Shown: positions 1 through 62,116 of the stretch, piece after piece
How positions within the stretch are numbered: the first letter of the stretch is position 1
Layout of the letters: each line of letters opens with the position of its first letter
NCBI GenBank assembly: GCA_001788925.1
Contig: MFXS01000036.1
Location: 19,223-81,338, forward strand
Direction: 5' to 3'
DNA length: 62,116 nt
Source: Candidatus Peribacteria bacterium RIFCSPHIGHO2_01_FULL_55_13
GTDB taxonomy: Bacteria; Patescibacteriota; Gracilibacteria; Peribacterales; Peribacteraceae
The notes under the pieces: model-generated
The model's database searches: none
What the model was told of the DNA's origin: nothing
What the model saw: only the letters and a program-made list of their open reading frames with translations
Program-made: the position numbers and the translations under genes

Positions 1-1
1 G

Positions 2-784
2 CGCATCGCTGTTGTGGGAAAACCGAACGTCGGAAAAAGTTCGATCGTGAACGCACTGATGTCGGACCCGCAGCGCGCCTCTTCTCCCCGGATCGTTTCA
101 GAAATTCCGGGAACGACTAGAGACGCCGTGGATACCGCCATCCGCTACAACGACCACGATTATATTTTTGTGGACACGGCAGGCATCAAGAAAAAGAAAG
201 AGGAGACGCCGGGGCTGGAAACCCTCGCCTATTTCCGCTCGATCCAGGCGATCAGCAATGCGGACATCGTCGTGCTCGTGCTCGATGGTACCCAGGCCAT
301 CACGCGCCAGGACAAGCGCATCGCGCAGATGTGTATTGAAGAGGGCAAAGGGCTGATCCTTGCGGTGAACAAGAGCGACGGCATGGAACTCGAGCAGAAG
401 AAAAACACAGTCAACGATGTGCAGCTCACGCTCCCCTTCTGCCGCTTCGCACCGATCATCCTCTGCTCCGCCAAATCCCGGGATGGACTCCTGAAGCTCT
501 TCGATCTCATCGAGACGGTGCAACGCAACCGCGTCCGTAGGATCCCAACGAAAGATCTTCATAACTGGTACACCGAAACCGTGCGGGGGCAGCCCATGGA
601 TGAACTCGCAAAATCCAAGCACATCACCCAGGCCGACGACGTCCCGCCGACATTCGTGGTGTTTGTGAAAGATCCGAAGAAAGTGAAAGTTTCTGAATTG
701 AAGTTTTTGGAGAGGAGATTGCGGTCGACGTTTGCGTTTGAGGGAACGACGGTTCGGTGGATAACAAAAGGGCAGAAGAATTAG
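2..784 (+). CDS. der: GTPase Der/EngA, second GTPase domain plus KH-like C-terminus; 5' end cut by window edge
   Basis: Frame open from base 2 (RIAVVGKPNVGKSS Walker A, DTAGI, NKSD G4); stop TAG 782-784. Confidence 0.9.
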   Translation, partial: RIAVVGKPNVGKSSIVNALMSDPQRASSPRIVSEIPGTTRDAVDTAIRYNDHDYIFVDTAGIKKKKEETPGLETLAYFRSIQAISNADIVVLVLDGTQAITRQDKRIAQMCIEEGKGLILAVNKSDGMELEQKKNTVNDVQLTLPFCRFAPIILCSAKSRDGLLKLFDLIETVQRNRVRRIPTKDLHNWYTETVRGQPMDELAKSKHITQADDVPPTFVVFVKDPKKVKVSELKFLERRLRSTFAFEGTTVRWITKGQKN

Positions 785-804
785 GAATTAGGAATGAGCA
801 ATTA
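779..804. repeat. Heptad-word hairpin family 1 (AATTAGG/AATGAGC words), left arm of a split inverted repeat
   Basis: AATTAGGAATTAGGAATGAGCAATTA pairs 22/27 with reverse complement of 1243-1268; overlaps der stop codon. Confidence 0.7.
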
Positions 805-858
805 TCCCTGTTTTGGGTGAACGTTTGTACACCTGTATTTTTTGTATTTTTGCGTAAA

Positions 859-1245
859 ATGATCAGAATGACTACAAGTAATCCCCTACCGGAAAAGGCA
901 TTGCGATTCTCAATTCATGCAGTCCAAGTCTGTCAAAAAATGATCAAGCAAAGAGAGTATGTACTGAGCAAGCAATTGCTCAAATCTGCGACCAGCATTG
1001 GGGCAAATATTGAGGAAGCAAAATATGCGCAGAGTAAGCGAGACTTTCTCTCAAAAATGAATATCGCGCTTAAGGAAGCATCCGAAACCCAATACTGGAT
1101 TAAAGTTATCAGGGCATCCGGCTATGGATCAGATGAAGTATGGAATCCACTGGCAACTGAAGCACACGAATTAACAGCTCTCTTGGTAGCCATAACGAAA
1201 ACACTCAAAAGAAAGCTACAACTTGAAAACGATGATCATTGCTAA
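859..1245 (+). CDS. Four-helix-bundle protein, 23S rRNA intervening-sequence protein family (TIGR02436-like)
   Basis: SIGANIEEAKYAQSKRDFLSKMNIALKEASETQYW is the family signature; ATG 859 preferred over the ORF-track start 757, which overlaps der and the repeat arm. Confidence 0.8.
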   Translation: MIRMTTSNPLPEKALRFSIHAVQVCQKMIKQREYVLSKQLLKSATSIGANIEEAKYAQSKRDFLSKMNIALKEASETQYWIKVIRASGYGSDEVWNPLATEAHELTALLVAITKTLKRKLQLENDDHC

Positions 1246-1268
1246 TTGCTACTTCCTCATTGCTAATT
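1243..1268. repeat. Heptad-word hairpin family 1, right arm
   Basis: TAATTGCTACTTCCTCATTGCTAATT; contains the stop codons of both the four-helix-bundle gene (1243-1245) and the convergent LOG-like gene (1267-1269). Confidence 0.7.
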
Positions 1269-1875
1269 ATCCTTTCCCTTGTCGTAAATCTTTGACGCGT
1301 CCGTCTTCATGGATCGGAAGTGGGAACGCTTTGATCGCGACTTCGAGTTTGGTCAGAAGTGCGGCCGGATCATCGTCGAAAACCATGTTCGGCGGAATCT
1401 TTCTCTTGCAAAGCTCTTCCACCACGTGCGGGATGTCGTTGCTGATGCCGCCGGTATTGGTGAGGATACCGATGGGGCGCCCCTCGTCGTAAGCGATGGT
1501 GAATTCATTAAGGGTGCCGATGCCGCCGCCGACGATCACAACGGCGTCGGAGCTGCGGATATTGATGATGTCACGCTCCATGAATCCCTGACCCGTGTAG
1601 ATGATGATGTCGTTGTCGTGCGGGGAAAGATACTCGTTCACGTGCTCGTACTCGGAGAACGCCGGAGAGACGCCGAGTGTGAGGCCGCCGGATTCCTTTG
1701 CCCCCAGAAGCGCATCATGCGGCAATCCCGGGCACGCTCCGTTGATGAAGATGTGGCCGCGCTTCGCGATCTCCTCGCCGAGTTTCCTAGCCTTCATGCG
1801 CGCATGCGCATCCTCGGTCTGCGGACCGGAAGCCGAACCCATGACGCCGATTTTGAGTTTGTGGTGGTATGCCAC
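1267..1875 (-). CDS. TIGR00725/LOG-family (lysine-decarboxylase-like) protein
   Basis: KIGVMGSASG and VVIVGGGIGTLNEF motifs; GTG start at 1875. Confidence 0.8.
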   Translation of the reverse strand: MAYHHKLKIGVMGSASGPQTEDAHARMKARKLGEEIAKRGHIFINGACPGLPHDALLGAKESGGLTLGVSPAFSEYEHVNEYLSPHDNDIIIYTGQGFMERDIINIRSSDAVVIVGGGIGTLNEFTIAYDEGRPIGILTNTGGISNDIPHVVEELCKRKIPPNMVFDDDPAALLTKLEVAIKAFPLPIHEDGRVKDLRQGKG

Positions 1876-1958
1876 TGCGGAGGCTATTGTAACGGGAATT
1901 GAGAAATCTCGTTTTTAGGTCTGGAAATATTATACCATAATTTATAGTATGGTGCACT

Positions 1959-2573
1959 ATGGTCGAAAACACCCCTTCCACATACAACCCCCAGGAAGTC
2001 TTGGCTTCCCTGCGCGAAAAGGCAGCCAAGGGATTCGACAGAAGTGATCTTACCCTCTTCAACACAGCAATCACGGTGCACATCACCGAATTTTCTCTCA
2101 CGGAACGGGGCGAACTGTCCTCGTTGTTTGGTTCCTATCAATCGCAATTCGAGCAAAAGCAAGACAAACCGGCCGTACAGTCGCAAGACCCGTTCCGAAT
2201 AGTTCCCCCGCTCCCGGCTGATGCACAAGGTGAAGAACCGGAACTCACGCGACGGGAAGACATTATCGCAGACGGGGATTTTTTCTTTGAGCGCCTGATG
2301 ACGGAACTGGAACAGCAATCCGTGAAAGAGATACATAGGGGACACCCATCATTACGCACTGCCTGCACCTCCATATTTGACTCAGAGCTTCCCCAGGATA
2401 TTCGCGATGAAGCGGTCATGGACGTGATAAGAGCGATCAACGCAGGAGAACTGCGCAAAAAAGTGGGCTGGACTCTCTGTTGGCTTCTTGTTGATGGTGT
2501 AGTAATCCCGATTGCAAAAGCAAAAGAATTGTTTGGACAATATTATCGCGCCAAACGCCCGTACAAGGATTGA
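1959..2573 (+). CDS. Hypothetical protein
   Basis: 204-aa ORF filling an otherwise empty interval, no recognisable motif. Confidence 0.5.
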   Translation: MVENTPSTYNPQEVLASLREKAAKGFDRSDLTLFNTAITVHITEFSLTERGELSSLFGSYQSQFEQKQDKPAVQSQDPFRIVPPLPADAQGEEPELTRREDIIADGDFFFERLMTELEQQSVKEIHRGHPSLRTACTSIFDSELPQDIRDEAVMDVIRAINAGELRKKVGWTLCWLLVDGVVIPIAKAKELFGQYYRAKRPYKD

Positions 2574-2583
2574 GTGATCCGGA

Positions 2584-3624
2584 TCATTGCGCAAGATGCT
2601 CCAGATCTTTCGGAAGCCCACTCCCCAAATACTGGATGCGGTTCAAGTTGTGCTGCTCATTGCTTTCCGCGTAGTGGATCTTTCCTTGTTTGTCATGGAG
2701 GTAATACCAATACGCTGATGCGGTCGGCCGGAGAGCAGCCTCGATACTTTTGATGCCGGGACTTGCGATGGGACCCGGCGGAAGCCCGCGGAACTTACGG
2801 GTGTTATAGGCGGAATCCACGTTCAGATCGCCGGAAGTGATCACCGCGCTGGGTTTCGCGAGAATATAGCGCACGGTCGCATCGACCCCGAGTCCGCGGC
2901 TGTCATCGAACCGCTTCCAGAGAATGCCGGCAATGACCGGGCGCTCTGCATCGGTGATCGCTTCTTCTTCAATGAGCGATGCCATCGTGACGATCTCATG
3001 GAGCGTGCGTCCCGAATTGCCGATTTCCCCGCCAATCTCGTCGATCACTTTCGTCCGGAAGACGGTGAGGAGGCGCTTGAGGAATGCCTCTTCGGAGAAG
3101 CTTTCGGTTGCGACAAAATAGGTGTCGGGAAAAAGATACCCTTCGACTCTGCCGCCGCGCTCTGCGAGGCCTTCTCCCGGCGGGAGAAAGCCAAACTCCG
3201 TAAGATCACATTCCTGGACGCAGCGGAGGAATGCGCCCGTCGCACTCAGCTGTTTTTTGGTGAGCAACGCATCGATGTCCGTAACGGTGAACCCCTCCGG
3301 AATGGTCACGGCGATCTCCTGCGCTTTCCCGCTCTGGAGCGCTTCGATGATCTCTCCCGGCGTCATGCCCGGCATCAGAATGAACGTGCCTGCCTGAAGG
3401 GAGCTATCGGCGCCGTGGAGACGGGCATAGAGCCGGAATGCAAACGGCGACCGCAAAACCTCTTTTTCGGAAAGAAGGTTCGCAATGCCGCGCGTGGACG
3501 TCCCCGGTTCGATCCGCACGGAGACGCGGTCCGTATTGCCGGCATCAGCCGGGCGCAGCGCAAAGCGATACCAGAGGAGGGCGCATGCCAAGACTGCGAC
3601 GATGACGAGCAGAGCTTTCTTCAC
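2584..3624 (-). CDS. mltG: Endolytic murein transglycosylase MltG (YceG-like)
   Basis: N-terminal TM anchor; TMASLIEEEA and YNTRKFRGLPPGPIASPG YceG motifs; GTG start. Confidence 0.9.
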   Translation of the reverse strand: MKKALLVIVAVLACALLWYRFALRPADAGNTDRVSVRIEPGTSTRGIANLLSEKEVLRSPFAFRLYARLHGADSSLQAGTFILMPGMTPGEIIEALQSGKAQEIAVTIPEGFTVTDIDALLTKKQLSATGAFLRCVQECDLTEFGFLPPGEGLAERGGRVEGYLFPDTYFVATESFSEEAFLKRLLTVFRTKVIDEIGGEIGNSGRTLHEIVTMASLIEEEAITDAERPVIAGILWKRFDDSRGLGVDATVRYILAKPSAVITSGDLNVDSAYNTRKFRGLPPGPIASPGIKSIEAALRPTASAYWYYLHDKQGKIHYAESNEQHNLNRIQYLGSGLPKDLEHLAQ

Positions 3625-3643
3625 ACGAAAAGTATGACGGAGA

Positions 3644-3707
3644 AATTAGAAATTAGGAATTAGCAATGAGCAATTAATTGCTAATTCCTCATTGCTAATT
3701 GCTAATT
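3644..3707. repeat. Heptad-word hairpin family 1, complete (arms adjacent, centre GCAATTAATTGC)
   Basis: AATTAGAAATTAGGAATTAGCAATGAGCAATTA / TAATTGCTAATTCCTCATTGCTAATTGCTAATT, about 28/33 paired, followed by a T-run; lies between two minus-strand genes. Confidence 0.8.
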
Positions 3708-3717
3708 TTTTCTGGTC

Positions 3718-4212
3718 CTATTTCCGAAGCTTCGATCGTTTTTTCTCCAAAGCCAGCTCCTTCCCCTCCACCTTGATTTCCTGCTCCACGGACTGCAACT
3801 CGCGGCTAAGGAAAATCGTCACGACCGTACGCAGGATGATGATGGCGCCCAGCTTCCCAAGATCGTCCCACGTGGGATGCACAATACTTTCGACGATGTC
3901 TTTACCCACGAGGAATTCCAACCCGAGCGCCAAGTGCTTCCCGAGATGAATACGGACCATCGGCAATTTGTGTTCCTGGCTCCCTGTAAAGAGGAGGAAG
4001 TCGTAAAGCGCGCGGAGACAGCCGTAGGCCATCACCAAAACGCCCACGTACCCGATGACCGTAGCAATAAGGATGCTTAAGGCATCGAGCCCCACGATGA
4101 AGAGATTATTCTGCATGGCGGCGACCGCCGCGTGCACGGGCTCTTGATCGGACAAGTGCAGAATGCCAGCCGTAGTCGTACTCAGGTCGTTGAATGTTGC
4201 CGCGAGAGACAT
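3718..4212 (-). CDS. DUF1622-family membrane protein
   Basis: LGLEFLVGKDIVESIVHPTWDDLGKLGAIIILRTVVTIFLSRE resembles the DUF1622 core as I recall it. Confidence 0.7.
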   Translation of the reverse strand: MSLAATFNDLSTTTAGILHLSDQEPVHAAVAAMQNNLFIVGLDALSILIATVIGYVGVLVMAYGCLRALYDFLLFTGSQEHKLPMVRIHLGKHLALGLEFLVGKDIVESIVHPTWDDLGKLGAIIILRTVVTIFLSRELQSVEQEIKVEGKELALEKKRSKLRK

Positions 4213-4270
4213 CTCGGAGGGTTAGTCTACTCCCTAGTGCATTTTATGCAACAACTCTTGGGGGCACCGC

Positions 4271-4359
4271 CGTGACTCGTGATCGGTGATTCGTGATTCG
4301 CTCTGATTCACGCGCACGTGAGCGAATCACAAATCACGAGTCACGAGTCACGAATCACG
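4271..4359. repeat. Heptad-word hairpin family 2 (CGTGATT/CGTGACT words)
   Basis: CGTGACTCGTGATCGGTGATTCGTGATTCGCT ... AGCGAATCACAAATCACGAGTCACGAGTCACGAATCACG; sits in a divergent promoter region, so it is not simply a terminator. Confidence 0.8.
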
Positions 4360-4404
4360 AATAATTATTGCCCTTATTATACTTGAGATGCATGATGTCT
4401 TCCT

Positions 4405-4716
4405 ATGGTCTCCCTCTCCCAAGCCCGCGATATGTTCCGTCTGCAGCGCGAAGCGAAGCGCGTGAAGAAGGAACTTCAGAAAATTCAGGTGGAAGCGGAA
4501 GCCGAAGGCGTGAGCGTTGTGGTCTCCGGCGAACAGGAGATCATTTCGATTGAGATCAGCGAATCGGTCCCCCGCGAAAAAATCGGAGGACTTGCCAAAG
4601 ACGCTCTGAACCGTGCGCTGAAGAAGGCCCAGGTCGTTTCTGCGGAGAAAATGCAGAGTGTCTACAAAGAAATGGGGCTTCCTACGGAGAAAGGAATGCG
4701 GGAAATGGGGAACTAA
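4405..4716 (+). CDS. ybaB: YbaB/EbfC-family nucleoid-associated protein
   Basis: About 100 aa with a KKELQKIQVEAEAEGVSVVVSGEQEIISIEI pattern typical of YbaB. Confidence 0.7.
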   Translation: MVSLSQARDMFRLQREAKRVKKELQKIQVEAEAEGVSVVVSGEQEIISIEISESVPREKIGGLAKDALNRALKKAQVVSAEKMQSVYKEMGLPTEKGMREMGN

Positions 4717-4798
4717 CGGACGATCCCGATGCGATCCTCAATCTCCTGATCCACCCTTCGACGGGCTCAGGGCAAGCTTCGTGGTCGCAGAAAAACTC

Positions 4799-7399
4799 TT
4801 AACGAACTATTCCTATACGATCCTCGATTTCTTGGTCCACGAACACCTTCTTCCGCCCGTACTTCATCCTGCTGTATTCCTTGATGAGCGCCGCAAGCTT
4901 GTCGTTGCGCGTAGATTCGTCGTAGATCGTGGACATGGAGAACGGCCGTGAGGTGACATTGTTGATGTTGAGCTTGCAGTAGCAGTTGAAGTTGGGAATG
5001 CCGATAGCGTCCTGGTCGGAAACCACGGGCGCCATTTCTTTCGCCATGTATTCGGCGTCCTCCGCGCCGATCTTGAAGCTCATGATGGTTCCCACGTTAC
5101 CGAACACCGCATCACGCATCTTGGTGCCGGCCTGACCGTAGGATTCGGTCTTGCCCACCAGCTGCCCGATATACTGGTGCGCCATGATGAGGGCGAGCTC
5201 GTACTTGCGGGCCTCGGAGAGAATGGTGGCGAAGGCGTCGGTGACGAAATTCTGGAACTCGTCGACGTAGAGATAGAAGCGCCGGCGCTGGGCGCGCGGC
5301 ACATCGGCGCGGGACATCGCGGCCATGTTCACCTTGTTCACGAAAATAAGGCCCAGAAGCTGCGCGTTCACATCGCCGATCTTTCCCTTGCTCAGGTTCA
5401 CCAAAAGCACCTTGCCGCTGTCCATCACTTCGCGGATGTTGAAAGCGGATTTCGGCTGCCCGATGATGTTGCGCATCGTGGTGTTCGTGATGAAGGGACC
5501 GAACTTCGAGCTGAAGTACGGGATCATTTCCTCTTTTTCGCGCTGTCCGGTCTTTGCAATTTCGTGCTCCCAGAAGCTTCGGACGACCACATTTCTGCAT
5601 TTGCTGACCTTGTACTTCTGGAATTCCTCGTCCACGAAGAGCCGGGGCACGTCGATGAGCGTGGCGCCCTCTTCTTCGTCGTCCATCAGCGTAAGGCATC
5701 CGTTGCGAAAGTAGTGCTGAATGCGCGGACCGAAGATCTCGTTGCCGAAGAGCTTCAAAAAGATTTCCATCGCGTCGAGCGAGGCGCGGTCTTTCTCTTC
5801 GGGTGTCTTGGCCTCGAGAAGATTGAGTCCCATCGGGCGCTGGCCGTCGGAAGGATCAAACACGATGATGTCTTTGGCGCGCTCCTTCGGCGTGTGCGCG
5901 AGCGCATCCTCGATGAGGTCGCCGTGCGGATCCACGATGCAGAGCCCGTCGCCGTTCGCGATATCCTGGCGTGACATCCAACTGATGAGCGAGGATTTTC
6001 CACAGCCGGATTTTCCGATGACGTAGTGGTGGCGCGTGCGGTCCTCTCCGCGGAAGCGGATTTTGGTCTCCACCGCGCGGTAACGGTTGATGCCGAGCAG
6101 GATGCCGTCCGGCGGAGCATCCGGCGGCGGAGGGAGCACGCGGTACGTGATCCACTGGATGATCGGCATCTTGTTGTAGCGGCTGTCCGGGAAGTGGTAG
6201 AGCCCGGCGAGTTCCTTCTCCGTGAGCATGCATTCCTTGTGCAGGTAACAGTTGACGCGATTCTTCCAGAGCCAGTGGATGACAGGCGCGTTCAGCGCGT
6301 GCGGCAGGAAATCGATGAACATCCGCTTGTTCACAAGCACGTTGCCGTAGAGATCCTTGAACGCGTTGAAAGCGACCTGAATGTTGTTGGTGAGTTCGGT
6401 GGCGCGCTGCGTGCTCTTGGATGACGCCATGATGCGGATGCTGGCGTGATAGAAACTCATGCCTCCCTTCTCCGCCATGCGCTTGTAGAGCTCTTCCTCC
6501 GGCTGCACCATGCGCACGAAGGAGTCGCCGCCTTTGGCGCCCGGGGCGTTGGTGCTGGAGGAGGTGAATTCGGAAAGGCCACTCAGGATGAACCCGAGCA
6601 CGGGGATATGCGCGAACATCCCCTCTTTCTTGCCCTTGAATCCCGCGCTCGCGGCGCGCTTGGTGTTCCTGTTCCACTTCTTGCTGAGAGCCGGCGTGAG
6701 CACGATCTGAATGGCGGCCACCTCATCACGCTCCATTTTGGAGAGCACGTTGGAAAGCCCGTTGAGCGGATCATCCTGCATGAATTCGTACGTGCGCAGC
6801 GGGTAGCAGAATTTCTTCTGAAACTTGAGGTAGTAACCGATCATGCTGTAGCCCTTGGGCCGCACTTCCGGCGTCGGCTCCAATGTCACCTCGGCATCGC
6901 CGTAGAAAGCGGTGATCTGTTTTTCCACGATGGAAATAAACTTCGGCTGCGTGACAACGAAGAACAGCAGCTGCCCCTTCTCCACGTACATCTCGAAGCT
7001 GATACGGATATCGCGTGTGATCCAGAAGTGGATGGACTGCCAGAAGTCGAGGTTGCGGACTTCCCAGAGCGCGCGATAGAGCTGCTCCATCACCGCGACT
7101 TTTTCTTTGAAATCTTTTTCCGTGCGCTTCTCCTGGTCGAGTTTCGTATCGGACCGCGGCAGCACCACCTTCATGGAAACGAGCTTGCGGCTTTCGAAGT
7201 GCGCCATCGCGAAGCGAATCACCCGCTTCACGATCGCCCAGGCGAAGTACAGCGAGGCGATGAAGACGGTGTTATTGACAGGATCCACCCGGTACCACTC
7301 CCACAGATCGATCCAGATATGGGCGTTGACGATCGTCGTACTGAGAGCGACGACGACCCACAGGAGCGGCCAGAAGAGGATGCGGAGGAGCGCGAGCAC
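4799..7399 (-). CDS. TraD/VirD4-like (type IV coupling protein-like) P-loop ATPase with N-terminal TM segments, paralog 1
   Basis: Walker A GKSGCGKSS, IVDPHGDL, Walker B FYLYVDEFQNF, MAHQY; GTG start; roughly 70% identical by eye to 39026-41512 across the compared C-terminal ATPase segment. Confidence 0.65.
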   Translation of the reverse strand: MLALLRILFWPLLWVVVALSTTIVNAHIWIDLWEWYRVDPVNNTVFIASLYFAWAIVKRVIRFAMAHFESRKLVSMKVVLPRSDTKLDQEKRTEKDFKEKVAVMEQLYRALWEVRNLDFWQSIHFWITRDIRISFEMYVEKGQLLFFVVTQPKFISIVEKQITAFYGDAEVTLEPTPEVRPKGYSMIGYYLKFQKKFCYPLRTYEFMQDDPLNGLSNVLSKMERDEVAAIQIVLTPALSKKWNRNTKRAASAGFKGKKEGMFAHIPVLGFILSGLSEFTSSSTNAPGAKGGDSFVRMVQPEEELYKRMAEKGGMSFYHASIRIMASSKSTQRATELTNNIQVAFNAFKDLYGNVLVNKRMFIDFLPHALNAPVIHWLWKNRVNCYLHKECMLTEKELAGLYHFPDSRYNKMPIIQWITYRVLPPPPDAPPDGILLGINRYRAVETKIRFRGEDRTRHHYVIGKSGCGKSSLISWMSRQDIANGDGLCIVDPHGDLIEDALAHTPKERAKDIIVFDPSDGQRPMGLNLLEAKTPEEKDRASLDAMEIFLKLFGNEIFGPRIQHYFRNGCLTLMDDEEEGATLIDVPRLFVDEEFQKYKVSKCRNVVVRSFWEHEIAKTGQREKEEMIPYFSSKFGPFITNTTMRNIIGQPKSAFNIREVMDSGKVLLVNLSKGKIGDVNAQLLGLIFVNKVNMAAMSRADVPRAQRRRFYLYVDEFQNFVTDAFATILSEARKYELALIMAHQYIGQLVGKTESYGQAGTKMRDAVFGNVGTIMSFKIGAEDAEYMAKEMAPVVSDQDAIGIPNFNCYCKLNINNVTSRPFSMSTIYDESTRNDKLAALIKEYSRMKYGRKKVFVDQEIEDRIGIVR

Positions 7400-7527
7400 G
7401 GTGTTCTATCTATTTTATCACAAAAATGACAATGGCTCCATGGTAATTCATTCGTGAAGAAAAGTGGAAAGAGGATAACGGAAAGAGGAACGTTCTTCTC
7501 TTTGTGCAGCCAACTTTCCGCTTTCCA

Positions 7528-8619
7528 CTATTCGTTTTCCGCTCCGCAGGTAACCACCTCCATCCGCATCTCCCGCTTCACTCCTTTCGCTGTCGCAAAG
7601 GTAAAGACATAGTCCCCGCCGGAAGAAGGCGTGAAGCTGAAATGCTCCTCGGGCGACACCCAGTCCTGCATGCGGACAAAGCGGCCATCGGGATACCGTA
7701 CGCCGCGGACAACGAACCATTTGTTGGCTTTGAGCACGAGCGCAGATCCCGCCGCCTGGCGATGGGGAATGCCGCGCTGAAAGCGCACGTCGCGGGTAAG
7801 GCGCTGCTGAAGGCGTGGGGCTTCGGTGATCTCCGCATCCGGAGCCAGGCTGCATCCCGAAACAAGTGTGGCATCTCCCAGGCGCTCGAAGCGCGCGTTG
7901 ATCACTCCCCTGGACCGCTCGGCGATCGTGGTGAACGCAGCGACGCTCAGGTCCATGTCGCGTCCTTCCACATACGGCCCGCGGTCGTTGATGCGCACGG
8001 TGACGGTCTTTTCATTCTCGATGTTTGTCACTTTTACCAGAGTGTTATGCGGAAAACTCCGATGTGCTGCCGTCAATTGATGCATGTCAAAGGTCTCGCC
8101 GAACGCGGTGCCATCGCCGTGAAAGTTCTCACCGTAGAGACTGACTTCATGAACTTCTTCTACAAGTTTCTGATCAAGATTGCGCATCATCGCGAGGAGT
8201 TCTTCCTCCGAGACGACGACCGAGAGATCTGTTTCGGAGACGACGGGGTAACGCTCCATCATCGCGGGAAGATGTTCGCGCTGCATGAGATCAAGTTCTT
8301 CCACGTTGCGTGTGCGGTAGAGCCAGAGCAGCGCGTCCTCAAGAGTCAGCGGTGTATCTGGATGAAATGCACCGTCGCCGGGACTCTTCGAATCGCTGTC
8401 TCCATCCAGGAGACCGCGGTTTTTTGCGTAGGTGATTTCCCGCTCGCCTTTATCCCCTTCGGTAACGTCGAAAAAGGGCTTCTCGCGGGTGTCATACACC
8501 GCCCGGTTGATGCTCCCCCAAAGCAGCAAAAATCCGTCCCGTCGGGAAATCGGTTCCGCGGCTTGGGCTTGCGGAATACCGATGGCGAACATGACAAAAA
8601 TCGCAAGGAAAGATTTCAC
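7528..8619 (-). CDS. Secreted RlpA-like double-psi beta-barrel lytic transglycosylase family protein
   Basis: Signal peptide; TAAHRSFPHNTLVKVTNIENEKTVTVRINDRGPYVEGRDMDLS DPBB motif. Confidence 0.8.
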   Translation of the reverse strand: MKSFLAIFVMFAIGIPQAQAAEPISRRDGFLLLWGSINRAVYDTREKPFFDVTEGDKGEREITYAKNRGLLDGDSDSKSPGDGAFHPDTPLTLEDALLWLYRTRNVEELDLMQREHLPAMMERYPVVSETDLSVVVSEEELLAMMRNLDQKLVEEVHEVSLYGENFHGDGTAFGETFDMHQLTAAHRSFPHNTLVKVTNIENEKTVTVRINDRGPYVEGRDMDLSVAAFTTIAERSRGVINARFERLGDATLVSGCSLAPDAEITEAPRLQQRLTRDVRFQRGIPHRQAAGSALVLKANKWFVVRGVRYPDGRFVRMQDWVSPEEHFSFTPSSGGDYVFTFATAKGVKREMRMEVVTCGAENE

Positions 8620-8667
8620 GGGGAAATGTTCTCAGAAATCCAAGATATTTGCCATTGCGGGAGAAGG

Positions 8668-8860
8668 AAAAATGACCGATGACCGAGCAGGGGGAATGAC
8701 CGATGACCAATAACACAATGACCAGGCAGGAGGAATGATCGATGACCAATAACCCAATGGCCAAGCAATACACAAACACAAAGGCTGCATCTTGGTCATT
8801 GGCTCTTGGTCATTGGTCATTCACATTGTTTGGTCATTGGTTCCCGGTCATTGGTCATTT
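8668..8860. repeat. Heptad-word hairpin family 3 (AATGACC/GGTCATT words), long composite inverted repeat
   Basis: Left arm AATGACCGATGACC...AATGACCAATAACACAATGACCAGGCA, right arm TTGGTCATTGGCTCTTGGTCATTGGTCATT...GGTCATTGGTCATTTTT; shares a module of about 35 nt with 27283-27424 and 29535-29658. Confidence 0.8.
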
Positions 8861-10231
8861 TTACAACGCCTTCCATCCCTCCGCCCGCACGATCTGATAC
8901 GCCTTTGCACGTTCTTCGCGCTTGAGCGACTGCAGGGTCTCGGGGCCCACCGATCCGGCTCCATCATCGCTCAGACTATCGACAATGCCCGATGCGACTT
9001 GATAATCGAAAACGGATGAACGCGTGAGTGATCCGAAGTTCCCATTGATCTTTTCTTCGGGGAAATATCCGCGCTCAGCGAGGAGATGCTGGAGAAGACG
9101 CACGCGCGGACCGCTGTGTCCTGTCGCGAGGAACATATCGAGCGTCATTCCTTTTTCAAGCATCAGCTGTTCCACGTGATGGACCGTGAGATATTTGTCG
9201 GCAACGATCGCGATGTGCCTGCGGTTCCATTCCGTCTGAAGCGCTTTCTTGGTCATCGGCCCGATGCGCCCGGCGCCGGGATCGATAGCGGTCCCGACAA
9301 GTCCCTTCTCCTGCTGGAACTGAAGAATGGCTCCGTGAAGCGCAAGGGAGTACGCGCCGTCGGTGCGGCCGGCATAGTAGCCGAGGAAACGGAGGATACG
9401 TTGCGCTTGGGCGGTGCGGCTTTCCGAACTCCCCTTTTCAACGATGCCGTCGATCGGAATCAGGGCGTCACTACGGCGCGACGCGGCGAGAAGATATGCG
9501 GCGGCATTTTCGGTGAGACGGTCGGAGGGCTCGCTGAGCGCAAAGTCTTTGATGAAATGACCAAGCGCCTTCTGGGTATCGGGACCGAAGTAGCCTGAGG
9601 AAGGACGGGAGAAGTACCCCGCCGAACGGAGATGATCCTGAAGGATAGCCGCGGAGAGATTGCGGTCGCCGAGCTTGGGCGTGAGTGCGAGAAGATTTTC
9701 CGTCTGCACACCAAAAGGCGAGAGCCGTGCCATCGGCGCGGGGAGCCGCGCAAGATCGAAATCGTTTCCCGGCTGAGCCGACCCCACGGGGTACACGGTG
9801 CCGCGGATGCGCTGCACGCCGAACGCAAGAGCGCGGGCGAGTCCTTCTTCGCCGTGGCCGACCCAGACGTCGAGGCGGTGTGCGCCGGAATCAAGGACCT
9901 GAATGGCGCCGCCGCGGTCGTGGATGGTGAGCGTGCCGAGACCCGGGAGCGTGACTTCAGTACCGAATCCATACGCCGGAGGCGCGGCAAGCATGCCCGG
10001 GTACACGGCTGTGCCGTCGGCCGCGGTGTGCCCTTCGCCGTTGAGAATCTTGTCGGCTTCGTAGCCGCCACGCACGTAGCAGCACTGCCCAGGCAGCGGC
10101 GAATAGTACGCCGTGAGGATGAACTCCTGTTCGTAGGGAGCGTTCGGATCACGTCCGACCACGTTCATTGGAGCGATGAACGCCAGAAGCGCTACGAGCG
10201 CGCGCATGCGCAGAGGGAATGTTTGTTTCAT
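8861..10231 (-). CDS. Secreted 3D-domain (MltA-like) protein with three peptidoglycan-binding (PG_binding_1-like) repeats
   Basis: YYSPLPGQ...GTAVYPGMLAAP...IHDRGGAI 3D motif; three repeats of the type LQxxLxxxGYFxGxxDGxFG. Confidence 0.75.
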   Translation of the reverse strand: MKQTFPLRMRALVALLAFIAPMNVVGRDPNAPYEQEFILTAYYSPLPGQCCYVRGGYEADKILNGEGHTAADGTAVYPGMLAAPPAYGFGTEVTLPGLGTLTIHDRGGAIQVLDSGAHRLDVWVGHGEEGLARALAFGVQRIRGTVYPVGSAQPGNDFDLARLPAPMARLSPFGVQTENLLALTPKLGDRNLSAAILQDHLRSAGYFSRPSSGYFGPDTQKALGHFIKDFALSEPSDRLTENAAAYLLAASRRSDALIPIDGIVEKGSSESRTAQAQRILRFLGYYAGRTDGAYSLALHGAILQFQQEKGLVGTAIDPGAGRIGPMTKKALQTEWNRRHIAIVADKYLTVHHVEQLMLEKGMTLDMFLATGHSGPRVRLLQHLLAERGYFPEEKINGNFGSLTRSSVFDYQVASGIVDSLSDDGAGSVGPETLQSLKREERAKAYQIVRAEGWKAL

Positions 10232-10277
10232 GTTTTCTCATCATTATAGCAAAAATCAGGAGGTTGGTCTGTAAGGT

Positions 10278-11273
10278 TTACTTTACGATTATTTCCTCCT
10301 CCACCCGCATTCCGAATCTTCCGGGAATATACACTCCCGGCTCAATCGTGATGATTTCACCTTTGAGGAGCTTCTGATCAGGTGCCCTTTGCGAGAGCGT
10401 TACGCCCTCATGGATCTCCAGTCCCACCCCGTGCCCCAGCGCGTGGCAGAAGTACTGTTCGAGCCCGTACCGCTGAAGAACCTCACGCGCGACCTGATCG
10501 AGATGACGGACCGAGACACCCGGCTTGATCGCTTCGATTGCGGCGTCTTTCGCTTCCAGCACCGCCTCGAACACTTTCTTCTGGAGCAGCGTGGGCTTGC
10601 CCGTGAAAAACACCGCGCTCTGATCTGCGGAGTAGCCGCCGTACTTCGCGCCGCAGTCGATCTGCACAATGTGTCCTTTCTGAAGTCTGCGATGCGTGGG
10701 GTGGTGGTGTGGACTGCTCGTATGTGTCCCGAACGCGACGATGGAATCGAAGGCCATACCCTCGGCGCCAAGCTCCCGCGCCCACGCCTGCAACTGCCAT
10801 GCGAGATCGATCTCGCGGATCGGACGTCGGAGCATCGAAGGGACCCTGCGGATGATCTCGCGGGTGATGCGCTGTGCGCGTCGGAATTTCAGAATTTCGT
10901 CCTTGTCTTTCGCACGCCGGAACTCTTCGACCACGCTGGATGTGTGAATAAATTTTGTGTTCTTGAATTTGCTCTTCCAGCGGCGGAATCGATCGAGCGA
11001 GACGTCATTATCCTCCATGCCGCAGCTGCGCACCTTCTTCATCGCGTCTCCGATGGTTGCCGCATCCCGCACAGACACCCCCCGATGGACTGCATGCGCC
11101 GCTGTTTCGAGATAGCGACCGTCGGTAAAAAGCGTCATGCCGTTTTTGTCGATGAGGAGGATGCCTGAACTGAGAGATATACCCGTCAGAAAGCGGATAT
11201 TGACAAGGTTGCTTACTAAAAATGCGCGGGTTTCGGCGGCTTCGAGAATGGCGGAAGGGCGTTTGGGGCGCAT
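10278..11273 (-). CDS. M24-family Xaa-Pro aminopeptidase
   Basis: DCGAKYGGYSAD and HGVGLEIHE metal-ligand motifs. Confidence 0.85.
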   Translation of the reverse strand: MRPKRPSAILEAAETRAFLVSNLVNIRFLTGISLSSGILLIDKNGMTLFTDGRYLETAAHAVHRGVSVRDAATIGDAMKKVRSCGMEDNDVSLDRFRRWKSKFKNTKFIHTSSVVEEFRRAKDKDEILKFRRAQRITREIIRRVPSMLRRPIREIDLAWQLQAWARELGAEGMAFDSIVAFGTHTSSPHHHPTHRRLQKGHIVQIDCGAKYGGYSADQSAVFFTGKPTLLQKKVFEAVLEAKDAAIEAIKPGVSVRHLDQVAREVLQRYGLEQYFCHALGHGVGLEIHEGVTLSQRAPDQKLLKGEIITIEPGVYIPGRFGMRVEEEIIVK

Positions 11274-11299
11274 GGGAGAAGTATAGGGCGATCAGGGAT

Positions 11300-11348
11300 G
11301 AAACCCGAAACCCATTAAACCCACCAAACCCACAAAACACACCAAACC
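11300..11348. repeat. Single-armed tandem heptad tract (AAACCCN words)
   Basis: GAAACCCGAAACCCATTAAACCCACCAAACCCACAAAACACACCAAACC in the divergent spacer between the aminopeptidase and pilin genes. Confidence 0.6.
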
Positions 11349-11374
11349 TATTCATTGTCCAAAACCCCCTTTTC

Positions 11375-11383
11375 TGCTATCAT
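11375..11383 (+). promoter_or_regulatory. Putative extended -10 (TGcTATCAT) abutting the pilin start codons
   Basis: The TGnTAxxxT element ends 3 nt before ATG 11387 and 6 nt before ATG 11390; no Shine-Dalgarno visible. Confidence 0.3.
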
Positions 11384-11386
11384 ACT

Positions 11387-12289
11387 ATGATGCTTTCACT
11401 TCTCCGCACCACCCACTCTATCCGCCGTACGACACAGCGTATCGGCACCATTGCCACGACTACGGCGATGCTCTTTGGCATGAGCCTTCTGACACTCGCT
11501 CATGCATCCGTCTTCTGCCCCGGCGGCAGCTGCAACGGCATCGATTACGGAGTCAACTACGCGGCGAACGACATCGGGCTTTCCACAAACTCCCCCCTCG
11601 CGACGATCAACAGCATCATCGATACTGCAAAATTTTACGTCAACATCCTCGCGATCGCCGTCATCGTCATCGCGGGCTTCTACCTGATCCTCGGCCTCGG
11701 CAGCGACAATTCGAAGGAGACCGCGAAGAAGATCATCCTCTACACCGCCATCGGCATCGTCATCATCAATCTCGCAGACGAAATCGTCGCGTTTTTCAAC
11801 GACCTCACGACGGGCACAGCCACTGCAACGTTCATCACCCTCATCCAGAACATTATCGACATCGTCACGAGCTACGTTGGCATCCTCGCGGTCGCGGTCA
11901 TCATCATCGCAGGCTTCTACCTGATCTTGGGACTCGGCAGCGAGAACTCGAAAGAAACCGCGCGCAAGATCGTCCTCTACACGGCCGTCGGCATCATCAT
12001 CATCGCGCTTGCCAATGTCATCGTCGACTTCTTCCAGAGTATCAACGACCCCACTCTCTCGATCGATTTGCGGCAGAACATCCTCGACATCATCCTGTTC
12101 GTCATCAACTTCGCTGCGCTCCTCGCAGTTGCAGCCATCGTCATCGCAGGCATCATGCTGATTCTGAGTTTCGGGGAGGAGGGAAGGAAAGACACGGCCA
12201 AGAAGACCATCATCTACGCCATTGTGGGTCTCATTGTGATCGTCCTCGCGTCCGCCATCGTCCGCTTCGTGGCGGAAATCTTCACCTAA
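11387..12289 (+). CDS. Triple tandem VirB2/TrbC-like (T4SS-pilin-type) repeat protein with signal peptide
   Basis: Three units of about 70 aa (nt about 11597-11806, 11831-12040, 12068-12286), each hydrophobic helix - GLGS(D/E)NSKETAxKI - hydrophobic helix. The ORF-track start 11222 runs through the repeat tract and overlaps the upstream gene. Confidence 0.7.
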   Translation: MMLSLLRTTHSIRRTTQRIGTIATTTAMLFGMSLLTLAHASVFCPGGSCNGIDYGVNYAANDIGLSTNSPLATINSIIDTAKFYVNILAIAVIVIAGFYLILGLGSDNSKETAKKIILYTAIGIVIINLADEIVAFFNDLTTGTATATFITLIQNIIDIVTSYVGILAVAVIIIAGFYLILGLGSENSKETARKIVLYTAVGIIIIALANVIVDFFQSINDPTLSIDLRQNILDIILFVINFAALLAVAAIVIAGIMLILSFGEEGRKDTAKKTIIYAIVGLIVIVLASAIVRFVAEIFT

Positions 12290-12297
12290 ATTGCAGC

Positions 12298-14625
12298 ATG
12301 CCCGGCCGCTCCTCCTTCCTCCGGCAGATGACGGCCCTCGCGATTCTCGTCGCGGGTATCGCCGTTGGCATCGAGCTGACGCAGGCCCAGCAGTCGCAGG
12401 CCGAGGAGGTGACGCTGCCGCTTGGATCAGTGTTCGAGATTCTGGCGCAGGAAGGCGGCCCCGGCACCCAGTATGCTTGGGTGCTTTCGCTCGACCGGAC
12501 GTTTTTGCAGGCGGGACGCGGACGCGCCCTGCGCACGCGCTTCTCGCAGCCCGGGAAATATCTTCTAAGCGCGGAAGTGGTCCCTGCCCGTCCGGAGGGC
12601 GAGCCAACCAGAGGCAAAAGCATCCGCCGCTCGTTTGTGATCAACGTGAAGGAAGATACGGTGCCTCCAGAAGCCTCGGCAACCGTCACGACGGATCCGC
12701 CGCACGTCTCGGGACTGATCGGGCTCAGTGAAACGCAGCAGCTTGTAAAGATTATTCCACCGCCGGGGATCGTAAGCGCCCTTGCCGTAGACGCGGACGT
12801 GAACGTGGACGAGGACGGGGACGGAACCGCGGACAATGACCCGAGCAGCGCCGATACGTTCCTCGGCACCGACGCCCTGCCACTCTTCCTGTGGATCACG
12901 GGAGACCCTCCGAAGACCTTTTCACTCACCGGACAAATCGCGGACGGCTCCACCTTCACCCAGCAGTTCACCGTACATATCGGAGAGGCACCCGTGCCGG
13001 GAGAGGAACCTACCCCCCAGACGGGAGGCATCGGGTACACCGAACGCGAAAACGGTTCCGTACATCTGCGGATGCAGGAGGATCCACCGGGAAATACCCC
13101 TGTGCTGCCGCTGTGGGATTTCGGAGACGGAACCCAGAGCATGCACCTGGAGCCCGTCCACTCCTACGGTTCTTCGGGAACCTATGTCGTTCGTGTGCGG
13201 CTCAAGGACCTGCGCAACGGTATCGACATCCGCGATCTGCAACAGTCGATCCTGGTGCGCGGAAGTTCTGATGCCGCGCCGACCGATCCGGAAACGCCCC
13301 TGGAGGAAGAACCCAAGCCCGAGCCCGGCAGAACATCGAGAATCATGAGACTCGTCATCAAGCTTCTTCTGTTCCTCGTTGTTGCCGCCGCCATCGGTGG
13401 CGCCGCGACGTTTGCGTTCCTGAAACTGCGGCACGGTAAATCCCTCGCCGACCGCCTCGAGGAAGCCGACAAGAAAATGACCATCGGCAAGGAAGGAGCA
13501 GGAACGGAGATCGCTCCGATGAGCCTGCCGGAAATCGTGGATGAAGCACCCAAAAAGCCGGCACCTCTTCCTGCTCCCACTCCCGCAAAAGAGACAGTCG
13601 CTCCTGCATTATCTCCGGCGCCGGTTCTCTCCGATACCTCCATACCCGACTGGCTCAACCCGACCCCGAAGAAGGCAGAACCTGCACCAGCTCCCGCACC
13701 TGCACCGAAACCTGTGGCGCCCGCTCCTGCGCCAGCCCCCTCACCGAAGCCTGCTCCTACCGCTCCTGCACCAGCTCCGACACCTCCTGCTGCTCCCGCT
13801 GCGAAAGAAGCGCCAAAGCCACAGGCTCCGGTCTCGGGCCCCGATGGACCGCTGCCCGCATGGCTGCAACCGAGCAATGGAACGACTCCGGCTCCTGCTG
13901 CGACACCGGTCGCGCCGACACCAACACCTGCACCTGCGCCGACGCCACCCGCTCCCAAACCTGTGATTGCTACGGCTCCGACACCGGTCACTCCTCCCGT
14001 TACTGCTACACCTCCGAAATCTCCCGATCTCCCCACTCCCAATCTCCCGACCTCCCCACTCCCAACTCCCGATGCGCCGATGCCTGCATGGCTGCAGCCT
14101 GCTCCCCCAAAAACTCCGGAAACAGTAAAGCCTGTAGCCCCGACACCTCCGCCTGCACCAATCGCATCGACACCGGCTCCCGTACCTGTAGCCTTGAAAC
14201 CGGCACCGGCTCCAGTCACACCTGCGCCCATACCAGCTCCTACACCGGCTCCGGCGCCGATATCTGCTCCTGCTCCGATCGTACCTCCTTCCGTACCGGC
14301 CCCTGCACCAAAGCCGACAGCGGCGTCAGTAACCAGTAACCCGCAACCCGCAACTTCACCCCCGACAGAAAAAGTGTTATCCGATAAAGAACGTGAGAGA
14401 CGCAGGCTCAAGCGCCAACGCTACCGCCAGAACAAAGCCAAGCGCGAAGTCGAAGCAAAGCAATCGGGAACTCCCGCACCGCAAGCTCCAACGAAACCCG
14501 AACAACGCCCCGACGATGCCCCGGTCGCCTTCATCCGCGCCGAGAGCATTGAACAGAAGCCGGAACCCAACACGAAACCGGTAACCAGTAACCCGCAACC
14601 ACCCCCCAAGGACATCGCGGCATAG
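12298..14625 (+). CDS. Surface/membrane protein with PKD-like domain, one TM helix and a long Pro/Ala-rich tail
   Basis: WDFGDGTQSMHLEPVHSYGSSGTYVVRVRL PKD signature; TM segment LLLFLVVAAAIGGAATFAFL; then about 380 aa of APAP/TPxP low complexity. Confidence 0.75.
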   Translation: MPGRSSFLRQMTALAILVAGIAVGIELTQAQQSQAEEVTLPLGSVFEILAQEGGPGTQYAWVLSLDRTFLQAGRGRALRTRFSQPGKYLLSAEVVPARPEGEPTRGKSIRRSFVINVKEDTVPPEASATVTTDPPHVSGLIGLSETQQLVKIIPPPGIVSALAVDADVNVDEDGDGTADNDPSSADTFLGTDALPLFLWITGDPPKTFSLTGQIADGSTFTQQFTVHIGEAPVPGEEPTPQTGGIGYTERENGSVHLRMQEDPPGNTPVLPLWDFGDGTQSMHLEPVHSYGSSGTYVVRVRLKDLRNGIDIRDLQQSILVRGSSDAAPTDPETPLEEEPKPEPGRTSRIMRLVIKLLLFLVVAAAIGGAATFAFLKLRHGKSLADRLEEADKKMTIGKEGAGTEIAPMSLPEIVDEAPKKPAPLPAPTPAKETVAPALSPAPVLSDTSIPDWLNPTPKKAEPAPAPAPAPKPVAPAPAPAPSPKPAPTAPAPAPTPPAAPAAKEAPKPQAPVSGPDGPLPAWLQPSNGTTPAPAATPVAPTPTPAPAPTPPAPKPVIATAPTPVTPPVTATPPKSPDLPTPNLPTSPLPTPDAPMPAWLQPAPPKTPETVKPVAPTPPPAPIASTPAPVPVALKPAPAPVTPAPIPAPTPAPAPISAPAPIVPPSVPAPAPKPTAASVTSNPQPATSPPTEKVLSDKERERRRLKRQRYRQNKAKREVEAKQSGTPAPQAPTKPEQRPDDAPVAFIRAESIEQKPEPNTKPVTSNPQPPPKDIAA

Positions 14626-14657
14626 ACACGTCTCCAAGACTGCGATAGCGTCCCCCC

Positions 14658-16148
14658 ATGTCCTCCTTTCTTCTCCGTGCCCTCGTCACGTTTACCGGCG
14701 CGTGCGTTTTGGTCGTGGAGATCCTCGCCACCCGCATCCTCGCGCCGCACTTCGGAAGTTCGCTCTACACCTTAAGCAGTGTGCTCGGCGTCACCCTCGG
14801 CGCGCTCAGCATCGGCTACTACTTCGGCGGCATCCTCGCGGATAAAAATCCCTCGTGGAAAACGCTCGGCATCCTCCTCGTCCTCGCGGGAGTGACCACG
14901 CTGCTCATCTGGCCGCTCTCGCTCTTTGTGCTTCCCTCGCTTGGCCCCGCTCTTACGGGAGGCAGTGGCCCCTTGATCGGATCCATCCTGCTCTTCCTCG
15001 TTCCCTGCGGCATCCTCGGCACCTTTTCGCCCTATGCCGTAGCACTCGAAGCCCGCTTCACTCCGGGCCACAGCGCCGGGCGCGCCGCGGGAAACATCTT
15101 CTTCTGGTCCACGCTCGGAAGCATCGCGGGCAGCATCGCCGCGGGCTTCACGCTTATTCCGCTTCTCGGGATCAAATTGCTGATTGCATGCATCGGCATC
15201 GCGCTCTTCGGCATCGGTGCGCTTATCATGCTCATGACGATGAAAAAAGGCCGCGGCATCGGACTCCTCATCTCGTGCCTGTTTCTCGCCGTGAGCGCGC
15301 TTTCCGTCGCGGAAAAAAGTGAGGCTGTGTACGCGGCCGACGGCGTCTACCAAAGAATCATCGTTCAGGACGTCGCGCTTTCCGATCACACTCTTCGCAT
15401 TCTCTGGCAGGACCGCAACGCCTCCTCCGGAATCCATCTCGATCATGATGATCTCGCGTTTGAGTACACCAGGCCAGTCGCCGCAGCCTGGACCGGGCGC
15501 GAAGGCCCGAGGCGTTCTCTCGTGATCGGCGCCGGAGCATTCATCGTTCCGGGATTCATCGCCAAGGCGCTTCCGGAGGCAGAGGTGGACGTCGTGGACA
15601 TCGAACCGGGCCTCGAGGAGATCGCGACGCGTTTTTTCCGCTTTGAACCATCGCCGCGCGTGCATTCGATCATCGCCGACGGACGGACGCATGTGCGCGA
15701 CTCCGAGCCCTATGACCTGATTATCGGAGACGCCTACCAGGCGACGCATGCGATTCCCCCACACCTCACCACGCAGGAATTTTTCACGCTGGTGAAGGAG
15801 CACCTGACAGAGGACGGGATGTTTATCGGCAACTTCATTGGTTCTATAGACATCACCAAGCAAACCTATCTCCCCGCTGCGATGAAGACGCTGCTCTCCG
15901 TGTTCCCCGAAGGCCGCTTCTACGGAATCCAGAACCCGAAAACCTTTGAAGTCCAAAACGTGATCTTCATCGCCTGTAAAACCGAAACATGCATCGATCC
16001 TTGCTCCTCTGCCTTCAAGCGAAGTTCCGATCCCGTCCTTTCGACGCTCTGTGAAAGGGAAGTAAAAGTGAATCCGGCGGATCTCGCGATGCATTCTCTC
16101 CTTACCGACGATTACGCTCCGGTGGAGTGGCTGAGTATTCGGGAGTGA
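14658..16148 (+). CDS. Fused polytopic membrane domain / spermidine-synthase-like methyltransferase-fold protein
   Basis: Multiple N-terminal TM helices; VIGAGAF...VDVVDIEPG...DLIIGDAY SpeE-like motifs. Confidence 0.75.
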   Translation: MSSFLLRALVTFTGACVLVVEILATRILAPHFGSSLYTLSSVLGVTLGALSIGYYFGGILADKNPSWKTLGILLVLAGVTTLLIWPLSLFVLPSLGPALTGGSGPLIGSILLFLVPCGILGTFSPYAVALEARFTPGHSAGRAAGNIFFWSTLGSIAGSIAAGFTLIPLLGIKLLIACIGIALFGIGALIMLMTMKKGRGIGLLISCLFLAVSALSVAEKSEAVYAADGVYQRIIVQDVALSDHTLRILWQDRNASSGIHLDHDDLAFEYTRPVAAAWTGREGPRRSLVIGAGAFIVPGFIAKALPEAEVDVVDIEPGLEEIATRFFRFEPSPRVHSIIADGRTHVRDSEPYDLIIGDAYQATHAIPPHLTTQEFFTLVKEHLTEDGMFIGNFIGSIDITKQTYLPAAMKTLLSVFPEGRFYGIQNPKTFEVQNVIFIACKTETCIDPCSSAFKRSSDPVLSTLCEREVKVNPADLAMHSLLTDDYAPVEWLSIRE

Positions 16149-16194
16149 AAAAATTTCCGCGCCGGTGGAAGAGGCGATACCATGGGGCTGAACG

Positions 16195-16959
16195 ATGACC
16201 GCATTGCGCCCCATCCTCCTCTCGATTCCACACTCTTCGCTTTTCGTCCCGAAAGAGCTCCGGGGAATGCTAAAAATCGATGACAAGGAACTTCTGAGAA
16301 ATATCGATCTCTTCACCGACCGCCTGTACGACCTGGAGGGATACTACAAAGTCATCGGCACAATCTGCCGCATTTGCGTGGATGTGAACCGCGCACCGGA
16401 TGATTTCTCGAAAGAGTACGACATGGGCCATGACGGCGTCGCCGTGAATACCACGTACTTCGGCAATCCCGTCTACAAAAAACCACCCTCCGAGAAACTG
16501 ATGGATACCATCGTCGCCGCATACCACACGCCGTACCATGAACAGATCGACAAGCTCATGCCCAAAGTGAAGTTCCTGTTCGATTGCCATTCCTATCTGC
16601 CGCGCGGCCCGAAGGTGAAAAAGGACGCAGGCGAGAAACGTCCGGACTTCAACCTGGGGAACCGCAGGTTCTCCACGAGCACCCGGGAGCACATGGTGTT
16701 CGCGCGCGATTTCTTTAAAAAGCGGAATTACACGGTGGGTGTGAACGTTCCCTATATCGGCGGATACATCATCGCCCATCATTGCCACCGCCGCCGCGTG
16801 CCAGGAACCTTCGTTCCGGGCATGCAGATCGAAATCAATCAGGCGCTCTATATGGACCACGACACCCTTGAACCGTTGCACGGCAACATCGAGGAAATGC
16901 GCGCGTTGCTTCAGGAATTTGTTGACGCGTTCTACGGGGAATTCCGCAAATCCCTCTGA
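16195..16959 (+). CDS. N-formylglutamate amidohydrolase (FGase) family protein
   Basis: SIPHSS...VDVNR...DCHSY...NVPYIGGY...QIEINQALY matches the FGase family pattern. Confidence 0.75.
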   Translation: MTALRPILLSIPHSSLFVPKELRGMLKIDDKELLRNIDLFTDRLYDLEGYYKVIGTICRICVDVNRAPDDFSKEYDMGHDGVAVNTTYFGNPVYKKPPSEKLMDTIVAAYHTPYHEQIDKLMPKVKFLFDCHSYLPRGPKVKKDAGEKRPDFNLGNRRFSTSTREHMVFARDFFKKRNYTVGVNVPYIGGYIIAHHCHRRRVPGTFVPGMQIEINQALYMDHDTLEPLHGNIEEMRALLQEFVDAFYGEFRKSL

Positions 16960-17822
16960 CGCATGCGCCCCTCCTCATTATCGGCGCAGACAGGAAATGG
17001 GAAGAAGCGGCGCTGCTCACGGCGGCAAAAAAGTCCGGCATACGTGCAGCATTTCTGAACGCCGGCGATCTGCGTGTCACGAGCCGATCCGCAAAACCCT
17101 CGGTACGACACAAGGGAAAAGACATCTCGAGGCAATTTCGAACAAGCAGGATCATCTTCCGTCGCACCCGCGGGGCACGCGAAAACATGATCGCGCTTGC
17201 GGAGGTCGCAGCCGAGTGGAAGGTGCCCTTCACGGATTCCCTTCGCAGTATCCGCGACAACCTCGACAAGCGGCTTTCTGTCCCGCCGTTCACTGCGACC
17301 GCGATTCTGCCCATCCCCACGCTCTTTCTCGATCCGGCGGAAATCGTCCGCCCTCCAAAGGAATGGATTTTTCCGCTTCTTGTAAAACCCGCGCTCGGCC
17401 GGCATGGCAAGGGAATCCGGATCTTCCAAACGGAAAAAACTCTCCAGTCTTTTCTGCGCGCAAACCGCAGCCCCGTGCTACTGCAGCCGCTCCTCACGAT
17501 TGACAAGGAATTCCGCGTCTTCTGCGTAGGCGACCATGCACTCGGCACCATCCGTAAGATTCCCAAAAAAGGATCTCTCGTCGCAAACTACGCAGCTGGC
17601 GCGAAGTTCGTAAAGGCCGTATTGCCCGCGCGCGTGGCGAAAGAAGCGGTGAAAATCTGCGCATCTCTGGAGATCGACATCGGCGGCGTGGACCTCGCGC
17701 GCGTCGGGAGACGGTACTACCTGCTTGAAGTGAACCGCTGCCCGGAATTTAGTGCGTTTACCAAAGCCACAGGGAACGATGTGGCATCCGCAATCGTGCG
17801 CTTTGCGCTGAAAAAGAAATAG
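16956..17822 (+). CDS. RimK-like ATP-grasp ligase; start codon uncertain
   Basis: PLLVKPALGRHGKGI, EFRVFCVG, GGVDLARVGRRYYLLEVNRCPEF. A convincing pre-ATP-grasp N-domain (PLLIIGADRKWEEAALLTAAKKSGIRAAFLN) is in frame upstream of the ORF-track ATG 17187 but has no ATG/GTG/TTG. Confidence 0.7.
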   Translation: MTHAPLLIIGADRKWEEAALLTAAKKSGIRAAFLNAGDLRVTSRSAKPSVRHKGKDISRQFRTSRIIFRRTRGARENMIALAEVAAEWKVPFTDSLRSIRDNLDKRLSVPPFTATAILPIPTLFLDPAEIVRPPKEWIFPLLVKPALGRHGKGIRIFQTEKTLQSFLRANRSPVLLQPLLTIDKEFRVFCVGDHALGTIRKIPKKGSLVANYAAGAKFVKAVLPARVAKEAVKICASLEIDIGGVDLARVGRRYYLLEVNRCPEFSAFTKATGNDVASAIVRFALKKK

Positions 17823-17840
17823 CTCGTCCAGAGTCCCTTC

Positions 17841-18380
17841 TTACGGAGGGCTGCACGCAAGTGGAGTGGCTGATGGGTCGCCGGGGGGTATTGGGGAACC
17901 GTAGTAGCGAATGATGGGGCTTGCAAAACCCTGGAAGATAGTTTTTGGATGACAAAATTCCACATTACTCGCTCCGCGCTTATGTACGCTGAGAGGATTG
18001 CCCTTGGAATCTTTCCCTACAATAAGCGCACTATGTGTGTCATAACGCACATGCATATGAATGCCGATTGGAAATTGAAAATGATCCAATGCAGAATCAA
18101 GATCTACGTCGACGAGATTATGCGGAACCCAATCATAGAACCATTGTGGCTTTTGAAGTTGCTCTAACAGATACAGCACAAACCCGTGACAATTGTACGC
18201 ACGCATTACAAAATCTTTTTGTTCTGCATGCATGATAAAAAGCTCATACATACGCTGAGCTACTGATCCTGAAAGGTTGCCCAATCTCTTTTTCTTTTCC
18301 CGAAGTTCAAATTCTGGCTCAGTGCCGCCTTCCTGTGGAACAAGAGAATAATCAAGCAAAAGGACTTCTTCGGTAGCCAT
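17841..18380 (-). CDS. Hypothetical protein, possible Cys/His hydrolase
   Basis: 179-aa ORF in lower-GC DNA; the NCHGF ... HSALIVG spacing is reminiscent of papain-like/NlpC-P60 Cys-His pairs (weak). Confidence 0.5.
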   Translation of the reverse strand: MATEEVLLLDYSLVPQEGGTEPEFELREKKKRLGNLSGSVAQRMYELFIMHAEQKDFVMRAYNCHGFVLYLLEQLQKPQWFYDWVPHNLVDVDLDSALDHFQFPIGIHMHVRYDTHSALIVGKDSKGNPLSVHKRGASNVEFCHPKTIFQGFASPIIRYYGSPIPPGDPSATPLACSPP

Positions 18381-18467
18381 AGTACTATTATTAATATATT
18401 ATTGTTTCAGTCAAGTTCCCCAAAAGAAAAATCGAAGGTTTGCCCTCGACGATCCTTAAGAAAATTC

Positions 18468-18545
18468 TGGGGCGATCGATGGGATTTGAACCCACGACCC
18501 TCTGGACCACAACCAGATGCTCTAACCAACTGAGCTACGATCGCC
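18468..18545 (-). tRNA. tRNA-His (GTG) with encoded G-1 and CCA
   Basis: G-GCGATCG-TA-GCTC-AGTTGGTTA-GAGC-A-TCTGG-TTGTGGT-CCAGA-GGGTC-GTGGG-TTCAAAT-CCCAT-CGATCGC-C-CCA folds as a canonical cloverleaf; G-1 pairs with C73. Confidence 0.9.
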
Positions 18546-18621
18546 ATAGGAGAAGATGTTTTCCAATGAACAGAGTGCGAGCAGTGCCTTGTTAGATTAC
18601 GCCTCGCAAAGCGAGGCTGGG

Positions 18622-18641
18622 CCAACTGAGCTGCGATCGCC
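18622..18641 (-). pseudogene. Truncated duplicate of the tRNA-His 5' end (G-1 to D-loop)
   Basis: GGCGATCGCAGCTCAGTTGG then diverges. With 19 nt of upstream sequence, the 39-nt block 18622-18660 repeats 18526-18564 with 3 mismatches, offset 96 bp. Confidence 0.7.
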
Positions 18642-18796
18642 ATAGGAGAAGACATTTTCCGTAAAGAACGCCTGCCGATTGTAACGAATATTGGAACAGA
18701 GAGAAGGGCAATCGCAAAGGAAAGCATGTCTTCTTTCATGAGGATTCCCTCTCTGAAGAACGCATCTTAATATTTTTGGGTCGAACAATTTTAATA

Positions 18797-18818
18797 GCCC
18801 CCTCGCAAGCGAGGGGGC
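18797..18818 (-). terminator. Hairpin downstream of the ParB-like gene
   Basis: GCCCCCTCGCAAGCGAGGGGGC, perfect 10-bp stem; a related hairpin GCCTCGCAAAGCGAGGC is at 18601-18617. Confidence 0.5.
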
Positions 18819-18859
18819 ATTTAGGATAGACAAGTCTGTCGGTTGTGAACGTTTCTGTT

Positions 18860-19720
18860 TTACTCTTCGTCTTCGTCTTCTTTTGGCCAGGCGATTTCTG
18901 GCGCCGGCACTCGCTTTTTGTACTTCGAACGCAGTTCAGCGAATAGCATCTGGTACAATGCCATATTGTGCCCCGATTGTCGCATTCTGACGCGATTGCC
19001 TTCTGCGGTATGCAGAAGGTCCTGCATCGTGACGCCCTTCAACTTGGTTCGAAGCAACTCATCATCGATGGTCACTCCGAATGCCTTCCAGAATTCATAC
19101 ACACCCCGAAGCGCTTCACGACGTAGCGCTTCCGGTTGGTTTGGAAAAAGCTCCCCTATGTACTGGAGAACCTCCAGCACAGCGAGCTCCCCCGACTGGT
19201 TGTAAATCCGGGTCAGTTGATCTATTGCCGTAACGTACGGCCAATTTTTCAACTTACTCGTGAGTCCAACCTTGAACCCAGCCTCGCGAACCGCCTTGTC
19301 GATAGCCACCGCGTGTGGCTCCTTCGCAACGAGCGAGGCGCGGAAACAGTCCATTACCGTCACGTTCGCGCGAAACTCATTCACGAATCGGAACAGCCTT
19401 GCCTCTTCTTCTCTCGAGGCGAAGTAGTGGATGAGACAGGGAACGACTGTTTTCCCTGCGATCTTAGCGCCCTTTGTGCGCTGTTGCGCGTCGATGAGGT
19501 ACAATTTACCATCATCACGGAGGGCAACTCTTGCCACTCCATACGCTCGTGGGTTGAAATTTGCGCCGATCATCTCGGCGACCGCGTTTTCTTCACGCTG
19601 GTAAGACTTGTCAACCAACAAGTCCTCGACTGGGACCATCCCAAACCACATGTTGTCTTCTTGGCTGTCGCCGAAACCTTTCAGGTTCAGTGAGAGCCAA
19701 TCCCTATTTGGCTTTTGCAT
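18860..19720 (-). CDS. ParB/Srx-fold N-terminal domain protein of the DGQ(Q/H)R type (DUF262/DndB-like)
   Basis: VDKSYQRE ... LYLIDAQQRTKG motif pair; helical C-terminal half; acidic tail EDEDEE. Confidence 0.6.
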   Translation of the reverse strand: MQKPNRDWLSLNLKGFGDSQEDNMWFGMVPVEDLLVDKSYQREENAVAEMIGANFNPRAYGVARVALRDDGKLYLIDAQQRTKGAKIAGKTVVPCLIHYFASREEEARLFRFVNEFRANVTVMDCFRASLVAKEPHAVAIDKAVREAGFKVGLTSKLKNWPYVTAIDQLTRIYNQSGELAVLEVLQYIGELFPNQPEALRREALRGVYEFWKAFGVTIDDELLRTKLKGVTMQDLLHTAEGNRVRMRQSGHNMALYQMLFAELRSKYKKRVPAPEIAWPKEDEDEE

Positions 19721-19805
19721 AGAAATACCCTTGTTGTGAGAGACCAGATCTATCCTATTGACACTTTATGTATATAGATATCTTATAGTCAATTCATATG
19801 TCCGC

Positions 19806-21206
19806 TTATTCTTCCTCCCCCTCCTCTTCGTCCTCCACCTCGCCCCCCTCTTCGTCCTTCTCTTCGTGCTTTGAGAAGCCCACTGCTGGTATATCATTTC
19901 GATGGACTTCACCCAGAGAATCATAAGACTGCCTATCCTTTAGATGGCAAAGGGGTTGGCCCTTACGCACACGTCGCTCCAAGGCCGCCAGTTTAGCGTC
20001 ACTCCCTGGCATACCCATTGAAGCAGGATAATCTTCTGGATCTAAGGGTTTTGGTTGCCAATCGAATATCCCATGAGCAGTTGCTGTTACAATAGTATGA
20101 TGCTCAAACTCTTGAGAATACACATCTTTATCGCCCTCCAATCCACTCCCCATGGGCTGTGCCGGTATTGTTGTGCGGCCACCTTTCAATTCTGCTACTA
20201 AATCTAATAAATACGTATTATCTTCTCCATAGGGGAAGAGATCCGGAGCGATTTCATGATTACTCATTCCAGCGAAGCCTATATGCTCTGCACTTGCATA
20301 TTCATGTACTGATAGCTCCAGTGCATCCATCACTTTTTGTAATTGCGCCTGAGCATCTGGAGCATGCTCCATTCTTATGAGACGTCTATATAAAACCATA
20401 TGCCGTAAATGCTGTATTTGAAGTTCTAAGAAATCATCGTTTAGCTTTTCCTTCAATGCAGCTAATCCATTTGCTTCTTCTGTCAGTAGTACAAGGGCCT
20501 CCAGTTCATCGGCACCCAGTACACTAATGTCCTGTTCATGAAGGAGTGCCCAGATTGTGTTGTCTGAAAGTCCCAGACGATCATGAAACTGTTGTCCCAA
20601 ACTGTCTTGGTACGTGAGAAGAATGCGCACAATATCACTGATACATATTGCATCCGATTCGGATATTTCCTGTGCTTTTCTTCTTGCCCGCCCTTGTATC
20701 GTCATCTGACTGAATCGGTGATTGATCGTTTCTCTCGCACTTCTCGGAATTCTTTTTATTTCCATTTTACTAAAACCTACAGCAGATTTGTCTACCCCCT
20801 CTCTGCAATCTCCATTGGTACCAGTGTGTACATTCTTGATTGCAAGTGGAGGCGCTTCACTATCCAGCACGTTTGCATACGCTGTATGCAAACCATATTT
20901 TTGTAATTCCAAATCAAAAGCAACCTCTAATTCATCCGCTTTAAAGAACGTATTACCTGTTACTATCTCTGCGAGAAGATTTTCTCTGATCGTTTCGCAA
21001 ACCTCTCTCAAGTCCTCTACAGAAAGTGCAGATGCTTTCAATGATTTGAGTCTGCCGAATTCTCGCAGTTCCGCTAATGCCATCCCCACCAACGTGGATG
21101 CAGAAGGTTCCGTATCCGCTGCTGAAACTTTTTCGCTATCCACGGGTACAGATGTGCCTCCAGTTTCTGCCGTGCTTGTAAGGTGTTGTCGATTCATAGT
21201 TTTCAT
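19806..21206 (-). CDS. Island protein A, unknown function, paralog of 21253-23061
   Basis: Shared blocks with B: GNTFFKADELEVAFDLEL, GFSKMEIKRIP, ISDIVRILLTYQDSLGQQFHDRLGL, MVLYRRLIRMEHA, SNHEIAPDLF; acidic tail EEKDEEGGEVEDEEEGEEE. Confidence 0.65.
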   Translation of the reverse strand: MKTMNRQHLTSTAETGGTSVPVDSEKVSAADTEPSASTLVGMALAELREFGRLKSLKASALSVEDLREVCETIRENLLAEIVTGNTFFKADELEVAFDLELQKYGLHTAYANVLDSEAPPLAIKNVHTGTNGDCREGVDKSAVGFSKMEIKRIPRSARETINHRFSQMTIQGRARRKAQEISESDAICISDIVRILLTYQDSLGQQFHDRLGLSDNTIWALLHEQDISVLGADELEALVLLTEEANGLAALKEKLNDDFLELQIQHLRHMVLYRRLIRMEHAPDAQAQLQKVMDALELSVHEYASAEHIGFAGMSNHEIAPDLFPYGEDNTYLLDLVAELKGGRTTIPAQPMGSGLEGDKDVYSQEFEHHTIVTATAHGIFDWQPKPLDPEDYPASMGMPGSDAKLAALERRVRKGQPLCHLKDRQSYDSLGEVHRNDIPAVGFSKHEEKDEEGGEVEDEEEGEEE

Positions 21207-21252
21207 CTATTGTACGTCGCTAAAATCAAAAAAGAGACTCTGCCACTTGTAC

Positions 21253-23061
21253 CTAGGCACCCTTAGCTCCCCTTCGCTGGCTTTTCGGTTTCTTTGACCG
21301 TTCTTTCAAGAGTTTCAGTTCTTCTAGTATCTCCGCAAGATCCTCATCTGCACCATCATCTTCTTGCTCAAATAAGTCCGGTGCCAGATGGTGATTGCTC
21401 AATCCAAGGAATACCTTCCATTCTTTTGCTGCTAAAGCACTATCTTCCATACCTAAAACCTCCAGGATTTTTTCCAATTTCTCTTCATGGTCATGCGCAT
21501 GTTCCAGTCGTAGTAAGCGACGATACAGTACCATCCGTGGCGTACTGTCTCTCCTCATCTGCTCTGGCTCCTCGTCGCCATTTTTTGCTGACTCAATAGC
21601 TGCAAGTTCGCCTGCAAGTTTAGGCATTGCGTCTGCTTCAGCCTGCGTGAGGAGACTATAGTCATGATCCTGTATCACTTTCCATACGAGCCCGTCTGGC
21701 ATCCCCAAGCGTTCACGAAATTGGCTCCCCAGAGTGTCTTGATGTGTAAGAACAATGCGAGCGATATCACAGAGCACTGCTGCATCAGGTTCTGTAAAAC
21801 TCTGAAATACTCTCAACGCAGCCCCTTCAACAGACAATTTATGAAACAAATCGTTGAGTCGTGCCCTGTCCTCGCACGGTATTCGAGCGATCTCCGCTTT
21901 CGTAAAGCCTTTTGTGGATGCGTCTTTTTGTGTGTCTTCTTCCTCAGTCTTCTTTGTTATATTTCTTGCACTTAAGGTCGTCTCACGTGCTTTTATGCAC
22001 TTTTTATAGCGAGAACCCAACTTGTACTCCGTAATCCTGATTTCAAATGCAACGTCAAATTCGCTTGCATCAAACACCGTGTTGCCACTTGCTATCTCTG
22101 CATGTACTTCGTCTTCGATACAAGCAAACACCAGTGACCATGCATTCGCATTGTCACTCTGTGCATGCTGTAACAAAATCTTTCCTGTTGTTTTAAGCTC
22201 ATGCAGCGCTCTCGCTGCAAAATCATAGTTTTCTCTCGCATTTCTCTCAGAGCGAAAGGCCTGGTAGGGAACACACGTTGGAAGTTTTTGCCTGACCTTG
22301 TGCTCCTCTCCGGCAGGAGCGACCCGATCGACCGCTGCAAAAATGCTCATCATTCTATCCGGGTCTCGTAATGCCTTCCTCCACGAGACGCCATCGATGA
22401 TATCATTGTCACCATCGGGAGAATCCTCATACACCGCTGGCTCATACGGTCGTGAAACACGGGTAGACTTTTCTATAGCAGGATCGCTCGCTCGCCCATT
22501 TCCAGAAACTTGATGTTGCTCAGGCGCTTGCCGGGGTCGTTGTTTCGCGGCAGCAGACTGCTTCGCATGCGCACGGTTGTTTTTTGCCGGCTTGAGATCC
22601 TCCGCTGCTGCACCTTCGGGAATTCTCCCGGCAATAATCTGCATCAGATGAGTGATAGTTTCATTGACCGCTTTTTTGCAAAGATCGTGTACTCGAACAT
22701 TCATCATCTTACTTTTCTTCGCTGTCCCACCATCTCTTGCCTCAGCCAGTACTGTTCGTACTCTTTTACCAAAACGTCTCGCATCCCCGATCGTTTCAAT
22801 GCCTGGACCTGTTGTCGTTGCATCAGAAATCCCTAAAGTCTTTTCAAGATTCTGTCTTAAAAGCCCCATCTTCCCCCTGCTCGGTTGCAACTCTTTTGCA
22901 CCAGCCGAGTGTGGTGGAAATAATTCGCCTAAGACCCCCACAATAGCATCATAGTGCTGATAGAGCAGTTCAGACAGAACCTCCAAAGGAATGGGCTCTG
23001 TAAGCTTCACATTATTTCGTAAGCCAGGAAAACATTCTTCAGTTACAAATATTTTTCCCAT
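21253..23061 (-). CDS. Island protein B, unknown function, paralog of 19806-21206 with about 300 aa of N-terminal extension
   Basis: GNTVFDASEFDVAFEIRI, GFTKAEIARIP, CDIARIVLTHQDTLGSQFRERLGM, MVLYRRLLRLEHA, SNHHLAPDLF. Confidence 0.65.
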   Translation of the reverse strand: MGKIFVTEECFPGLRNNVKLTEPIPLEVLSELLYQHYDAIVGVLGELFPPHSAGAKELQPSRGKMGLLRQNLEKTLGISDATTTGPGIETIGDARRFGKRVRTVLAEARDGGTAKKSKMMNVRVHDLCKKAVNETITHLMQIIAGRIPEGAAAEDLKPAKNNRAHAKQSAAAKQRPRQAPEQHQVSGNGRASDPAIEKSTRVSRPYEPAVYEDSPDGDNDIIDGVSWRKALRDPDRMMSIFAAVDRVAPAGEEHKVRQKLPTCVPYQAFRSERNARENYDFAARALHELKTTGKILLQHAQSDNANAWSLVFACIEDEVHAEIASGNTVFDASEFDVAFEIRITEYKLGSRYKKCIKARETTLSARNITKKTEEEDTQKDASTKGFTKAEIARIPCEDRARLNDLFHKLSVEGAALRVFQSFTEPDAAVLCDIARIVLTHQDTLGSQFRERLGMPDGLVWKVIQDHDYSLLTQAEADAMPKLAGELAAIESAKNGDEEPEQMRRDSTPRMVLYRRLLRLEHAHDHEEKLEKILEVLGMEDSALAAKEWKVFLGLSNHHLAPDLFEQEDDGADEDLAEILEELKLLKERSKKPKSQRRGAKGA

Positions 23062-23136
23062 TTTTCATAATTAGACAATAAAATACAAAATAGAGTAGTG
23101 CGATAGAGTACTATCGCAGAAAGCGGTTATCAAACG

Positions 23137-23187
23137 CTTCTCTCATGAAATAGTCGCTGCAGGTAAACCTACAGCGACTGAGAGAAG
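23137..23187 (-). ncRNA. Long bulged hairpin directly abutting the 3' end of tRNA-like element 1
   Basis: CTTCTCTCA-tgaaat-AGTCGCTGCAGG-taaa-CCTACAGCGACT-GAGAGAAG (plus-strand reading); a further hairpin TGCGATAG-AGTA-CTATCGCA is at 23099-23118. Confidence 0.5.
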
Positions 23188-23258
23188 TGGACTCGACGGG
23201 AATCGGACCCGCACCCAAGACCTTGCGAGCCTTGATGCTACCGTTACACTACGAGCCC
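23188..23258 (-). ncRNA. tRNA-like element 1: full cloverleaf, GCA at the anticodon position, G3.U70, non-canonical C33 and C55, no CCA
   Basis: GGGCTCG-TA-GTGT-AACGGTA-GCAT-C-AAGGC-TCGCAAG-GTCTT-GGGT-GCGGG-TCCGATT-CCCGT-CGAGTCC-A; coordinates +/-1 nt. Confidence 0.55.
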
Positions 23259-23341
23259 ATTTCATGGCAAAATTCTACAAACAAGTCCTATTCCCTTTCA
23301 AGAAAATAGTGGCTTAAATTGTCCACAATGACGAACGGAAG

Positions 23342-23414
23342 CGGACCCGACGGGGATCAATCCCGTACACATGGGCTGATGACTCCTCGTGCTCCTTGAA
23401 AGCACTACGGTCCC
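23342..23414 (-). ncRNA. tRNA-like element 2: degenerate cloverleaf with poor anticodon stem, G3.U70, T-loop ATTGATC
   Basis: GGGACCG-TA-GTGC-TTTCAAGGA-GCAC-G-AGGAG-TCATCAG-CCCAT-GTGT-ACGGG-ATTGATC-CCCGT-CGGGTCC-G; shares 5' (GGGnnCGTAGTG) and 3' (CGGG..GAT.CCCGTCGnGTCC) blocks with element 1. Confidence 0.45.
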
Positions 23415-23458
23415 TGTTTTGAGTTCCTGCGACGAAATATTGACGCACTACATTTTTT

Positions 23459-24241
23459 ATGTACTATTATTACATGAACGACCGAATAGACAGGATCCGA
23501 GCGGCAGAAAAAGCAGATCCTCTGTACGGAAGATCTGCAGCAAGAGAGATTGTTGAAGGTGGCGAGAGGACTCGAAATGTGAGAATGAGAATAAAGAGAT
23601 TGGTGGAATCTGGAGATTACTCACTTGAAAAAATTGCTCAAAAAATACGACCAGATTTAGAAAAACTGGGACTGATTACTCTAACTGCGGAAAATGATCC
23701 TTCCACCTCTGACACTGTTGACACTCCCCCCTCTGACGCAGACGCAATAGAGGATGGTGAAGCGGAAGAAAAAGAAACGGTGGCACGTAAAGAAAAACCT
23801 GATCCTGTCATTCGTTCGATTAAAGATCTCATTCGAAGAGTCGCCGATGTGGTATGCAACCCTGAAAAAAGAAAAAAAGCTTCTACAAAACTACGCAGGG
23901 ATAGCGTACAAAAGCACGCTGATACTATTCGTAAAGCAAGGAATAAGAAATTGGAAGAAAATGGAATGTTTGTCTGGACAGAGGAACACGTTACCTATTT
24001 TAGAAAGCTGCTAAATGATGAGAAGTATTTCCGTCCAATATCGAAGAGAACAAAAACGAGGAGATACAATCACACAGCGTTATGTTGGGCTATGAATAGA
24101 AAATTCAACACTGTGCGATTTGACGAAGATGCTACACGCAATAAATTAGACGTTCTCAATACTCAAGCAAGAAAAGAGGATCGAAAGAGGCGGAGTGAGA
24201 ATAAAGAGGAGGAGATTGGGGAGGAAGAGAAAGAGAGTTAA
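23459..24241 (+). CDS. Island protein C, unknown function, paralog of 24272-25054
   Basis: C-terminal block WTEEHVTYFRKLLN...YNHTALCWAMNRKFNTVRFDEDATRNKL is shared with D; acidic/basic tail. Confidence 0.6.
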   Translation: MYYYYMNDRIDRIRAAEKADPLYGRSAAREIVEGGERTRNVRMRIKRLVESGDYSLEKIAQKIRPDLEKLGLITLTAENDPSTSDTVDTPPSDADAIEDGEAEEKETVARKEKPDPVIRSIKDLIRRVADVVCNPEKRKKASTKLRRDSVQKHADTIRKARNKKLEENGMFVWTEEHVTYFRKLLNDEKYFRPISKRTKTRRYNHTALCWAMNRKFNTVRFDEDATRNKLDVLNTQARKEDRKRRSENKEEEIGEEEKES

Positions 24242-24271
24242 TATTTTTGTAGAATTTCAGTCCGTATCTCT

Positions 24272-25054
24272 ATGAACAATACGTTGGTGGACCGAGATGA
24301 GGCTCCGGTTCGTCCCAAAATCACCGATGAAGTTCGTGAAAGATTGAGAGCGCAAACCTCCAAGTCGCAAAAAGCAATGATGATTGCTGTCTATGATTTA
24401 GCAAAACCGCCTGACAGTTTAGATTTGGAAGGAGATAGTGCTGTGAGTATCCGAGATGCAGCTGAGTTGTATGATGTAAATCATGTGACAGTGTATAAGG
24501 CTTTTTGGATTCTTTCGAAAAGTAGAGAGCTGACAGAAGCTGTATTACGTGGAGAGCTGACGGTTGGAAAAGCTGAAGCTCAGTTGAAAGCAACTTCATC
24601 AAAGCCAGGATCAGATACGGAAGGTATTCCTCTTTCAACAGAAGTTGCAGGTGTTGCGCAGCGTATTGCAGATCTCGTTATGACAAAAGAGGGAGAGTCT
24701 GTCCTCGCAGAAGTGAATCACCTTCTCCATCAAGCATTGCACAAGCTTGAACGTGGTGATCCATCGAACTCTGATTTTATGGATGACGATGAGAGGACAT
24801 TATGGAAGCCAGAGCAGGTTGAATATTTTAAAAAGTTGCTAAATCGTAGGGATGGTAGGTATTTAAGAAAACAGTTAAAAAGCACTAAAAGAAAGGCAGA
24901 TTCCATTCAGCAATATAATCACATAGCGTTATCTTGGGCTATGAATAATAAATTCAAAACTTTGCGATTTGACGAAGATGCTACACGAAGAAAATTGAAT
25001 AGAATGCGTACACAGGAAAGAGTAGAGCGATTAAGAAGCGCAGAAGTGGAATGA
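24272..25054 (+). CDS. Island protein D, ParB/KorB-type HTH-like N-region plus the C/D shared C-terminal block
   Basis: SIRDAAELYDVNHVTVYKAFWILSKSRELTEAVLRGELTVGKAEAQL resembles the ParB HTH segment; WKPEQVEYFKKLLN...YNHIALSWAMNNKFKTLRFDEDATRRKL. Confidence 0.6.
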   Translation: MNNTLVDRDEAPVRPKITDEVRERLRAQTSKSQKAMMIAVYDLAKPPDSLDLEGDSAVSIRDAAELYDVNHVTVYKAFWILSKSRELTEAVLRGELTVGKAEAQLKATSSKPGSDTEGIPLSTEVAGVAQRIADLVMTKEGESVLAEVNHLLHQALHKLERGDPSNSDFMDDDERTLWKPEQVEYFKKLLNRRDGRYLRKQLKSTKRKADSIQQYNHIALSWAMNNKFKTLRFDEDATRRKLNRMRTQERVERLRSAEVE

Positions 25055-25071
25055 TGGTTAGATGCGTCTCT

Positions 25072-25788
25072 TTATCGTGATTTCCTCCGATGGTGATACA
25101 CCTCCCCTAGGTGCCCCCGTGTATTCCATCCGATCTTTCGCATGTTCGTCAGCGGATCGTCCGCATGGGAGCGCTCTGTGCTGCGATTTTTTCTGCTGCG
25201 CATGTTTGCTGTCTTCCTGGAAGGATTCTCTGCGGAAGCCGATGAAGATTGCGCGTCGCGCTGCTCTTCGTATGTTCCTACTCGCTCGGCTCGCTCTTTG
25301 CTTTTGCGAACCTCTCTCACGCGCTCCGACACTCTCGTCTTGAGCCTGCCTCCTGTTCCCTTCACGGTTTTTCGGATCGTGATGACCGCTTCCTTCGCCC
25401 GTTCGCGGACCGCCCGCGACGGTCGTGAATTCCAGGCACTCGAGAATGCTTCGCGGATGTTCCGGAATGCTTTTTGGAGTCTTCGTTCCTCCCCCTCCTT
25501 CCCTTCCTGCCTCTCATCCTTTTCCGCACGCTCACGGGTCAGCAGCCACTTGAGGCCGAGATACGCACCGTAGGCCAGGAAGAGCACAACGATGATGCCG
25601 AGTAATATCGGCAGAAAAAGCACAACGCCGATGATGAGAAGAATGATGACCGGGATCATCAGAAGCGCCCCAAGCAGCGCCGTATTCATCTCACCTTTTC
25701 CGTCCTCTCCCCCGGGATCCGTAAAGAGAATCCACACCGCAAAAATGCCTCCGGCGATGAGTGCAGCAGTGGTGAGGATTTGCTCCAT
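25072..25788 (-). CDS. Hypothetical membrane protein with charged C-terminal tail
   Basis: Three predicted TM helices in the first 90 aa, then Arg/Lys/Glu-rich sequence; GC back to the flank level. Confidence 0.55.
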   Translation of the reverse strand: MEQILTTAALIAGGIFAVWILFTDPGGEDGKGEMNTALLGALLMIPVIILLIIGVVLFLPILLGIIVVLFLAYGAYLGLKWLLTRERAEKDERQEGKEGEERRLQKAFRNIREAFSSAWNSRPSRAVRERAKEAVITIRKTVKGTGGRLKTRVSERVREVRKSKERAERVGTYEEQRDAQSSSASAENPSRKTANMRSRKNRSTERSHADDPLTNMRKIGWNTRGHLGEVYHHRRKSR

Positions 25789-25857
25789 AATGGCTTATTA
25801 TACCTTATAAATGGCTTTTTCTCTACCTGTGAGAGTATTGCGTTTATAAGAAATCCC

Positions 25858-25908
25858 AAGGGCGCAAGGGCCAAGGGCCAACATCATGTGCCCTTGGCCC
25901 TTGGCCCT
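25858..25908. repeat. Heptad/octad-word hairpin family 5 (AAGGGCC/AAGGGCGC words)
   Basis: AAGGGCGCAAGGGCCAAGGGCCA-acatcatgt-GCCCTTGGCCCTTGGCCCTT; divergent spacer immediately upstream of hisS. Confidence 0.8.
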
Positions 25909-25932
25909 TTCACTGGTAGGATTTTTTCTTGT

Positions 25933-27276
25933 ATGGCCGAACCCCAGTTTCGAACCCCCAAAGGCACCCACGACGTCCTCCCGGAGGACCACCAGTACAT
26001 GACGTACATCAAGAAGGCCGTGCGTCACCGCGCGCGTCAGGCCGGGTACAAACGCATCGACCCGCCGATCTTTGAGAACCGCGCGATCTTCGAGCGCGGC
26101 ATCGGGGAGCACACGGATATCGTGGAGAAGGAACTATTCATCGTATCCGGCAAACAGAGAACGGAAGAGTCGGAAAGCGACGTGCAGTTTGCCCTTCGAC
26201 CGGAGATCACCGCAGGCATTTGTCGCAGTTACATCGAACACGGCATGCATCTGCTGCCACAGCCGGTAGAGCTCTACGCCATCGGACAGTGCTTCCGCTA
26301 CGACCGTCCCCAAAAAGGGCGGTACCGCCAGTTTCACCAGGTGGATCTCGAGTTGATCGGACTCAAGGACCCGAGTCTCGATGCACAGCTGATCCATGTC
26401 TGCATGAATATTTTTGCGGATCTGCGGATAGCGGACCGCCTCACATTACAACTCAATAACATCGGCAATGCGGAAAACCGCAGAGCGTTCCTTGTCGCAC
26501 TCAAAGATTTCTTCATCGGAAAAGAGCGGCACCTGCCGGAGCTCGACCGTAAACGGCTGCAGACCAATCCCCTGCGTTTGCTCGATAGTAAAGAAGAGGA
26601 CACTCGGATTCTCCTCAAGAGCGCCCCTACCTTGGATCAATTTATCGATGACGACTCCAAGCAATACCATGCCACGCTTGTTGAGTATCTCGATGAGCTC
26701 GGCGTGAAGCACACGGCAAACCCCAGTCTCGTCCGCGGGCTTGATTACTACGGTCAGACCGTCTTCGAATTCTGGGACAGTTCCTCCGGTGCGCAAAATG
26801 CCGTTGGTGGAGGTGGGCGCTATGACGGGCTGATTGAACTCCTCGGCGGTCAACCGACGCCGGGCGTAGGGGTTGCCATGGGCGTCGAACGCATGATCTG
26901 GCATATGAAACAGGCGGGAGTGACGGTGCCAAACAAAGACCATGTCGATGTCTTCGTCGCGCAGCTCGGTCCTGATGCCAAGAAAATGTGTCTGACGCTG
27001 ATCGCGAAGCTCCGCGAGAAAGGCGTCCACACCATCGGCGCACTCGGCGAAGCGAGTCTCAAAAGCCAGATGCGGCTTGCGGACAAGTTCGGCGCGAAGT
27101 TCACGCTCCTCCTCGGCCAGATGGAGGTGAAGGAAGGCAAGATTATTCTGCGCGACATGGCGGCGGGAAAGCAGAAGTCGATCAAGTTTGAGAATGCGGT
27201 GGAGGAAGTGCTGAAGTTGCTGGGCAGCGAAAATCTGGATACGTACACGCTCCGGGACCACTTTGACGAAGATTAG
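25933..27276 (+). CDS. hisS: Histidine--tRNA ligase
   Basis: FRTPKGTHDVLP, CFRYDRPQKGRYRQFHQ (motif 2), GGGRYDGL; ATG 25933 preferred because the ORF-track start 25780 reads through the hairpin. Confidence 0.92.
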   Translation: MAEPQFRTPKGTHDVLPEDHQYMTYIKKAVRHRARQAGYKRIDPPIFENRAIFERGIGEHTDIVEKELFIVSGKQRTEESESDVQFALRPEITAGICRSYIEHGMHLLPQPVELYAIGQCFRYDRPQKGRYRQFHQVDLELIGLKDPSLDAQLIHVCMNIFADLRIADRLTLQLNNIGNAENRRAFLVALKDFFIGKERHLPELDRKRLQTNPLRLLDSKEEDTRILLKSAPTLDQFIDDDSKQYHATLVEYLDELGVKHTANPSLVRGLDYYGQTVFEFWDSSSGAQNAVGGGGRYDGLIELLGGQPTPGVGVAMGVERMIWHMKQAGVTVPNKDHVDVFVAQLGPDAKKMCLTLIAKLREKGVHTIGALGEASLKSQMRLADKFGAKFTLLLGQMEVKEGKIILRDMAAGKQKSIKFENAVEEVLKLLGSENLDTYTLRDHFDED

Positions 27277-27282
27277 AGTGAG

Positions 27283-27424
27283 GAATGACCAATGACCAAT
27301 AACACAATGAACAGGCAATTTGAATGACCAATGAACAAGAGCCAATGATCAAACAATGACCAAGAATGCATTCCTAGTGCTTGGTTATTGCGTGGTCATT
27401 GTGTTATTGGTCATTGGTCATTTT
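27283..27424. repeat. Heptad-word hairpin family 3 copy between convergent hisS and gyrB
   Basis: GAATGACCAATGACCAATAACACAATGAAC ... centre CCAAGAATGCATTC ... GGTCATTGTGTTATTGGTCATTGGTCATTTT. Confidence 0.8.
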
Positions 27425-27425
27425 G

Positions 27426-29486
27426 CTACACGTCCAAATTCTTCACTCCCTTCGCATGTGTCTGAATAAACTTCCTCCGGGGCGCGACTTCGGGGCCCAT
27501 TAATGTCGTAAACGCCAGATCCGCCTTCTCGGCGTCGTCGTTCGTGACTCTGAGCATCGCACGGTTCTCGGGATCCATCGTAGTGTCCCAGAGCTGATCG
27601 GGGTTCATTTCTCCAAGACCTTTGTAGCGCTGGATATTCACCTTGCCGCCCTTTTTGGGCTCCGGGGCTTTGCTCTTCTTCGTCTCCTTGGTCAGGGAAT
27701 CGAAATTCTCTTCGGCCTCCTGCATGCCCTCAGTATCAGCTGCCACTTCTTCGGTTTCTTCCAGATCCTGCTCGCCGATCCCCCATTCCTTGAGGACGTT
27801 GAACTTCTGTTCGTCGGTGTAGGCGTAGCGGATGTCTTTGCCGCGCGCGATTTTATAGAGCGGCGGCTGGGCGATGTAGATATGGCCGGTATCGATGAGC
27901 TCGGGGAAGTACCGGAAGAAGAGTGTCAAAAGAAGCGTGCGGATGTGCGCACCGTCGACGTCGGCGTCGGTCATGATCACGATGCGGTCGTACCGGAGCT
28001 TCGTGAGGTCTTTCACGTCGCCGATGCCGATGCCGAGCGCGATGATGAGTGACTTGATTTCGTTGTTGCCGAGCATTTTATCGAGCCGTGCCTGTTCCAC
28101 GTTCAGGATCTTCCCACGAAGAGGAAGGATGGCCTGGAATTCGCGGTTGCGCCCCTGCTTGGCAGAGCCTCCGGCGGAGTCGCCCTCCACAATGAAGATC
28201 TCACACTGACTCGGGTCGCGGCTGCTGCAGTCCGCAAGCTTGCCCGGAAGCGTCATGCCTTCAAGCGCCCCCTTGCGGATGACGCTGTCTCTGGCGGCGC
28301 GGGCGGCAAGGCGTGCGCGTGCAGCGAGGAAGCACTTTGCAATGATGTCTTTGCCTTCGGACGGGTGCTCCTCGAAGTACTGCGAGAGCTTTTCATTGAC
28401 GACGGTTTCCACGGCCGTCTTCATTTCAGCATTACCGAGTTTGCTCTTGGTCTGGCCCTCGAACTGTGGATCTTTGAGGCGGACGGAGATGACGGCGGTG
28501 AGCCCTTCGCGGACATCGTCGGCCGTGAGGTTTTCATCCTTCTCCTTGAGGATGCTCTGGCTGCGGGCGTAGGCGTTGATGGTGCGGGTGAGGGCGGACT
28601 TGAAGCCGGTCATGTGGTGGCCTCCTTCGATGGTATGAATGTTGTTGGCAAAGCTCGCCACGTGTTCCTGGAACGTCTGCGTGTACTGCAGGGCGACTTC
28701 TACAAATCCCTCCGGCTGTTCTTTCTCGAAATGAATCGGCTCGCCGATTCTCTCTTTAGACTCGTTGAGATGCGCGACGTACGAGGCGATACCTCCTTCG
28801 AAGTGGAACCGGTAGAGGCGTGGGAATAGTTTGTCCTCCTCCGGCCGCTTCTCGCGCTCGTCGAGTACCGCGATCGTAATGCCGCGCGTGAGGTACGCCT
28901 GCTGGCGGAGGCGCGTGAGGATCGCATCGATGCTGAATTCCATTGTGTCGAAGATGGTGTCATCCGGGTAGAATGTGATCTTCGTGCCGTGCTTGGTCGC
29001 CTTGCCCATCGTCTTCATGTCGGCGACCGGCTTTCCGCGGGCGTACTCCTGCATGTAGATTTTGCCGTCACGGAAGACCTCCGCGCGCATCTTCTTGCTC
29101 AGCGCGTTCACGACCGATGAACCGACTCCGTGGAGTCCTCCGGAGACTTTGTACCCGGAATCATCTCCGCCAAATTTGCCTCCGGCGTGAAGCGTCGTAA
29201 GCACGACTTCGAGCGCGGGACGCTTGGTGGTGGGGTGAAGATCGACCGGGATACCGCGACCGTTGTCTTCCACGCTCACTCCGCCGTCTGCCTGCAGCAT
29301 CACGGTGATATGGTCGCAGTGGCCGGCCATCGCCTCGTCGATCGCGTTGTCGACGATTTCCCACACGAGATGATGGAGTCCGCGGACATCCGTGGATCCG
29401 ATATACATACCCGGGCGCTTGCGGACGGGCTCCAGACCTTCTAGGACCTGGATTTGTTCGGCGGTGTATTTTCCGGCGGCTGCCAT
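27426..29486 (-). CDS. gyrB: DNA gyrase subunit B
   Basis: GLHHLVWEIVDNAIDE, EGDSAGG, QRYKGLGEMNPDQLW; ATG 29486 (MAAAGKYTAEQIQVLEGLE) preferred over 29591, which lies in the repeat. Confidence 0.95.
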   Translation of the reverse strand: MAAAGKYTAEQIQVLEGLEPVRKRPGMYIGSTDVRGLHHLVWEIVDNAIDEAMAGHCDHITVMLQADGGVSVEDNGRGIPVDLHPTTKRPALEVVLTTLHAGGKFGGDDSGYKVSGGLHGVGSSVVNALSKKMRAEVFRDGKIYMQEYARGKPVADMKTMGKATKHGTKITFYPDDTIFDTMEFSIDAILTRLRQQAYLTRGITIAVLDEREKRPEEDKLFPRLYRFHFEGGIASYVAHLNESKERIGEPIHFEKEQPEGFVEVALQYTQTFQEHVASFANNIHTIEGGHHMTGFKSALTRTINAYARSQSILKEKDENLTADDVREGLTAVISVRLKDPQFEGQTKSKLGNAEMKTAVETVVNEKLSQYFEEHPSEGKDIIAKCFLAARARLAARAARDSVIRKGALEGMTLPGKLADCSSRDPSQCEIFIVEGDSAGGSAKQGRNREFQAILPLRGKILNVEQARLDKMLGNNEIKSLIIALGIGIGDVKDLTKLRYDRIVIMTDADVDGAHIRTLLLTLFFRYFPELIDTGHIYIAQPPLYKIARGKDIRYAYTDEQKFNVLKEWGIGEQDLEETEEVAADTEGMQEAEENFDSLTKETKKSKAPEPKKGGKVNIQRYKGLGEMNPDQLWDTTMDPENRAMLRVTNDDAEKADLAFTTLMGPEVAPRRKFIQTHAKGVKNLDV

Positions 29487-29534
29487 GTCTGAAGCATGGT
29501 AGAGATTAAGTAAGAGACAGGCAATGCGGGAGGA

Positions 29535-29658
29535 AATGTCCAATGACCAATACAACAATGACCAGGCAATAACCAAACACCAAGAATACATTCTTGGTTA
29601 TTGTCTGGTCATTGGTCATTTTTCCTGCCTGGTCATTGGTGTTTGGTCACTGGTCATT
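29535..29658. repeat. Heptad-word hairpin family 3 copy between gyrB start and rpsU stop
   Basis: AAATGTCCAATGACCAATACAACAATGACCAGGCAAT ... centre CCAAGAATACATTCTTGG ... GGTCATTGGTCATTTTT...GGTCACTGGTCATT. Confidence 0.8.
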
Positions 29659-29662
29659 CTCA

Positions 29663-29878
29663 CTACATATTACTATAAAACTGCGTCTTCTTCTTCTCCG
29701 TGCGGTATCCCTCCCGCTTTAGCGCACGCAGTCGCTGCAGGCGCTTGCTGGGCTTGCGCTTGTGGCGGGCGCGTTCCCGAAGAAGCTTCACGAGCCCGCT
29801 CTTCTGGGTCTGCTTTTTGAACCGCTGGAGGAGCGAGTCATTGCTTTCTTCGCCGCGCTTGTGTGCATGAATTGCCAT
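29663..29878 (-). CDS. rpsU: 30S ribosomal protein bS21
   Basis: 71 aa, basic, LLQRFKKQTQKSGLVKLLRERARHKRKPSKR. Confidence 0.85.
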   Translation of the reverse strand: MAIHAHKRGEESNDSLLQRFKKQTQKSGLVKLLRERARHKRKPSKRLQRLRALKREGYRTEKKKTQFYSNM

Positions 29879-29938
29879 TGCCGGCCTAGCCTACGGAAGG
29901 CGGAATTGTCTGTAAAGCAAATATTGGAGTTCCGGCGC

Positions 29939-31567
29939 TTAGCGGCGCAAGAGTTCCAGCGCCTTCACCATCTGATCGTCCCGCTCGACACTATAGACGA
30001 CCTTCACGTCGGGCTCGATCCCCACTTTGTCGATCTTGCGTCCCTTGGGCGTAAACCACTCGGCAATGGTCATCTTGAGGCCACTGAGATCCTGGAACTG
30101 CAGGACTGCCTGCACCGTCCCCTTGCCGAAGGTCTTTTCACCGACGAGCGTGGCACGCTTGTGATCCTGGAGCGCTCCCGCGACTATTTCTGAAGCGGAC
30201 GCCGAACCACTGTTGATGAGAAGGATGACCGGAGTCGTGGCTTCAATCGTGGGGAGATCTTCCGTTGCATACTCCTCGGATCCCGTCTTGGACTTCGCAA
30301 CGTAAACCAGGCTTCCACGGGGCACGAAGTTACTGACAACCGTAACCGCCGCATGCGCGAGGCCGCCGGGGTTGTTCCGCAGATCCAGCACAATCCCCTT
30401 CACCTTCTTGTCATGGAGTGCCTGCATCTCGCCACGCAAGGTCTTATCGGTATTGCCGCCGAACTGCATGATCTTCACGATACCGATATTTTCCTGAATC
30501 GTGATCTCGATTTCGGGAACGGTGACCGTGTCTCTTGTCACGGTGATCGTGAGCTCGTTACCGCTGCGACGGATGAGGAGCTTCACCGTCGTGCCCTTGG
30601 GGCCGCGCACCCGCTCGATGGCTTCGAGGAAACCGATGCCGGAAAGACTGAAGTCGTCGGCCTTGAGAATCTCATCACCCGGGAGAAGCCCCGCTTTCTC
30701 GGCGGGAGAACCCCTGAGGGGCGTAACGATCGTCAGGATGCCGTTTTTGTCCTCCACCTGTGCGCCGATGCCGGTGACTTCGCCGTTGATCTGATTGCGA
30801 AAGTTCTGAGCTTTTACGGGCCGGAAGAACGTGGTGTAGGGATCATTCAGGCTTTCGACCATTCCTTCGAGAGACTTGTAGGCGGCCTCCTCCTGGTTCA
30901 GCTTGTCGGTGTAGAGATACTCGTCATTCAACAGTTGCCAGACCGCCTGCATGAGGTCGCTTTTGGGAAGCGGCGCCTTCTCCTTCGTGGACAGCTTGAT
31001 CTTGATGGTCTCTTGGGTCATCGGATCGTTGCTTTCCTTGCGCTGCTGACCTGCCTTGCCACTCGCCTTCTTCAGCATCTTCTCTGCTTCTTTCGTACCC
31101 AGCGGTTCGTGAACGCCAAACTGCTGCGGACGGATGGGCAGGAGCCATTCCTCATGGACTGTCACATCGACGGCTCGCGCGAGCGCCGTACCGTCACGGA
31201 CGTCCCGGAAATCGGTGTCCCCGTCGCCGGAGTTTCCGAGCCCCGCAAGTTCCGCCGTAATGAGGATGGCCTCACCGCGGGTGATGGCTATTGCGAGCTT
31301 AAGATCCTTGCCGAACACCGCCAGCACCTGCTTGTCATGCGCGGCGCGCACGTACTTCATCAGGTTGGTCGGAATGCGGGTATACGGAAGTGCTTCTTTC
31401 TTGTCACTCACCGGCACTGCAAACGCCTGGATGGCAGCGCGGATAAACGCTCCGCGGCTAACGTCGCCCGAAGGCGGAAGCCCCCACACAGCGCCAAAAG
31501 CGGCAACTGGCTGCAGGAGAATCGTCAAAGTAAGGATATATGCTGAGAAGCGGTGAAGTGTGCGCAT
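29939..31567 (-). CDS. S41-family C-terminal processing peptidase with PDZ domain
   Basis: PDZ (GLLPGDEILKAD), NNPGG, SGSASASEI; signal peptide begins at ATG 31567 (ORF track gives a TTG at 31627). Confidence 0.85.
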   Translation of the reverse strand: MRTLHRFSAYILTLTILLQPVAAFGAVWGLPPSGDVSRGAFIRAAIQAFAVPVSDKKEALPYTRIPTNLMKYVRAAHDKQVLAVFGKDLKLAIAITRGEAILITAELAGLGNSGDGDTDFRDVRDGTALARAVDVTVHEEWLLPIRPQQFGVHEPLGTKEAEKMLKKASGKAGQQRKESNDPMTQETIKIKLSTKEKAPLPKSDLMQAVWQLLNDEYLYTDKLNQEEAAYKSLEGMVESLNDPYTTFFRPVKAQNFRNQINGEVTGIGAQVEDKNGILTIVTPLRGSPAEKAGLLPGDEILKADDFSLSGIGFLEAIERVRGPKGTTVKLLIRRSGNELTITVTRDTVTVPEIEITIQENIGIVKIMQFGGNTDKTLRGEMQALHDKKVKGIVLDLRNNPGGLAHAAVTVVSNFVPRGSLVYVAKSKTGSEEYATEDLPTIEATTPVILLINSGSASASEIVAGALQDHKRATLVGEKTFGKGTVQAVLQFQDLSGLKMTIAEWFTPKGRKIDKVGIEPDVKVVYSVERDDQMVKALELLRR

Positions 31568-31632
31568 AGAAAAAGGGGAGGTCCGTAGTGTAACGGACTT
31601 CGGTGTCTCTTCAAAGATCAGGGGCAAGAAAA

Positions 31633-31715
31633 CGATTTATAATTTGCGATTTATGATTTACGATTTAAAGCTTCTGACTGTAAATCGCAAATCATAAATC
31701 GTAATTCAGAAATCG
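31633..31715. repeat. Heptad-word hairpin family 6 (GATTTAT/GATTTAC/ATTTGCG words)
   Basis: CGATTTATAATTTGCGATTTATGATTTACGATTTA ... TAAATCGCAAATCATAAATCGTAATTCAGAAATCG, about 29/35 paired. Confidence 0.8.
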
Positions 31716-33383
31716 TTACGCCATCGCCTCTTCCCGCACAAACGTATCTGTCTCGATGAGGATGCCGCGCTCCTTTTCATTTTCCTTGCGGGCAAACAGA
31801 CTCGTAAGCACCCAGAATCCTCCCACCACATAGAAGAGCGACGGGATCAGAAGGAATGCAATAGAGTGGAGGAAGGAACCATCGGCGGCACCCAGAAGAT
31901 CACCAATGGTCTTGGGGTGACTCGGTAGAAGATCGGGAAGCGTCACCGCGAAGTTGAAGAACCCATGGAGGACCGTAGCAAGCACGATGCCGGTACAAAG
32001 CATCTGCGTGCGGAAGACCGCTTTCTCCGGAAGCCGCAAAAATTTGCTGAGCGTATAGGCGACGATGTATTCCCTGTCCTCTCGCTCGACATCGGACACG
32101 AGCGGGCCGGCGAAGATTGCGAGCCCCAGGAAGTAGCCCATCACGCCCGTGGAGAGAATATGAACCATGCTCGTGAGGATGGAGCGTCCGACGACGTTTC
32201 CCAGAAATTCGCCCCACTGCGGCGAGGCGGGTATCAGGAGATACTGCTGTACGAAGCCGACAAAGTACGTGGGGTTCAGGATATTTTCCGCAAACGCGAA
32301 GCCGATCGCGACAATGACCGCGAGCTGCATGACGTCATCGACGCTGCTCACCACCCCCTTGGCGCTGCGGCTCGTGACCCATGCCTTGCTCGCTTCCTCA
32401 ATGAGCCCGACAATCATGAACGTGACGAGCGACGAAACGAGCGTCGTGCGGATGTCGGGCATGGCGGCGAGGCTGCCGCTGACAAACGCCGAGCTGCTTC
32501 TGGAGAAACTCTCCGGCGTAATACGGAAGAGAAAGAACTGCAGTTCCACGCCGCTGCGAACCAGCATGTCGTAGAAGAGGATCGGCGCGGTGGAGAGCAT
32601 TCCGGCGAAGAACATCAGGAGCGTGGAGCTCAGTTTCTGCCGATGCTCCTGTAGGAACAGAACGCACCAGATCACGGCCGGAATCGCGGCAACCGCAATC
32701 GCAATGAGGTGGGCCTTGAGCGTCTCCGCAGGTTCATGCCACAGGAGATGCACGGCCATCAGAAGAACGAATGTTCCGAGCACGGTGGCTTTGATCGAAG
32801 CGCTCCAGGGCCCAAAAAGCATCCGCCACGTAATGGCCATGAAGACGATCCCCAGCGCCACGGCAAACGGATCGCTCCCCGTTTCTCCGGCAAAGATTGC
32901 GCGCTGGAAACCGAGCAGTGCAAAGGTAAGCAGCGTCCCGAGTCCAACGGCAAACACATACTCGCGCACGCACCGGTACTTCCATTCCGCCACTCCGAAG
33001 AGCAGTGCCGCGATACCGAAGAACATGACGGCGCGCTTCAGTCCTTCCTCTCCTGCAAACGGCGCGATAGCACCGCCGCCCTGGGCAACGAGCGCGATGA
33101 TCGCGGCGGTGGAGAGAAGTGTGAATGCGAGCGGCCCGAAGGGCGGCAGCGGCTTCTTTCCTTTTCCGGGAGCATGCAGCGTCAGCCAGTGCACAGAGAT
33201 GACGCCAAGCCAGACGTGCGTAAGGAGCAGCCCGAAGATGGTGAGTGCGGCGACGGCCAGAAAAAACATCCCCAGCCCCTGTGTGCTCACCCCTCCTCCT
33301 TCCTGTGCATGCGCAAGCACGGGAAGCATGAGTGCTAGGACACCCGCCAGCCTCGCTGCGCTCTTTTTGGAGAGGATGTGCAT
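31716..33383 (-). CDS. Polytopic membrane protein with C-terminal PrsW-like intramembrane protease domain
   Basis: GLIEEASKAW, FAFAENI, HILSTG, HGFFNF motif order as in the PrsW family. Confidence 0.65.
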   Translation of the reverse strand: MHILSKKSAARLAGVLALMLPVLAHAQEGGGVSTQGLGMFFLAVAALTIFGLLLTHVWLGVISVHWLTLHAPGKGKKPLPPFGPLAFTLLSTAAIIALVAQGGGAIAPFAGEEGLKRAVMFFGIAALLFGVAEWKYRCVREYVFAVGLGTLLTFALLGFQRAIFAGETGSDPFAVALGIVFMAITWRMLFGPWSASIKATVLGTFVLLMAVHLLWHEPAETLKAHLIAIAVAAIPAVIWCVLFLQEHRQKLSSTLLMFFAGMLSTAPILFYDMLVRSGVELQFFLFRITPESFSRSSSAFVSGSLAAMPDIRTTLVSSLVTFMIVGLIEEASKAWVTSRSAKGVVSSVDDVMQLAVIVAIGFAFAENILNPTYFVGFVQQYLLIPASPQWGEFLGNVVGRSILTSMVHILSTGVMGYFLGLAIFAGPLVSDVEREDREYIVAYTLSKFLRLPEKAVFRTQMLCTGIVLATVLHGFFNFAVTLPDLLPSHPKTIGDLLGAADGSFLHSIAFLLIPSLFYVVGGFWVLTSLFARKENEKERGILIETDTFVREEAMA

Positions 33384-33507
33384 ATTTATGATATTTTATC
33401 ATATTTTGACATATTTTAGAATAGATGCTTTTAATGCATAAAGTCGATTCAATAGTACTTAGCAAATACCTCAAGCATTCGTATCAGACTTCCATTATCC
33501 TCTGCGC

Positions 33508-34914
33508 ATGCCCGCCACCTCCCTCGACCAGGTCGTCTCTCTGTGCAAACGCAGGGGATTTGTCTTTCCGGGATCGGAAATCTACGGAGGACTCGCCAAT
33601 ACCTGGGATTACGGGCCACTCGGAACAGAACTCAAAAAACGCGTACAGGCGAGTTGGTGGGACACATTTGTGCGCCAGAAACCCGAAATGATGGGAATCG
33701 AGACTGCCATTCTGATGCATCCCAACGTCTGGGAAGCGAGCGGTCATGTTTCCAATTTCGGCGATCCTTTGGTGGAATGCCGGAAGTGCCATGCCCGACC
33801 CAGAGGGGATAAACTCCTCGAAGAGAAGCTCGGCGTAGAAGTAGTGGCAGTACTCACTTTAGATCAGGTGCAGCCGATGATGATGGCAGAGAAGATACCT
33901 TGTCCCGAGTGCGGCAAATGCGACTGGACTGCCGCAAAGAAATTCAATCTCATGTTCCGCACGCAACAGGGTGTGATTGAAGGTGAGGGAACAGACATTT
34001 ATCTCCGTCCGGAAACGGCGCAGGGAATGTTTGTGAATTTCAAAAATATCCTCGATACCATGCGTCCGCGGCTGCCATTCGGCATAGCGCAGATCGGGAA
34101 ATCCTTCCGGAATGAGATCACGCCGGGAAACTTCACCTTCCGCACACGCGAATTCGAGCAAATGGAAATAGAGTATTTTGTTGCGCCGGGGACAGAGGAA
34201 AAATATTTCCAGGAATGGCTCGATGCGACGATGCAATGGTATACGGATCTCGGCATTGCCAAAGAGCGACTCCGCATCCGCGAGCATACCAATGAAGAGC
34301 GCTCGCATTACAGCAGCCGCACAGTGGATATCGAGTACCACTACCCGTGGGGCTGGGGGGAATTTATGGGGCTCGCGAATCGCAGTGATTACGATTTGAA
34401 GCAGCATCAGGAAAAAAGTGGTCAGGATTTGCGATATACGGATCCTGATGATGCGACGAAGAAATTCCACCCCTATGTCGTCGAACCCGCATTCGGATGC
34501 ACGAGAACGGTTCTTGTATTGCTTCTGGAGGCTTACACGGAAGAAAAGGTAAAAGACGATACGCGTACCGTGATGAAGTTTCATAAGCGCATCGCACCGA
34601 TCGACGTTGCTATACTTCCTTTGTCCAAGAAGGAACACCTTGTAGCCAAGGCACAAGAGTTGTACAAAAAAATTGTTCATGAGACAAAGCTTGTCGTCGA
34701 CTTCGACATCACGGGAAGTATCGGCAAGCGCTACCGCCGCCAGGATGAAATCGGCACGCCGCTCTGTATCACGGTCGACTTCGGCACCATCGGCGAAGAC
34801 ACCGCGCAGGGCGCGAAAGACACGGTGACCATCCGCGACAGAGACACCTTACAGCAGGAACGTGTGGCGATCGGCGAGATACGCGAAAAGATCGCGGAGG
34901 CGTGGAGGAAATGA
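33508..34914 (+). CDS. glyQS: Glycine--tRNA ligase (homodimeric class II type)
   Basis: RRGFVFPGSEIYGGLANTWDYGPLG, FRNEITPGNFTFRTREFEQME, YRRQDEIGTP. Confidence 0.92.
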   Translation: MPATSLDQVVSLCKRRGFVFPGSEIYGGLANTWDYGPLGTELKKRVQASWWDTFVRQKPEMMGIETAILMHPNVWEASGHVSNFGDPLVECRKCHARPRGDKLLEEKLGVEVVAVLTLDQVQPMMMAEKIPCPECGKCDWTAAKKFNLMFRTQQGVIEGEGTDIYLRPETAQGMFVNFKNILDTMRPRLPFGIAQIGKSFRNEITPGNFTFRTREFEQMEIEYFVAPGTEEKYFQEWLDATMQWYTDLGIAKERLRIREHTNEERSHYSSRTVDIEYHYPWGWGEFMGLANRSDYDLKQHQEKSGQDLRYTDPDDATKKFHPYVVEPAFGCTRTVLVLLLEAYTEEKVKDDTRTVMKFHKRIAPIDVAILPLSKKEHLVAKAQELYKKIVHETKLVVDFDITGSIGKRYRRQDEIGTPLCITVDFGTIGEDTAQGAKDTVTIRDRDTLQQERVAIGEIREKIAEAWRK

Positions 34915-35168
34915 GATTCCCCGCACTGTACAGTACATCCCGGAAGCGTTTTTCTTCTTTTCCAGGGAAACGCATTTGCCGGAAGAGCGCGGGATATGGT
35001 ACAAATGAGTTGCACTATCGCTGATCGCTGCGGTCCTGATCCCGGAAAGCTCCGGGAATATCCTCCGCACTCAGGCGAAATGACGCGATAGCAAGACCCC
35101 CAAGGACACTATCAACGCCGCTACATCGAGACGAGTTCACCACTCACGATCTCACGGCGCACGATACC

Positions 35169-35193
35169 CGATCTCCCCACTCCCCATCTCCCC
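35169..35193. repeat. Heptad-word family 9 tract (CTCCCCA words), single arm, directly before the rpsB ATG
   Basis: CGATCTCCCCACTCCCCATCTCCCC; the same 25-mer occurs at 50167-50191 and a near copy inside the CDS at 14025-14048. Confidence 0.7.
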
Positions 35194-35901
35194 ATGTCCC
35201 CCGTTTCCGTCCCTACCGAGAAAGAACTCCTCACCTCCTCGTGCCACATCGGCCACCGCAAGGAGAAATGGAACCCCCGCATGGCGCCGTATCTGTACGG
35301 CATTCAGCGCGGCATCCACGTGTTCGATCTCACCCGCACCCGCGAGGGACTGCAGCAGGTCTGCATGGCCCTCCAGAAGTTGCAGGCAGAAGGAAAGACA
35401 ATCCTCTTTGTCTCCACCAAACAGCAGACAATCCCGCTCATTGAAGACCTCGGAAAGCACCTGGGCCAGCCGAGCGTGACGAAAAAATGGATCCCCGGCC
35501 TTCTGACGAACTGGAGCAACATGAAGCGCCGCCTCAAGTACTACCTTGATCTCCAGCGCTCCTTCCAGACCGGAGAAGTGGAGAAATACACGAAGAAGGA
35601 GCAGACACAGCTTCGCAAAAAACTCGCAAAGCTCGATGCCGCTCTCTCCGGTGTCTCCCAGATGACCCAGCTTCCGGATGCGGTGGTAGTTGTCGACGCG
35701 GTCCGCGACATCGTCGCAGTGCGCGAAGCACGGAAACTGAATATCCCTCTCTACGGCATCTGCGACAGCAACGCTGATCCGAAGGATTTCACGCTCTGTA
35801 TCCCCGCAAATGACGATGCGGTGAAGTCGGTCACGCTCATCCTGAAGACCATCTCCGCAGCTCTCTCCGACAGCAAGAAGAAAACTTCGTCTGAAGAGTA
35901 A
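35194..35901 (+). CDS. rpsB: 30S ribosomal protein uS2
   Basis: CHIGHRKEKWNPRMAPYLYG, FVSTKQQ, VVDAVRDIVAVREARKLNIPLYGICDSN. Confidence 0.93.
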   Translation: MSPVSVPTEKELLTSSCHIGHRKEKWNPRMAPYLYGIQRGIHVFDLTRTREGLQQVCMALQKLQAEGKTILFVSTKQQTIPLIEDLGKHLGQPSVTKKWIPGLLTNWSNMKRRLKYYLDLQRSFQTGEVEKYTKKEQTQLRKKLAKLDAALSGVSQMTQLPDAVVVVDAVRDIVAVREARKLNIPLYGICDSNADPKDFTLCIPANDDAVKSVTLILKTISAALSDSKKKTSSEE

Positions 35902-35945
35902 AACGGATTTTTCCACTTTCCACTTTTCTTTTTCCACTTCGTTTT

Positions 35946-36722
35946 ATGCCAGTCTCCGCTTCCGACGTCATGCAGCTTCGCGCCCGCACGGGGGTTTCTA
36001 TCAATGAGTGCAAGAAAGCGCTCGAAGAAGCCGGAGGCGACGAGGAGAAAGCCATCGAGATTCTTCGCAAGCGCGGCATTGCTACCGCCGCCAAGAAAGC
36101 CGGCCGCGATCAGTCCGAGGGACTCGTCTTTCTGGAACAGTCCGGCAATAAAGCGGCGATCGTTACGCTCAAGTGCGAGACGGATTTCGTCGCACGCGAC
36201 AGCAACTTTCAGAGTGTCGGTAAGGCGATCGTAAAAGCGCTGCTGGAGGGAGGCGAGGCCGCTGCGAAAAAAGTCGCAGAGGAACTTGTGCCTGTAGCGG
36301 TACAGAAGCTTGGCGAAAATATTTCCCTCGGGGAGACGCAGCTCATCGAGGCGCCGGTCATCGGCACCTATCTCCACAGCAACAGCAAGATCGGCGTGGT
36401 CGTGGGGCTCGAAGGAGGAAACATCGAGGCCGCGCGCGACGTCGCAATGCACGGTGCCGCTCTCAATCCTTCCTATGTCCACCCGGAAGAGACGGATGCC
36501 GCAGCTTTGGAAAAGGAACGGGACATCTGGCGCGATCAGCTGAAAAAAGAAGGCAAGCCTGAAGCCATCTGGGACAAGATCATGCTCGGCAAGGAGAAAA
36601 AGTTCCGCGAGGAAAACGCGCTTCTCACACAGGCCTTCGTGAAAGATCCGAGCAAGACGATCCAGGGTTTCCTTGGCTCTGCGAAAGTGAAGAGCTATTT
36701 GCGGGTGGCGGTCGGGAAATAA
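35946..36722 (+). CDS. tsf: Elongation factor Ts (short form)
   Basis: N-terminal UBA-like VMQLRARTGVSINECKKALEEAGGDEEKAIEILRKRG; follows rpsB as usual. Confidence 0.88.
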   Translation: MPVSASDVMQLRARTGVSINECKKALEEAGGDEEKAIEILRKRGIATAAKKAGRDQSEGLVFLEQSGNKAAIVTLKCETDFVARDSNFQSVGKAIVKALLEGGEAAAKKVAEELVPVAVQKLGENISLGETQLIEAPVIGTYLHSNSKIGVVVGLEGGNIEAARDVAMHGAALNPSYVHPEETDAAALEKERDIWRDQLKKEGKPEAIWDKIMLGKEKKFREENALLTQAFVKDPSKTIQGFLGSAKVKSYLRVAVGK

Positions 36723-36794
36723 TTTGCCAGTTGCCATTTGCGATTTGCCATTGGCCATGAAATGGCAGATCGCAAATGGACAATGGCCAATTGT
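36722..36794. repeat. Heptad-word hairpin family 7 (TTGCCAT/TTGCGAT words)
   Basis: Core 36734-36779: CCATTTGCGAT-t-TGCCAT-tggccatgaa-ATGGCA-g-ATCGCAAATGG; between convergent tsf and a response regulator. Confidence 0.8.
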
Positions 36795-37178
36795 TTATGG
36801 TTTGTTTTTCAATATCCCCTCCACCATCGCGACAAGCGCTTTTATGGTCATGTCGCGTTTTATGAAGTACTGGTCGACGCCGAGCGTAACGCCTCGATCG
36901 CGGCTCGCTTTGTCGCCGAAGTTTGTAAGCGCTACCACGGGAAATTGCCGCGTTCCCCGGGGATACCGCTCGAGCACCTGGAACCCGTCCATCACGGGCA
37001 TATTGAGATCAAGGATCAGAAGATCCGGCGCTTTCTCGGAAATCAAAGCAAGGGTCTCTTCGCCGTTAATCGCCAGGCGGATCTTGTACCCCGCCATGGA
37101 AAATTTCTTCTGATACACCTCCCGAAGCACGGCATCATCCTCGGCAATGAGGATATCGGCGGATTGCATGTCAATCAT
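36795..37178 (-). CDS. Single-domain response regulator (receiver only)
   Basis: EDD...DLLILDLNMPVMDG...LTNFGD...YFIK receiver motifs. Confidence 0.85.
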   Translation of the reverse strand: MIDMQSADILIAEDDAVLREVYQKKFSMAGYKIRLAINGEETLALISEKAPDLLILDLNMPVMDGFQVLERYPRGTRQFPVVALTNFGDKASRDRGVTLGVDQYFIKRDMTIKALVAMVEGILKNKP

Positions 37179-37190
37179 TATACTCCTGCA

Positions 37191-37218
37191 TTCCTAATTC
37201 CTAATTCCTAATTCCTAT
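37191..37218. repeat. Tandem (TTCCTAA)x4, family 1 word, single arm
   Basis: TTCCTAATTCCTAATTCCTAATTCCTAT; its reverse complement is the AATTAGGAATTAGGAAT word of 779-804. Confidence 0.75.
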
Positions 37219-37607
37219 TTCCCCCACATCTGCTTCGCCTTGAGCAATGTCTCCACCATCGCAAGTAGGGATTTAATCGTCATTTCACTCTTCACAAAAT
37301 AGTCGTCCGCTCCCAGTTCCTTGCCGCGCGTCTTGCTCTTCTCGTCGCCGAAGTTCGTGAGCATGATCACCGGAAAGGTCCGCTTGTCGCGGGGAAACTT
37401 TTCGAGCACTCCAAAGCCGTCGAGGATCGGCATGTGCACGTCGAGGATGGCGATATCGGGCATTCTCTGTGCAATCAGTGCCACGGCCTCCTCGCCGTTT
37501 TGTGCCAGCCGGATGTCGTAGCCCGAGAGGGTAAATTTCTTTTGATAGACCTCACGCAGAACGGCGTCGTCCTCGGCAATCACGATATCGGCTTTTGCAT
37601 CTGCCAT
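37215..37607 (-). CDS. Single-domain response regulator (receiver only), tandem paralog
   Basis: Shares IAEDDAVLREVYQKKF and FP..LTNFGD with 36795-37178. Confidence 0.85.
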   Translation of the reverse strand: MADAKADIVIAEDDAVLREVYQKKFTLSGYDIRLAQNGEEAVALIAQRMPDIAILDVHMPILDGFGVLEKFPRDKRTFPVIMLTNFGDEKSKTRGKELGADDYFVKSEMTIKSLLAMVETLLKAKQMWGK

Positions 37608-37659
37608 AAGAGATATTATACGCTATTTTGCGCGAAGTAGGAATGGCAGGTTTTTGTCT

Positions 37660-38829
37660 CTACAGACCCAGATAGGCGAGGACGCGGGTGACCCATTTCA
37701 GTTTCGGAGGCCCCTGCAAGGGCACTGAACGGATGAGGTCGCTGCGAACCGTTTCACGGACGCGGCGCACCACGTCGTGGTTGCGACCCGTAATGAGCAC
37801 ATTGATCTCCCCCATCGCATCAAGGGAAGACGTCATCATGTTGGCCGAGCCGATGAAGGCTTTGCGGCGATCGATCAACATCAGCTTTCCGTGGAGCATC
37901 CCGGGATACCGGAAAATCTCGAGGTATGTGTCGTTGCCTTTGTCCATCAGCGTCGCGGTCGCAACGATGTTCGCGCTATGGTGCATGCCGCTGCGCAGAG
38001 GGAGGATGATGCGAACGTGAATCCCGTCATGGGAACGCTTCGCGAGCAGATCGACGATCGCGGGATCAGAGAGGTATGCCTGTTCCAAGATGATCTCGCG
38101 CTCGGCTTCGGAAAGAAGTTCCGTAATGGCGTCGCGCACGGCATTGTGATGCAGAGTATTGAGCACGAGCCGAACGGGATCGTGCGTGTACGTGCGCGAT
38201 GAGGAGCTCAGATACTCGTGCACGAAGCGCGCACCGCGGAGTTCGATGAGGAAGTCGTGCCACTCGTAGCGGTAGTTGTCGGCGATGTTCATACCCCCGA
38301 AGAGCATCGTCTCGCCGTCGATGATGTAGACCTTCGCGTGATTACGCTCCTCTGCGGTTTCAACAATGATATTGGGGTGGTGCCAGAAGCGCTTCCAGAC
38401 GCCCTCTCCGTCGGTTCTTGTGGTGAGGAAATCATGGTCGAGCTCGAAGAGATCGCCGGAAGCATCCTTGGTGACGTGCACGTTCACGCCGCGGTCGGCG
38501 GCTTCTACCAGACGCTTGGCAACGGAACGTCCTGTCGGATCATCCAGCCAGATGAACATGTGGATGATGATCGTATGCCGGGCACCGCGGAGGACTTCGT
38601 CGATCCTTTTGAAGGCCTCTTCGCCGTCCACGTAGAGTTCGGCCTCGCGCCTCCGGACAAGGGAGCTAATGCGCCGCTGGGTCCGAAGCAACAGGAGCAT
38701 GCGTAGCCGGTAAAACATCCGGAGACTCTGAAACCACCGCGGATGCGATCCTCTCCTGCGCAGGTAGGCACGGGCCCCGCGGATCATGGAACGGCGGCTG
38801 CGGCGGGAGAAGATTCCGGGAGGAAGCAT
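37660..38829 (-). CDS. Phospholipase D / cardiolipin-synthase-like protein with two HKD motifs
   Basis: HAKVYIIDGETMLFGGMNI and HGKLMLIDRRKAFIGSANM; ATG 38829 preferred because the ORF-track start 39105 reads through hairpin 38887-38975. Confidence 0.8.
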   Translation of the reverse strand: MLPPGIFSRRSRRSMIRGARAYLRRRGSHPRWFQSLRMFYRLRMLLLLRTQRRISSLVRRREAELYVDGEEAFKRIDEVLRGARHTIIIHMFIWLDDPTGRSVAKRLVEAADRGVNVHVTKDASGDLFELDHDFLTTRTDGEGVWKRFWHHPNIIVETAEERNHAKVYIIDGETMLFGGMNIADNYRYEWHDFLIELRGARFVHEYLSSSSRTYTHDPVRLVLNTLHHNAVRDAITELLSEAEREIILEQAYLSDPAIVDLLAKRSHDGIHVRIILPLRSGMHHSANIVATATLMDKGNDTYLEIFRYPGMLHGKLMLIDRRKAFIGSANMMTSSLDAMGEINVLITGRNHDVVRRVRETVRSDLIRSVPLQGPPKLKWVTRVLAYLGL

Positions 38830-38886
38830 GTAGGGGCATATTCGCTTGGACGGGCGACGATGCGCAAGAAAATGGCCTGAGCAAAA

Positions 38887-38975
38887 GAGACCAAGGAGAC
38901 CGGGGAAACCAAGGAACAGATGCAACACAAGTGCAGCGCCTGTTCCTTGGTTTCCTTGGTCTCGCTGGTTTCCCC
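38887..38975. repeat. Heptad-word hairpin family 8 (GGAGACC/GGAAACC/AAGGAAC words)
   Basis: GAGACCAAGGAGACCGGGGAAACCAAGGAACAG ... CTGTTCCTTGGTTTCCTTGGTCTCGCTGGTTTCCCC; inner 16 bp perfect; second family copy at 61283-61375. Confidence 0.8.
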
Positions 38976-39008
38976 TCAGAATATTGAGGCGCAGGGAAGC
39001 CCAAATTC

Positions 39009-39017
39009 TGCTATACT
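39009..39017 (+). promoter_or_regulatory. Putative extended -10 (TGcTATACT) 8 nt upstream of ATG 39026
   Basis: TGCTATACT ggtacgat ATG; no Shine-Dalgarno; the spacing implies a leaderless or near-leaderless mRNA. Confidence 0.35.
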
Positions 39018-39025
39018 GGTACGAT

Positions 39026-41512
39026 ATGCCCATCGAGAACCTCGTGATCGCCTTCGGCGCGCTACTCGGCCTTGTCGCTGCGGCGTTTGCGGCGCTGGAG
39101 CTCATGCATGTGCTTCATGACCGCCATCGCGAACGCGATCTGGTGTTTCTCCAGGTCGTGATGCCTAAAAAGGAAAGCAAAGAGGACAAGGAGATTGAAT
39201 CCGAGCAGTTTTCCTCCGGCCGCGACTTCCGCGAAGTCATCGGCGTGATGGACCACCTCTTCCAGTCGCTCCATAGCATTCGGAGCCCCAAGATTTCCAC
39301 TCTCTGGACGGGCCAGCACTTTATCGCCGTGGAATACGCTGCGCTTGCCGGGGAAATCCTCTTCTACGTCGTCTGCCCGCGGCCCATCGTGCATCTCCTG
39401 GAAAAGCAGATCACGTCGTTTTACCCCGACGCGGTGATCGACACGGTGGAGGACTACAACATCTTTACGGACGCTTCCATCGTCGCCGCTCAGCAGCTCC
39501 TCCCCACGAAGCCCTTCACGTCTTCCATCAAAACCTATCAGCAGCTCAAGAGCGATCCGCTCAACGCCATCACCAACGCCTTCTCCAAATTCAAAGTGAC
39601 CGAAGGCGCTGCGGTGCAAATCGTGCTGCGGCCGGTAAAAGCCGGATGGCAGCAGAAGCTGCATAAAGAAGCACAGAAGATCATCAATCCTAAAAAGGGC
39701 GGAAGCGGTTCGCTTCTGAATCCCCTCACCTGGATCCGCGCGGTCTTTGACATGTTCACGACCGGAAAGTCCGATGATACGGAGAAAGAGCACTCCACCG
39801 GCGAGCGTGTCTCGCAGCTTGTAGAGGAGTACAGCAAATCCATCGACGAGAAAGCGGGCAACCCCGGCTACACGGCAGTCATCCGCCTGCTCACGTCGGC
39901 GGAAAGCATGCCCCGGGCGCAGCAGCTTCTGGACGGTGTTGTCGCCTCGTTCGGGCAATTCAGCCAGATGCAGGGAAACAGCCTGCGAACCGTGCGCATG
40001 CCGAACCGCAGGGGAATCATCGAGCAGTTCATCCGCAGGAGCCCGCGCAGGCTTCTGAGCGCCGCGCTCCTTTCCCGCAAAATGCTCCTCGGCACCGGGG
40101 AACTGGCGTCGCTCTGGCACTTCCCAAGCATCAAGTACAACAAGATGGACACGATCAAGTGGCAGAACTACAAGTTCGCTCCCGCGCCGAAAAATGTTCC
40201 CGCCGACGGCATGTTTTTGGGCATGAACGCCTACCGCGGTGAGAAGCGCAAGATCTACATGAACAACGAAGACCGCTTCCGCCACTTCTACATCATCGGA
40301 CAAACCGGTACGGGTAAGTCTTCGATCATCCAGCTCATGGCCCGGCAGGATTTCCACAGCGGCAAAGGGCTCTGCATCATCGATCCCCACGGGTCGTTGA
40401 TCGAAGACCTCATGCCCTACATCCCGCGTGAACGAGCGAATGATGTCATCTACTTCAATCCCTCGGACATGGAACGCCCGATGGGTCTGAACCTCCTCGA
40501 AGGAAAGACGCCCGAGGAGCGTGACCTCATCGCTCTTGATGCCATGAACATGATGGTGAAGATGTTCGGCGAGGAGATCTTCGGACCGCGCATCCAGGAC
40601 TACTTCCGTAACGGCTGTCTCACGCTGATGGAAGATGAGGAAGAAGGCGGCGCCATCACGGACCTTGTAAAGCTCTTCACGGACGACGAATGGCAGAAAT
40701 ATAAAGTGAGCAAGGTGAAAAACCCGATTGTGCGCTCGTTCTGGGAAAAGCAGATGGCAAATACCGGGCAGCGCGAAAAGCAGGAAATGATCCCGTACTT
40801 CGCCGCCAAGTTCGGTCAGTTCTATACCAACACCCTGATCCGCAACATCGTCGGCCAGACCAAAAGCGCCTTCGACATCGCCGACTGCATGGACAAGGGG
40901 AAAATCCTGCTGATGAACCTCTCCAAAGGTCTCATCGGCGACATCAACTCGCAACTCCTCGGTATGATCGTCGTGAACAAGATCCAGGTCGCCGCCATGC
41001 GTCGCCAGCGACTAGATACCAAGGCGCGCCGCGACTTCTTCCTCTACATCGACGAATTCCAGAACTTCGTGACGCCATCAATCGAGTCGATTCTCTCCGA
41101 AGCGCGCAAGTACCGCCTCGGCCTGATCCTCGCCCACCAGTACCTCGACCAGCTCGAGAAGGACAGCAAGCTCTCGGGCAATGTGAGTCTTAAAGGCGCA
41201 ATCTTCGGCAACGTCGGCACAATGATGTTCTATAAGATCGGCCCCCAGGACGCTGAAGTCTGCGCCAAGGAAATGGCACCGGCGTTCTCGGAACAGGATC
41301 TTGTGAACATGGACGCCTTCAAGGGCGCCATGAAGCTCTCCATCGACGGCCAGCCCAGCCGCCCCTTCAGCATCGATGTCCCCCGCCCGTGGATGGATAC
41401 GACCTACCCCAAGGACGCCCAGGCCGCGGAAGCCTTCAAGCAATTGAGCAGATTGACGTACGGCAGACAGAGAGATTTCGTAAGCCGGGAGATTTTGCGA
41501 CGTATTGGGTGA
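39026..41512 (+). CDS. TraD/VirD4-like P-loop ATPase with N-terminal TM segment, paralog 2
   Basis: GQTGTGKSS, IIDPHGSL, FFLYIDEFQNF, LAHQY; start at MPIENLVIAFGALLGLVAAAF. Confidence 0.65.
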   Translation: MPIENLVIAFGALLGLVAAAFAALELMHVLHDRHRERDLVFLQVVMPKKESKEDKEIESEQFSSGRDFREVIGVMDHLFQSLHSIRSPKISTLWTGQHFIAVEYAALAGEILFYVVCPRPIVHLLEKQITSFYPDAVIDTVEDYNIFTDASIVAAQQLLPTKPFTSSIKTYQQLKSDPLNAITNAFSKFKVTEGAAVQIVLRPVKAGWQQKLHKEAQKIINPKKGGSGSLLNPLTWIRAVFDMFTTGKSDDTEKEHSTGERVSQLVEEYSKSIDEKAGNPGYTAVIRLLTSAESMPRAQQLLDGVVASFGQFSQMQGNSLRTVRMPNRRGIIEQFIRRSPRRLLSAALLSRKMLLGTGELASLWHFPSIKYNKMDTIKWQNYKFAPAPKNVPADGMFLGMNAYRGEKRKIYMNNEDRFRHFYIIGQTGTGKSSIIQLMARQDFHSGKGLCIIDPHGSLIEDLMPYIPRERANDVIYFNPSDMERPMGLNLLEGKTPEERDLIALDAMNMMVKMFGEEIFGPRIQDYFRNGCLTLMEDEEEGGAITDLVKLFTDDEWQKYKVSKVKNPIVRSFWEKQMANTGQREKQEMIPYFAAKFGQFYTNTLIRNIVGQTKSAFDIADCMDKGKILLMNLSKGLIGDINSQLLGMIVVNKIQVAAMRRQRLDTKARRDFFLYIDEFQNFVTPSIESILSEARKYRLGLILAHQYLDQLEKDSKLSGNVSLKGAIFGNVGTMMFYKIGPQDAEVCAKEMAPAFSEQDLVNMDAFKGAMKLSIDGQPSRPFSIDVPRPWMDTTYPKDAQAAEAFKQLSRLTYGRQRDFVSREILRRIG

Positions 41513-41573
41513 TGCATATCGCTCACAACGAAGGTTGAATGCATCCTGCTTATCTTATGGAATACATGCATCC

Positions 41574-41600
41574 GTAGAGACGGACCTGTGGTCCGTCTCA
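41574..41600. repeat. REP hairpin copy 1 (variant)
   Basis: GTAGAGACGGAC-CTGTG-GTCCGTCTCA. Confidence 0.75.
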
Positions 41601-41649
41601 TAACGATCCATATTTTACGCCGGATCTGTGGTCCATTTCTGGCCCTATC

Positions 41650-41676
41650 GGAGACGCACCAAAGGTGCGTCTCTAC
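41650..41676. repeat. REP hairpin copy 2, overlapping the RAYT stop codon
   Basis: GGAGACGCAC-CAAAG-GTGCGTCTCTAC; the RAYT stop TAG is the reverse complement of 41673-41675. Confidence 0.8.
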
Positions 41677-42233
41677 GGCGCCACATCGTGATTGTTTCGA
41701 TCGCGATGCCACCGTACGGGATTCATCGCAATATATGATCGCGCATTTTCCACGGCACGATCGGTCCGCAGAATAGAATCGTAAAAACGGGATTGCCATT
41801 GGAAATCGCGATAACCCGCATTCCAAATTCTTTTGGTGCACATGGATTTCCATGAAGCGATGATAGACCCCAAAGTTCCTAGCCTGCGACGAGGCAATGG
41901 GATGAGAACATCGACATCCGTAGAGACGCACCTGCGGTGCGTCTCTATCAAATTTGTCTCTGGGAACGGAAGAATATGTACCAACATGTGTAGATGATTC
42001 GGCATCACAATCCACGCATCCACAAAACAATCATTTCTATGAATGGATATTCCACAAATTTCTTCTACCACGATCATCCCCACCGCATTCAACACCATCC
42101 TTTCATTTCGCACCTCCCCAAACCAACACTCCATCCCCTTCGTACACACTGTCACAAAATACGTCCCCGTCTCCGCATAATCTTTTCCGCAGAGACGTGC
42201 CGTTTCCACCCGATAGCGATCCTTGAATTGCAT
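41673..42233 (-). CDS. REP-associated tyrosine transposase (RAYT, IS200/IS605 TnpA-like HUH enzyme)
   Basis: YRVETARL..DY..GTYFVTVCT, HUH motif MPNHLHMLV, catalytic Tyr WQSRFYDSIL; ATG 42233 (MQFKDRY) preferred over 42302. Confidence 0.8.
   Translation of the reverse strand: MQFKDRYRVETARLCGKDYAETGTYFVTVCTKGMECWFGEVRNERMVLNAVGMIVVEEICGISIHRNDCFVDAWIVMPNHLHMLVHILPFPETNLIETHRRCVSTDVDVLIPLPRRRLGTLGSIIASWKSMCTKRIWNAGYRDFQWQSRFYDSILRTDRAVENARSYIAMNPVRWHRDRNNHDVAP
41920..41948. repeat. REP hairpin copy 3, inside the RAYT CDS
   Basis: GTAGAGACGCAC-CTGCG-GTGCGTCTCTAT; translated on the minus strand as IETHRRCVST between the HUH and Tyr motifs. Confidence 0.8.
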
Positions 42234-42353
42234 CCTCCCATCATGAAAAGGTGGCGGAGGTTTGTCAGCTGTACGCACGTACACCTGACGATTTTGGAAC
42301 ACAGAAAATCGATGCTAATCGTTCCATCTCTAAAGATATTGATGTTGTATTTT

Positions 42354-43571
42354 CTACCGCAACGCCGTCGCCTTTACCGGAACCGCATGGATCAGATACC
42401 GTGAAGCGATCGAATCCGGAGGCCAACAGGTGTAGAGAATCAGCTCTTCGCCGTGGCCGTTATCGTTGAGTTTGCTGGTGTCGCTTGCCGGGATGGATTC
42501 CTCATAGGTGACCTCGTATTCGTGGAGCTTTCCATCGTAGGTGATGTAGATGCGGTTCCCAGGACTTAGTTCGTTGATCTTGCGGAAGATCTTCGTGTAC
42601 TGGGACCTGTCCCACGGGTAGCCGGAGCTGTGGCCGTAAATCATCACCTTCCCTCCGCCTCCCGGATAACTGAAAAGGTGGCCTACACCTTGAGAGAGCG
42701 GTGCTAATACGCCCTGGCTGGAGAAAGGATCCGTGGGGTGGATGACTGCAAGGTCCTTGATACCAATATCCGGCATCGTGATAGAGAAGTACTTTTGGGA
42801 GGCATGGGGAGAGTTTATGATCGCAGTACCCCAGGGCTGACCAGCGCTGATAGTGGTAGTTCCCCCGCCGCGCTGAACCAGGCCGGTGGAACGAACAACG
42901 GTCGAAGCCGCCGGTTCCGTACCGGAGAACACGGTCTGCTTCTGCGCGGTAATGGAATGGAGGCGGTAGGCGATATCGAAAAATTGTCCGCGGGTGATAG
43001 GGGTGCCAAGCGCTAGCTTTCCCTGGTGCATCACCAGATTTTTTCCGATAACCGAATTCACGTACGCCGTGAACCACTGCCCGTCGCGATTTTCGATGTA
43101 CGGAGACAGCTGAGCAGCACCCGCCACCCCCTTGTCGCCGTACGCACGCAGAAGAAGCGCGATTGCCTCTTCCACGGTCACGGAACGTCCCGGCTTGAAA
43201 GAACCGTCCGGGTACCCCGTGACGATCTTCCGTTCGAAAGCTGCTTCAACGTACGCCGCGTACCAGCTCTTCTGATCGACGTCGGAGAAAAGCGGGAGTG
43301 GAGGGAGGGCGGCACGGACGCGGTCCGTAAGCGCGCGGTCTTCCGCCTTCATACCCATCACCACCTTCAGAGCTTCAGCGCGGTTCAACGTGGCATAGGG
43401 CTTTCCGGTGCCGTCCGGGTATCCGGAGACGATCTGGACGCGCGCGAGATAATCAAAGGCCGACTGATACGGCGTTGCAGCGGTATCGGCAAAGGTCGCT
43501 GCAAACGCCGGAATTCCGGGCGCAAGCAACACCAGAATCAGCGACAAGCCAAGGGTTGGGCGCAATCGCAT
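42354..43571 (-). CDS. Secreted protein with three SLH-like repeats fused to a sortase (C60) domain
   Basis: FADTAATPYQSAFDYL..VSGYPDG and FSDVDQKSWYAAYV..VTGYPDG SLH pattern; IYGHSS, LILYTCWP, RYLIHAV sortase His/Cys/Arg. Confidence 0.7.
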   Translation of the reverse strand: MRLRPTLGLSLILVLLAPGIPAFAATFADTAATPYQSAFDYLARVQIVSGYPDGTGKPYATLNRAEALKVVMGMKAEDRALTDRVRAALPPLPLFSDVDQKSWYAAYVEAAFERKIVTGYPDGSFKPGRSVTVEEAIALLLRAYGDKGVAGAAQLSPYIENRDGQWFTAYVNSVIGKNLVMHQGKLALGTPITRGQFFDIAYRLHSITAQKQTVFSGTEPAASTVVRSTGLVQRGGGTTTISAGQPWGTAIINSPHASQKYFSITMPDIGIKDLAVIHPTDPFSSQGVLAPLSQGVGHLFSYPGGGGKVMIYGHSSGYPWDRSQYTKIFRKINELSPGNRIYITYDGKLHEYEVTYEESIPASDTSKLNDNGHGEELILYTCWPPDSIASRYLIHAVPVKATALR

Positions 43572-43675
43572 AGATAGATATTTTAGTTACTTTCTTAAAT
43601 ATGTCAAATATGTCTTTTAGCCCATTTGGCTAAATAGATTGAGTTTATGGCCTCCTCTCCATACAGTACCTCGGC

Positions 43676-44770
43676 ATGGCACTCAAAATCGGAATCGTCG
43701 GCCTCCCCAACGTCGGTAAATCGACGCTCTTCAATGCACTCACACGTACCCGTGCAGCGCAGGCCGCCAACTATCCGTTCTGCACCATCGACCCCAATAT
43801 CGGGATCGTAGAAGTGCCGGACGAACGATTGAATGTCCTGAAAGAGATGGTGAAACCGGAGAAAGTCCTTCCCGCCGCCGTGGAGTTTGTGGATATCGCG
43901 GGGCTCGTGAAAGGTGCGAGCAAAGGCGAAGGACTGGGCAACGCCTTCCTCAGCCACATCCGTGAGACACACGCCGTCTGCCACCTCGTACGCGGCTTCG
44001 AAGGAGGCGACGTCATCCACGTCGAAGGATCGGTGGATCCCAAGCGCGACCGCGAGATCATAGAGACCGAACTCGCCCTCGCGGACCTGCAGACGGTCCT
44101 CAAGCGCATCGACAAAGAACAGGGCCCCGCGCGTACGGGGAATAAAGATGCGAAGCTGGCGCTGATCCTTCTTGAAAAGATCAAAGGAGGATTGGAACGA
44201 GGCACGATGGCTTCCGCATTGCCTCTCAGTGAGGAAGAGTGCCTGCAGATGAAGGACTTCCAGCTCCTGACGGGAAAGCCGATGGTCTACGGCGTGAACG
44301 TCTCCGAAGCGCAATTGAAAGATGCCTCGCCTGATGCGTGGAAAACGAAACTCGGACTCGCGGCGGATGCCCCTCTGGTGGTGATATCTGCAAAAATTGA
44401 AGAAGACCTGACGGATCTTTCTCCTGCAGAAGCGAAGGAATACCTGGGCTCTCTCGGCGTCACCTCCTCAGGATTGGACCGCTTGATCGCCGCAGCATTT
44501 ACGGCGCTCGGCTATTGCACCTACTTCACCGCAGGTGTGCAGGAAGTCCGCGCGTGGACGATTACGAAAGGCATGACCGCACCACAGGCCGCCGGGGTGA
44601 TTCATAGCGACTTCGAGAAAGGATTCATCCGGGCAGAGACCATTGCGTATAAAGATTTTGTTCAGTTTGGAGGAGAAGCTGGAGCCAAAACTGCTGGAAA
44701 AATGCGGGCTGAAGGAAAGGAGTACATCGTGCAGGATGGCGATGTGATGCATTTCCGATTTAATCTGTAG
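43676..44770 (+). CDS. ychF: Redox-regulated ATPase YchF
   Basis: GIVGLPNVGKSTLFNALT, FVDIAGLVKGAS, C-terminal TGS-like FIRAE..GKEYIVQDGDVMHFRFN. Confidence 0.93.
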   Translation: MALKIGIVGLPNVGKSTLFNALTRTRAAQAANYPFCTIDPNIGIVEVPDERLNVLKEMVKPEKVLPAAVEFVDIAGLVKGASKGEGLGNAFLSHIRETHAVCHLVRGFEGGDVIHVEGSVDPKRDREIIETELALADLQTVLKRIDKEQGPARTGNKDAKLALILLEKIKGGLERGTMASALPLSEEECLQMKDFQLLTGKPMVYGVNVSEAQLKDASPDAWKTKLGLAADAPLVVISAKIEEDLTDLSPAEAKEYLGSLGVTSSGLDRLIAAAFTALGYCTYFTAGVQEVRAWTITKGMTAPQAAGVIHSDFEKGFIRAETIAYKDFVQFGGEAGAKTAGKMRAEGKEYIVQDGDVMHFRFNL

Positions 44771-45026
44771 CACTCGACTTACAGATTGTTGCAATGGGCA
44801 ATTTTCTGTTTACTCTTTCGCCGTTGATATTATCCGTCACATTGCCTGCATCCCAAGCGGTTCCGTTGCTAAAAAGATGTGCACAGCGCTGTGTACTCTC
44901 GCTAAAAAGACGAACCAATGTTGACGGATTTGGAACTCCTTCCATTGCTGGGGGCTCCTCAGCCTGAAAAAATCCCAAAATTTGTTCCCCATCTGCTGAT
45001 ACAACCTTAAAAGAAATTTGCGACAT
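44760..45026 (-). CDS. Hypothetical small protein
   Basis: 88-aa ORF in a lower-GC patch; overlaps the ychF 3' end by 11 nt; no motif. Confidence 0.3.
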   Translation of the reverse strand: MSQISFKVVSADGEQILGFFQAEEPPAMEGVPNPSTLVRLFSESTQRCAHLFSNGTAWDAGNVTDNINGERVNRKLPIATICKSSATD

Positions 45027-45071
45027 AGTGGACTATTGTAATGAAAGATTTTGTGATATCAATGTGCATGT

Positions 45072-45404
45072 ATGACATTCATAGCGAGGCAAGAAGTCTT
45101 TATCTGTGAACACTGCGGCGCTTCGGTGGATCTTCTGATCAACGGCAGCTACCGCAATCACTGCCCCAAGTGCCTGTACTCCAAACATGTCGATGAAGCA
45201 GGGCCCGGAGACCGAAAATCCCTGTGCCTGGGGCTGATGAAGCCAATCCGGATCGACCAGCATGCCAAGAAGGGGTGGATGATCGTCCACCAGTGTCTCC
45301 TGTGCCAAAAAGAGATGCGCAACCGCACCGCCCCGGACGATGAAATTGTTGGCTTCATGCAGAGAGAATCCGAGAGAATCGCAAAGGGAATTCCGCCTGC
45401 ATGA
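45072..45404 (+). CDS. RNHCP-domain zinc-ribbon protein
   Basis: CEHCG...YRNHCPKCLYSKHVD...C..C motif defining the RNHCP family. Confidence 0.75.
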   Translation: MTFIARQEVFICEHCGASVDLLINGSYRNHCPKCLYSKHVDEAGPGDRKSLCLGLMKPIRIDQHAKKGWMIVHQCLLCQKEMRNRTAPDDEIVGFMQRESERIAKGIPPA

Positions 45405-45675
45405 TACGGCTTCGTCGGTTTCGCTCTTCTTCTCTTCTCATAAGAAGTAGTTACATCTCGGCATAGCGATCCGACTACGCCGCTATCAGCATCTGCTAAA
45501 CAAAAAATGGCAATTAACGTCCTGATCGCGAAGCCGGATGAAATAAAATTGTGTTCAGTTTTCACCGCCTTCGCAAGGGCTCTTTGGCTATCGAGTCTTG
45601 ATAATACTTTTGCAGCAGGACTAGGATGCGCGTCTATGCGCGTGCTGCTTCTCATTAGTATGTTCGGCTTGCTGT

Positions 45676-46119
45676 TTATTTCTCTGTAAGCACGGACTGG
45701 ATGTACGTCTCACTCATAGCCGGTTTCACCGGCACCTTGTCTTGAATATTCCCCTCCGGAAGAACAACCAACGTATCCTCCTGCGTCTGCGGGTGCGCTT
45801 CGACGGAGACCATAAATCTTCCCTGCTCCAAAGCCGCACGGGCGCTTTCGGGAAGGGATACTTCTTCAAGCACACCTTCCACTCCCCTCTTTTCCAGATC
45901 GTCCGCAATCCGATTCTGTAATCGCTCCATTGTTTCGGGTTCCGTTTCGATCCGGAATTTCACCTCGGCCAATTGCTCCGAACGCTTGAGCTCGCGTTCC
46001 AGATCCTCCGGCCCCTTCACCTTGTCGCGCAGCCGTTCGTATTCCTCTGGGCTTCTGAGGCGCTTGCGGATCTTTTCGCGCTCACGGGAAGGGAGATGAT
46101 CGAGAAAGGAGTCGGACAC
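45676..46119 (-). CDS. Hypothetical protein
   Basis: 147-aa charged ORF, no motif. Confidence 0.5.
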   Translation of the reverse strand: MSDSFLDHLPSREREKIRKRLRSPEEYERLRDKVKGPEDLERELKRSEQLAEVKFRIETEPETMERLQNRIADDLEKRGVEGVLEEVSLPESARAALEQGRFMVSVEAHPQTQEDTLVVLPEGNIQDKVPVKPAMSETYIQSVLTEK

Positions 46120-46153
46120 GCTTGCTTAGGTTGAACTGAAATGGAAAAAATCT

Positions 46154-46399
46154 TCATGACATGTGCTGTTCTGGCGACGTTCTCTCTCTAGCAAGTTCCT
46201 GCATTCTTACGAGAGTTTCATCAAGGTCTGCCACGCTTCGGTCCAACGATTCCTGCGCTGCTGTACGAGCTGTTCGCAGAAGAGCCAGCAATTGCTGATT
46301 AGGACTAGTGTCACCGATCCTCGCTGATTCAATTGATTGAGCAATAACATCTAATTGCTCATCGGACACGGTGACTTCAAGATTGAATCTCCTTGGCAT
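46154..46399 (-). CDS. Hypothetical small protein
   Basis: ATG 46399 (MPRRFNLEV) avoids the overlap with the nrdJ 3' end given by ORF-track start 46483. Confidence 0.35.
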   Translation of the reverse strand: MPRRFNLEVTVSDEQLDVIAQSIESARIGDTSPNQQLLALLRTARTAAQESLDRSVADLDETLVRMQELARERTSPEQHMS

Positions 46400-46430
46400 A
46401 CTGCGATAGTAATTGAAACAAAGTACATGT

Positions 46431-49400
46431 CTAGCTGCATCCACTTGTTGCTCCACAATCCAAACACACTTCACAACTGCCATTCCTCTTCATCTTAAAG
46501 CTCCCGCAGCCGCTGCACATCGACCCCGTGAATCCCTGCTGCTTGGCGATTTCGATCTTTGTGGGTGCGGCGGCGACATCAGCTACAGCCTTTTCGGTTT
46601 CGACCGCCGTCTTTTCATCAACACTCGCGCCAAGCTTTGATGTATGCATTCCGAATTCCGAACCTGTCCTGAGCGGTGTCGAAGGATTCCGCATTCCGAA
46701 TTGTTTCGAGGACGCTCCTTCATCGATGATCGGCAGACGCATCGCAAACGCCTCTTTGCTCTTCGTTCCGGATTCGTACGCAAGGTCCACGAGATCGGCG
46801 TTGTGGAAGCGTTTGGCTTTGTCTTTGGAGAGGAACTTCAGCGCCATCCAACGGCCCATGTAGTCCATCAAGCTTTTCACCATCGGGATTTCCTTGTTCA
46901 TGGTCATGCCCGCCGGATCGAACTTCGCGCCCACAAGCTTCTCGCAGAGGACTTCGAGCGGCACGCCGTACTGCAAGTTCATGGAAAGACTCAATGCGAG
47001 CGTATCCATCACGCCCGAGAGCGTGGAACCTTCTTTGCTCATCTTCACGAACATCTCACCCGGCGTGCCATCTTCATACATGCCAACGTGAATATATCCT
47101 TCGTGACCGGCCACGGAGAACTTATGCGTCAGACTGAGGCGCTCGTCGGGAAGCTTCCTCCTGCGCGGCACTTCCTGAATGACAATCTTCTCAACAATCC
47201 TCTCCACAATCACTTCTTTCACTTCCTCCCCTTTCTGCCCTTCCTTCCCTTTTTTGCTGTCCGACTTGTTACTCAGCGCCTGGCTCATCTTGCAACCGTC
47301 ACGGTAGAGCGCGTTGGCCTTGATGCCCAGTTTCCAGCTGAGGAAGTATGCATTCTTGATATCTTCGATCGTGGCGTCGCTGGGGAGGTTGATCGTCTTG
47401 CTGATGGCTCCCGAGATGAACGGCTGTGACGCCGCCATCATGCGAATGTGGCCTTCGGCGGCGATATAGCGCTGGCCCAGCTTGCCGCACTTGTTGGCGC
47501 AGTCGAAGACCGGCAGATGCTCCGCTTTCAGATGCGGTGCGCCTTCGACGGTCATCCGGCCACAAATATGCTGGTTAGCTTCGTCGATCTGGTCTTGCGT
47601 GAAACCCAAAGCCGGCAAGACGGCAAAGTTGAAATCCGCCATCTGGGCTTCGGTAAACCCGAGCCGCTTCATCGTCTCCTCCCCAAGCACCCAGCGATTG
47701 AACGCGAAACCGATCTCAAAGACCTGCGGCAGGTTCTTCTCGATCTTGGCGATATCCGTGTCTTCAAAACCCTTCTCGCGAAGCGTCTGGCGGTTGATAT
47801 GGGGAGCGCCTTCGAGCGTCAGGCTGCCCATCACAAACTGCATGATCTCTTTCACCTCGCGGTCGCTGTAGCCAAGCGCCGAAAGCGCCGGCTTGACCGA
47901 CTGGTTCGCGATCTTCATATATCCGCCGCCTGCGAGCTTCTTGAATTTCACAAGCGCGAAATCGGGCTCCACACCGGTGGTGTCACAGTCCATGAGGAGG
48001 CCAATGGTTCCTGTGGGAGCGATGACCGTAGTCTGAGCATTGCGGAAGCCATGCTTCTCGCCCATCGCCAGTGCGCGGTCCCAGCATTCCTTGGAGGCCA
48101 GAAGCATGTCGCCGGGGCAGACCTTCTGATCAATCCCAACCGGTGGCACGTGCAGCGCTTCATATTCCCTCGCCGGAACGTCGTACGCGGCGCGACGATG
48201 GTTGCGAATGACACGGAGCATGTGTTCACGGTTGGGCGCGAATCCCGGAAACGGCCCCAGCGCTTCGGACATCTCGGCAGACGCTGCGTAGGATTCGCCC
48301 GTGAGGATGGCCGTGATGGCCGCGCACATCGCACGGGCCTTTGGGGAATCGTAGGGGATGCCCATGCGCATCAGCATCGCGCCGAGGTTCGCGTAGCCGA
48401 GGCCAAGCGTGCGGAAGCGATAGCTGAGTTCCGCAATCTCTTCGCTCGGGAACTGTGCCATGAGCACGGAAACTTCAAGGACGATCGTCCAGAGGCGCAC
48501 GGCGTGCTGGAACTTCGCGATGTCGAAGGTGTTTGATTCGGTGGTGAACGTAAGAAGGTTCAGAGACGCCAGGTTGCAGGCGGTATTGTCGAGGAACATG
48601 TACTCGCTGCAAGGATTACTCGCATTGATCCGGCCATCGGTGGGACACGTGTGCCAATCGTTGATGGTGGTGTCGTACTGCACTCCCGGATCCGCACAGG
48701 ACCATGCGGCGTAGCCGATCTTGTCCCAGAGGTCGCGGGCCTTGAGGGTTTTACAGGGCTTCTCCGCTCGCCCCTCGGCCTGCGCTTTCTTGCGCTCGGT
48801 GCGCCAGACCAGGTTCCAGTCGCCGTCTTTATCCACGGCCTCAAAGAAGTCGTGGGGAACGCGGATGGAGTTATTCGAGTTCTGACCAGAAACCGTCTGG
48901 TAGGCATCGCCGTTGTAGTCGGTGTCGTAGCCGGCGGCCGCGAGTGCCGCAACTTTCTTCTCCTCTTTCACTTTCCAGTCGATGAACGTTTCGATATCCG
49001 GGTGATCGAGGTCCAGACAGACCATTTTGGCTGCTCTGCGCGTGGTGCCGCCGGACTTGATGGCCGCGGCCGCGCGGTCGCCGATCTTGAGGAAACTCAT
49101 GAGGCCGGAGCTCCGTCCGCCCCCGGAAAGCGGTTCGCCGTCGCCGCGGAGATTGCTGAAGTTGGTGCCCGTGCCCGAGCCGAACTTGAAGAGACGGGCT
49201 TCGCGGACCCACAGGTCCATGATGCCACCTTCGTTGACCATGTCATCCGCTACGGACTGGATGAAGCAGGCATGGGGCTGGGGATGCGTGTAGGCGTCTT
49301 CGCTGCGCTTCACCTCTCCTGTCTCCGGCACACAGTAGTAGTGGCCCTGCGCCGGTCCCGTGATGCCATAGGCATGATGGAGGCCGGTGTTGAACCACTG

Positions 49401-49898
49401 GGGACTGTTGGGAGCAGCCATCTGGTGAACGAGCATGTAACTGAGCTCGTCTTCGAAGGCCTGGGCGTCCTGGGTCGTCTCGAAGTAGCCGTACTTCTCG
49501 GCCCAGCTTCTCCAGCAGCCGGCGAGGCGCCGGATGACTTGTTTCACAGACCGCTCGGGTCCGGTAATGACCTCCCCTTTTTCATTCTTGAGGACAGCAC
49601 CCTGAGCGTCGTATTGGGGAACACCCGCCTTGCGGAAGTACTTGGAAACGACGATATCGGTTGCCACCTGCGACCAGCTTGCCGGAATCTCTGCCCCCTC
49701 CATCTCAAAGACCACGGAACCGTCGGTGTTCTTGATACGGCTGACCCTCTTTTCATAGGTAATGTCCTCCAGAGGATCCCTCCCCGGACTCGTAAAAACG
49801 CGGGATACCGAAAGACCTTTGCGGCCGTTTCGGAGATCTTGCCGGGGAATATCCTGAAGGCGGGAAGAGGCTGGGGGTGAAGAGGACTGGGGGTTCAT
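46431..49898 (-). CDS. nrdJ: Class II adenosylcobalamin-dependent ribonucleotide reductase
   Basis: 1155 aa; NPCSEYMFLDNTACNLASLNL active-site region; C-terminal Cys cluster CSGCGSFKMKRNGSCEVCLDCG. Confidence 0.9.
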   Translation of the reverse strand: MNPQSSSPPASSRLQDIPRQDLRNGRKGLSVSRVFTSPGRDPLEDITYEKRVSRIKNTDGSVVFEMEGAEIPASWSQVATDIVVSKYFRKAGVPQYDAQGAVLKNEKGEVITGPERSVKQVIRRLAGCWRSWAEKYGYFETTQDAQAFEDELSYMLVHQMAAPNSPQWFNTGLHHAYGITGPAQGHYYCVPETGEVKRSEDAYTHPQPHACFIQSVADDMVNEGGIMDLWVREARLFKFGSGTGTNFSNLRGDGEPLSGGGRSSGLMSFLKIGDRAAAAIKSGGTTRRAAKMVCLDLDHPDIETFIDWKVKEEKKVAALAAAGYDTDYNGDAYQTVSGQNSNNSIRVPHDFFEAVDKDGDWNLVWRTERKKAQAEGRAEKPCKTLKARDLWDKIGYAAWSCADPGVQYDTTINDWHTCPTDGRINASNPCSEYMFLDNTACNLASLNLLTFTTESNTFDIAKFQHAVRLWTIVLEVSVLMAQFPSEEIAELSYRFRTLGLGYANLGAMLMRMGIPYDSPKARAMCAAITAILTGESYAASAEMSEALGPFPGFAPNREHMLRVIRNHRRAAYDVPAREYEALHVPPVGIDQKVCPGDMLLASKECWDRALAMGEKHGFRNAQTTVIAPTGTIGLLMDCDTTGVEPDFALVKFKKLAGGGYMKIANQSVKPALSALGYSDREVKEIMQFVMGSLTLEGAPHINRQTLREKGFEDTDIAKIEKNLPQVFEIGFAFNRWVLGEETMKRLGFTEAQMADFNFAVLPALGFTQDQIDEANQHICGRMTVEGAPHLKAEHLPVFDCANKCGKLGQRYIAAEGHIRMMAASQPFISGAISKTINLPSDATIEDIKNAYFLSWKLGIKANALYRDGCKMSQALSNKSDSKKGKEGQKGEEVKEVIVERIVEKIVIQEVPRRRKLPDERLSLTHKFSVAGHEGYIHVGMYEDGTPGEMFVKMSKEGSTLSGVMDTLALSLSMNLQYGVPLEVLCEKLVGAKFDPAGMTMNKEIPMVKSLMDYMGRWMALKFLSKDKAKRFHNADLVDLAYESGTKSKEAFAMRLPIIDEGASSKQFGMRNPSTPLRTGSEFGMHTSKLGASVDEKTAVETEKAVADVAAAPTKIEIAKQQGFTGSMCSGCGSFKMKRNGSCEVCLDCGATSGCS

Positions 49899-49926
49899 AG
49901 CACGTGTGAAGAAAAAAATGTGAAGA

Positions 49927-49942
49927 ACACTAGATGTTGTGT
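49927..49942. promoter_or_regulatory. NrdR box 1
   Basis: ACACTAGATGTTGTGT, 14/16 to the acaCwAtATaTwgtgt consensus; 29 nt upstream of the nrdJ ATG. Confidence 0.6.
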
Positions 49943-49958
49943 CTCAGGTGTCACGACT

Positions 49959-49974
49959 ACACAAGATATTGGGC
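49959..49974. promoter_or_regulatory. NrdR box 2
   Basis: ACACAAGATATTGGGC, 13/16 to consensus; start-to-start distance of 32 bp from box 1, the usual tandem spacing. Confidence 0.55.
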
Positions 49975-50137
49975 CTGCACACTTCCGTCAAATCTCGAAA
50001 AACAATAGGTCACGGGCAGGCCGAAATGAAAAAATCACGCGTCGATGGGGCATTCTCTGGAGAGATCAAAAGATACAACGCAACGCAAGTTTGTTATGAG
50101 GACACAGTCTTAAAAAAGGGAAAAGCGAAATCGAGAG

Positions 50138-50196
50138 TTGGGGAGTTCGGGAGCTCGGGCGTAGTACGATCTCCCCACTCCCCATCTCCCCATTCC
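50138..50196. repeat. Heptad-word hairpin family 9 (GGGGAGT / CTCCCCA words)
   Basis: TTGGGGAGTTCGGGAGCTCGGGCG-tagta-CGATCTCCCCACTCCCCATCTCCCCATTCCCG; imperfect pairing. Confidence 0.65.
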
Positions 50197-50239
50197 CGAT
50201 GCTCTTCAACCTTTCCTATCTCATCGATAAGCTGTGGAT

Positions 50240-50917
50240 ATGAAGATACTTGCTGTGGTCGCCGGCACCAACGAACCGAGTAACGTGAACGTGCTCTGCG
50301 ACGCATTTTTGAAGGGGGTGAAAGATGCTATTCCACAGGCAGAGATCGTGAAGCTGCGACTCAAGGATCTCACCATCAAGCACTTCTCCCTAGAGGACTA
50401 CCATGCGCTGTGCACATCGGAAGACGATTTCTGCAGGCTCCAGGAACATGTGCAGTCTTGTGACGCCCTCGTGTTTGCCACCCCCGTCTGGAACTTCTCG
50501 GTGCCGGGACACCTAAAAAACGTCATCGACCGCATGGGTGCTTTTTGTCTGGATGAAGAGACGCGCACAAAAGGGCAGCTCCCCGGGACGCCCGCGTACT
50601 TTCTCTATACGGGAGGGGCTCCCGTCGCTGCGTGGAAAGGCCTGATGCGGTTTACCACGAGCCATCTGCCGGAATCGATCCGGTACTACGGAGGCACGAT
50701 CATCGGAAAAGATTTTGAAGGAAAATGCCAGCCCAAGCGCGGCACCTTCGCCCTGATCGTGGATCAGCGCCCTGCTTCCCTTGCCCGCGTCGAAGTAAAA
50801 GGAAAATCATTCGGGCGGATCGTGGACCGCTATGTGCAGACCAAAATATTCCCGCTGCATTTCAGAATCATCAACCGCACCTACAAAATAGGGCAAAAAA
50901 TCGTCGCCAAATTTTAA
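50240..50917 (+). CDS. Flavodoxin-fold NAD(P)H-dependent FMN reductase-like protein
   Basis: MKILAVVAGTNEPSN...DALVFATPVWNFSVPGHLKNVIDR; ATG 50240 preferred to GTG 50234. Confidence 0.7.
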   Translation: MKILAVVAGTNEPSNVNVLCDAFLKGVKDAIPQAEIVKLRLKDLTIKHFSLEDYHALCTSEDDFCRLQEHVQSCDALVFATPVWNFSVPGHLKNVIDRMGAFCLDEETRTKGQLPGTPAYFLYTGGAPVAAWKGLMRFTTSHLPESIRYYGGTIIGKDFEGKCQPKRGTFALIVDQRPASLARVEVKGKSFGRIVDRYVQTKIFPLHFRIINRTYKIGQKIVAKF

Positions 50918-50920
50918 AAC

Positions 50921-51802
50921 CTACGATCGCCGGGCGAGCTCCTCCAGTTTCGTCCACAGTCCCTGGGCCAGCACACGACTCGTGACGACGCCAAGACCCG
51001 CCAGAGTCGCACTGACGTTCACCGTAAGCGCCGCCGCCTCCAGCGCTTCTTTGACCTGCTCCCAGGTCATCGTAAACCACTTGGGCTGGTGCTCGGACCA
51101 GAGCAGCACGTTGTCCGCTGACTTTCCCTTGTGCGCGTTGCCGAACTCTTTGTGCTTCGTGCGCAGAAGAAAACCCAGTGCGCTCAGAGCTTTCGCCTGC
51201 TCCAGTGGATCTTCGGCAGAAGCGATGTTTTGGAGTATGGGTTGCAGCTCTTCGGCCTCCTTCTGTTCCGCATTCCATGCGTCTTCCTGCAGGAAGGTTA
51301 CGATGCCGATAAGAGTATTCCGGGCTTTCGTGGGCTTGCCGTCCTCGTCGTCGTACTCCCCCGCCTGGTCATGCAAATCGATCACTTTGCGCATCTGTTC
51401 GAGATCGCGGATCGAAAGTCCCGCAAGGAATGTGCAGACGGATGCGTCTGTTTTGAATGCCTCGTCGATCTGGGGCCCCGTCCAGTGACGCTTGCTCTGA
51501 AGCACCGACGTCACTGCGAACGTCAGTCCCGCGTCTTCATGTTCTATCGTATGGAGCCAGGTCTGCCTTCGTTCCTCACAGGCATGGAAGTACTGCAGAT
51601 AATCGTCGAGGCTTTTTAGGGCACCGGAAAGTTCCGTATTCTCAACGGCAAACATGTCCCAGAGCTGCGCAAGATGCTTCTCATCAAAGAGATCAATGAG
51701 CTCCTCCCACGCCCGGGTTTCCTCATCCTTCATCAGTTTGCACCGAAGCACACTGAGCAGGACGTTGCGAAGGGAAAAGCGGGGTTCCATGTTTTTTATC
51801 AT
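50921..51802 (-). CDS. Hypothetical protein
   Basis: 293-aa ORF, helical, no motif recognised. Confidence 0.55.
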   Translation of the reverse strand: MIKNMEPRFSLRNVLLSVLRCKLMKDEETRAWEELIDLFDEKHLAQLWDMFAVENTELSGALKSLDDYLQYFHACEERRQTWLHTIEHEDAGLTFAVTSVLQSKRHWTGPQIDEAFKTDASVCTFLAGLSIRDLEQMRKVIDLHDQAGEYDDEDGKPTKARNTLIGIVTFLQEDAWNAEQKEAEELQPILQNIASAEDPLEQAKALSALGFLLRTKHKEFGNAHKGKSADNVLLWSEHQPKWFTMTWEQVKEALEAAALTVNVSATLAGLGVVTSRVLAQGLWTKLEELARRS

Positions 51803-51858
51803 GAGGTTTTTGATTCGGTCTAGAGCATACCTATTTTAGCATAAATTCAGCTTTTAAG

Positions 51859-52872
51859 CTATACATCGTTATTCTTACCGATCAGCCTCACTTCACAATC
51901 CACTGCCTTCGCTGCCCGGAATGCCTCCCACGTTTTCCTCCCTCCCTCCACAAGCACACTCGTAATGCCATGAAAATCTTGTGTCGGCGTCGTGAGGACA
52001 CGAAATAATGCTTGCATTTCAAATACTCCGGAAGCATCCATCGGAATCTGAATTACTCGTACGCCGCACTCACGAAGCTCCACCATTTTTTCTTTTGAAT
52101 CCCCGGAATCCTTGGTAACCACCATCGTCCCCTTTCCCATCTCGCTACTTACAATTTTCGCACTTAATGGAATTCTTAGATCTGGATCCAGAACTATCCG
52201 TAGCGGCTGCTGCCTAGTCATTGGTTCTTGATCATTGGTCATTCGTGCCGTAAGGAATGGATCATCACTCACTACCGTCCCCACCCCCACAAGAATCGCA
52301 TCATGCTTCGCTCGCAGAAATGAATGCGACCATCGGTTTTGCTCGTCACTCGTGATCTTCATTTTTGATCCATCTTCATGAGCGATTTGGCCCTTGCGCC
52401 CTTGCGCCCTTTTCAAGGTGATCCACGGTCTCCCCTTCGTTATCAGTGATACAAATCCCCTGTTAAACCATTCGCATTGCGCTCTTTCAATCGGTCCGAC
52501 AACCTCAATTCCATTTTTTTGTAATTCTTCTACTCCTTTTCCCGATACCTTCGGATTGGGATCAAGCATCCCAAAGACCACACGCTTGATGCCGCTTTTG
52601 ATAATCGCATCTGTGCATGGTGGTGTCTTTTTTAGTGTATGACAGCAAGGCTCTAAATTTAGATACAGCCCATCCTCTTGCTGTATTTTATGATCTAATT
52701 TATTGATCAATTTAGCTTCCGCATGGTGGCTGCCAAACTCCTCATGATGAGCTTCTGCAATGATTTTCCCGTCGCGAACAAGCACAGCGCCGACCATGGG
52801 GTTGATACCGGTATGGCCGCGGGCACGGGCGGCGAGGGAGAGGCAGCGGTGGAGGAAGGGGGCATGATCCAT
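51859..52872 (-). CDS. ribD: RibD-like bifunctional pyrimidine deaminase/reductase (orphan; contains two repeat-word segments)
   Basis: HAEAKLI, LEPCCH..TPPC deaminase zinc site; reductase-domain VGVGTVVSDDPFLTAR ... PLRIVLD. Confidence 0.8.
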   Translation of the reverse strand: MDHAPFLHRCLSLAARARGHTGINPMVGAVLVRDGKIIAEAHHEEFGSHHAEAKLINKLDHKIQQEDGLYLNLEPCCHTLKKTPPCTDAIIKSGIKRVVFGMLDPNPKVSGKGVEELQKNGIEVVGPIERAQCEWFNRGFVSLITKGRPWITLKRAQGRKGQIAHEDGSKMKITSDEQNRWSHSFLRAKHDAILVGVGTVVSDDPFLTARMTNDQEPMTRQQPLRIVLDPDLRIPLSAKIVSSEMGKGTMVVTKDSGDSKEKMVELRECGVRVIQIPMDASGVFEMQALFRVLTTPTQDFHGITSVLVEGGRKTWEAFRAAKAVDCEVRLIGKNNDV

Positions 52873-52937
52873 ACAGTGAACAATATACCGTAGCGAAGGT
52901 TCACGAACCTCCGCTGCAGTACGATTACCAATGCTAT

Positions 52938-55040
52938 TTATCTCTTCCTCACTCCCACCCTCTTCGCAATCACCTCTTCGGCAACGTTCCTCGGCACTTT
53001 GTCGTAATGACTCGGTTCCATGGAGTAGCTCGCGCGCCCTTGCGTCATCGAGCGCACTTCCGTGGCGTAACCAAACATTGCGGCCAGCGGCACCTTGGCT
53101 TCGATGATCTTGGCGAGTCCGCGGTTGCTGGTGTTCTCAATGAGTCCACGGCGGCTGCTGAGGTCACCCATCACATCTCCCATGAATTCCTCCGGCGTGA
53201 CGACTTCCACTTTCATGATCGGTTCGAGAAGCGTGGGATCGGCCCTCCTGGCGGCCTCCTGGAAGCCGATCGAGGCGCAGGTTTTGAAGGCGAATTCTGA
53301 GGAGTCCACGTCATGGTAGCTTCCGTCGAGGAGCTCCACTTTCACGTCCACCACGGGGTAGCCGGCGAGGATGCCCCTACTCATGCCTTCCTGGAAGCCC
53401 TGATCGCACGGCTTGATGAATTCACGCGGAATGCGGCCTCCCACCACAGAGTTCTCAAATTCGTAGCCGGTGCCCGGTGCCTGCGGCGTGAGCTTGAAGA
53501 CGACGTGGCCAAATTGTCCGCGTCCTCCGGACTGCTTCACGTACTTCTCCTCATGTTCGATCTCTTTCTGAATCGTTTCGCGGTAGGCGACCTGGGGCTT
53601 GCCCACAGTTGTTTCGACTTTGAATTCGCGCCGCATACGGTCGACGATGATGTCGAGGTGTAGTTCTCCCATACCCGAAATGATGACCTGGTTGGTCTCC
53701 TCGTCGCTATGGACGCGGAACGTGGGGTCCTCTTCGGAAAGCTTCTGGAGGGCGATGCCCATTTTCTCCTGGTCTGCTTTGGTTTTGGGCTCCACGGCGA
53801 TAGAGATGACCGGCTCCGCGAAGGTGATGGCCTCCAACCGGATCGGCTTGTCTTCGTCGCAGAGCGTGTCTCCCGTGCGCGTGTCTTTAAGCCCGATGGC
53901 GGCACCGATGTCGCCTGCCTCGATCCTGTCGACCTCTTGGCGCTGGTTGGCGTGGAGGCGGACGATGCGTCCGATGCGCTCGCGTGCGCCGGAGCGGGGG
54001 TTATAGACGAAGGAGCCAGTCGTGAGGACACCGGAATACACGCGGATAAAGGTCAGCTTCCCGACGAAGGGATCGGTCGCGATTTTGAAAGCAAGGGAGG
54101 AAAGGGGTTCGCTATTGTCCGGCTTCCGGCTCTCTTCGACGTCCGTGTGCGGGTTGAAGCCCTTGGACGGCGGAATATCGAGTGGGGAAGGCAGGTATGC
54201 GACGACGGCATCGAGCATTTTCTGCACGCCGATGTTTTTCAGAGACGATCCGCAGAGCACCGGGTAGATCTTGTTACTGACCGTTCCTGCGCGGATGCCT
54301 TTTCTCAGCTGTTCGTCAGTGAGGGCGCCGTTTTCCAGAAACGCGTCGATGAGATCATCATTGGCTTCGGCGACTTTCTCCATGAGCACCGCCCGGTACT
54401 CGCTCACGTTCTGGACGAGGTCTTCCGGAATCGGGATCTCGATGCGGTTCTCGCCGTGCGCTCCTTCGAACTTGTAGGCCTTCTTTTCGACGAGATCGAT
54501 GAGCCCGGTGAAATCCGACTCCGCGCCAATCGGGAGCTGGATCGCGACGGCGCTTTTGGTGAGGCGGTCGTGGATCGAGGCGAGGGACATGTAGAAATCC
54601 CCTCCTGTTTTGTCCATTTTGTTCACGAATGCGAGGCGCGGGACATTGTATTTGTCCGCCTGACGCCAGACGGTCTCACTCTGGGGTTCTACGCCCTGCG
54701 ATCCGTCAAAGACGACACATCCGCCGTCCAGGACGCGAAGACTACGCTCCACTTCGGCGGTGAAGTCCACGTGTCCGGGGGTATCAATCAGGTTGATGAC
54801 GCAGTCGATCTCCTTGCCGTCGACATCGGCAGCATGCCAGTTACATTGTGTGGCGGCTGCGGTGATGGTGATGCCGCGCTCGCGCTCCTGTTCCATCCAG
54901 TCCATGGTCGCCTCCCCCTCGTGCACCTCGCCGATTTTGTAGTTCTTGCCCGTGTAAAAGAGAATGCGCTCGGAGGTCGTTGTTTTTCCGGCGTCGATAT
55001 GGGCAATGATTCCGATATTGCGAACGTTCTTAAGATCCAT
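52938..55040 (-). CDS. fusA: Elongation factor G
   Basis: [26 protein letters not shown]; ATG 55040 ([10 protein letters not shown]). Confidence 0.95.
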
Positions 55041-55178
55041 GATGGGACTGGGAATGGAGTGAAGAAAAGAGAGCAACCGCTCAAGATGCGGTTGCATCTG
55101 CGATTTTCCGAAAAACTATACGGAAATAGCGTTTTGGATGCAATCCTTCGAAAGGAGAAATCTATGCTTTTAGCATCA

Positions 55179-55631
55179 CTATTTAGCCAGGTGCGCGAAC
55201 GCCTTATTCGCTTGTGCCATCTTCAGTACGTCCTGCTTCTTCTTGAACGCTGCCCCCTGGTCGGCGGAAGCATCAAGCAATTCCATCGCGAGGCGCTGGG
55301 CCATCGGTATACCTTTGCGCGAGCGGGCGGCATCGAGAATCCAGCGGATGGAAAGGGCAGTCTGGCGCTTGGGAGTGACTTCAACTGGCACTTGATAGAC
55401 CGCTCCGGCCACGCGCTTCGGGCGAACTTCGACGAGCGGCGTCACATTCAGAAGAGCCTTGGCAAAGACTTCCAGCGGCGCATCCTTCGTTCGGGTCTTG
55501 ATGACCTCCATCGCATCCCAAAACACGCCACGCGCAATGGACTTCTTTCCCTCACGCATCAGGCAGCAGATGAACTTCTCGATCTGCGGATCGGAACCTT
55601 CGGGGATGTACGCTTTGATCGGCTTGGCCAT
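55179..55631 (-). CDS. rpsG: 30S ribosomal protein uS7
   Basis: VEVRPKRVAGAVYQVPVEV, ANKAFAH. Confidence 0.93.
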   Translation of the reverse strand: MAKPIKAYIPEGSDPQIEKFICCLMREGKKSIARGVFWDAMEVIKTRTKDAPLEVFAKALLNVTPLVEVRPKRVAGAVYQVPVEVTPKRQTALSIRWILDAARSRKGIPMAQRLAMELLDASADQGAAFKKKQDVLKMAQANKAFAHLAK

Positions 55632-55664
55632 GGGAAATTCGGGTGAAGGTTAGGATAGGAGGAA

Positions 55665-56087
55665 TTAAGCGGCTTTCGGCCTCTTGGCGCCGTAGCGGGA
55701 GCGGCCCTGCTTGCGGTCGCGGACGCCTTCGGTGTCGAGGATGCCGCGAACGATGTGGTAACGGACTCCCGGAAGGTCTTTCACACGGCCGCCACGGACA
55801 AGAACAACGGAGTGTTCCTGCAGGTTGTGGCCCTCTCCCATGATGTAGGCCTTTACTTCGTGACCGTTGGTGAGGCGTACGCGGGCGATTTTACGGAGAG
55901 CAGAGTTCGGCTTCTTTGGCGTCATCGTCGTGACTTTAATGCAGACGCCGCGCTTGAAGGGCGCGCCCTTGGGCAGCGGCACCGCGCGCATCTTGAGGGC
56001 GTTCCAGGTGTACTGGAGTGCCGGCGCTTTGCTCTTGCGGCGCTTGGAGCTGCGGCCTTTGCGGATTAACTGGTTAACGGTTGGCAT
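55665..56087 (-). CDS. rpsL: 30S ribosomal protein uS12
   Basis: [50 protein letters not shown]. Confidence 0.95.
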
Positions 56088-56165
56088 GAAGGGGTGATGG
56101 GATCCGGATCGAATTGCCGGAAGAGAGTAAAGAGAAGAGGGGCTAGAGTAAAGAGAAAAGGACCT

Positions 56166-59100
56166 TTAGGCGGCATCCTCTTTGGCGGCTTTGGCGGCCT
56201 CTTCGGAGATAAAGCGTTGGCGATACACCTCGCCCGTGGGAATAAGCCGACCGATGATGACGTTTTCCTTGAGTCCCTGAAGCGCGTCGACGCGGCGGGT
56301 CGTAGCGGCCTCCACAAGCACACGGATGGTTTCCTGGAAGGAAGCTCCGGCGAGCCAGCTGTCGGTGGCGAGCGCGGCGCGGGTGATACCCAGGAGCAGC
56401 GGCTCGTAGGTCGCGCTTCTCTTGGATTTCGTGAAGGCATCATTCTGATGGAGCACTTCGCCGATGTCGGCGGTCTCGCCCGGAAGCAGCGTCGTGTCGC
56501 CGGCATCGATGATGCGGACTTTGCTAAACATCTTGCGGACGATGATCTCGAGATGTTTGTCGTTGATGGTCTGCCCCTGCGAGGAGTAGATGTGCTGGAC
56601 CTCCTGGATGATGTACTTCTGCACGGAGTAGGCACCTTTTTTCTCCAAAAGTTCATGCAGGTTGTAGTGTCCGGCGTTGAGCGCCTGTCCGGCTTCCACC
56701 ATGTCGCCGTTTTTGATGAGCACTGTTTCACGGGACGTAAATTCGTAGTTCCGTTCCTGGATCTGGTCGTGACGGATGCGGACCTCCCCTCCTTCCGTCG
56801 TGGTGACGGCACCGGCGATAAGCGCTTTGACCGTCGACTTGTCCGTCGAGGACTTGGCGATGACCGTGCGTTCGCGGACTTCCTGACCCTTCTTCACAGC
56901 GATTTTGAATCCGGCGGGGATAAGGTAGCGGTCCTCGCCGCGTTCCTGAGCGACCACCTGGATCACCGTGCGTCCGCCTGCATGCGACACTTTTACGCGT
57001 CCGGCGATATCGCTGAGAATGGCTGGCGTGCGTGGGGTGCGGGCTTCAAAGAGTTCTTCGACGCGGTTAAGACCCTGCGTGATGTCGCCTCCTTCAGCGA
57101 CTCCTCCCATGTGGAAGGTTCTCATGGTGAGCTGCGTTCCCGGTTCACCGATACTCTGCGCTGCAATGATGCCCACCGGCGTGCCGATCTCGACCGTCTT
57201 GTTGTCGCCGAGGTCGCGGCCGTAGCACTTCTGGCAGATGCCCCTAAGGGTCTTGCAGGTCATGACGGACCGGAGCGGAATCGATTCCACTTTGTGCTCG
57301 TTGATCCTCTTCATGATCTCGGCGTCAATTTCGTCGTTGCGCTTGGCGATGGTTTTTCCACCGGCTTCCAGATCGGCTGCAAGGCGTCGTCCGAAGATGC
57401 GGATCTCGAACTTCTCGCCGATCTTCTCGCTGTCCTGGCGCGTAATCGAGTGGAAATCCTTGCTGCCGCAGTCGTCTTCGCGGATAACGATGTCCTGGAC
57501 GGCGTCGACGAGACGGCGCGTAAGGTAACCGGCTTCGGCGGTCTTGAGGGCGGTATCGGACTTACCTTTGCGCCCTCCGTGCGTGGCGATGAAGAACTCG
57601 AGCACGGAGAATCCGTCTTTGAGGTTGCTCTGGATCGGAAGCTCGATGGTGCGCCCGGACGGGTTTGCCACGAGTCCTTTCATGCCGGCCAACTGCGTAA
57701 TCTGGCCCCAGTTTCCACGGGCGCCGGAGTCGATGACGTAGGTGATTGGGTTTTCAGGGACCGTGAGGAAGTCAGTGATCATCACCGCTCCCACGTCGTT
57801 TTTGGCCTTGGACCAGGTGCGGATGGCGTGGCTGTACCTTTCATCGGCCGTGATGAGGCCCTTCCAGTAGTAGTTGTTGATGACACGGACTTTTTCGCTG
57901 GCTTCCGCGACGATCTTGTCTCTTTCCTTCGGGATGCGAATATCGGCCTGCGAGATACTGATGCCCGACTTTGTGGCGTAATGGAAGCCGATGTCCTTGA
58001 TGCGGTCAGCAAGCGCGACAGTCTCCTCGCGCCCCACGATGTCGAGAGACCGGGCGATGAGGTCGCTCAGGTTCTTCTTCTTCATCGTCTGGTTCAGGAA
58101 GCCCAGTGCAGCGGGAACGATCTCCTGAAACTTCAGGCGCCCGACGGAGGTCTCGACCATCTCCTTCGTACCGTCCGGGTGCGTGTAGCGGACATTGACC
58201 TTGGCCTGAAGATTTACAAACCCGTGGTCATAGGCGAGCGCCGCCTCGGCGGGGCTGCCGAACACCATCCCCTCGCCCTTGCGTCCGTCGTGGACCTGCG
58301 TGAGGAAGTAGCAGCCGAGCACCATGTCCTGGACAGGGTTGATCACCGGTTCTCCGGCGGAAGGCTTGAGCACGTTGTTGTTGGCGGCCATGAGTTCCCT
58401 GGCTTCCTTCTGAGCTTTATCCGAAAGCGGAACGTGCACGGCCATCTGGTCTCCGTCAAAGTCGGCGTTGAACGCGGCGCACACGAGCGGATGGAGCTGG
58501 ATGGCGAGTCCTTCGATGAGCAGCGGGTTGAACGCCTGGATACCGAGGCGGTGCAGTGTCGGCGCGCGGTTGAGGAGGACGTACTTGTTCTGGATCACTT
58601 CCTCGAGGATGTCCCACACCTCCTTGCCGCCGTCCTGGACGATGCGTTCCGCACCTTTCACGTTGTGCGCATGCTCGTCGCGGATGAGACGTCCGATGAC
58701 AAACGGCTTGAAGAGCTTCATCGCCATTTCTTTTGGAAGGCCGCACTGGTTCAGGCGAAGATGCGGACCGACGACGATGACGGAGCGTCCGGAGTAGTCG
58801 ACGCGCTTTCCAAGGAGGTTCTGGCGGAAGCGTCCCTGCTTTCCTTTCAACATGTCGGAGAGAGAGCGAAGTTTGCGGCGATCTCCTGCGGTAAACAGGG
58901 TCTTCCCCGCACGGGCGGAGTTGTTGAGAAGCGTATCGACCGCCTCCTGCAACATGCGTTTCTCGTTGCGGCAGATGACTTCCGGAGCGCCGATACTCAT
59001 CAGTTTTTTGAGACGGTTATTGCGGTTGATGACGCGACGGTAGAGATCGTTGAGGTCGGATGCGGCGAAGCGGCCACCGTCGAGCTGCACCATCGGGCGC

Positions 59101-60035
59101 AGGTCCGGTGGGATCACGGCTAGGCGGGTGAGGATCGTCCACTCGGGCTTGATACCGGCTTTCTTGAGTGAGGAGACGAGCTTGATACGCTTCATGATCT
59201 TCTTGAGCTTCTGTCCGCTGCTCTTCTCCCGCTCCTTCTCCAGTTCTCCCACGAGCGTGTCGAGGTTGATATTCATGACAATCTCGCGGAGCGACTCTGC
59301 ACCGGTGCCGGCGCGGAAGACGTGTCCGAATTTCATGTTCATTTCACGGAACTTGAGCTCGGAGAGCACCGTACCGATCGCGAGGTTCTTGAGGTCATCG
59401 CCTGCGTCGCGGTGATTGTTCTTCAAAGAATCAAGCTTGTCTGCCGCCTCTTTATCGAGCGCGTCGATCTGGGCGCGCGTGGCACCGCTCTCCTGCAGTC
59501 CTTTCTTGGCTTCCTCATACTCACGCTTCACCTGGTTTTTGCGCTTGTCATAGCCTTCGTTGAGCTCGCTCTCTGCCGCTCCTTTCGCATCCTGCTCCAC
59601 GGCAATCACGATGTACGCGGCGAAGTAGACGATCTGCTCGAGCGTCTTGATCGGGAGATCGAGGAGAAGACCGAGGCGCGAGGGGGAGGACCTGAGGAAC
59701 CAGATGTGGGTAACGGGAACCGCCAGGTTGATGTGGCCCATGCGCTCGCGGCGGACGATGCTACGCGTGACTTCCACTCCACACTTCTCGCAGACGACTC
59801 CGGCGTACCGCACTCCTTTATATTTTCCGCAGAAGCACTGAAAGTTCTTGGTGGGTCCGAAGATGCGCTCACAGAAGAGGCCGTCCGGCTCCGCGCGCTG
59901 CGTGCGGTAGTTCACTGTTTCCGGCTTCGTGATTTCTCCGCGGGACCATCCGAGGATGTCTTCCGGAGAAGCAACGGACAGCGACACGGCGTCAAAGCTG
60001 TCGGTAGCTGCGGACTTGTGAGCGGGAGGCGGCAT
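56166..60035 (-). CDS. rpoC: DNA-directed RNA polymerase subunit beta'
   Basis: [23 protein letters not shown] zinc finger, [12 protein letters not shown] catalytic loop; full-length N-terminus. Confidence 0.97.
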
Positions 60036-60079
60036 GATCGGAATGTGGGAATAGATAATGGGCTAATAATGTGGCTCCG

Positions 60080-60106
60080 GTAGAGACGCACTCGCAGTGC
60101 GTCTCA
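60080..60106. repeat. REP hairpin copy 4, 45 nt upstream of the rpoC ATG
   Basis: GTAGAGACGCAC-TCGCA-GTGCGTCTCA. Confidence 0.8.
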
Positions 60107-60279
60107 TCCAATGTTCGTGCATAAAATCCACACACGAAACACCGCAGCGTTTCCTGGCCGTTCGTCTAAAACGGGAGAAACACTTCGGTGAAGTGGATCC
60201 ACTATATATATGAAACCGATATGTGCAATAGTAATTCAGAAAATAAAAATACATTTGAAGAAGGTGCATTGATAAAAAG

Positions 60280-60322
60280 GGTCAGGTACCAATGTTCCGA
60301 AGAACATTATTGGCACCTGACC
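60280..60322. ncRNA. Long near-perfect hairpin in an AT-rich non-coding region
   Basis: GGTCAGGTACCAATGTTC-CGAA-GAACATTATTGGCACCTGACC (one mismatch, 3-nt bulge); strand unknown. Confidence 0.4.
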
Positions 60323-60416
60323 TGCGAGGTGATCAGCCTCATTTCCGTTAGGAATCAATTCCTCCTTATGGAAATTGGGGGACACCTCCCCCACCAGCCT
60401 ATTATTGACAACGATA

Positions 60417-60471
60417 CTTAGACCCCTCAGGTCTAAGTAGACAATCCACCACTTAGACCCTCAGGTCCAAG
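60417..60471. repeat. Two direct copies of a 20-21-nt hairpin
   Basis: CTTAGACC-CCTCA-GGTCTAAG (60417-60437) and CTTAGACC-CTCA-GGTCCAAG (60452-60471). Confidence 0.6.
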
Positions 60472-60546
60472 CGATACCAAAATGATAAATAAAAGTCATT
60501 TACTGTAAAGAAAAAAATCAAGGTTCTCGACTATCCGAATGCTCGG

Positions 60547-60819
60547 CTATTCCCCCAGAACCCCCCTCTCCATCAGCTCCTTCCCCTCTTTTATCTTCTC
60601 GGCCCCCTGCGCAATATCGCCTGCGCGCTTCTGCGCGTCGGACCAGAGGGAACGGATGGATGCCGTCACAACGATCCGCGCATCGGCAAATCCCTGAAGA
60701 ATGGAACGAAGATCAATCGTCACGCCGCTGCCGGTCCGAGCCTCACCCGTTGTCGATGCACTGCATCCGGCCAACATTACCGCAAGGAGAACTGCCGAGA
60801 GTCGAAGGCGAGACATCAT
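60547..60819 (-). CDS. Putative small lipoprotein
   Basis: MMSRLRLSAVLLAVMLAGC lipobox when started at ATG 60819. Confidence 0.5.
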   Translation of the reverse strand: MMSRLRLSAVLLAVMLAGCSASTTGEARTGSGVTIDLRSILQGFADARIVVTASIRSLWSDAQKRAGDIAQGAEKIKEGKELMERGVLGE

Positions 60820-60876
60820 GAAACACTCCCAGTATAAACCCAATCGCAAATCGCCAATGAGGAAATCGCCAATCGT

Positions 60877-61239
60877 TTATTTATCCTTCTTCTCCTCCTT
60901 CGCATACTTCGCAAAGAGCTTCTCAAACGACCCTCCTGATTCCTCAAGTGCGCCCTCGAGCATCTCCATTTCTTTTCCGGAAAGCTGCAGTGTGGAGGAT
61001 GCATTCACAATCCCCGACTGCTCTTCTTCCTTCTCTGTCTTCGGCATTCCCTGGATGGAGGCATGCAGCACAATGAAGGCATTGCAGTCTTCGCACTTGA
61101 GCTGCAAAAGTAATGACCCCGCTGCGACGACGCGCACGGCGGAGAAATCCACCGGTACTCTGTTGCCGCACTGTGGACAGCGCATTTGCTGGTAGATCCG
61201 CTGGAGGATTTGCTGCAGGGTGTGCGGGTCGAGCTCCAT
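60877..61239 (-). CDS. Hypothetical zinc-ribbon protein
   Basis: MRCPQCGNRV...KCEDCNAF Cys pairs; ATG 61239 sits 7 nt downstream of a perfect TGCTATAAT. Confidence 0.5.
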   Translation of the reverse strand: MELDPHTLQQILQRIYQQMRCPQCGNRVPVDFSAVRVVAAGSLLLQLKCEDCNAFIVLHASIQGMPKTEKEEEQSGIVNASSTLQLSGKEMEMLEGALEESGGSFEKLFAKYAKEEKKDK

Positions 61240-61246
61240 GAGGATT

Positions 61247-61255
61247 ATTATAGCA
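61247..61255 (-). promoter_or_regulatory. Extended -10 consensus TGCTATAAT, 7 nt before ATG 61239
   Basis: The minus strand reads TGCTATAAT-aatcctc-ATG; implies a leaderless transcript. Confidence 0.45.
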
Positions 61256-61282
61256 TAGCGTGTGTACAAGGAACAGAAAATT

Positions 61283-61375
61283 GAGAGGAAACCGGGGAGA
61301 CCGAGGAGACCAAAGAACAGATTCTAAACTCCAGTGGAATCTGTTCCTTGGTCTCCCTGGTTTCATTGGTCTCCC
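61283..61375. repeat. Heptad-word hairpin family 8, second copy
   Basis: GAGAGGAAACCGGGGAGACCGAGGAGACCAAAGAACAGATTC ... GAATCTGTTCCTTGGTCTCCCTGGTTTCATTGGTCTCCC. Confidence 0.8.
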
Positions 61376-61409
61376 TAGTCTTTATAAAAGGAGTACACTG
61401 TCCTCCGAC

Positions 61410-61931
61410 TTGCCCTTATCTCTTCCTGCCCCCCGGCAACATCTCGGTATCCATGTCGTCATTGCGTCAGCAGTGTTTTTGGGCGTCACGGCGCTGAGCA
61501 ACGGACCGCTGAAGGCCACGATTCTGGAATGGCAGACGGAGGGAAGAGTGGCGATCGCTGCGGAACACAAAGGCTCCGCCTCCCTGGGACTGGATGTAAG
61601 CACATTGCAGGGAACCGCAATCATCGACTGCGTGAATGAAGGAGAAGGGACGATCTACCTCAGCCTTCCGGAATCCTGGAAGCGCCGAGAGGTCCGCAAT
61701 GCGCGGCTGGAAGATGTGACGCTTGTGGAAACCGGGCTCGGCTTTACCCGCTGGACGCTCCCCGTGGGAGCGACGCTCTCGATGACGGTCCCGGAAGCGC
61801 CGCGTCACGTGACGCTCCATCATCCTTCCCCGGGACTTCTGAAGGTGCGTCTCTCCCGGATTGATCTCGAAGATGACGCAGTCACGCGCGATACGATTCT
61901 GGTGCAGGGAAAAGAGGTGGAAATCTGGTGA
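61410..61931 (+). CDS. Hypothetical membrane-anchored protein; start uncertain
   Basis: ORF-track start 61260 lies inside the hairpin. TTG 61410 is in frame, preceded by AAAGGAG, and followed by the TM-like segment HVVIASAVFLGVTAL. Confidence 0.45.
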   Translation: MPLSLPAPRQHLGIHVVIASAVFLGVTALSNGPLKATILEWQTEGRVAIAAEHKGSASLGLDVSTLQGTAIIDCVNEGEGTIYLSLPESWKRREVRNARLEDVTLVETGLGFTRWTLPVGATLSMTVPEAPRHVTLHHPSPGLLKVRLSRIDLEDDAVTRDTILVQGKEVEIW

Positions 61932-61946
61932 ATTTTGATGACAACC

Positions 61947-61975
61947 GTAAAGACGCACTGACAGTGCGTCTCTAC
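61947..61975. repeat. REP hairpin copy 5
   Basis: GTAAAGACGCAC-TGACA-GTGCGTCTCTAC. Confidence 0.8.
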
Positions 61976-61984
61976 AATGATCGT

Positions 61985-62116
61985 ATGGAATTGATTCCAA
62001 TCTCTACCACGCTTCTTCGTCCAGGGGATGACCTCGCTTCGATATTGATCCGTGCAGGTCTGATCCAAGAAGGCGACATCATCGCGATTTCCTCGAAAGC
62101 CGTGGCATCGGTAGAA
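61985..62116 (+). CDS. CofE-like (F420-0:gamma-glutamyl ligase family) protein, N-terminal 44 aa only
   Basis: MELIPISTTLLRPGDDLASILIRAGLIQEGDIIAISSKAVASVE matches the family N-terminal pattern (PGDDL ... GDIxxISSKxVS); truncated by window end. Confidence 0.5.
   Translation, partial: MELIPISTTLLRPGDDLASILIRAGLIQEGDIIAISSKAVASVE

Follow-up and report, generated by a model that had tools for sequence, protein, structure and literature searches.

The stretch of DNA examined here, referred to as the window, is 62,116 nt of a contig (MFXS01000036.1) from a Candidatus Peribacteria genome. Near its left end, a gene for a four-helix-bundle protein that matches the PF05635 (E 1.7e-24) and TIGR02436 (E 3.6e-29) profiles lies between two short arrays of 7-nt words; the family profile also matches PDB entry 2RLD at E 1.6e-49. 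The two arrays, 779-804 and 1243-1268, are complementary at 22/26 positions, and each is 96% identical to one half of a solo palindrome located at 3651-3700 (3651-3676 and 3675-3700, respectively), with a 438-nt insert that holds the PF05635 gene. An earlier note on this DNA had listed 779 and 1243 as two copies of repeat family 1. They are instead the two arms of a single hairpin, and 779-1268 corresponds to the solo hairpin of 3644-3707 carrying a gene in its loop. This is also the locus with the most information in the window. The features built from tandem words are listed in Table 1.

Table 1. Tandem-word hairpins, arrays and the associated gene in the window (dG in kcal/mol)
Position	Strand	Feature	Context and remarks
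779..804		5' arm, gene-bearing family-1 element	AATTAGG AATTAGG AATGAGC AATTA, period 7 (Tandem Repeats Finder); overlaps der/engA stop codon
868..1245	+	Four-helix-bundle protein gene, PF05635 23S_rRNA_IVP / TIGR02436	In family-1 hairpin loop
1243..1268		3' arm, gene-bearing family-1 element	Overlaps stop codons of IVP gene and convergent SLOG gene
3641..3710		Solo family-1 hairpin, loopless	Two 32-nt arms, five ARTK cores each; tandem minus-strand genes, DUF1622 to YceG; dG -28, z -9
4268..4362		CGTGATT / AATCACG hairpin	Five ART cores in 3' arm; divergent spacer DUF1622 / YbaB; dG -51
7455..7545		GGAAAGA / CTTTCCG hairpin, weaker	Tandem spacer; inverted-repeat score 24; dG -29.5, z -3.6
8668..8862		Composite family-3 hairpin, AATGACC words	2.3 copies of a 39-nt module; starts 1-2 nt past a stop codon; A5 and T5 runs on flanks; dG -93
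11308..11352		AAACCCACC array, period 9, partnerless	Divergent spacer
14019..14073	+	CTCCCCA-type array in PKD-domain ORF	Codes for proline-rich linker; 89% identical to 35167-35201
25846..25929		CAAGGGC / GCCCTTG hairpin	Divergent spacer upstream of hisS; A-run and T-run flanks; dG -48
27280..27425		Family-3 hairpin	Convergent hisS / gyrB spacer; inverted-repeat score 62; dG -62
29530..29662		Family-3 hairpin	Between rpsU (S21) and gyrB; adjoins S21 stop codon directly
31628..31720		ACGATTT / AAATCGT hairpin	Five ART cores; tandem spacer; adjoins PrsW stop codon
35167..35201		Family-9 lone arm (ATCTCCCC / ACTCCCC)	Minus strand G-rich
35910..35939		TTTCCAC x4.3 lone array	rpsB-tsf spacer
36714..36799		TTGCCAT / AATGGCA hairpin	Convergent tsf / response-regulator spacer; dG -46
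37190..37222		ATTCCTA x4.7 lone array (family-1 word)	Spacer separating two response-regulator paralogues; length polymorphism of exactly one word
38884..38976		Family-8 hairpin, 9-nt words (GGAGACCAA)	Divergent spacer PLD / VirD4-like; dG -59
50126..50200		Family-9 hairpin, 8-nt words (AGTTGGGG / ATCTCCCC)	Divergent spacer; score 26; dG -33/-41; below most others in strength
52205..52244		Family-3 arm, in frame within ribD	Codes for MTNDQEPMTRQQ in variable loop; 85% identical to 8783-8822
60842..60875		AATCGCA-type lone array	Tandem Repeats Finder
61283..61384		Family-8 hairpin, 9-nt words	dG -54

When the window was scanned for inverted repeats by stem alignment, with a score of at least 30 taken as strong, 11 were found, compared with none in five dinucleotide shuffles, and the proposal that heptad inverted repeats exceed chance was borne out. 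All 11 fall between genes, and the arms of 10 are built of tandem words (3644-3708, 4271-4352, 8675-8851, 25858-25909, 27284-27422, 29535-29658, 31631-31717, 36717-36796, 38887-38972, 41572-41678 and 61297-61364 make up the set). The inverted repeat at 41572-41678 was rejected as a word hairpin, as it is a REP pair. Tandem Repeats Finder returned 85 rows, of which 29 are period-7 arrays, many of them paired side by side. The predicted 7-nt periodicity was recovered by autocorrelation, with 28-nt windows containing at least 22 self-matches at 46 positions for lag 7 and at 0-7 positions for each other lag from 3 to 12. While lag 7 is dominant, not every arm is made of 7-nt words; two families have 9-mer units and one has 8-mer units, with GGAGACCAA a 9-mer and ATCTCCCC an 8-mer according to Tandem Repeats Finder. 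Folding of 12 word hairpins gave energies between -28 and -93 kcal/mol; on either strand, the z-scores lay between -3.3 and -10. The two strands do not differ in how well they fold, and a G-U asymmetry that would hint at an RNA function is therefore missing.

The earlier note had placed a hairpin in nearly every intergenic spacer, which was an overstatement. Word hairpins occupy approximately 13 of the approximately 46 spacers of at least 20 nt; none were found in a low-GC island at 18.8-25 kb, and outside it they occupy roughly half of the spacers of at least 70 nt. The hairpins among the fifteen inverted loci it listed are real, but 11308, 35167, 35910, 37190 and 60842 are arrays that lack a complementary partner. 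Its assignment of hairpins to convergent, tandem and divergent spacers agrees with Pfam-supported gene calls, except at 61283, where the neighbouring ORFs have no family support.

The canonical arm is 32 nt and consists of five A-[A/G]-T-[T/G] (ARTK) cores separated by three variable bases, with the second arm its reverse complement. In the solo form, the majority here, the arms are almost contiguous; in the other form, they enclose a 30-100 nt leader and a gene of approximately 120 codons, as in 779-1268. At the metagenomic homologue loci described below, five was the commonest number of cores in ARTK chains at exact 7-nt spacing (60 of 126, compared with 23 with four and seven with six). For the same loci, Tandem Repeats Finder, which is blind to the core, placed the copy-number mode at 4.0-4.9 (80/163 arrays), and 32 nt was the most frequent length. 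At CPR gyrB loci, ARTK chains of four and five cores were found solely at spacing 7, where the maximum is five. Chains of at least four were absent from these loci at spacings 6 and 8 and from every shuffle, and at spacing 9 there was one nine-core chain. Arm length is thus quantised at five cores, and three solo hairpins in the window have exactly this number (3644-3707 in both arms, 4325-4356 and 31634-31665). At 4271, 31631 and 36717 the ART cores are on the 3' rather than the 5' arm, and four hairpins (CAAGGGC, GGAAAGA and the two GGAGACCAA 9-mer copies) depart from the ARTK/7-nt rule.

Every claim of repeat families made from the window sequence held, and the hairpins are true dispersed repeat families rather than independent low complexity. 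In addition to family 1, an AATGACC module is common to the family 3 members at 8654-8860, 27282-27422 and 29533-29659, with an extra half copy at 52205-52244. Instead of a clean five-core arm, family 3 combines three-word runs with non-periodic modules. The family 8 segments 38940-38974 and 61341-61375 are 83% identical, and a 27-mer of family 9 is shared without differences between 35169 and 50167.

Comparison of orthologous spacers, which had been suggested, revealed both slippage and replacement of words. In nine independent, near-identical assemblies (ENA, JGI and Logan), the hairpins of the 25.9-39.9 kb region are base-for-base identical; there are many SNPs in coding regions and none in the hairpins. 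Over 13.9 kb of two strains, the sole indel is exactly one word, a 7-nt deletion (TAGGAAT) in L082 at 37190..37222. In sister genomes that are approximately 90% identical, a hairpin is found at the same site with unrelated words. At the hisS / gyrB site, L001 has a hairpin of AAACCCAC words, and the hairpin of the S21-gyrB site has been kept in three genomes (the window, L001 and L089) with differing words. At the rpsB-tsf site of L001 there is a related array with five cores (position 2551), while the hairpin at 36714..36799 is missing from L001, as is the paralogous gene.

Inverted word arms surround PF05635 genes elsewhere. All six CPR copies examined (the window, L003, L011, L177, L179 and L182) lie within such arms. 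From metagenomes, we gathered 80 homologues irrespective of their flanks, the best 80 by score of at least 591 candidates. At the 62 loci with full flanks, the downstream flank was reverse-complemented and compared with the upstream one. A score of at least 30 was reached at 55/62 loci and by 3/91 offset pseudo-genes of the same loci (Mann-Whitney p 3.5e-23). Lag 7 was the best period in 59/80 left arms, and 50/56 consensus words fit ARTKNNN. Inverted arms were also found at 5/6 plasmid copies from named organisms, with inverted heptamers flanking the genes, annotated four-helix-bundle, of Nostoc punctiforme, N. flagelliforme, Planktothrix, Treponema and Bernardetia. Approximately 25/31 plasmid records carrying the gene are cyanobacterial, and cyanobacteria are the classical hosts of STRR heptamer hairpins. 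Where two loci share a word, their proteins are 60% identical, compared with 51.5% for other pairs (p 1.4e-9), a correlation confounded by shared ancestry and drawn from non-independent pairs. Identical words have been kept between proteins that are just 50-70% identical. In L177, which shares 86% nucleotide identity with the window, both arms, 440 nt apart, have switched to AGGGAGA / TCTCCCT. The two arms of the gene-bearing element therefore co-evolve, and complementarity is kept as the words change.

We favour, with moderate confidence, the explanation that the window hairpins are the Peribacteria (CPR) members of the tandem-heptamer, STRR-type class, and the same element as the inverted arrays that bracket PF05635/TIGR02436 genes across bacteria. 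They are probably IVS-like elements that are mostly geneless, with arms that are candidate binding sites of a pentameric protein. The only PDB entries for the family, 2RLD and 2GSC, each contain five chains of a single sequence. Because five cores match five chains and words correlate with proteins, each arm may be the site for one homopentamer of the four-helix-bundle protein, with one core per subunit. The gene and its arms would form an IVS-like selfish cassette, and solo hairpins would be its geneless satellites or landing sites. Just one of the approximately 13 window hairpins holds the gene, so the majority lack a direct link to it; the gene could alternatively have homed into the loops of pre-existing hairpins. 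The stems of rRNA IVS elements are RNase III-type processing sites and 3'-end or stability elements. By analogy, the 25-70 bp stems, when transcribed, might be processed by an RNase III-type enzyme and might act as 3'-end or stability elements for adjacent genes. No RNase III gene was found within the window.

That the hairpins are intrinsic terminators, possibly bidirectional, or mRNA 3'-end stabilisers, grown by slippage and selected for structure only, with an incidental gene link, is rather unlikely. In its favour, several begin 0-3 nt from a stop codon (at 8862, 29662 and 31717, and in the two convergent spacers), A-runs and T-runs flank 3641-3710, 8668-8862 and 25846-25929, the S21-gyrB site has kept a hairpin despite different words, and for the STRR hairpins of cyanobacteria a terminating or stabilising role has been suggested (PMC2670836). 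However, five hairpins are in divergent spacers, in which no 3' end would be formed, and they cannot all be terminators, as the earlier note recognised. The stems far exceed what an intrinsic terminator needs, and selection on structure alone leaves unexplained why an ARTK core is shared, why the cores are spaced at exactly 7 nt and quantised at five, and why a complete gene is enclosed.

Movement in trans by a transposase, as for MITE- or REPIN-like non-autonomous elements, appears improbable. The dispersed families do share non-periodic modules, presence and words vary among approximately 90% identical genomes, and the window includes a REP-associated tyrosine transposase (RAYT) gene at 41673-42302. 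But the REPs that flank the RAYT (41567, 41641 and 41913) are its own, of the GTAG type and a separate family, as had been proposed; their motif is absent from all word hairpins. Comparison of filled and empty sites revealed neither target-site duplications nor conserved termini, and a single sequence-specific transposase would be unable to recognise all of these families, given their differing sequences.

There is likewise little to recommend a neutral origin, in which polymerase slippage favours 7-nt units and quasi-palindrome template switching mirrors the arms. The exact one-word indel, degenerate words and variable copy number fit, and the citing passages of PMC4679880 and PMC4692102 credit Mrazek 2007 with the observation that heptameric repeats are in excess in many bacteria. 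Slippage should, however, produce a broad spread of lengths, not lengths that peak sharply at five cores and 32 nt, and it does not predict an ARTK core conserved across phyla, identical words alongside diverged proteins, or symmetric arrays about one particular gene family. Hairpins free of SNPs, when coding regions have many, also count against it. Assembly artefact or chance low complexity, for which no support was found, is refuted by the shuffles and the nine independent assemblies.

What is new here is the link between heptamer hairpins and the PF05635 gene. Connecting the hairpins to a widespread small four-helix-bundle gene (23S-rRNA-IVS / Avd-like) provides a testable lead on the function of both. 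The architecture, which the earlier note did not recognise as described, is already on record in filamentous cyanobacteria, where STRR sequences form intergenic hairpins from tandem 7-bp units, the hupS-hupL spacer and the region upstream of hoxW being two examples, with a function that is still unknown (PMC2670836). The evolutionary pattern of the cyanobacterial STRR sequences is the same as that of the window hairpins (PMC2670836).

A gapped stem-alignment scan of the window returned 11 inverted repeats with a score of at least 30, all of them intergenic (11/11), whereas each of five dinucleotide-preserving shuffles returned none. Ten of the 11 have arms made of tandem words and are here called word hairpins; the eleventh is a pair of REP palindromes. 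With two weaker hairpins and the split locus 779/1243 added, the total is ~13. A lag scan found at least 22/28 self-matches at 46 positions for lag 7 and at 0–7 positions for each other lag from 3 to 12, and period-7 arrays, mostly neighbouring pairs, account for 29 of the 85 TRF rows. The excess over the shuffles and the excess at lag 7 confirm the view of the earlier note that the hairpins are in the main real. Its description of fifteen loci as an array followed by its inverse is correct for ten of the 11 strong repeats, but five of the loci are partnerless single arrays. One listed array lies inside an ORF and not in a spacer, and a hairpin is present in just ~13 of the ~46 spacers of at least 20 nt, not in nearly every one. 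While 7 nt is the dominant word length, words are 9 nt long in two families and 8 nt long in another (family 8 is a 9-mer, family 9 an 8-mer).

The hairpins fall into families within the genome, and sequence matches bore out all that had been said of these. The AATGACC family has three composite copies with non-periodic modules in common, the two that flank gyrB sharing the centre CCAAGAAT(G/A)CATTC, and a fourth half copy is found in frame within ribD. AATGACC (= TTGGTCA) is the commonest word of the window and is presumably the STRR2 word of Mazel 1990. The 9-mer of family 8, GGAGACCAA, was found at 38.9 and 61.3 kb, CTCCCCA-type words at 14.0, 35.2 and 50.2 kb, and AATTAGG at 779/1243, 3644 and 37190. 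Within genes, the AATGACC-type words in ribD encode MTNDQEPMTRQQ in a variable loop, with a GCCCTTGC array (2.8 copies) 150 nt away, and the CTCCCCA-type words in a PKD-domain gene encode a proline-rich linker.

Features of the window, in window positions
Feature	Position	Remarks
Gene-bearing element	779–1268	family 1
Arms of gene-bearing element	779–804, 1243–1268
Leader of IVP gene	805–867
IVP (four-helix-bundle) gene	868–1245 (+)
Solo hairpin, family 1	3641–3710	part matched by the arms, 3651–3700
T-runs at hairpins	3708, 8859, 25920, 27422
Further five-core hairpins	4325–4356, 31634–31665
Coupling-protein genes and T4SS pilin gene	4799–7399, 11387–12289, 39026–41512
Weaker hairpins	7459–7533, 50129–50194
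AATGACC family, composite copies	8654–8860, 27282–27422, 29533–29659
AATGACC family, half copy	52205–52244	in ribD
CTCCCCA-type words	14019–14073	in frame, in PKD-domain gene
tRNA-His	18468–18544
Low-G+C island	18800–25050
tRNA-Cys	23187–23258	in island
Paralogous ORFs	23474–24241, 24272–25054	in island
gyrB	27426–29486	minus strand
Interval compared with L001	36721–37214
Response-regulator paralogue	36795–37178
Array with one-word indel	37190–37222
Pair of REP palindromes	41572–41678
RAYT ORF	41673–42302	minus strand
GTAG-type REPs (family D4)	41567, 41641, 41913, 60073–60107, 61940–61974
GCCCTTGC array	52390–52411	in ribD

Genes were called using a codon-usage model, the gene calls of a contig with 99.99% identity and Pfam. 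The order is der, IVP, SLOG, YceG, DUF1622, YbaB, VirD4-like and, after other genes, hisS, gyrB, rpsU, S41 peptidase, PrsW, glyS, rpsB, tsf, two response regulators, PLD, VirD4-like, RAYT, sortase, ychF, class II RNR, ribD, fusA, rpsG, rpsL and rpoC. Rfam returned two tRNAs and nothing else from the window, with no rRNA. The host belongs to the CPR and has a ~1.2 Mb genome of ~55% G+C. The closest relatives of the window GyrB are from Patescibacteria/Candidatus Peribacteria, with 97% protein identity in the sister-genome contig L001 and 75–78% in a group of Peribacteraceae. A cyanobacterial origin, first suggested by the STRR word TTGGTCA, was rejected, as gyrB and its neighbours are those of Peribacteria and HIP1 (GCGATCGC) occurs merely three times. 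A low-G+C island (45–47% versus 55%) adjoins tRNA-His and holds tRNA-Cys, a DUF6551 gene and the two paralogous ORFs. As no word hairpins were found in it, the island probably represents foreign DNA that has integrated. Type IV secretion-like machinery is scattered across the window, in the form of two VirD4/TrwB-like coupling-protein genes and one gene for a T4SS pilin that is built of three 237-nt repeats.

The earlier note counted 779 and 1243 as two family-1 copies. They are instead the two arms of one hairpin and enclose a gene; each arm agrees at 96% with the corresponding half, left or right, of the solo palindrome, which has no loop. The 438 nt between the arms hold a 125-codon ORF that is, judging from its matches to PF05635 (E 1.7e-24) and TIGR02436 (E 3.6e-29), a clear member of the family known as "23S rRNA intervening sequence protein" or "four helix bundle protein". 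This element is situated between der and a gene of the SLOG family, not in an rRNA helix, and is the only one of the ~13 window hairpins to hold the PF05635 gene. Its leader, which is conserved in the sister-genome contig L177 (~510–572; GGGTGRACG..TGTACACCTGT, then a T-run), may hold the IVP gene's own promoter or a small structure. Against the Avd model the ORF scored 22 bits (E 1.2e-4), below the cut-off of 80. In a diversity-generating retroelement (DGR), the Avd gene adjoins a reverse transcriptase with template and variable repeats; no reverse transcriptase domain was found among the window proteins scanned, and the locus does not fit this class. A true bAvd-family gene in another CPR locus, L182, is without arrays.

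The gene is tied to the arms in other CPR loci too: all of the other CPR gene copies examined (5/5) are bracketed by inverted word arms. In L003 the locus is directly 3' of gyrB and consists of ~150 nt of GGGAAAA/GGGGTAA words, the ORF and CCCTTT-type words, in L011 CAAGTTC words precede and GGAACTT words follow the ORF, and in L179 and L182 there are five AATK cores on each side of the gene. The fifth, L177, is the orthologous der-IVP-SLOG locus, and comparison with the window (86% nucleotide identity) revealed that the arms, 440 nt apart, have both switched to AGGGAGA/TCTCCCT. The arms changed in step and complementarity has therefore been maintained, i.e. they co-evolve. The L003 array upstream of the PF05635 gene (12036–12185) includes ~20 words, far above the usual five, and is G-rich enough for G-quadruplexes.

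When a profile built from 34 homologues was used to select the 80 best-matching public-metagenome loci, regardless of their flanks, and the 220 nt upstream of each gene was aligned with the reverse complement of the 220 nt downstream, the median score was 46, with at least 30 in 55/62 loci that had full flanks. Offset pseudo-genes of the same length in the same loci had a median of 18 and reached 30 in 3/91 cases (Mann-Whitney p 3.5e-23). The best arm period was 7, with at least 60% self-match, in 59/80 loci, and no other period met this threshold. TRF assigned period 7 to 211/419 arrays in these loci and period 14 or 21 to another 76. In a plasmid collection, the gene was present in 31 records, ~25 of them cyanobacterial and 16 of those from Nostoc, and 5/6 plasmid regions examined have annotated four-helix-bundle genes between inverted heptamer arrays. 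The words flanking the gene are AAGTCGG (five copies) in N. punctiforme, AATTCAA (four copies, plus AATG) in N. flagelliforme, and AATCCCC and AATCGTA in Planktothrix; inverted heptamer arrays also surround it in Treponema saccharophilum and Bernardetia. As the cyanobacterial plasmid genes lie between inverted heptamer arrays, we conclude that cyanobacterial STRR arrays and CPR hairpins are the same kind of object. A PF05635 gene is also found between cas2 and cas1 in the Anabaena cylindrica plasmid pANACY.01 (155585–155932), where the AAGTAAA-type arrays are direct, not inverted.

The arms have a common anatomy. Read on the sense strand upstream of the gene, ARTKNNN (core A-[A/G]-T-[T/G]) fits 50/56 periodic arm consensus words, where our own estimate from arm composition gives a chance expectation of ~0.1–0.3. 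Among 126 chains of at least three ARTK cores at exact 7-nt spacing, 60 have five cores, 23 three, 23 four, seven six and 13 more. TRF, which uses no core definition, gave a copy-number mode of 4.0–4.9 (80/163 arrays) and a length mode of 32 nt (31–33 nt in 61/163), which is the length of five 4-nt cores with a 3-nt spacer in each of the four gaps. Across CPR gyrB loci totalling 1.3 Mb, ARTK chains with four or five cores, five being the maximum, were found at spacing 7 alone; there were no chains of at least four at spacings 6 or 8 or in shuffles, and a single nine-core chain at spacing 9. The solo family-1 palindrome consists of two halves of exactly 32 nt, each with five cores, and two other window hairpins also have five. 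Four hairpins (CAAGGGC, GGAAAGA and both copies of the 9-mer) depart from the ARTK/7-nt rule, and three have their cores in the 3' arm.

The PDB has just two entries for the family, 2RLD and 2GSC, and in each there are five chains with the same sequence. The related DGR protein bAvd is a pentamer. PF05635 resembles Avd (PMC10053308). Together with the arm anatomy, this evidence joins heptamer repeats and PF05635 proteins through a simple quantised rule, five cores and five subunits. Pairs of loci with the same word have 60% protein identity versus 51.5% (p 1.4e-9) in a test that is confounded by ancestry, and identical words persist down to 50–70% protein identity. Two other ideas were set aside, namely stop codons in all three frames as a conserved word feature (by eye, only ~60% of consensus words versus ~45% expected) and a membership of PF05635 in the HEPN superfamily, in whose survey paper the family goes unmentioned.

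The hairpins could be purely terminators or stabilisers, and such a role accounts for the position of some copies. The stems are 25–70 bp and often A+T-rich, with T-runs at only some loci (four positions), and as a class the word hairpins do not fit intrinsic terminators, in which a U-tract follows a short G+C-rich stem 3' of a gene on its strand. Folding energies are −28 to −93 kcal/mol, with z-scores down to −10, and are equal on both strands; a G-U pairing bias toward one strand, sought as a sign of RNA-level function, was not found, both strands folding alike. A terminator or stabiliser role leaves unexplained the copies in divergent spacers (five loci), as well as the core, the spacing, the five-fold quantisation and the enclosed gene.

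Nine independent assemblies, 99.4–99.99% identical to the window over 19.7–39.9 kb, carry the hairpins with no gain or loss. All of the SNPs among them are in coding DNA and none in hairpins, and the sole indel seen in clean contigs removes exactly one word (TAGGAAT) from an array. The identity of the nine assemblies and the one-word indel exclude an assembly artefact and demonstrate slippage by whole words. Neutral slippage with template switching, if it made the hairpins, would account for this indel but leave unexplained why there is a length optimum, why the core is conserved and why the gene is associated.

In the sister-genome contigs L001 and L089, which are collinear with the window and share ~90% nucleotide identity in genes, the alignments break off at spacers. 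In all three, the S21-gyrB spacer has conserved flanks with a hairpin between them, placed identically, and its words are AATGACC in the window, CTTAGCT(T) in L001 and CGGTTAT/CGGTATA in L089. In the gyrB-hisS spacer, AATGACC words in the window correspond to AAACCCAC words in L001. Thus, sites are retained while words are replaced. In further spacers, a hairpin is present in just one of the compared genomes. Hairpins in the gyrB region with arms of 7-, 8- or 9-nt words were also found in other Peribacteria and in further CPR classes (Komeilibacteria, Parcubacteria and Uhrbacteria), with different words in each. A response-regulator paralogue, 70% identical in nucleotide sequence to its neighbour, is missing from L001 together with both flanking word arrays, and the flanking genes there are 6 nt apart (1763–1769). 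No target-site duplication was visible at filled versus empty orthologous sites among the few site pairs.

Mobilisation of the word hairpins by the RAYT is unlikely, as the RAYT is surrounded by separate, distinct GTAG-type REPs of its own. The RAYT ORF has HUH and Y motifs and a match, short of the cut-off (E 4e-16), to NCBIfam NF047646, the model for REP-associated tyrosine transposases. Two REPs lie just past one end of the ORF, one lies inside it and two are found elsewhere; on these features, this is a classical REP/RAYT system. The GTAG foot is confined to these REPs and is absent from the word hairpins. In comparison with MITEs, the sole "full-length" relative carries a four-helix-bundle gene, not a transposase.

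We favour a reading in which each arm would bind one four-helix-bundle pentamer, with one core per subunit, by analogy with ring proteins that read evenly spaced short repeats. The gene and its arms would form a putatively mobile, IVS-like selfish cassette, and gene-less hairpins may be satellites or landing sites of it. When transcribed, the long stems could serve as RNase III substrates and as transcript-end or stability elements, a role that fits those hairpins of tandem and convergent spacers that directly follow a stop codon and is not required in divergent spacers. In its widest form the proposal is tentative, and we consider it rather doubtful: the 32-nt five-core arm would be the cognate nucleic-acid site of a homopentameric PF05635 protein, and protein and arms would make up a self-propagating IVS-like class that seeds gene-less satellites both in the spacers between genes and in rRNA helices, across cyanobacteria, Bacteroidota, Spirochaetota, CPR and others.

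STRRs and similar tandem heptamer repeats have reportedly served for cyanobacterial fingerprinting since 1990, and we know of no accepted function or origin for them. PF05635/TIGR02436 proteins, relatives of the DGR factor Avd, are abundant and have solved structures, and PMC11270868 still classes them as functionally uncharacterised. The proposal in its widest form, if true, would account for the long-noted heptamer excess in bacterial genomes, for the nature of cyanobacterial STRRs and for the function of a large "hypothetical" family related to Avd. The five-core rule is open to direct test by oligonucleotide binding, and Nostoc and Bacteroides are cultivable hosts. In a 1.2-Mb genome the hairpin elements take up a sizeable share of scarce intergenic DNA, mark operon boundaries and are likely to shape transcript ends, and their turnover is fast enough for strain and species markers.

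REP/REPIN-RAYT families (PMC3116915) resemble word hairpins in being short intergenic palindromes at gene ends. However, REPs are single palindromes of 20–35 nt with a conserved GTAG foot and are linked to a RAYT, whereas word hairpins have no such foot and show no clustering around the RAYT. The TAACTGA repeats of Beggiatoaceae, cyanobacteria and Bacteroidetes (MacGregor 2015, PMC4679880) and the GGGAATC/GGGGAYT repeats of Xanthomonas and Nostoc (Rehm 2015, PMC4692102) are 7-nt, intergenic, usually in 2–6 copies and variable between relatives, like those of the window. Their reverse complements, given as AGTTATC, AATCCCC and AGTCCCC, fit the ARTK-type core pattern. These arrays are mostly single-word direct repeats, just upstream of start codons or G-quadruplex-capable, with inverted pairs seen occasionally (PMC4679880, PMC4692102), whereas the window has inverted pairs as a rule and many words side by side. 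Both papers cite Mrazek 2007 for an excess of heptameric repeats in bacteria.

A further comparison is with the STRRs of filamentous cyanobacteria (Mazel 1990; Jackman & Mulligan 1995; PMC2670836). Hairpin-forming STRR heptamers occur between cyanobacterial genes (PMC2670836), and the title of Jackman & Mulligan 1995 calls cyanobacterial spacers "highly variable but structured". The window, too, has intergenic arrays of 7-nt units with their inverse, many different words per genome and spacers that vary in sequence while structure is kept between close relatives, and in cyanobacterial plasmids STRR-type arrays flank PF05635 genes. The accessible STRR literature mentions neither a link to PF05635 genes nor a five-core 32-nt arm, and the five-genome Peribacteria paper does not mention word hairpins. 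Outside subscription journals we found no published link between heptamer arrays and PF05635/four-helix-bundle proteins, and a prior description is possible. By host, the hairpins fall outside the STRRs, which belong to (heterocystous or filamentous) cyanobacteria, and unlike STRRs some window families have 8- or 9-nt units.

TRAP is an 11-mer ring that binds 11 triplet repeats with 2–3 nt spacers. The putative binding of the window arms is analogous, in that the number of evenly spaced cores would equal the number of subunits of a ring-shaped oligomer; unlike in TRAP, the spacing is 7 nt, and the PF05635 fold is unrelated.

The gene-bearing locus itself can be compared with rRNA IVSs (Coxiella burnetii and Leptospira, PMC4990558; CPR rRNA insertions, PMC11270868), which likewise have a PF05635 ORF in the loop of an inverted-repeat stem. 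In Coxiella, Leptospira and Salmonella, IVS stems are cut by RNase III and the element is excised from the transcript, and the PF05635 gene in the rRNA stem-loop has long been suspected to be mobile (PMC4990558); CPR rRNA insertions also carry a PF05635 gene (PMC11270868). An IVS sits in an rRNA helix, whereas the window element is in protein-gene spacers. The stems of the window element are composed of tandem heptamers. Both are regarded as selfish and horizontally spread, and in both, ORF-bearing and ORF-less versions share the same kind of site.

Follow-up and report, generated by a model that had tools for sequence, protein, structure and literature searches.

We asked what kind of locus the AT-rich island between a RimK-like gene and hisS represents in the window, the whole 62,116-nt stretch of DNA that was analysed here. 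The window belongs to a groundwater Patescibacteria genome.

The island and its borders

The GC content of the island is 0.456 compared to about 0.56 in its flanks. Seven 1-kb segments from 18 to 25 kb have a mean GC content of 0.455, whereas the 53 segments outside reach 0.560 ± 0.033 (Mann-Whitney p = 2e-5). The tetranucleotide distance of 3-kb segments amounts to 0.375-0.452 from 18 to 26 kb and to at most 0.278 elsewhere, and the island is the sole tetranucleotide outlier within the 62 kb. These profiles, which are not flat, bear out the original prediction of an AT-rich island of about 7 kb. Its borders were also placed correctly, at the stop codon of the RimK-like gene (17822) and at that of protein D (25054); only the flank GC content, given as about 65%, has to be corrected to about 56%. 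The island is not an assembly artefact, because the same gene set is present on four further contigs from other samples.

The predicted gene list was mostly right, as the ParB-fold protein, the pairs A/B and C/D and the tRNA-His were all confirmed. In agreement with the prediction, the island proteins gave no match to an integrase, a replicase or a capsid protein in Pfam, PHROGs, NCBIfam or PADLOC, and ParB, A and C do have acidic C-termini. The local duplication of components is real as well and extends to a 39-nt repeat of the 5' part of tRNA-His. Altogether the locus is plastic: four tandem duplications have occurred, the tRNA-His is inverted, part of the cargo is confined to single lineages, and the ParB gene is truncated or deleted in some lineages.

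We conclude that the island represents an accessory locus of composite build in the chromosome of a member of the Patescibacteria (CPR). The tRNA-His is an ordinary host tRNA, and the orphan p179, protein D and a pseudo-tRNA are lineage-specific. The notion of a self-contained module therefore holds as far as a discrete accessory module without a recognisable housekeeping fold is concerned, but not for these added parts.

Base composition and selection

Only the genes that evolve fast, p179, A, B, C and D, are low in GC, with a GC3 of 0.33-0.42 (A and B, 0.37-0.42; A alone, 0.37), whereas the DUF6551 (ParB-like) gene has a GC3 of 0.62 and host-like codon usage. The same contrast, high in ParB and low in A/B, is found in all eight loci, very distant ones included. 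The host-like GC3 of ParB in all lineages suggests a long residence. The dN/dS values of A, B and C are 0.3-0.5 (A, 0.42; B, 0.39; C, 0.36-0.53) in contrast to 0.05-0.06 for the DUF6551 gene, which is under strong purifying selection; all of them are kept as open reading frames.

Against the sister species (L009) the dS of A, B and C is 0.37-0.50 compared to 0.40-1.2 for the flanking host genes. Since the divergence of the island matches that of its flanks, there was no recent transfer, and the AT-richness is not a clean transfer scar. Of the proposed horizontal acquisition, the accessory module recurring in different neighbourhoods stands; the AT-richness as its sign does not, being gene-specific in an island that diverges together with its flanks. 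The suggestion of a selfish type of module fits the fast evolution of A, B and C, which resembles that of conflict-related or selfish genes.

Distribution of the cassette

When the gene set was searched for elsewhere, it was found to recur as a unit in different neighbourhoods. The conserved core consists of a tRNA with the anticodon GCA, tRNA(GCA), followed by B, A and the DUF6551 gene, plus C. In seven of nine contexts (the window, L009, L008/L018, L021, L022, L023 and L024) the DUF6551 gene lies directly after an A/B-family gene, at identities down to about 25-30%; the two family members of greatest distance lie elsewhere, one of them preceding a sigma-70 gene. The adjacency of tRNA(GCA) and B is kept in the distant L022, and the cassette lacks this tRNA in L021, L023 and L024. 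The L009 species has a truncated ParB, and in L012 most of the gene is deleted.

Each lineage has other flanks: RimK/hisS in the window, tRNA-Glu/S30AE and PemK/SocA toxin-antitoxin genes in L007/L012, PBP/GlmS in L021, PspC/TspO/tmRNA in L023 and SecDF/TPR/PfkB in L024. There is also one cyclic permutation. The window has C in one orientation followed by tRNA(GCA), B, A and ParB in the other, whereas L007, L012 and L018 have B, A and ParB followed by the oppositely oriented C and then the tRNA. The permuted copies share about 78% nucleotide identity, and the breakpoints map to window positions 23142/23148 and 18778/24177. In four of six distinct lineage contexts a tRNA or tmRNA gene is situated within 1 kb of the cassette, and in a fifth one, L024, the distance is 5 kb; in L007 the 3' end of tRNA-Glu is partially duplicated. 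All copies are chromosomal, one of them on a 1.25-Mb contig among housekeeping genes. No integrase, transposase, relaxase, replication protein or convincing att repeats were found in any copy, no free circular form was seen, no relative turned up in the IMG/VR viral contigs, and neither parS-like nor iteron repeats were found.

The B-A-ParB operon

Protein B (602 aa; 21253..23061, minus strand) is the long paralog. Alignment and an AF2 model delineate three parts, of which the N-terminal domain has the pattern 'CFP...NRG...GDxRR'; a disordered linker connects it to the all-alpha core. Protein A (466 aa; 19806..21206, minus strand) is the short paralog with the shared core, a C-terminal domain of its own and an acidic tail. 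They are paralogs as predicted (35% identity over 307 aa, E 4e-53). Just 11 representatives of the family were found among 1.84 billion proteins, none of them with a Pfam match even at E <= 10. The model of B (pLDDT 70.6) is all-alpha with three short strands and has no fold match in PDB or BFVD and no PDB sequence match, in keeping with the earlier failure to name a motif in A or B: neither Pfam, PDB nor viral folds provided one. Neither a DNA-binding domain nor an internal repeat was detectable in A/B. The orphan partners of DUF6551 measure 466-1016 aa, and P0010, which is of the B type, carries an insert resembling a methyltransferase domain (Methyltransf_23; 23.5 bits, sub-threshold).

The third gene of the operon (18860..19720, minus strand) codes for a ParB/Srx-fold (ParB-CTPase fold) protein of 286 aa with an acidic tail. 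It matches Pfam PF20188 (DUF6551) with E 2.2e-18 (67.1 bits, cut-off 26.8) and PHROG 1033, 'ParB-like partition protein', with E 4e-10. Together with the motifs YQRE and IDAQQR this confirms the predicted ParB/Srx-fold protein of the DGQQR type.

Upstream of B the element (G)AGAGAAnnGnTTGATAACCnCTTTCTG (23117..23144, minus strand) is kept in the window, L009 and L012, in the latter despite unrelated upstream DNA. This element likely is a promoter -35 region and operator. The portable block of B, A and ParB has its left edge here, and homology with L007/L012 stops at window position 23142. At the other end, a GC-rich hairpin (18792..18823, minus strand), found as an inverted repeat, ends the operon. 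It is conserved in L018, a copy in a second context, whose homology extends through the hairpin to window position 18778.

Proteins C, D and p179

Protein C (260 aa; 23459..24241, plus strand) begins with a helical part, which is followed by an acidic linker that is disordered, by a C-terminal domain of 80 aa with the conserved pattern W..E.V.YF..LLN...YNH.AL.WAMN.KF.T.RFDEDATR.KL, and by an acidic tail. Its only homologs are P0005 and P0006, and it is found with the cassette in three lineages. The AF2 model (pLDDT 63 overall, about 80-85 in the C-terminal domain) gave no fold match, and there is no PDB match.

Protein D (260 aa; 24272..25054, plus strand) is a tandem paralog of C with a different N-terminus. 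The two are 38% identical over 143 aa (E 6e-22) and have only the C-terminal domain in common; at the DNA level an 84-nt repeat with 88% identity connects 24064-24147 and 24913-24996. C and D had been described as a divergent pair. They are indeed paralogs of 260 aa, but they stand in tandem on the plus strand and diverge only from the B-A-ParB unit. D is missing from L009 and L012 and is specific to the lineage of the window. The ParB/KorB-like HTH ascribed to it shrinks to weak HTH-like, sub-threshold Pfam matches (HTH_psq, E 0.07; HTH_32).

The AT-rich orphan p179 (179 aa, GC3 0.40; 17841..18380, minus strand) was identified by ORF calling and occupies a variable slot between RimK and tRNA-His, where L009 has a lineage-specific ORF of 258 aa. 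Within the related loci, a homolog of p179 is present only on the identical contig L001, and no match was found in Pfam, PHROG, PADLOC, NCBIfam or PDB.

The tRNA genes

The tRNA-His(GTG) (18468..18544, minus strand) is canonical, as predicted: it was identified by ARAGORN and Rfam (69.5 bits) and has U33, an encoded CCA and G-1. It is 100% identical to its L009 counterpart over 80 nt but lies on the opposite strand relative to RimK; it is a host gene that is inverted compared to the sister species. A repeat search revealed a partial tandem duplicate with 92% identity (18622..18660, minus strand), in which the first 19 nt and 20 nt upstream are copied with a period of 96 nt.

Two degenerate tRNA-like RNAs had been proposed. 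One of them turned out to be a structurally conserved tRNA, which the prediction had overlooked, and the other is indeed a decayed copy. tRNA(GCA) (23187..23258, minus strand) was found by ARAGORN and Rfam (46.9 bits, cut-off 29). It is non-canonical, with the anticodon GCA for Cys codons, G3·U70, A73, C33 and no encoded CCA. It is equipped with a promoter-like site of its own (23301-23272) and, at 23152-23179, with a terminator hairpin. In four lineages the cloverleaf is fully paired (100%), seven pairs showing compensatory change, and G3·U70 and A73 are invariant. C33 and the lack of CCA are likewise common to all four, whereas all six other tRNAs have U33 and CCA. By the tRNA identity rules (PMC9976931), tRNA(GCA) is predicted to have an alanine identity (acceptor set G3·U70, A73, G2-C71) on a cysteine anticodon. 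The tRNA looks functional; the amino acid it carries we infer. Natural mistranslating tRNAs with a non-U33 have been described (PMC11415595). Alternatively, tRNA(GCA) could be the only tRNA-Cys of the clade, charged by a co-evolved CysRS, which would count against a hybrid tRNA.

The decayed tandem copy of the tRNA(GCA) unit (23304..23459, minus strand; about 70% identity, pseudo-tRNA body at about 23325-23414) was identified by its repeats, which are spaced 154-156 nt apart (period about 155 nt). It has no match to a tRNA model at E <= 10 and a fold z-score of -0.19. Window positions 23312-23419 have no counterpart in L009 and L012, so that it is lineage-specific.

Possible functions of the locus

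With a probability of roughly 40%, we read the locus as a ParB-type DNA module derived from a mobile element, with a hybrid tRNA of its own. The small, ancient and portable cassette, a stand-alone tRNA(GCA) and an operon of one or two all-alpha orphan paralogs (B, A) followed by DUF6551, with C in nearer lineages, would go back to a temperate phage or a plasmid-like element, namely to its early or maintenance region; the cassette would now be resident in these chromosomes and possibly still mobile. A and B may be DNA-binding proteins, with the conserved operator in front of B as their probable site, and may act as partner or loader of the DUF6551 protein. NTP binding by the latter could switch its DNA-bound state (as a clamp, silencer or nickase), by analogy to other ParB-fold proteins. 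The complex would maintain or regulate the DNA of the element, with C and D as candidate regulators of the complex. tRNA(GCA) would be cargo with an alanine acceptor identity, a cysteine anticodon and an anticodon loop crippled by C33; Ala-tRNA(GCA) could cause low-level miscoding of Cys to Ala or have a non-ribosomal role.

A somewhat less probable alternative is a vertically inherited, lineage-specific host operon, in which B/A and DUF6551 form a chromosomal regulator (e.g. of the nucleoid or of transcription), with flanks rearranged in the ordinary way over long times and AT-biased mutation under weak selection in the fast-evolving genes. The dS of A, B and C within the range of the flanking genes, the gene-specific low GC3 across deep divergence with a host-like ParB, the exclusively chromosomal copies, the lack of mobility genes, the sigma-70 gene directly downstream of a distant family member and the tRNA(GCA)-B adjacency in L022 would all agree with it. 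It accounts poorly for a cyclic permutation with wholly different flanks at only about 22% nucleotide divergence, for the toxin-antitoxin neighbours in L012, the tRNA/tmRNA genes flanking the cassette in most contexts, the truncation and deletion of ParB, the extreme rarity of the A/B family, and the relatives of DUF6551, which are found mainly in temperate phages and plasmids.

The remaining alternatives are less probable still. That the DGQQR ParB-fold NTPase senses foreign or modified DNA, as in DndB, GmrSD (DUF262) or related families, with A/B as effectors, appears improbable. Its (I/V)D(G/A)QQR motif, a phage 85 homolog weakly matching GmrSD_N (E 2e-4), the fast evolution of A, B and C, the variable locus with its lineage-specific cargo and toxin-antitoxin neighbours, and the methyltransferase-like insert of P0010 would suit defence. 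Yet none of the seven proteins had a significant PADLOC match, the DGQHR model scored 13.3 bits (cut-off 58.85), the cassette contains no nuclease, HNH, DUF1524, dnd or helicase domain, and phages carry DUF6551 in an early operon of their own, an arrangement that does not point to defence of the host. Membership of a defence family, considered in the original prediction, could not be shown. We give even less credence to proteins that use, modify or regulate tRNA(GCA) for controlled Cys-to-Ala recoding or a non-ribosomal use of Ala-tRNA. Proteins with a ParB/Srx fold also have roles other than DNA partition: according to a ParB-CTPase survey preprint, single-domain forms act independently (sulfiredoxin) and others are fused to methyltransferase or predicted RNA-methyltransferase domains. 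The insert of P0010, the linkage of tRNA(GCA) to B-type genes in four lineages including L022, its conserved G3·U70, A73 and C33 with covarying stems, and its dissimilarity to every other tRNA seen in these genomes point the same way. However, three lineages carry the protein cassette without this tRNA, A/B do not resemble known tRNA-binding or aminoacyl-transfer folds, and synteny by descent or a former site of integration could explain the linkage.

Comparison with known systems

A close parallel to the proposed element-derived module is the DUF6551 gene of temperate phages and plasmids, where its relatives chiefly occur; in the phages it lies next to the immunity switch. In Staphylococcus phage 85 (ORF016) and Mycobacterium prophage phiGD20-1 (gp45) it is the second of a gene pair right after a cro-like gene, and in Gordonia phage Kiko the second gene after the immunity repressor. 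The window's protein resembles them by a family match above the Pfam cut-off, a similar size (255-290 aa) and the YQR ... DGQ(Q/H)R motifs; like theirs, its gene comes last or second in a short unit of co-directional genes, behind a larger partner gene and beside divergent or convergent small regulator-like genes. In vitro binding of ATP or CTP has been reported for DUF6551 fusions of phages (bioRxiv 10.1101/2025.10.10.680097). The phage partner, however, is a ParB_N (PF02195) protein of about 300 aa, unlike the orphans of 466-1016 aa seen here, which have no detectable homology to it (hhalign probability 0.1%); the identity to the DUF6551 protein of the window is only 22-31%, and the present locus is part of a CPR chromosome without other phage genes.

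ParABS, KorB and Noc belong to the same N-terminal ParB/Srx fold family, and by analogy an NTP-gated DNA-bound state may be common to them and the window's protein. The latter lacks both a recognised HTH (PF17762) and a C-terminal dimerisation domain, and its box II motif is DAQQR, not GERRxR. The locus has no ParA ATPase gene, parS-like repeats were not found, and membership of a partition system, suggested by the description as partition-like, could not be shown. With DGQHR/DndB and DUF262 (the N-terminal part of GmrSD) it has the DGQ(H/Q)R-type motif pair in common, and these families are tied to mobile or variable loci. It differs from them by a score of only 13.3 bits for TIGR03187 (cut-off 58.85) and by the lack of dnd genes, of a DUF1524/HNH nuclease domain and of a significant PADLOC match. 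Genomic islands and integrative elements at tRNA or tmRNA genes have a similarly deviant composition, location, variable cargo, neighbourhoods differing between lineages and partial tRNA duplications (here the 5' part of tRNA-His and, in L007, the 3' end of tRNA-Glu). They differ from the contexts examined here, in which no integrase or recombinase was found and no clear att direct repeats bound the unit; the duplicated pieces of tRNA do not span the island but are tandem copies at short range (96-155 nt).

Streptomyces tRNA-ProX is a naturally occurring tRNA with mismatched identity. Others comprise tRNA-Ala anticodon variants, G3:U70-bearing variants of tRNA-Cys/Thr/Pro and yeast tRNA-Ser(CAG) with G33 (PMC11415595). 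tRNA(GCA) resembles them in the Ala acceptor-stem set (G3·U70, A73, G2-C71) on the Cys anticodon and in a non-U33, as in several natural mistranslators. It differs in having C33 instead of the reported G33 or A33, and in lacking an encoded CCA although host tRNAs encode it. Furthermore, it is a bacterial (CPR) tRNA, which has been kept with covarying pairs across deep lineages and is linked to a protein cassette.

Organization and composition of the island

Followed along the minus strand from hisS to the RimK-like gene, the AT-rich island contains the genes D (24272-25054) and C (23459-24241), both on the plus strand, and then, all on the minus strand, a decayed tRNA copy (about 23325-23414), a tRNA with the anticodon GCA, here called tRNA(GCA) (23187-23258), a hairpin 3' of this tRNA (23152-23179), a putative conserved promoter/operator element (23117-23144), the genes B (21253-23061) and A (19806-21206), the gene of the DUF6551 ParB-like protein (18860-19720; ParB in the following), a hairpin after this gene (18792-18823), a partial duplicate of tRNA-His (18622-18660), tRNA-His itself (18468-18544) and the orphan reading frame p179 (17841-18380). 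The original prediction had seen paralog pairs in A/B and C/D, and sequence comparisons bear this out: A and B share 35% identity over 307 aa (E 4e-53), and C and D are paralogous over their C-terminal 80-140 aa (E 6e-22).

For A, B, C, D and p179 no significant match was found in Pfam, PHROGs, NCBIfam, PADLOC or PDB sequences. The sole island protein matching a library entry is the ParB-like protein (Pfam DUF6551, E 2e-18; PHROG 1033 'ParB-like partition protein', E 4e-10). The p179 sequence contains ...YNCHGFVLYLL... and then ...THSALIVGKD...SVHKRG, recalling the Cys/His layout of NlpC/P60- or papain-like peptidases, a pattern without support from any library match.

The GC content is 0.41-0.52 in the 1-kb windows at 18-25 kb, and the remaining 53 windows have 0.560 ± 0.033 (Mann-Whitney p = 2e-5). 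Measured against the remainder of the window, the tetranucleotide distance (strand-symmetric, 3-kb windows) is 0.375-0.452 at 18-26 kb and at most 0.278 elsewhere. The profile is not flat and has a single outlier zone at 18-26 kb, in agreement with the compositional island claimed beforehand; the flanks, put at about 65% GC at that time, were measured at about 56%. Both edges are sharp and lie at the stop codons of the RimK-like gene (17822) and of D (25054). An assembly chimera was ruled out, as the island is also present on four other short, independent contigs from other samples.

Between D and hisS lies a gene for a 238-aa membrane protein (25072-25788) with 2-3 TM helices and an extended, basic tail of low complexity. 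A GC3 of 0.63 makes this gene host-like, and it is kept in the sister species with 68% amino acid identity and a dN/dS of 0.22, i.e., it evolves fast; it serves as a host-side marker of the island boundary. A G+C-rich imperfect palindrome (25848-25927; CCAAGGG repeated 3.6 times, 34-nt arms, 79% complementary) is located directly upstream of the likely hisS start and may form a hairpin with a regulatory or terminator role. For hisS the true start is likely at about 25930 (MAEPQF...); the TTG-initiated reading frame from 25780 overlaps the membrane protein gene and is probably too long. Upstream of the island, the region at 11.3-14.3 kb has a strongly negative GC skew (-0.16 to -0.29), and its counterpart in the sister species (homology to contig L005, 18029-20536) carries a T4SS-pilin/TrbC-like gene and the gene of a PKD-domain protein.

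Codon composition and selection

At third codon positions the AT-richness is gene specific. GC3 is 0.40 in p179, 0.37 in A, 0.42 in B, 0.35 in C and 0.33 in D, against 0.62 in ParB and 0.63-0.75 in the host genes of the window. The same split was found at all other loci (B-type genes 0.39-0.57, DUF6551 genes 0.56-0.67, host genes 0.60-0.76). Compared with the sister species, dN/dS is 0.03-0.22 for host genes (dS 0.40-1.2), 0.05 for ParB (dS about 1.8), 0.42 for A, 0.39 for B and 0.53 for C (dS 0.37-0.50 for A, B and C together). A, B and C are real genes that are weakly constrained or conflict-driven, and ParB is tightly constrained. Judged by A, B and C, roughly equal distances separate the three close lineages.

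The dS of ParB (1.6-1.8; window 18860-19720 compared with L009 5762-6304 and L018 2006-2860) exceeds that of the neighbouring A and B (0.44-0.61) three- to fourfold; base composition could have affected the estimate, or the gene could have a different history. Frameshifts in B, A and C on contigs L005 and L006 were considered as pseudogenisation and discounted as evidence of decay, being probably assembly errors: 26 of the 32 differences to L009 are indels, mostly in homopolymer runs and clustered, at a coverage of about 5x. The 1-2-base indels relative to the 99.8%-identical L009 (L005 9053-10035 and 17929-18069, and L006) produce false frameshifts in B, A, C and also gyrB.

Distribution and gene order of the cassette

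At the species level, the closest genome is that of a Patescibacteria-group MAG obtained from the Hainich aquifer; the other copies stem from Rifle-type groundwater metagenomes. A word-indexed search of 5.8 billion proteins retrieved only two other clusters for B, and a full HMMER scan covering 1.84 billion representatives yielded 11 proteins of the A/B family at E ≤ 1e-3. C/D likewise has only two other clusters, and five close DUF6551 relatives were found. Such extreme rarity of A/B shows how lineage-private the accessory genes of CPR bacteria can be.

The search of related genomes for the gene set, suggested in the original prediction, showed that the cassette, with tRNA(GCA), B, A and DUF6551 as its core and C added in the nearer lineages, recurs as a whole or in part in seven different neighbourhoods and in one cyclic permutation. 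In the sister species (L009, L010, L011, L020) the RimK ... hisS flanks and the gene order are those of the window, with one C gene, no D and no p179. There, ParB is cut to 180 aa with an unrelated 258-aa reading frame in place of its C-terminal half, and tRNA-His lies on the opposite strand relative to the window. In a third lineage (L007, L008, L012-L019) A and B are about 78% identical to the window at the nucleotide level and the neighbourhood is wholly different, with tRNA-Glu, S30AE and a 7TM protein on one side and STAS, HTH-SocA/Panacea, PemK and nitroreductase on the other. Genes for a PemK-family toxin and for an antitoxin-like HTH-SocA/Panacea protein (L012 1109-2291, also L013-L017) lie about 1-2.5 kb from the C-type gene, with a STAS/DUF4325-like gene situated between this pair and the cassette; such surroundings are reminiscent of a typical accessory or defence island.

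Distant members, with about 24-31% identity to B, were found at four loci. P0010, a B-type homolog, precedes DUF6551 between PBP and GlmS in L021; L022 has tRNA(GCA), P0009 and DUF6551; in L023 P0011 is followed by DUF6551 with tmRNA nearby; and in L024, a 1.25-Mb contig with housekeeping neighbours, P0013 and a second paralog precede DUF6551, so that paired A/B-type paralogs are seen again at this distance. The two most distant members retain part of the core only, P0015 preceding a sigma-70 gene and P0014 the gene of an uncharacterised protein. Altogether, one or more A/B-type genes followed by DUF6551 occur in 7 of 9 contexts. No C/D relatives were detected in the distant cassette loci by HMM search. 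An ARAGORN 'tRNA-Thr' in L021 was without Rfam confirmation and was discarded.

With B read forward, the order in the window is D (reverse), C (reverse), then tRNA(GCA), B, A and ParB (all forward), and that in the third lineage is B, A, ParB (forward), C (reverse), tRNA(GCA) (forward). Homology breaks between window positions 23142 and 23148, i.e., between the tRNA terminator hairpin and the conserved TTGATAACC element, and further breaks are at 18778 and 24177. A 5-6-kb circle opened at two points would give such a permutation of the five parts with unrelated flanks; alternatively, tandem duplication followed by loss, plus relocation, could account for it.

As the original prediction had stated, the island lacks integrase and replicase genes: searches with Pfam, PHROGs and NCBIfam revealed no integrase, recombinase, transposase, replication protein, ParA or nuclease. 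Among the neighbours of the cassette at the other loci the only gene of the recombinase/transposase kind encodes an IS1595 transposase, in L021 and at a distance of 8 kb. Flanking repeats of the att type were sought, and only short AT-rich similarities at the ends of L012 and short-range partial tRNA duplications were seen, none of them convincing. A single metagenome scan for the empty site with the RimK-like protein retrieved only relatives of 46-52% identity with different synteny and no empty site. In L007 the 3' end of tRNA-Glu(CTC) (ccccgtagcggtaccattc; 2483-2503) is found again about 150 nt downstream (2631-2651), adjoining the cassette. This repeat has the appearance of an att-like scar or of a duplication in tandem over a short distance, and it resembles the partial duplications of tRNA-His and tRNA(GCA) in the window.

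A tRNA with alanine acceptor identity and cysteine anticodon

Two tRNA-like RNAs had been predicted. One is the conserved tRNA(GCA) with a full cloverleaf; the other turned out to be a decayed tandem copy of it, present in this lineage only. The anticodon GCA was called by ARAGORN. All four copies of tRNA(GCA), from the window, L009, L012 and the distant L022, have G3·U70, A73 and C33 (loop U-C-GCA-R-R) and no encoded CCA, whereas the six other tRNAs of the fetched loci (His, Glu, Ala, Trp, Asp and the canonical U73 tRNA-Cys of L024) all carry U33 and have the CCA encoded. Pairing in the cloverleaf is 100% in 4/4 copies, and seven pairs show compensatory change, three of these in the acceptor stem beside the invariant G3·U70. 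None of 500 shuffles matched these pairing and covariation values, which indicates that tRNA(GCA) is under structural selection and that G3·U70 is kept on purpose.

The identity set of bacterial tRNA-Cys comprises U73, G2-C71, C3-G70 and GCA, that of tRNA-Ala A73, G2-C71, G3·U70 and G4-C69 (PMC9976931). G3:U70 reportedly suffices for AlaRS, which ignores the anticodon (PMC11415595). tRNA(GCA) agrees with canonical bacterial tRNA-Cys in its anticodon but differs in having A73 and G3·U70 instead of U73 and C3-G70 in all four lineages, and it departs from canonical elongator tRNAs by C33 in place of U33 in all four copies. G3·U70, A73 and G2-C71 of the alanine set are invariant; of the minor elements G4-C69 is present in L022 only, and position 20 is U rather than G. 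Judged by its sequence, tRNA(GCA) has alanine identity and is a predicted AlaRS substrate. In natural mistranslating tRNAs U33 is often replaced, which is thought to limit decoding (PMC11415595).

The RibD gene of the window has Cys codons at the expected zinc-ligand positions; the genetic code is therefore standard and a Cys-charged tRNA must exist somewhere. Two readings remain: tRNA(GCA) may be an extra, alanine-accepting tRNA carried by the cassette, or it may be the clade's only tRNA-Cys with a co-evolved CysRS. If charged by AlaRS and used by the ribosome, it would act as a naturally occurring device for Cys-to-Ala miscoding on a gene cassette, and this linked tRNA may be what matters most at the locus. 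A limited literature search returned no report of a structurally conserved bacterial tRNA combining full alanine acceptor identity, a cysteine anticodon and C33.

Structure and fold of A/B and C/D

The AF2 model of B, based on the 11-sequence alignment, has a pLDDT of 70.6 and a pTM of 0.38 and is all-alpha except for three short strands, with disorder in two linkers; Foldseek found no match below E 0.4 in PDB or BFVD. The model of C (pLDDT 63) reaches about 80-85 in a C-terminal helix-hairpin-helix-helix domain, with moderate confidence there only, and its best Foldseek matches are a DnaB fragment and a TEA domain at E > 2. A/B is a new partner family without recognisable fold, and its context, like that of C/D, suggests DNA binding.

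We considered the A/B core as repeated HTH units and rejected this, as the self profile-profile comparison contains no internal repeat and none of the 11 members has an HTH or sigma match at E ≤ 10. The N-terminus of B was likewise considered as a divergent ParB_N domain, since QPSR...L..L...G....IGDARR fits boxes I/II by eye and in one hhalign alignment. This was dropped at hhalign probabilities of 0.07-0.2% against phage ParB_N and DUF6551 and with no ParB structure in Foldseek; a ParB_N match is absent from all 11 A/B-family members.

The distant B-type protein P0010 (L021 10001-13051) carries a class-I methyltransferase-like insert at residues 351-464 (Methyltransf_23, E 5e-5, 23.5 bits, cut-off 27). 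On L037 (171-2394) the gene of P0015 has a 23-nt overlap with the start of a gene encoding sigma-70 region 1.2 (E 3e-13), with no DUF6551 next to it, which hints that the shared A/B core domain may relate to transcription. Methyltransf_23 is among the domains that occur in fusion with the ParB-CTPase fold more often in phages than in bacteria, and Sigma70 fusions to this fold are reported in bacteria (bioRxiv 10.1101/2025.10.10.680097); the insert and the sigma-70 adjacency are weak echoes of these fusion partners. The reading frame downstream of P0014 (L038 2229-3314) has HEGH and KMSHY motifs resembling HIGH and KMSKS of class I aminoacyl-tRNA synthetases, and it has no Pfam match at E ≤ 0.01.

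Origin and function of the cassette

The evidence is better at separating possible origins of the cassette than possible functions. The low GC of the island had been taken as a sign of horizontal acquisition. The low GC itself stands; the island has co-diverged with its flanks, which rules against a recent transfer, and together with the gene-specific low GC3 this weakens the argument, so that mobility must rest on evidence from context. An AT-rich 'island' can arise through relaxed selection on particular genes and need not point to a recent transfer, which calls for caution. The main rival is a purely vertical, clade-specific operon with AT-richness resulting from weak selection. The dS of A, B and C, in the range of the flanking host genes, and the gene-specific low GC3 speak for it, the permuted order and the unrelated flanks of the third lineage against it, and we hold it to be possible but doubtful. 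We tentatively prefer, at a probability of about 0.4, a long-resident cassette of mobile-element origin that maintains or regulates DNA in the ParB manner and carries the hybrid tRNA as cargo. A viral origin finds no support in IMG/VR, whose contigs contain no relatives of A/B, ParB or the tRNA pattern.

As to function, a role in defence could be proposed from the weak GmrSD_N match of the DUF6551 homolog of phage 85; A, B, C and D contain no nuclease domain and the PADLOC-DB 2.0 defence models gave no significant match (best E values 0.097 and 0.012, in each case to an unrelated model), and we consider defence unlikely. A function centred on the tRNA would fit the invariant G3·U70 amid covarying stems of tRNA(GCA), against which stands the protein cassette without this tRNA in L021, L023 and L024; it seems very unlikely. 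A bolder reading, distinctly unlikely in our view, is that of a minimal mobile or selfish Patescibacteria element without known recombinase. A/B and the DUF6551 NTPase would be its maintenance or mobility machinery, and its alanine-accepting, C33-throttled tRNA with cysteine anticodon would deliberately miscode Cys as Ala or feed Ala-tRNA to a non-ribosomal reaction to the benefit of the element.

Comparison with known systems

The ParB-like protein matches the PF20188 HMM with 67.1 bits (Pfam gathering cut-off 26.8; E 2.2e-18, residues 39-260), a match common to all cassette copies. Its ParB/Srx box motifs DKSYQRE and LIDAQQRT (family pattern YQR ... DGQ[QH]R) align with those of phage and CPR homologs. 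To our knowledge no role is known for DUF6551, a known and uncharacterised family. The cassette differs from canonical ParABS systems. No ParA (Walker-type ATPase) domain is present in any island reading frame or in the cassette neighbours at other loci. The ParB-like protein matches neither ParB_N, HTH_ParB nor ParB_C at E ≤ 0.1 and no NCBIfam ParB model, with no recognised HTH or C-terminal dimerisation domain. Instead of parS-like repeated palindromes, iterons or arrays there are only individual hairpins and, upstream of B, one palindrome of operator-like appearance. Compared with DndB/DGQHR (TIGR03187) the protein scores 13.3 bits (cut-off 58.85), with dnd genes absent from the island, and compared with GmrSD/DUF262 type IV restriction it has no DUF262 or DUF1524/HNH match.

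A parallel is found in phages. Relatives of DUF6551 with 22-31% identity (tblastn) occur in 38 phage records, mainly of temperate Staphylococcus and Mycobacterium phages, and in 7 plasmids. In Staphylococcus phage 85 and the Mycobacterium prophage phiGD20-1, DUF6551 is the second gene of a pair immediately 3' of a cro-like gene, the preceding gene encoding a ParB_N protein of about 300 aa; in Gordonia phage Kiko the immunity repressor is followed by DUF6551 as second gene. NTP binding is on record for phage members of the family, whose fusions take up ATP or CTP in DRaCALA assays in vitro (bioRxiv 10.1101/2025.10.10.680097, 2025). The CPR cassette and the phage pair share a layout of small regulator-like genes, a partner gene and then DUF6551, whereas the partners themselves, A/B and the phage ParB_N proteins, have no detectable homology (hhalign probability 0.07-0.2%).

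ParB-fold NTPases acting beyond chromosome partition are a fast-growing and functionally blank field. Through this locus DUF6551 gains a partner family in CPR that looks obligate and a parallel pair at the immunity switch of temperate phages, and the two together provide a concrete, testable two-component hypothesis. As far as limited literature searches show, the conserved pairing of A/B with DUF6551, the permuted order and especially the tRNA that joins alanine identity to a cysteine anticodon have not been described before. Among known systems we file the cassette as an orphan ParB-fold module of the mobile-element type.

What the first reader, a model, noticed from the sequence alone, without database searches (positions are those of the whole stretch)
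23099..23414. Pair of degenerate tRNA-like RNAs with G3.U70 and non-canonical loops between the divergent island operons
On the minus strand, 23258-23188 folds into a complete cloverleaf: a 7-bp acceptor, D arm, 5-bp anticodon stem and T arm. It has several departures from a normal tRNA:
- C at position 33 instead of the near-universal U;
- T-loop TCCGATT (C55);
- no encoded CCA;
- GCA at the anticodon position, combined with a G3.U70 pair, which is the principal alanyl-tRNA synthetase identity element.

23414-23342 is a diverged copy with the same 5' and 3' sequence blocks and the same TC-NNN-AG loop frame (TCATCAG). It also has G3.U70, but with an A4xG69 mismatch, only 3/5 anticodon-stem pairs and T-loop ATTGATC.

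Element 1 is directly followed by a hairpin of about 21 bp (23187-23137) and then another hairpin (23118-23099), just before the start of protein B. The two elements are therefore probably not ordinary decoding tRNAs. Possibilities (inference only) are decoys or substrates for a tRNA-targeting enzyme, processing signals for the operon transcript, or primers or attachment relics of a mobile element.
Basis: seen in the sequence. Interest (0 to 1): 0.7.

Follow-up and report, generated by a model that had tools for sequence, protein, structure and literature searches.

The report
Island-borne hybrid alanine/cysteine tRNA gene
One of the two elements is a real, conserved but odd tRNA gene carried on a variable genomic island of a few groundwater Peribacteria: its amino-acid end looks like alanine tRNA and its anticodon reads cysteine codons; the other element is a decayed copy.

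Summary
Element 1 (23258-23188, minus strand) is called tRNA-Cys(GCA) by ARAGORN and scores 46.9 bits on Rfam tRNA (threshold 29). The neighbouring tRNA-His scores 69.5. All the oddities are real: G3.U70, A73, C33, T-loop UCCGAUU and no encoded CCA.

Element 1 has its own sigma-70 promoter and a conserved terminator hairpin. It lies next to the same orphan gene "A" in three related Peribacterales lineages. Across these lineages the acceptor and T stems never vary. The anticodon stem changes through pair-preserving substitutions. Overall identity is only 83-91%, whereas tRNA-His is 100% identical. So it is a selected but fast-evolving tRNA that travels with a low-GC island. That island sits beside tRNA-His in two lineages and beside tRNA-Glu in the third.

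Its identity elements are those of alanine tRNA on a cysteine anticodon. The most likely reading is a hybrid-identity tRNA charged by AlaRS and handicapped for decoding. This is inferred, not shown.

Element 2 (23414-23342) occurs only in this species and no general detector calls it. It has broken pairs and no promoter, so it is probably a pseudogene.

I could not test whether the genome has a separate canonical tRNA-Cys, whether CCA is added, or whether the RNA is expressed.

The parts
23188..23258 (-). Element 1: 71-nt non-canonical tRNA gene. Anticodon GCA, G3.U70, A73, C33, T-loop UCCGAUU, no encoded CCA.
   Evidence: ARAGORN. Rfam tRNA 46.9 bits. Orthologues in three further sequence variants with all 21 pairs kept.
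23342..23414 (-). Element 2: 73-nt degenerate paralogue of element 1, probably a pseudogene. It keeps G3.U70 but has mismatches at 4:69, 28:42 and 30:40 and the T-loop AUUGAUC.
   Evidence: No call by ARAGORN or Rfam. 38.8 bits on the family model R1. Lies inside a stretch (about 23312-23419) with no counterpart in L042, L011 or L045.
23272..23301 (-). Sigma-70-type promoter of element 1: TTGAAA-18 nt-TAGAAT. The -10 hexamer ends 13 nt before G1.
   Evidence: Promoter scan, 10 of 12 matches. The same hexamers are seen in L011 and L042; a weaker TAGAGT -10 is seen in L045.
23137..23187 (-). Hairpin directly after element 1, read as its transcription terminator. The inner 12-bp stem is GUCGCUGUAGG-UUUA-CCUGCAGCGAC. 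The T-run is weak in this species and strong in L045.
   Evidence: -31.8 kcal/mol, z -7.5. Inner stem conserved in three lineages with pair-preserving changes.
23099..23118 (-). Second small hairpin (8 bp). It lies between the candidate -35 and -10 hexamers of the B promoter and is not conserved in sequence in the sister lineages.
   Evidence: -11 kcal/mol, z -4.4. By eye there is no equivalent hairpin in L042.
23105..23133 (-). Candidate promoter of the B operon: -35 TTGATA inside the conserved GGTTGATAACC block, with a -10 candidate TACTCT.
   Evidence: Read by eye. The TTGATAACC block is conserved upstream of B in the window, L011/L042 and L013. The scan tool did not call it.
23440..23467 (+). 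Promoter of gene A (TTGACG-16 nt-TACTAT), divergent from the element-1 promoter. It implies that A starts at the second ATG (23474) on a leaderless mRNA.
   Evidence: Promoter scan. The database version of A is 255 aa.
23459..24241 (+). Gene A: orphan helical protein, possibly DNA-binding. It is the divergent neighbour of element 1 in every lineage that has the tRNA.
   Evidence: No Pfam, PADLOC or PDB match.
24272..25054 (+). Gene A': a 30%-identical paralogue of A, present only in this species.
21253..23061 (-). Gene B: orphan 602-aa protein downstream of element 1.
   Evidence: Only three protein clusters among 5.8 billion. No family match.
19806..21206 (-). Gene B': paralogue of B, 35% identical.
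18860..19720 (-). ParB-like DUF6551 protein, the last gene of the island operon.
   Evidence: Pfam PF20188, E 2e-18. PHROG ParB-like.
18468..18544 (-). Canonical tRNA-His(GUG) with encoded CCA. It marks one edge of the low-GC island.

Best explanation
**What element 1 is.** It is a genuine, independently transcribed and selectively maintained tRNA gene. It is cargo of a low-GC variable genomic island found in only a few Peribacterales (Candidate Phyla Radiation bacteria).

**Hybrid identity.** The acceptor end carries the alanine determinants G3.U70, A73, G1-C72 and G2-C71. It lacks the cysteine determinants U73 and C3-G70. The anticodon loop is the cysteine one (GCA), with C33 in place of the universal U33.

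**Proposed mechanism.** Only the first step (transcription signals) has sequence support; the later steps are inferred.
1. The gene is transcribed from its own promoter and terminated at the conserved hairpin.
2. The transcript is matured and receives CCA.
3. It is charged with alanine by AlaRS rather than with cysteine by CysRS.
4. C33 (and C55 in most variants) make it a poor ribosomal substrate. It would therefore either insert alanine at UGY cysteine codons at a low, possibly regulated level, or serve as an alanyl donor outside translation.

The divergently transcribed orphan gene A is the best candidate for its regulator or partner.

**What element 2 is.** It is a decayed paralogue with no function of its own.
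For: **It is a real tRNA gene (shown)**
- It is called by two independent detectors.
- It has a 10-of-12 sigma-70 promoter.
- It is followed by a conserved, covarying hairpin.

**It is under selection (shown)**
- It is present next to gene A in four sequence variants from three lineages.
- All 63 pair cells across the three full-length variants form standard pairs.
- Two anticodon-stem pairs changed on both sides and two more switch between G-C and G.U.
- A fourth variant lost one G and one C from opposite strands of the stem, which keeps a helix.
- Of the 14 variable columns, none falls in the 24 acceptor and T-stem positions (P about 0.001).
- Outside the tRNA-plus-hairpin block, the window and L045 share no detectable similarity on that side.

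**It is not an ordinary housekeeping tRNA (shown)**
- Identity between lineages is 83-91%, whereas tRNA-His is 80/80 identical and host genes are 86-92% identical.
- It lies in a 45-47% GC island inside a 55-60% GC genome.
- The island is at a different locus, with a different gene order, in the third lineage.
- A pattern scan of 185,579 species genomes found this tRNA in only two other Peribacterales.

**Identity (sequence shown, charging inferred)**
- Published bacterial determinants are U73, C3-G70 and GCA for Cys, and G3.U70, A73 and G2-C71 for Ala (PMC9976931).

**Precedent**
- Natural mistranslating tRNAs typically lack U33. This is thought to throttle decoding (PMC11415595).
Against: - No expression or aminoacylation data exist.
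- I could not scan the rest of the genome, so this may be the organism's only tRNA-Cys.
- The gene lacks an encoded CCA, whereas both canonical tRNA genes seen in these loci encode it.
- The published annotation of the related Ca. Peribacter riflensis lists only a sub-threshold CCA-adding enzyme hit. If CCA cannot be added, the RNA cannot be charged at all.
- Only three or four independent sequences are available. The covariation measures were reached by 54 of 500 shuffles, so they are not significant on their own.
- Conservation of the five loop bases UCGCA is not significant at this depth (my estimate).
- Terriglobia chromosomes carry tRNAs with G3.U70 and A73 but Arg or Asp anticodons in housekeeping neighbourhoods. 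The step from 'G3.U70 plus A73' to harmful alanine misincorporation may therefore be too simple.
- No aminoacyl-tRNA-using enzyme was found in the island or the window.
Confidence: 0.5

Rival explanations
1. Element 1 is simply the organism's working tRNA-Cys, either the only one or an extra copy. It is charged by CysRS, and its oddities are lineage quirks. An extra copy could help decode the unusually cysteine-rich Peribacteria proteome.
For: - ARAGORN calls it tRNA-Cys and it passes the Rfam threshold.
- The GCA anticodon is kept in all variants.
- Ca. Peribacter riflensis has CysRS and a proteome with 1.67% cysteine and giant Cys-rich proteins (PMC4736985).
- No other tRNA-Cys is visible in any stretch I could read.
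- The L045 variant has a normal UUCGAUU T-loop.
Against: - U73, the universal major CysRS determinant, is replaced by A73, and C3-G70 by G3.U70.
- Between lineages it diverges by 9-17%, while tRNA-His is identical.
- It sits in a low-GC orphan-gene island that occupies different loci in different lineages.
- The pattern scan found it in only 2 further species genomes.
- It lacks the encoded CCA of the canonical tRNAs nearby.
Confidence: 0.2
2. Element 1 is a tRNA-shaped RNA or DNA element that is never aminoacylated. It could be a regulatory or structural RNA of the island, a target or decoy for an island protein such as A, or a recombination site kept at the DNA level.
For: - There is no encoded CCA and no confident CCA-adding enzyme in the related annotated genome.
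- C33 and C55 weaken the two most conserved tRNA loops.
- It is strictly adjacent to orphan gene A, with divergent promoters.
- The islands lie beside tRNA genes, and tRNA-end repeats are nearby.
- Irregular tRNA-like genes linked to toxin-antitoxin or transposable elements, and inactive in translation, have been described in Acidobacteria (PMC5389517).
Against: - All four stems are kept, including compensatory changes in the anticodon stem. A DNA-level site would not need this.
- It has its own promoter and terminator.
- It is a full-length cloverleaf, not the partial repeat typical of attachment sites. No copy sits at an island border.
- No integrase, reverse transcriptase or tRNA-acting enzyme was detected in the island.
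Confidence: 0.2
3. Both elements are decaying tRNA pseudogenes captured by the island, and neither is functional.
For: - Element 2 clearly fits: three broken pairs, no promoter, one species only, not recognised by detectors.
- In L011/L012 the island genes B, B' and the ParB-like gene are frameshifted or truncated. The tRNA there has lost two bases and falls below the Rfam threshold.
- C33, C55 and U70 are each one transition away from the canonical base.
Against: - For element 1, no substitution occurs in 24 acceptor and T-stem positions (P about 0.001), while 13 of the other 39 positions vary.
- Every stem substitution preserves pairing.
- The promoter and terminator are conserved.
- Even the two-base loss in L011 is balanced across the stem.
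Confidence: 0.07

Closest known systems
tRNA-ProX dual-identity tRNAs of Streptomyces and Kitasatospora (tRNAProA/N/T with ProRSx)
   Same: A bacterial tRNA of normal 7/5 cloverleaf shape that combines the acceptor identity of one amino acid with the anticodon of another. The universal U33 is replaced (A33 there, C33 here). Some variants here may also have the unusual A15-A48 pair and a non-A21. The gene is accessory and restricted to a narrow clade (PMC11415595).
   Different: The identity here is alanine rather than proline, and the anticodon is cysteine. No dedicated synthetase paralogue lies next to it. It occurs in a CPR bacterium inside an orphan-gene island. Mistranslation has not been shown.
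Allo-tRNAs carrying G3:U70 from Acidobacteria (Mukai et al. 2017)
   Same: Natural bacterial tRNAs with the AlaRS determinant G3:U70 on non-alanine anticodons (GCG, UUA). They inserted alanine in E. coli and are often associated with mobile or toxin-antitoxin contexts. Some relatives are inactive (PMC5389517; PMC7609411).
   Different: Allo-tRNAs have an 8/4 or 9/3 acceptor/T branch and a long variable arm. Element 1 is a plain 7/5 cloverleaf with a 4-nt variable loop.
Engineered tRNA-Cys with G3:U70 (Hou and Schimmel 1988) and human tRNA-Cys(GCA) G3:U70 variants
   Same: The same combination: a cysteine-anticodon tRNA carrying G3:U70. In those cases the pair is sufficient for alanine acceptance (cited in PMC11415595 and PMC9976931).
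   Different: Those are laboratory constructs or rare human alleles with U33, and the bacterial construct has U73. This one is a conserved natural bacterial gene with A73 and C33.
Reassigning tRNA-Ala species with non-alanine anticodons (Ashbya mitochondrial tRNA-Ala(UAG), Chlorophyta mitochondrial tRNA(CCU))
   Same: G3:U70 plus A73 on a foreign anticodon (PMC7609411).
   Different: Those replace the normal decoder and reassign the codon in a small organelle genome. Here the lineage has CysRS and uses cysteine heavily, so full reassignment is very unlikely.
Non-proteinogenic tRNA-Gly of Staphylococcus, used for cell-wall cross-bridges (my own knowledge, not checked here)
   Same: A chargeable tRNA kept out of translation by changes in the T-loop and elsewhere. 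C55 here, and G55 in several related odd tRNAs (L028, L034, L056), recall their altered T-psi-C sequence.
   Different: Those keep the cognate anticodon and work with Fem transferases. No Fem- or MprF-type enzyme is annotated in the related genome or found in the window.

Membership tests
Elongator tRNA (Rfam RF00005) | Cloverleaf scoring at or above the curated gathering score | tested here: met
   Element 1 scores 46.9 bits against a threshold of 29, full length 1-71. Element 2 gives no match at E<=10.
Elongator tRNA (Rfam RF00005) | U33 and the T54-psi55-C56 T-loop | tested here: not met
   C33 in all four variants. UCCGAUU (C55) in three of four variants; UUCGAUU in the L045 variant.
Elongator tRNA (Rfam RF00005) | A 3' CCA end, either encoded or added | tested here: inconclusive
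   CCA is not encoded (A73 is followed by CUUC). It is encoded in the neighbouring tRNA-His and tRNA-Glu. Whether a CCA-adding enzyme exists is unknown; the related genome's annotation has only a sub-threshold hit.
Bacterial tRNA-Cys | Anticodon G34 C35 A36 | tested here: met
   GCA in all variants.
Bacterial tRNA-Cys | Discriminator U73 (the major CysRS determinant) | tested here: not met
   A73 in all variants. Determinant list from PMC9976931.
Bacterial tRNA-Cys | Acceptor pairs G2-C71 and C3-G70 | tested here: not met
   G2-C71 is present, but position 3:70 is G.U.
tRNA-Ala (AlaRS substrate) | G3.U70 wobble pair | tested here: met
   G.U at 3:70 in all element-1 variants and in element 2.
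tRNA-Ala (AlaRS substrate) | A73 and G2-C71 | tested here: met
tRNA-Ala (AlaRS substrate) | Minor bacterial determinants G4-C69 and G20 | tested here: not met
   C4-G69. Position 20 is U in the window and C in the other variants.
tRNA-Ala (AlaRS substrate) | Alanine anticodon (NGC) | tested here: not met
   The anticodon is GCA. A shifted register that would read CGC does not keep the stem, and the closing pair covaries C-G/G-C around the 7-nt loop UCGCARR.
tRNA-Ala (AlaRS substrate) | Actual charging with alanine | not testable with these tools
   Needs an in vitro or in vivo aminoacylation assay.
Natural dual-identity (mistranslating) tRNAs such as tRNA-ProX | Acceptor identity of one amino acid combined with the anticodon of another | tested here: met
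   By sequence only.
Natural dual-identity (mistranslating) tRNAs such as tRNA-ProX | A dedicated synthetase paralogue encoded alongside | tested here: not met
   The island has no synthetase. The adjacent HisRS is the housekeeping gene, syntenic with Ca. P. riflensis.
Natural dual-identity (mistranslating) tRNAs such as tRNA-ProX | Demonstrated misincorporation | not testable with these tools
   Needs a reporter assay with mass spectrometry.
Allo-tRNA | 8/4 or 9/3 acceptor/T branch and a long variable arm | tested here: not met
   7-bp acceptor stem, 5-bp T stem and 4-nt variable loop.
tRNA-derived attachment-site relic of an integrative element | A partial tRNA copy (usually the 3' part) repeated at the island borders | tested here: not met
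   Elements 1 and 2 are full length, internal to the island and only 84 nt apart. The real border-type repeats nearby belong to tRNA-His (18622-18660) and tRNA-Glu (L013 2484/2630).

The most novel reading that the evidence does not exclude
Element 1 may be one member of an overlooked, cross-phylum class of ordinary-shaped (7/5) tRNAs. These carry the alanine acceptor end (G3.U70, A73) on non-alanine anticodons:
- Cys GCA in Peribacterales;
- Val-like GAC with 3-bp anticodon stems in other CPR bacteria;
- Arg GCG, Asp GUC and Leu GAG in Terriglobia.

They often also have a non-U base at position 33, 37 or 55. On this reading they are charged by AlaRS and either produce programmed, throttled alanine misincorporation or act as alanyl donors outside the ribosome.
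Probability: 0.2. Interest if true: 0.8.

Novelty: new variant of a known kind. Interest (0 to 1): 0.55.

Why it matters
- Natural tRNAs whose charging identity and anticodon disagree are rare. They are the clearest evidence that cells sometimes encode mistranslation on purpose.
- The known bacterial cases involve proline or serine identity, or unusual cloverleaf shapes.
- A conserved, normally shaped tRNA with alanine identity, a cysteine anticodon and C33, in a Candidate Phyla Radiation bacterium with an unusually cysteine-rich surface proteome, would be a new and directly testable case. The gene can be synthesised, charged with AlaRS or CysRS, and expressed with a Cys-codon reporter.
- If it instead proves to be the lineage's only tRNA-Cys, that would overturn the universality of U73 for cysteine identity. 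That would matter too.
- The result also warns annotators that a 'tRNA-Cys' call in these genomes may not mean cysteine.

Tried and rejected
**Island proteins (no function found)**
- Pfam, PADLOC and PHROGs gave nothing for A, A', B, B' or the membrane protein. Only the ParB-like DUF6551 protein matched.
- AlphaFold models were poor: pLDDT 63 for A and 53 for B.
- Foldseek of A against the PDB gave nothing below E = 2, so I did not search B.
- A profile search of 1.84 billion proteins found about 23 remote relatives of A's C-terminal domain. They have no Pfam annotation, and the one context I could read was uninformative.

**Other searches**
- The viral-contig scan gave one chance match that is not a tRNA.
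- No direct repeats mark the island ends apart from the tRNA-His 5' duplicate.

**Does a relative have a canonical tRNA-Cys?**
- I tried the supplementary gene table of Ca. Peribacter riflensis. The stored text is cut about 60 kb before the genome end and also lacks tRNA-Phe, so the absence of a 'tRNA (Cys)' row proves nothing.

**Ideas rejected**
- A shifted anticodon register reading CGC (alanine): the stem would not pair.
- Allo-tRNA membership: the shape is wrong.
- Co-transcribed processing signal for B: the tRNA has its own promoter and terminator, and its position next to B is not conserved.

**A caveat on folding**
- Minimum-free-energy folding does not return the cloverleaf for these sequences (6-8 kcal/mol worse than the optimum). 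This is common for unmodified tRNA sequences, and I did not count it against the structure.
Full report
**1. What is in the sequence**

Read on the minus strand, 23258-23188 is:

GGGCUCG UA GUGU AACGGUA GCAU C AAGGC UCGCAAG GUCUU GGGU GCGGG UCCGAUU CCCGU CGAGUCC A

- ARAGORN calls it tRNA-Cys(GCA).
- The Rfam tRNA model aligns it end to end at 46.9 bits, above the gathering score of 29.
- The score is middling. The canonical tRNA-His 4.7 kb away scores 69.5 bits, and a tRNA-Glu in a related locus scores 58.4.

Element 2 (23414-23342) is reported neither by ARAGORN nor by Rfam at E<=10.
- A covariance model built from the three full-length orthologues of element 1 scores it at 38.8 bits (E about 1e-7). 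This is a little above tRNA-His on the same model (33.3 bits).
- Three pairs are flagged as non-standard.
- It is 65% identical to element 1.

Both hairpins are real:
- 23187-23137 folds at -31.8 kcal/mol (z = -7.5).
- 23118-23099 folds at -11 kcal/mol (z = -4.4).

**2. Where it sits**

The window comes from a groundwater Peribacterales genome (Candidate Phyla Radiation).
- The same proteins are encoded on Rifle aquifer contigs and on MFXZ01000001.1 of GCA_001788995.1.
- Gene order around the locus matches Ca. Peribacter riflensis.

GC content drops from 55-60% to 45-47% between about 18.6 and 25.8 kb. This island lies between tRNA-His (18468-18544) and the housekeeping HisRS gene. It holds only orphan genes, plus one ParB-like gene:
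- minus strand: B (602 aa), its paralogue B' (466 aa) and a ParB-like DUF6551 protein;
- plus strand: A and its 30%-identical paralogue A' (260 aa each);
- minus strand: a membrane protein of 238 aa.

B and A each have only three clusters of relatives among 5.8 billion proteins. In Ca. P. riflensis the stretch between hisS and tRNA-His holds about 16 kb of different genes. This interval is therefore a variable hot spot.

**3. Related loci**

Look-ups of the relatives of A and B, plus DNA pattern scans, recovered three lineages:
- the window's own species (L001-L010, tRNA identical);
- a Hainich/other groundwater lineage (L011, L012, L021, L042-L044);
- a second Rifle lineage (L013, L014, L037, L045-L052).

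Element 1 is present in all of them as four sequence variants. It is always the divergent neighbour of gene A.

The rest of the arrangement is not fixed.
- In the window and in L042 the order is ParB-B'-B-tRNA / A.
- In L045/L051 the tRNA and A are followed by ParB-B'-B in the opposite relative orientation.
- In that lineage the whole island lies beside tRNA-Glu and a PemK-SocA toxin-antitoxin pair, instead of between hisS and tRNA-His.

Element 2, with about 35 flanking bases, has no counterpart in either sister lineage. Gene A' is also absent from both.

**4. Is element 1 under selection?**

Over the three 71-nt variants, all 63 pair cells form standard pairs.
- Two anticodon-stem pairs changed on both sides: A-U to G-C at 27:41, and C-G to G-C at 30:38 (columns of the 71-nt alignment).
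- Two more pairs switch between G.U and G-C.
- With three sequences the shuffle control is not significant (54 of 500 shuffles reach the observed values).

The distribution of change is significant.
- Of the 14 variable columns, none lies in the 24 acceptor and T-stem positions, and only one lies in the T-loop.
- Thirteen lie in the D, anticodon and variable regions.
- The hypergeometric P is about 0.001.

The fourth variant (L011/L012) has lost one G and one C from opposite strands of the anticodon stem, so a 5-bp helix remains.

The flanking signals are conserved too.
- The promoter TTGAAA-18-TAGAAT is a 10-of-12 match and recurs in the Hainich lineage; L045 has a weaker version.
- The inner 12-bp stem of the downstream hairpin is kept in all three lineages, with U.G / C-G / U-A at one pair and A-U / G-C at another. 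In L045 it is followed by AUUUUUG. I read it as the terminator of the tRNA gene.
- Between the window and L045 the only detectable similarity on this side of gene A is the 132-nt block of hairpin, tRNA and -10 region.

At the same time the gene evolves fast for a tRNA.
- Identity between lineages is 83-91%.
- Between the window and L042, tRNA-His is identical over 80 of 80 bases. Host genes are 86-92% identical and island DNA is 73-84% identical.

The pattern is a sequence-constrained acceptor/T minihelix, a structure-constrained but sequence-free anticodon stem, and free loops. This is not a neutral pseudogene. It is also not how a housekeeping tRNA behaves between close relatives.

**5. What identity does it have?**

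| Feature | Cys determinants (bacteria) | Ala determinants (bacteria) | Element 1 |
|---|---|---|---|
| Discriminator | U73 | A73 | A73 |
| Pair 2:71 | G2-C71 | G2-C71 | G2-C71 |
| Pair 3:70 | C3-G70 | G3.U70 | G3.U70 |
| Pair 4:69 | (none) | G4-C69 (minor) | C4-G69 |
| Position 20 | (none) | G20 (minor) | U or C |
| Anticodon | G34 C35 A36 | not recognised | GCA |

The determinant lists are from PMC9976931. So the RNA has the two strongest alanine elements and lacks the strongest cysteine acceptor element, while keeping the cysteine anticodon.

- Introducing G3:U70 into tRNA-Cys is the classic way to make it accept alanine. Human tRNA-Cys(GCA) G3:U70 variants are listed as alanine mischargers (PMC11415595).
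- The 7-nt loop register is fixed, because its closing pair covaries (C-G in the window and L045, G-C in L042). A shifted reading as alanine CGC is therefore excluded.
- Replacement of U33 is a recurrent trait of natural mistranslating tRNAs: G33 in Candida tRNA-Ser(CAG) and A33 in Streptomyces tRNA-ProX. It is thought to throttle decoding.
- The L042 and L045 variants may also share with tRNA-ProX an A15-A48 pair and a non-A21. I read this by eye.

**6. Most likely mechanism, and its weak points**

I commit to this reading. Element 1 is an island-borne hybrid-identity tRNA.
- It is transcribed from its own promoter, possibly under control of the divergent gene A.
- It is charged by AlaRS.
- It is handicapped for the ribosome by C33 (and by C55 in most variants).
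- It therefore either substitutes alanine at UGY codons at a low level or supplies alanine to a non-ribosomal acceptor.

Transcription signals, structure, conservation and identity elements are shown. Maturation, charging and decoding are inferred.

The weak points are these.
- The gene does not encode CCA, whereas tRNA-His and tRNA-Glu do. The annotation of Ca. P. riflensis lists only a sub-threshold 131-aa hit for a CCA-adding enzyme.
- I could not scan the rest of the genome for a canonical tRNA-Cys.
- No aminoacyl-tRNA-dependent enzyme was found.
- The Terriglobia tRNAs described in section 8 show that G3.U70 plus A73 on a foreign anticodon can sit stably in housekeeping neighbourhoods. 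Its consequences may therefore be milder, or different, than simple misincorporation.

**7. Element 2 and the hairpins**

Element 2 is best explained as a decayed paralogue.
- It is specific to one lineage and has three broken pairs and a T-loop AUUGAUC.
- No promoter was found on its strand, and general models do not recognise it.
- It is more diverged from element 1 (65%) than the element-1 orthologues are from each other. It may therefore have arrived with A' from a second, divergent island copy. A and A' share an 84-nt patch of 88% identity despite 30% protein identity.

The large hairpin is the tRNA's terminator.

The small hairpin lies between the conserved TTGATA (-35) and a -10 candidate of the B promoter. 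It is not conserved in sequence. B thus appears to have its own promoter, which argues against the tRNA being a processing signal for the B transcript. Read-through past the weak T-run in this species remains possible.

**8. A wider class?**

The pattern GGGNNCGUAGUG...CCCGUCGNGUCC was scanned over 185,579 species genomes, and a stricter version over JGI metagenomes. The hits were as follows.
- One ordinary archaeal tRNA-Ala(GGC).
- About 20 Terriglobia tRNAs of 70-73 nt with G3.U70, in nearly all cases A73, and anticodons GCG, GUC or GAG. Several have U or C at position 37.
- CPR tRNAs with a UUGACA loop, called Val(GAC), with only three good anticodon-stem pairs.
- Single odd tRNAs in a Saccharibacteria genome and a gammaproteobacterial genome. 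L028, L034 and L056 have G55.

These score 42-63 bits on the element-1 model and 43-47 bits on Rfam tRNA. The Terriglobia genes lie next to housekeeping genes. The shared end blocks were imposed by the search pattern, so common descent is not shown. The recurrence of the alanine acceptor end on non-alanine anticodons is still striking and was not followed up.

**9. Comparison with what is known, and verdict**

- It works most like the dual-identity tRNAs (tRNA-ProX, and allo-tRNAs with G3:U70). It is a member of neither: there is no partner synthetase, and the cloverleaf is 7/5, not 8/4 or 9/3.
- It fails the defining acceptor features of tRNA-Cys.
- It fails the anticodon and minor determinants of tRNA-Ala.
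- I found no description of a bacterial alanine-identity tRNA with a cysteine anticodon in the paper library.
- I rate it a new variant of a known kind, with moderate interest. It is a concrete, cheap-to-test candidate for encoded Cys-to-Ala ambiguity in an organism with an unusually cysteine-rich proteome. It currently rests on sequence inference alone.

Noticed in passing
window 18622-18660 versus 18526-18564: A 39-nt direct repeat (92% identical) duplicates the first 19 nt of tRNA-His plus 20 nt of its leader, 96 nt upstream of the real gene. In the sister lineage (L042, L011) the tRNA-His gene is inverted relative to its flanks, and the 179-aa gene beside it is replaced by other genes. This suggests recombination at tRNA-His.
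   Followed up: partly
L016-L041 (e.g. L016 2933-3004, L017 6051-6123, L027 2031-2102): About 20 Terriglobia (Acidobacteria) genomes carry a 70-73-nt tRNA with acceptor GGGCCCG/CGGGUCC (G3.U70), in nearly all cases A73, and non-alanine anticodons: GCG, GUC or GAG. The anticodon stems are often irregular or position 37 is U or C. They lie next to housekeeping genes (UvrD, aconitase, M24 peptidase).
   Followed up: partly
L053 1019-1090, L055 714-785, L056 460-531, L033 6987-7058, L028 7015-7086, L034 453-525: Other CPR and unrelated metagenome tRNAs have the same alanine-type acceptor end but different anticodon arms. Some have a UUGACA loop with only three good anticodon-stem pairs; others have UAA or CGA anticodons. 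L028, L034 and L056 have G55 in the T-loop. Each has a strong promoter and terminator.
   Followed up: partly
window 24064-24147 versus 24913-24996: Genes A and A' are only 30% identical as proteins, yet they share an 84-nt stretch of 88% nucleotide identity in the conserved C-terminal domain. This suggests gene conversion or very strong constraint.
   Followed up: no
L011 9463-13200 and L012 (same region): In this strain group the island genes B, B' and the ParB-like gene are frameshifted or truncated. The tRNA has a balanced loss of one G and one C from its anticodon stem and drops below the Rfam threshold. The island appears to be decaying there.
   Followed up: partly
L013 2484-2502 and 2630-2648 (= L045 9077-9095 and 8931-8949): The last 19 nt of tRNA-Glu(CUC), including its CCA, are repeated exactly 146 nt downstream, at the edge of the island in this lineage. 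This looks like an attachment-site scar.
   Followed up: partly
window 25848-25927: A long imperfect palindrome (34-nt arms, 79% complementary, rich in GGGCC repeats) lies between the island's membrane-protein gene and the likely true start of hisS. Its function is unknown; it could be a terminator or a regulatory hairpin.
   Followed up: no
window 23459-23474: The -10 hexamer of the gene A promoter lies inside the first codons of the longest ORF. A probably starts at the second ATG (23474) on a leaderless mRNA.
   Followed up: partly
window 4799-7399 and 38846-41512: Two paralogous VirD4/TraG-like type IV coupling proteins lie in one 62-kb stretch, together with a T4SS-pilin-like gene near 11.2-12.3 kb.
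   Followed up: no
Ca. Peribacter riflensis supplementary table (PMC4736985): The published annotation has no confident CCA-adding enzyme and a short AlaRS of 617 aa. Both bear on how tRNAs are matured and charged in this lineage.
   Followed up: partly
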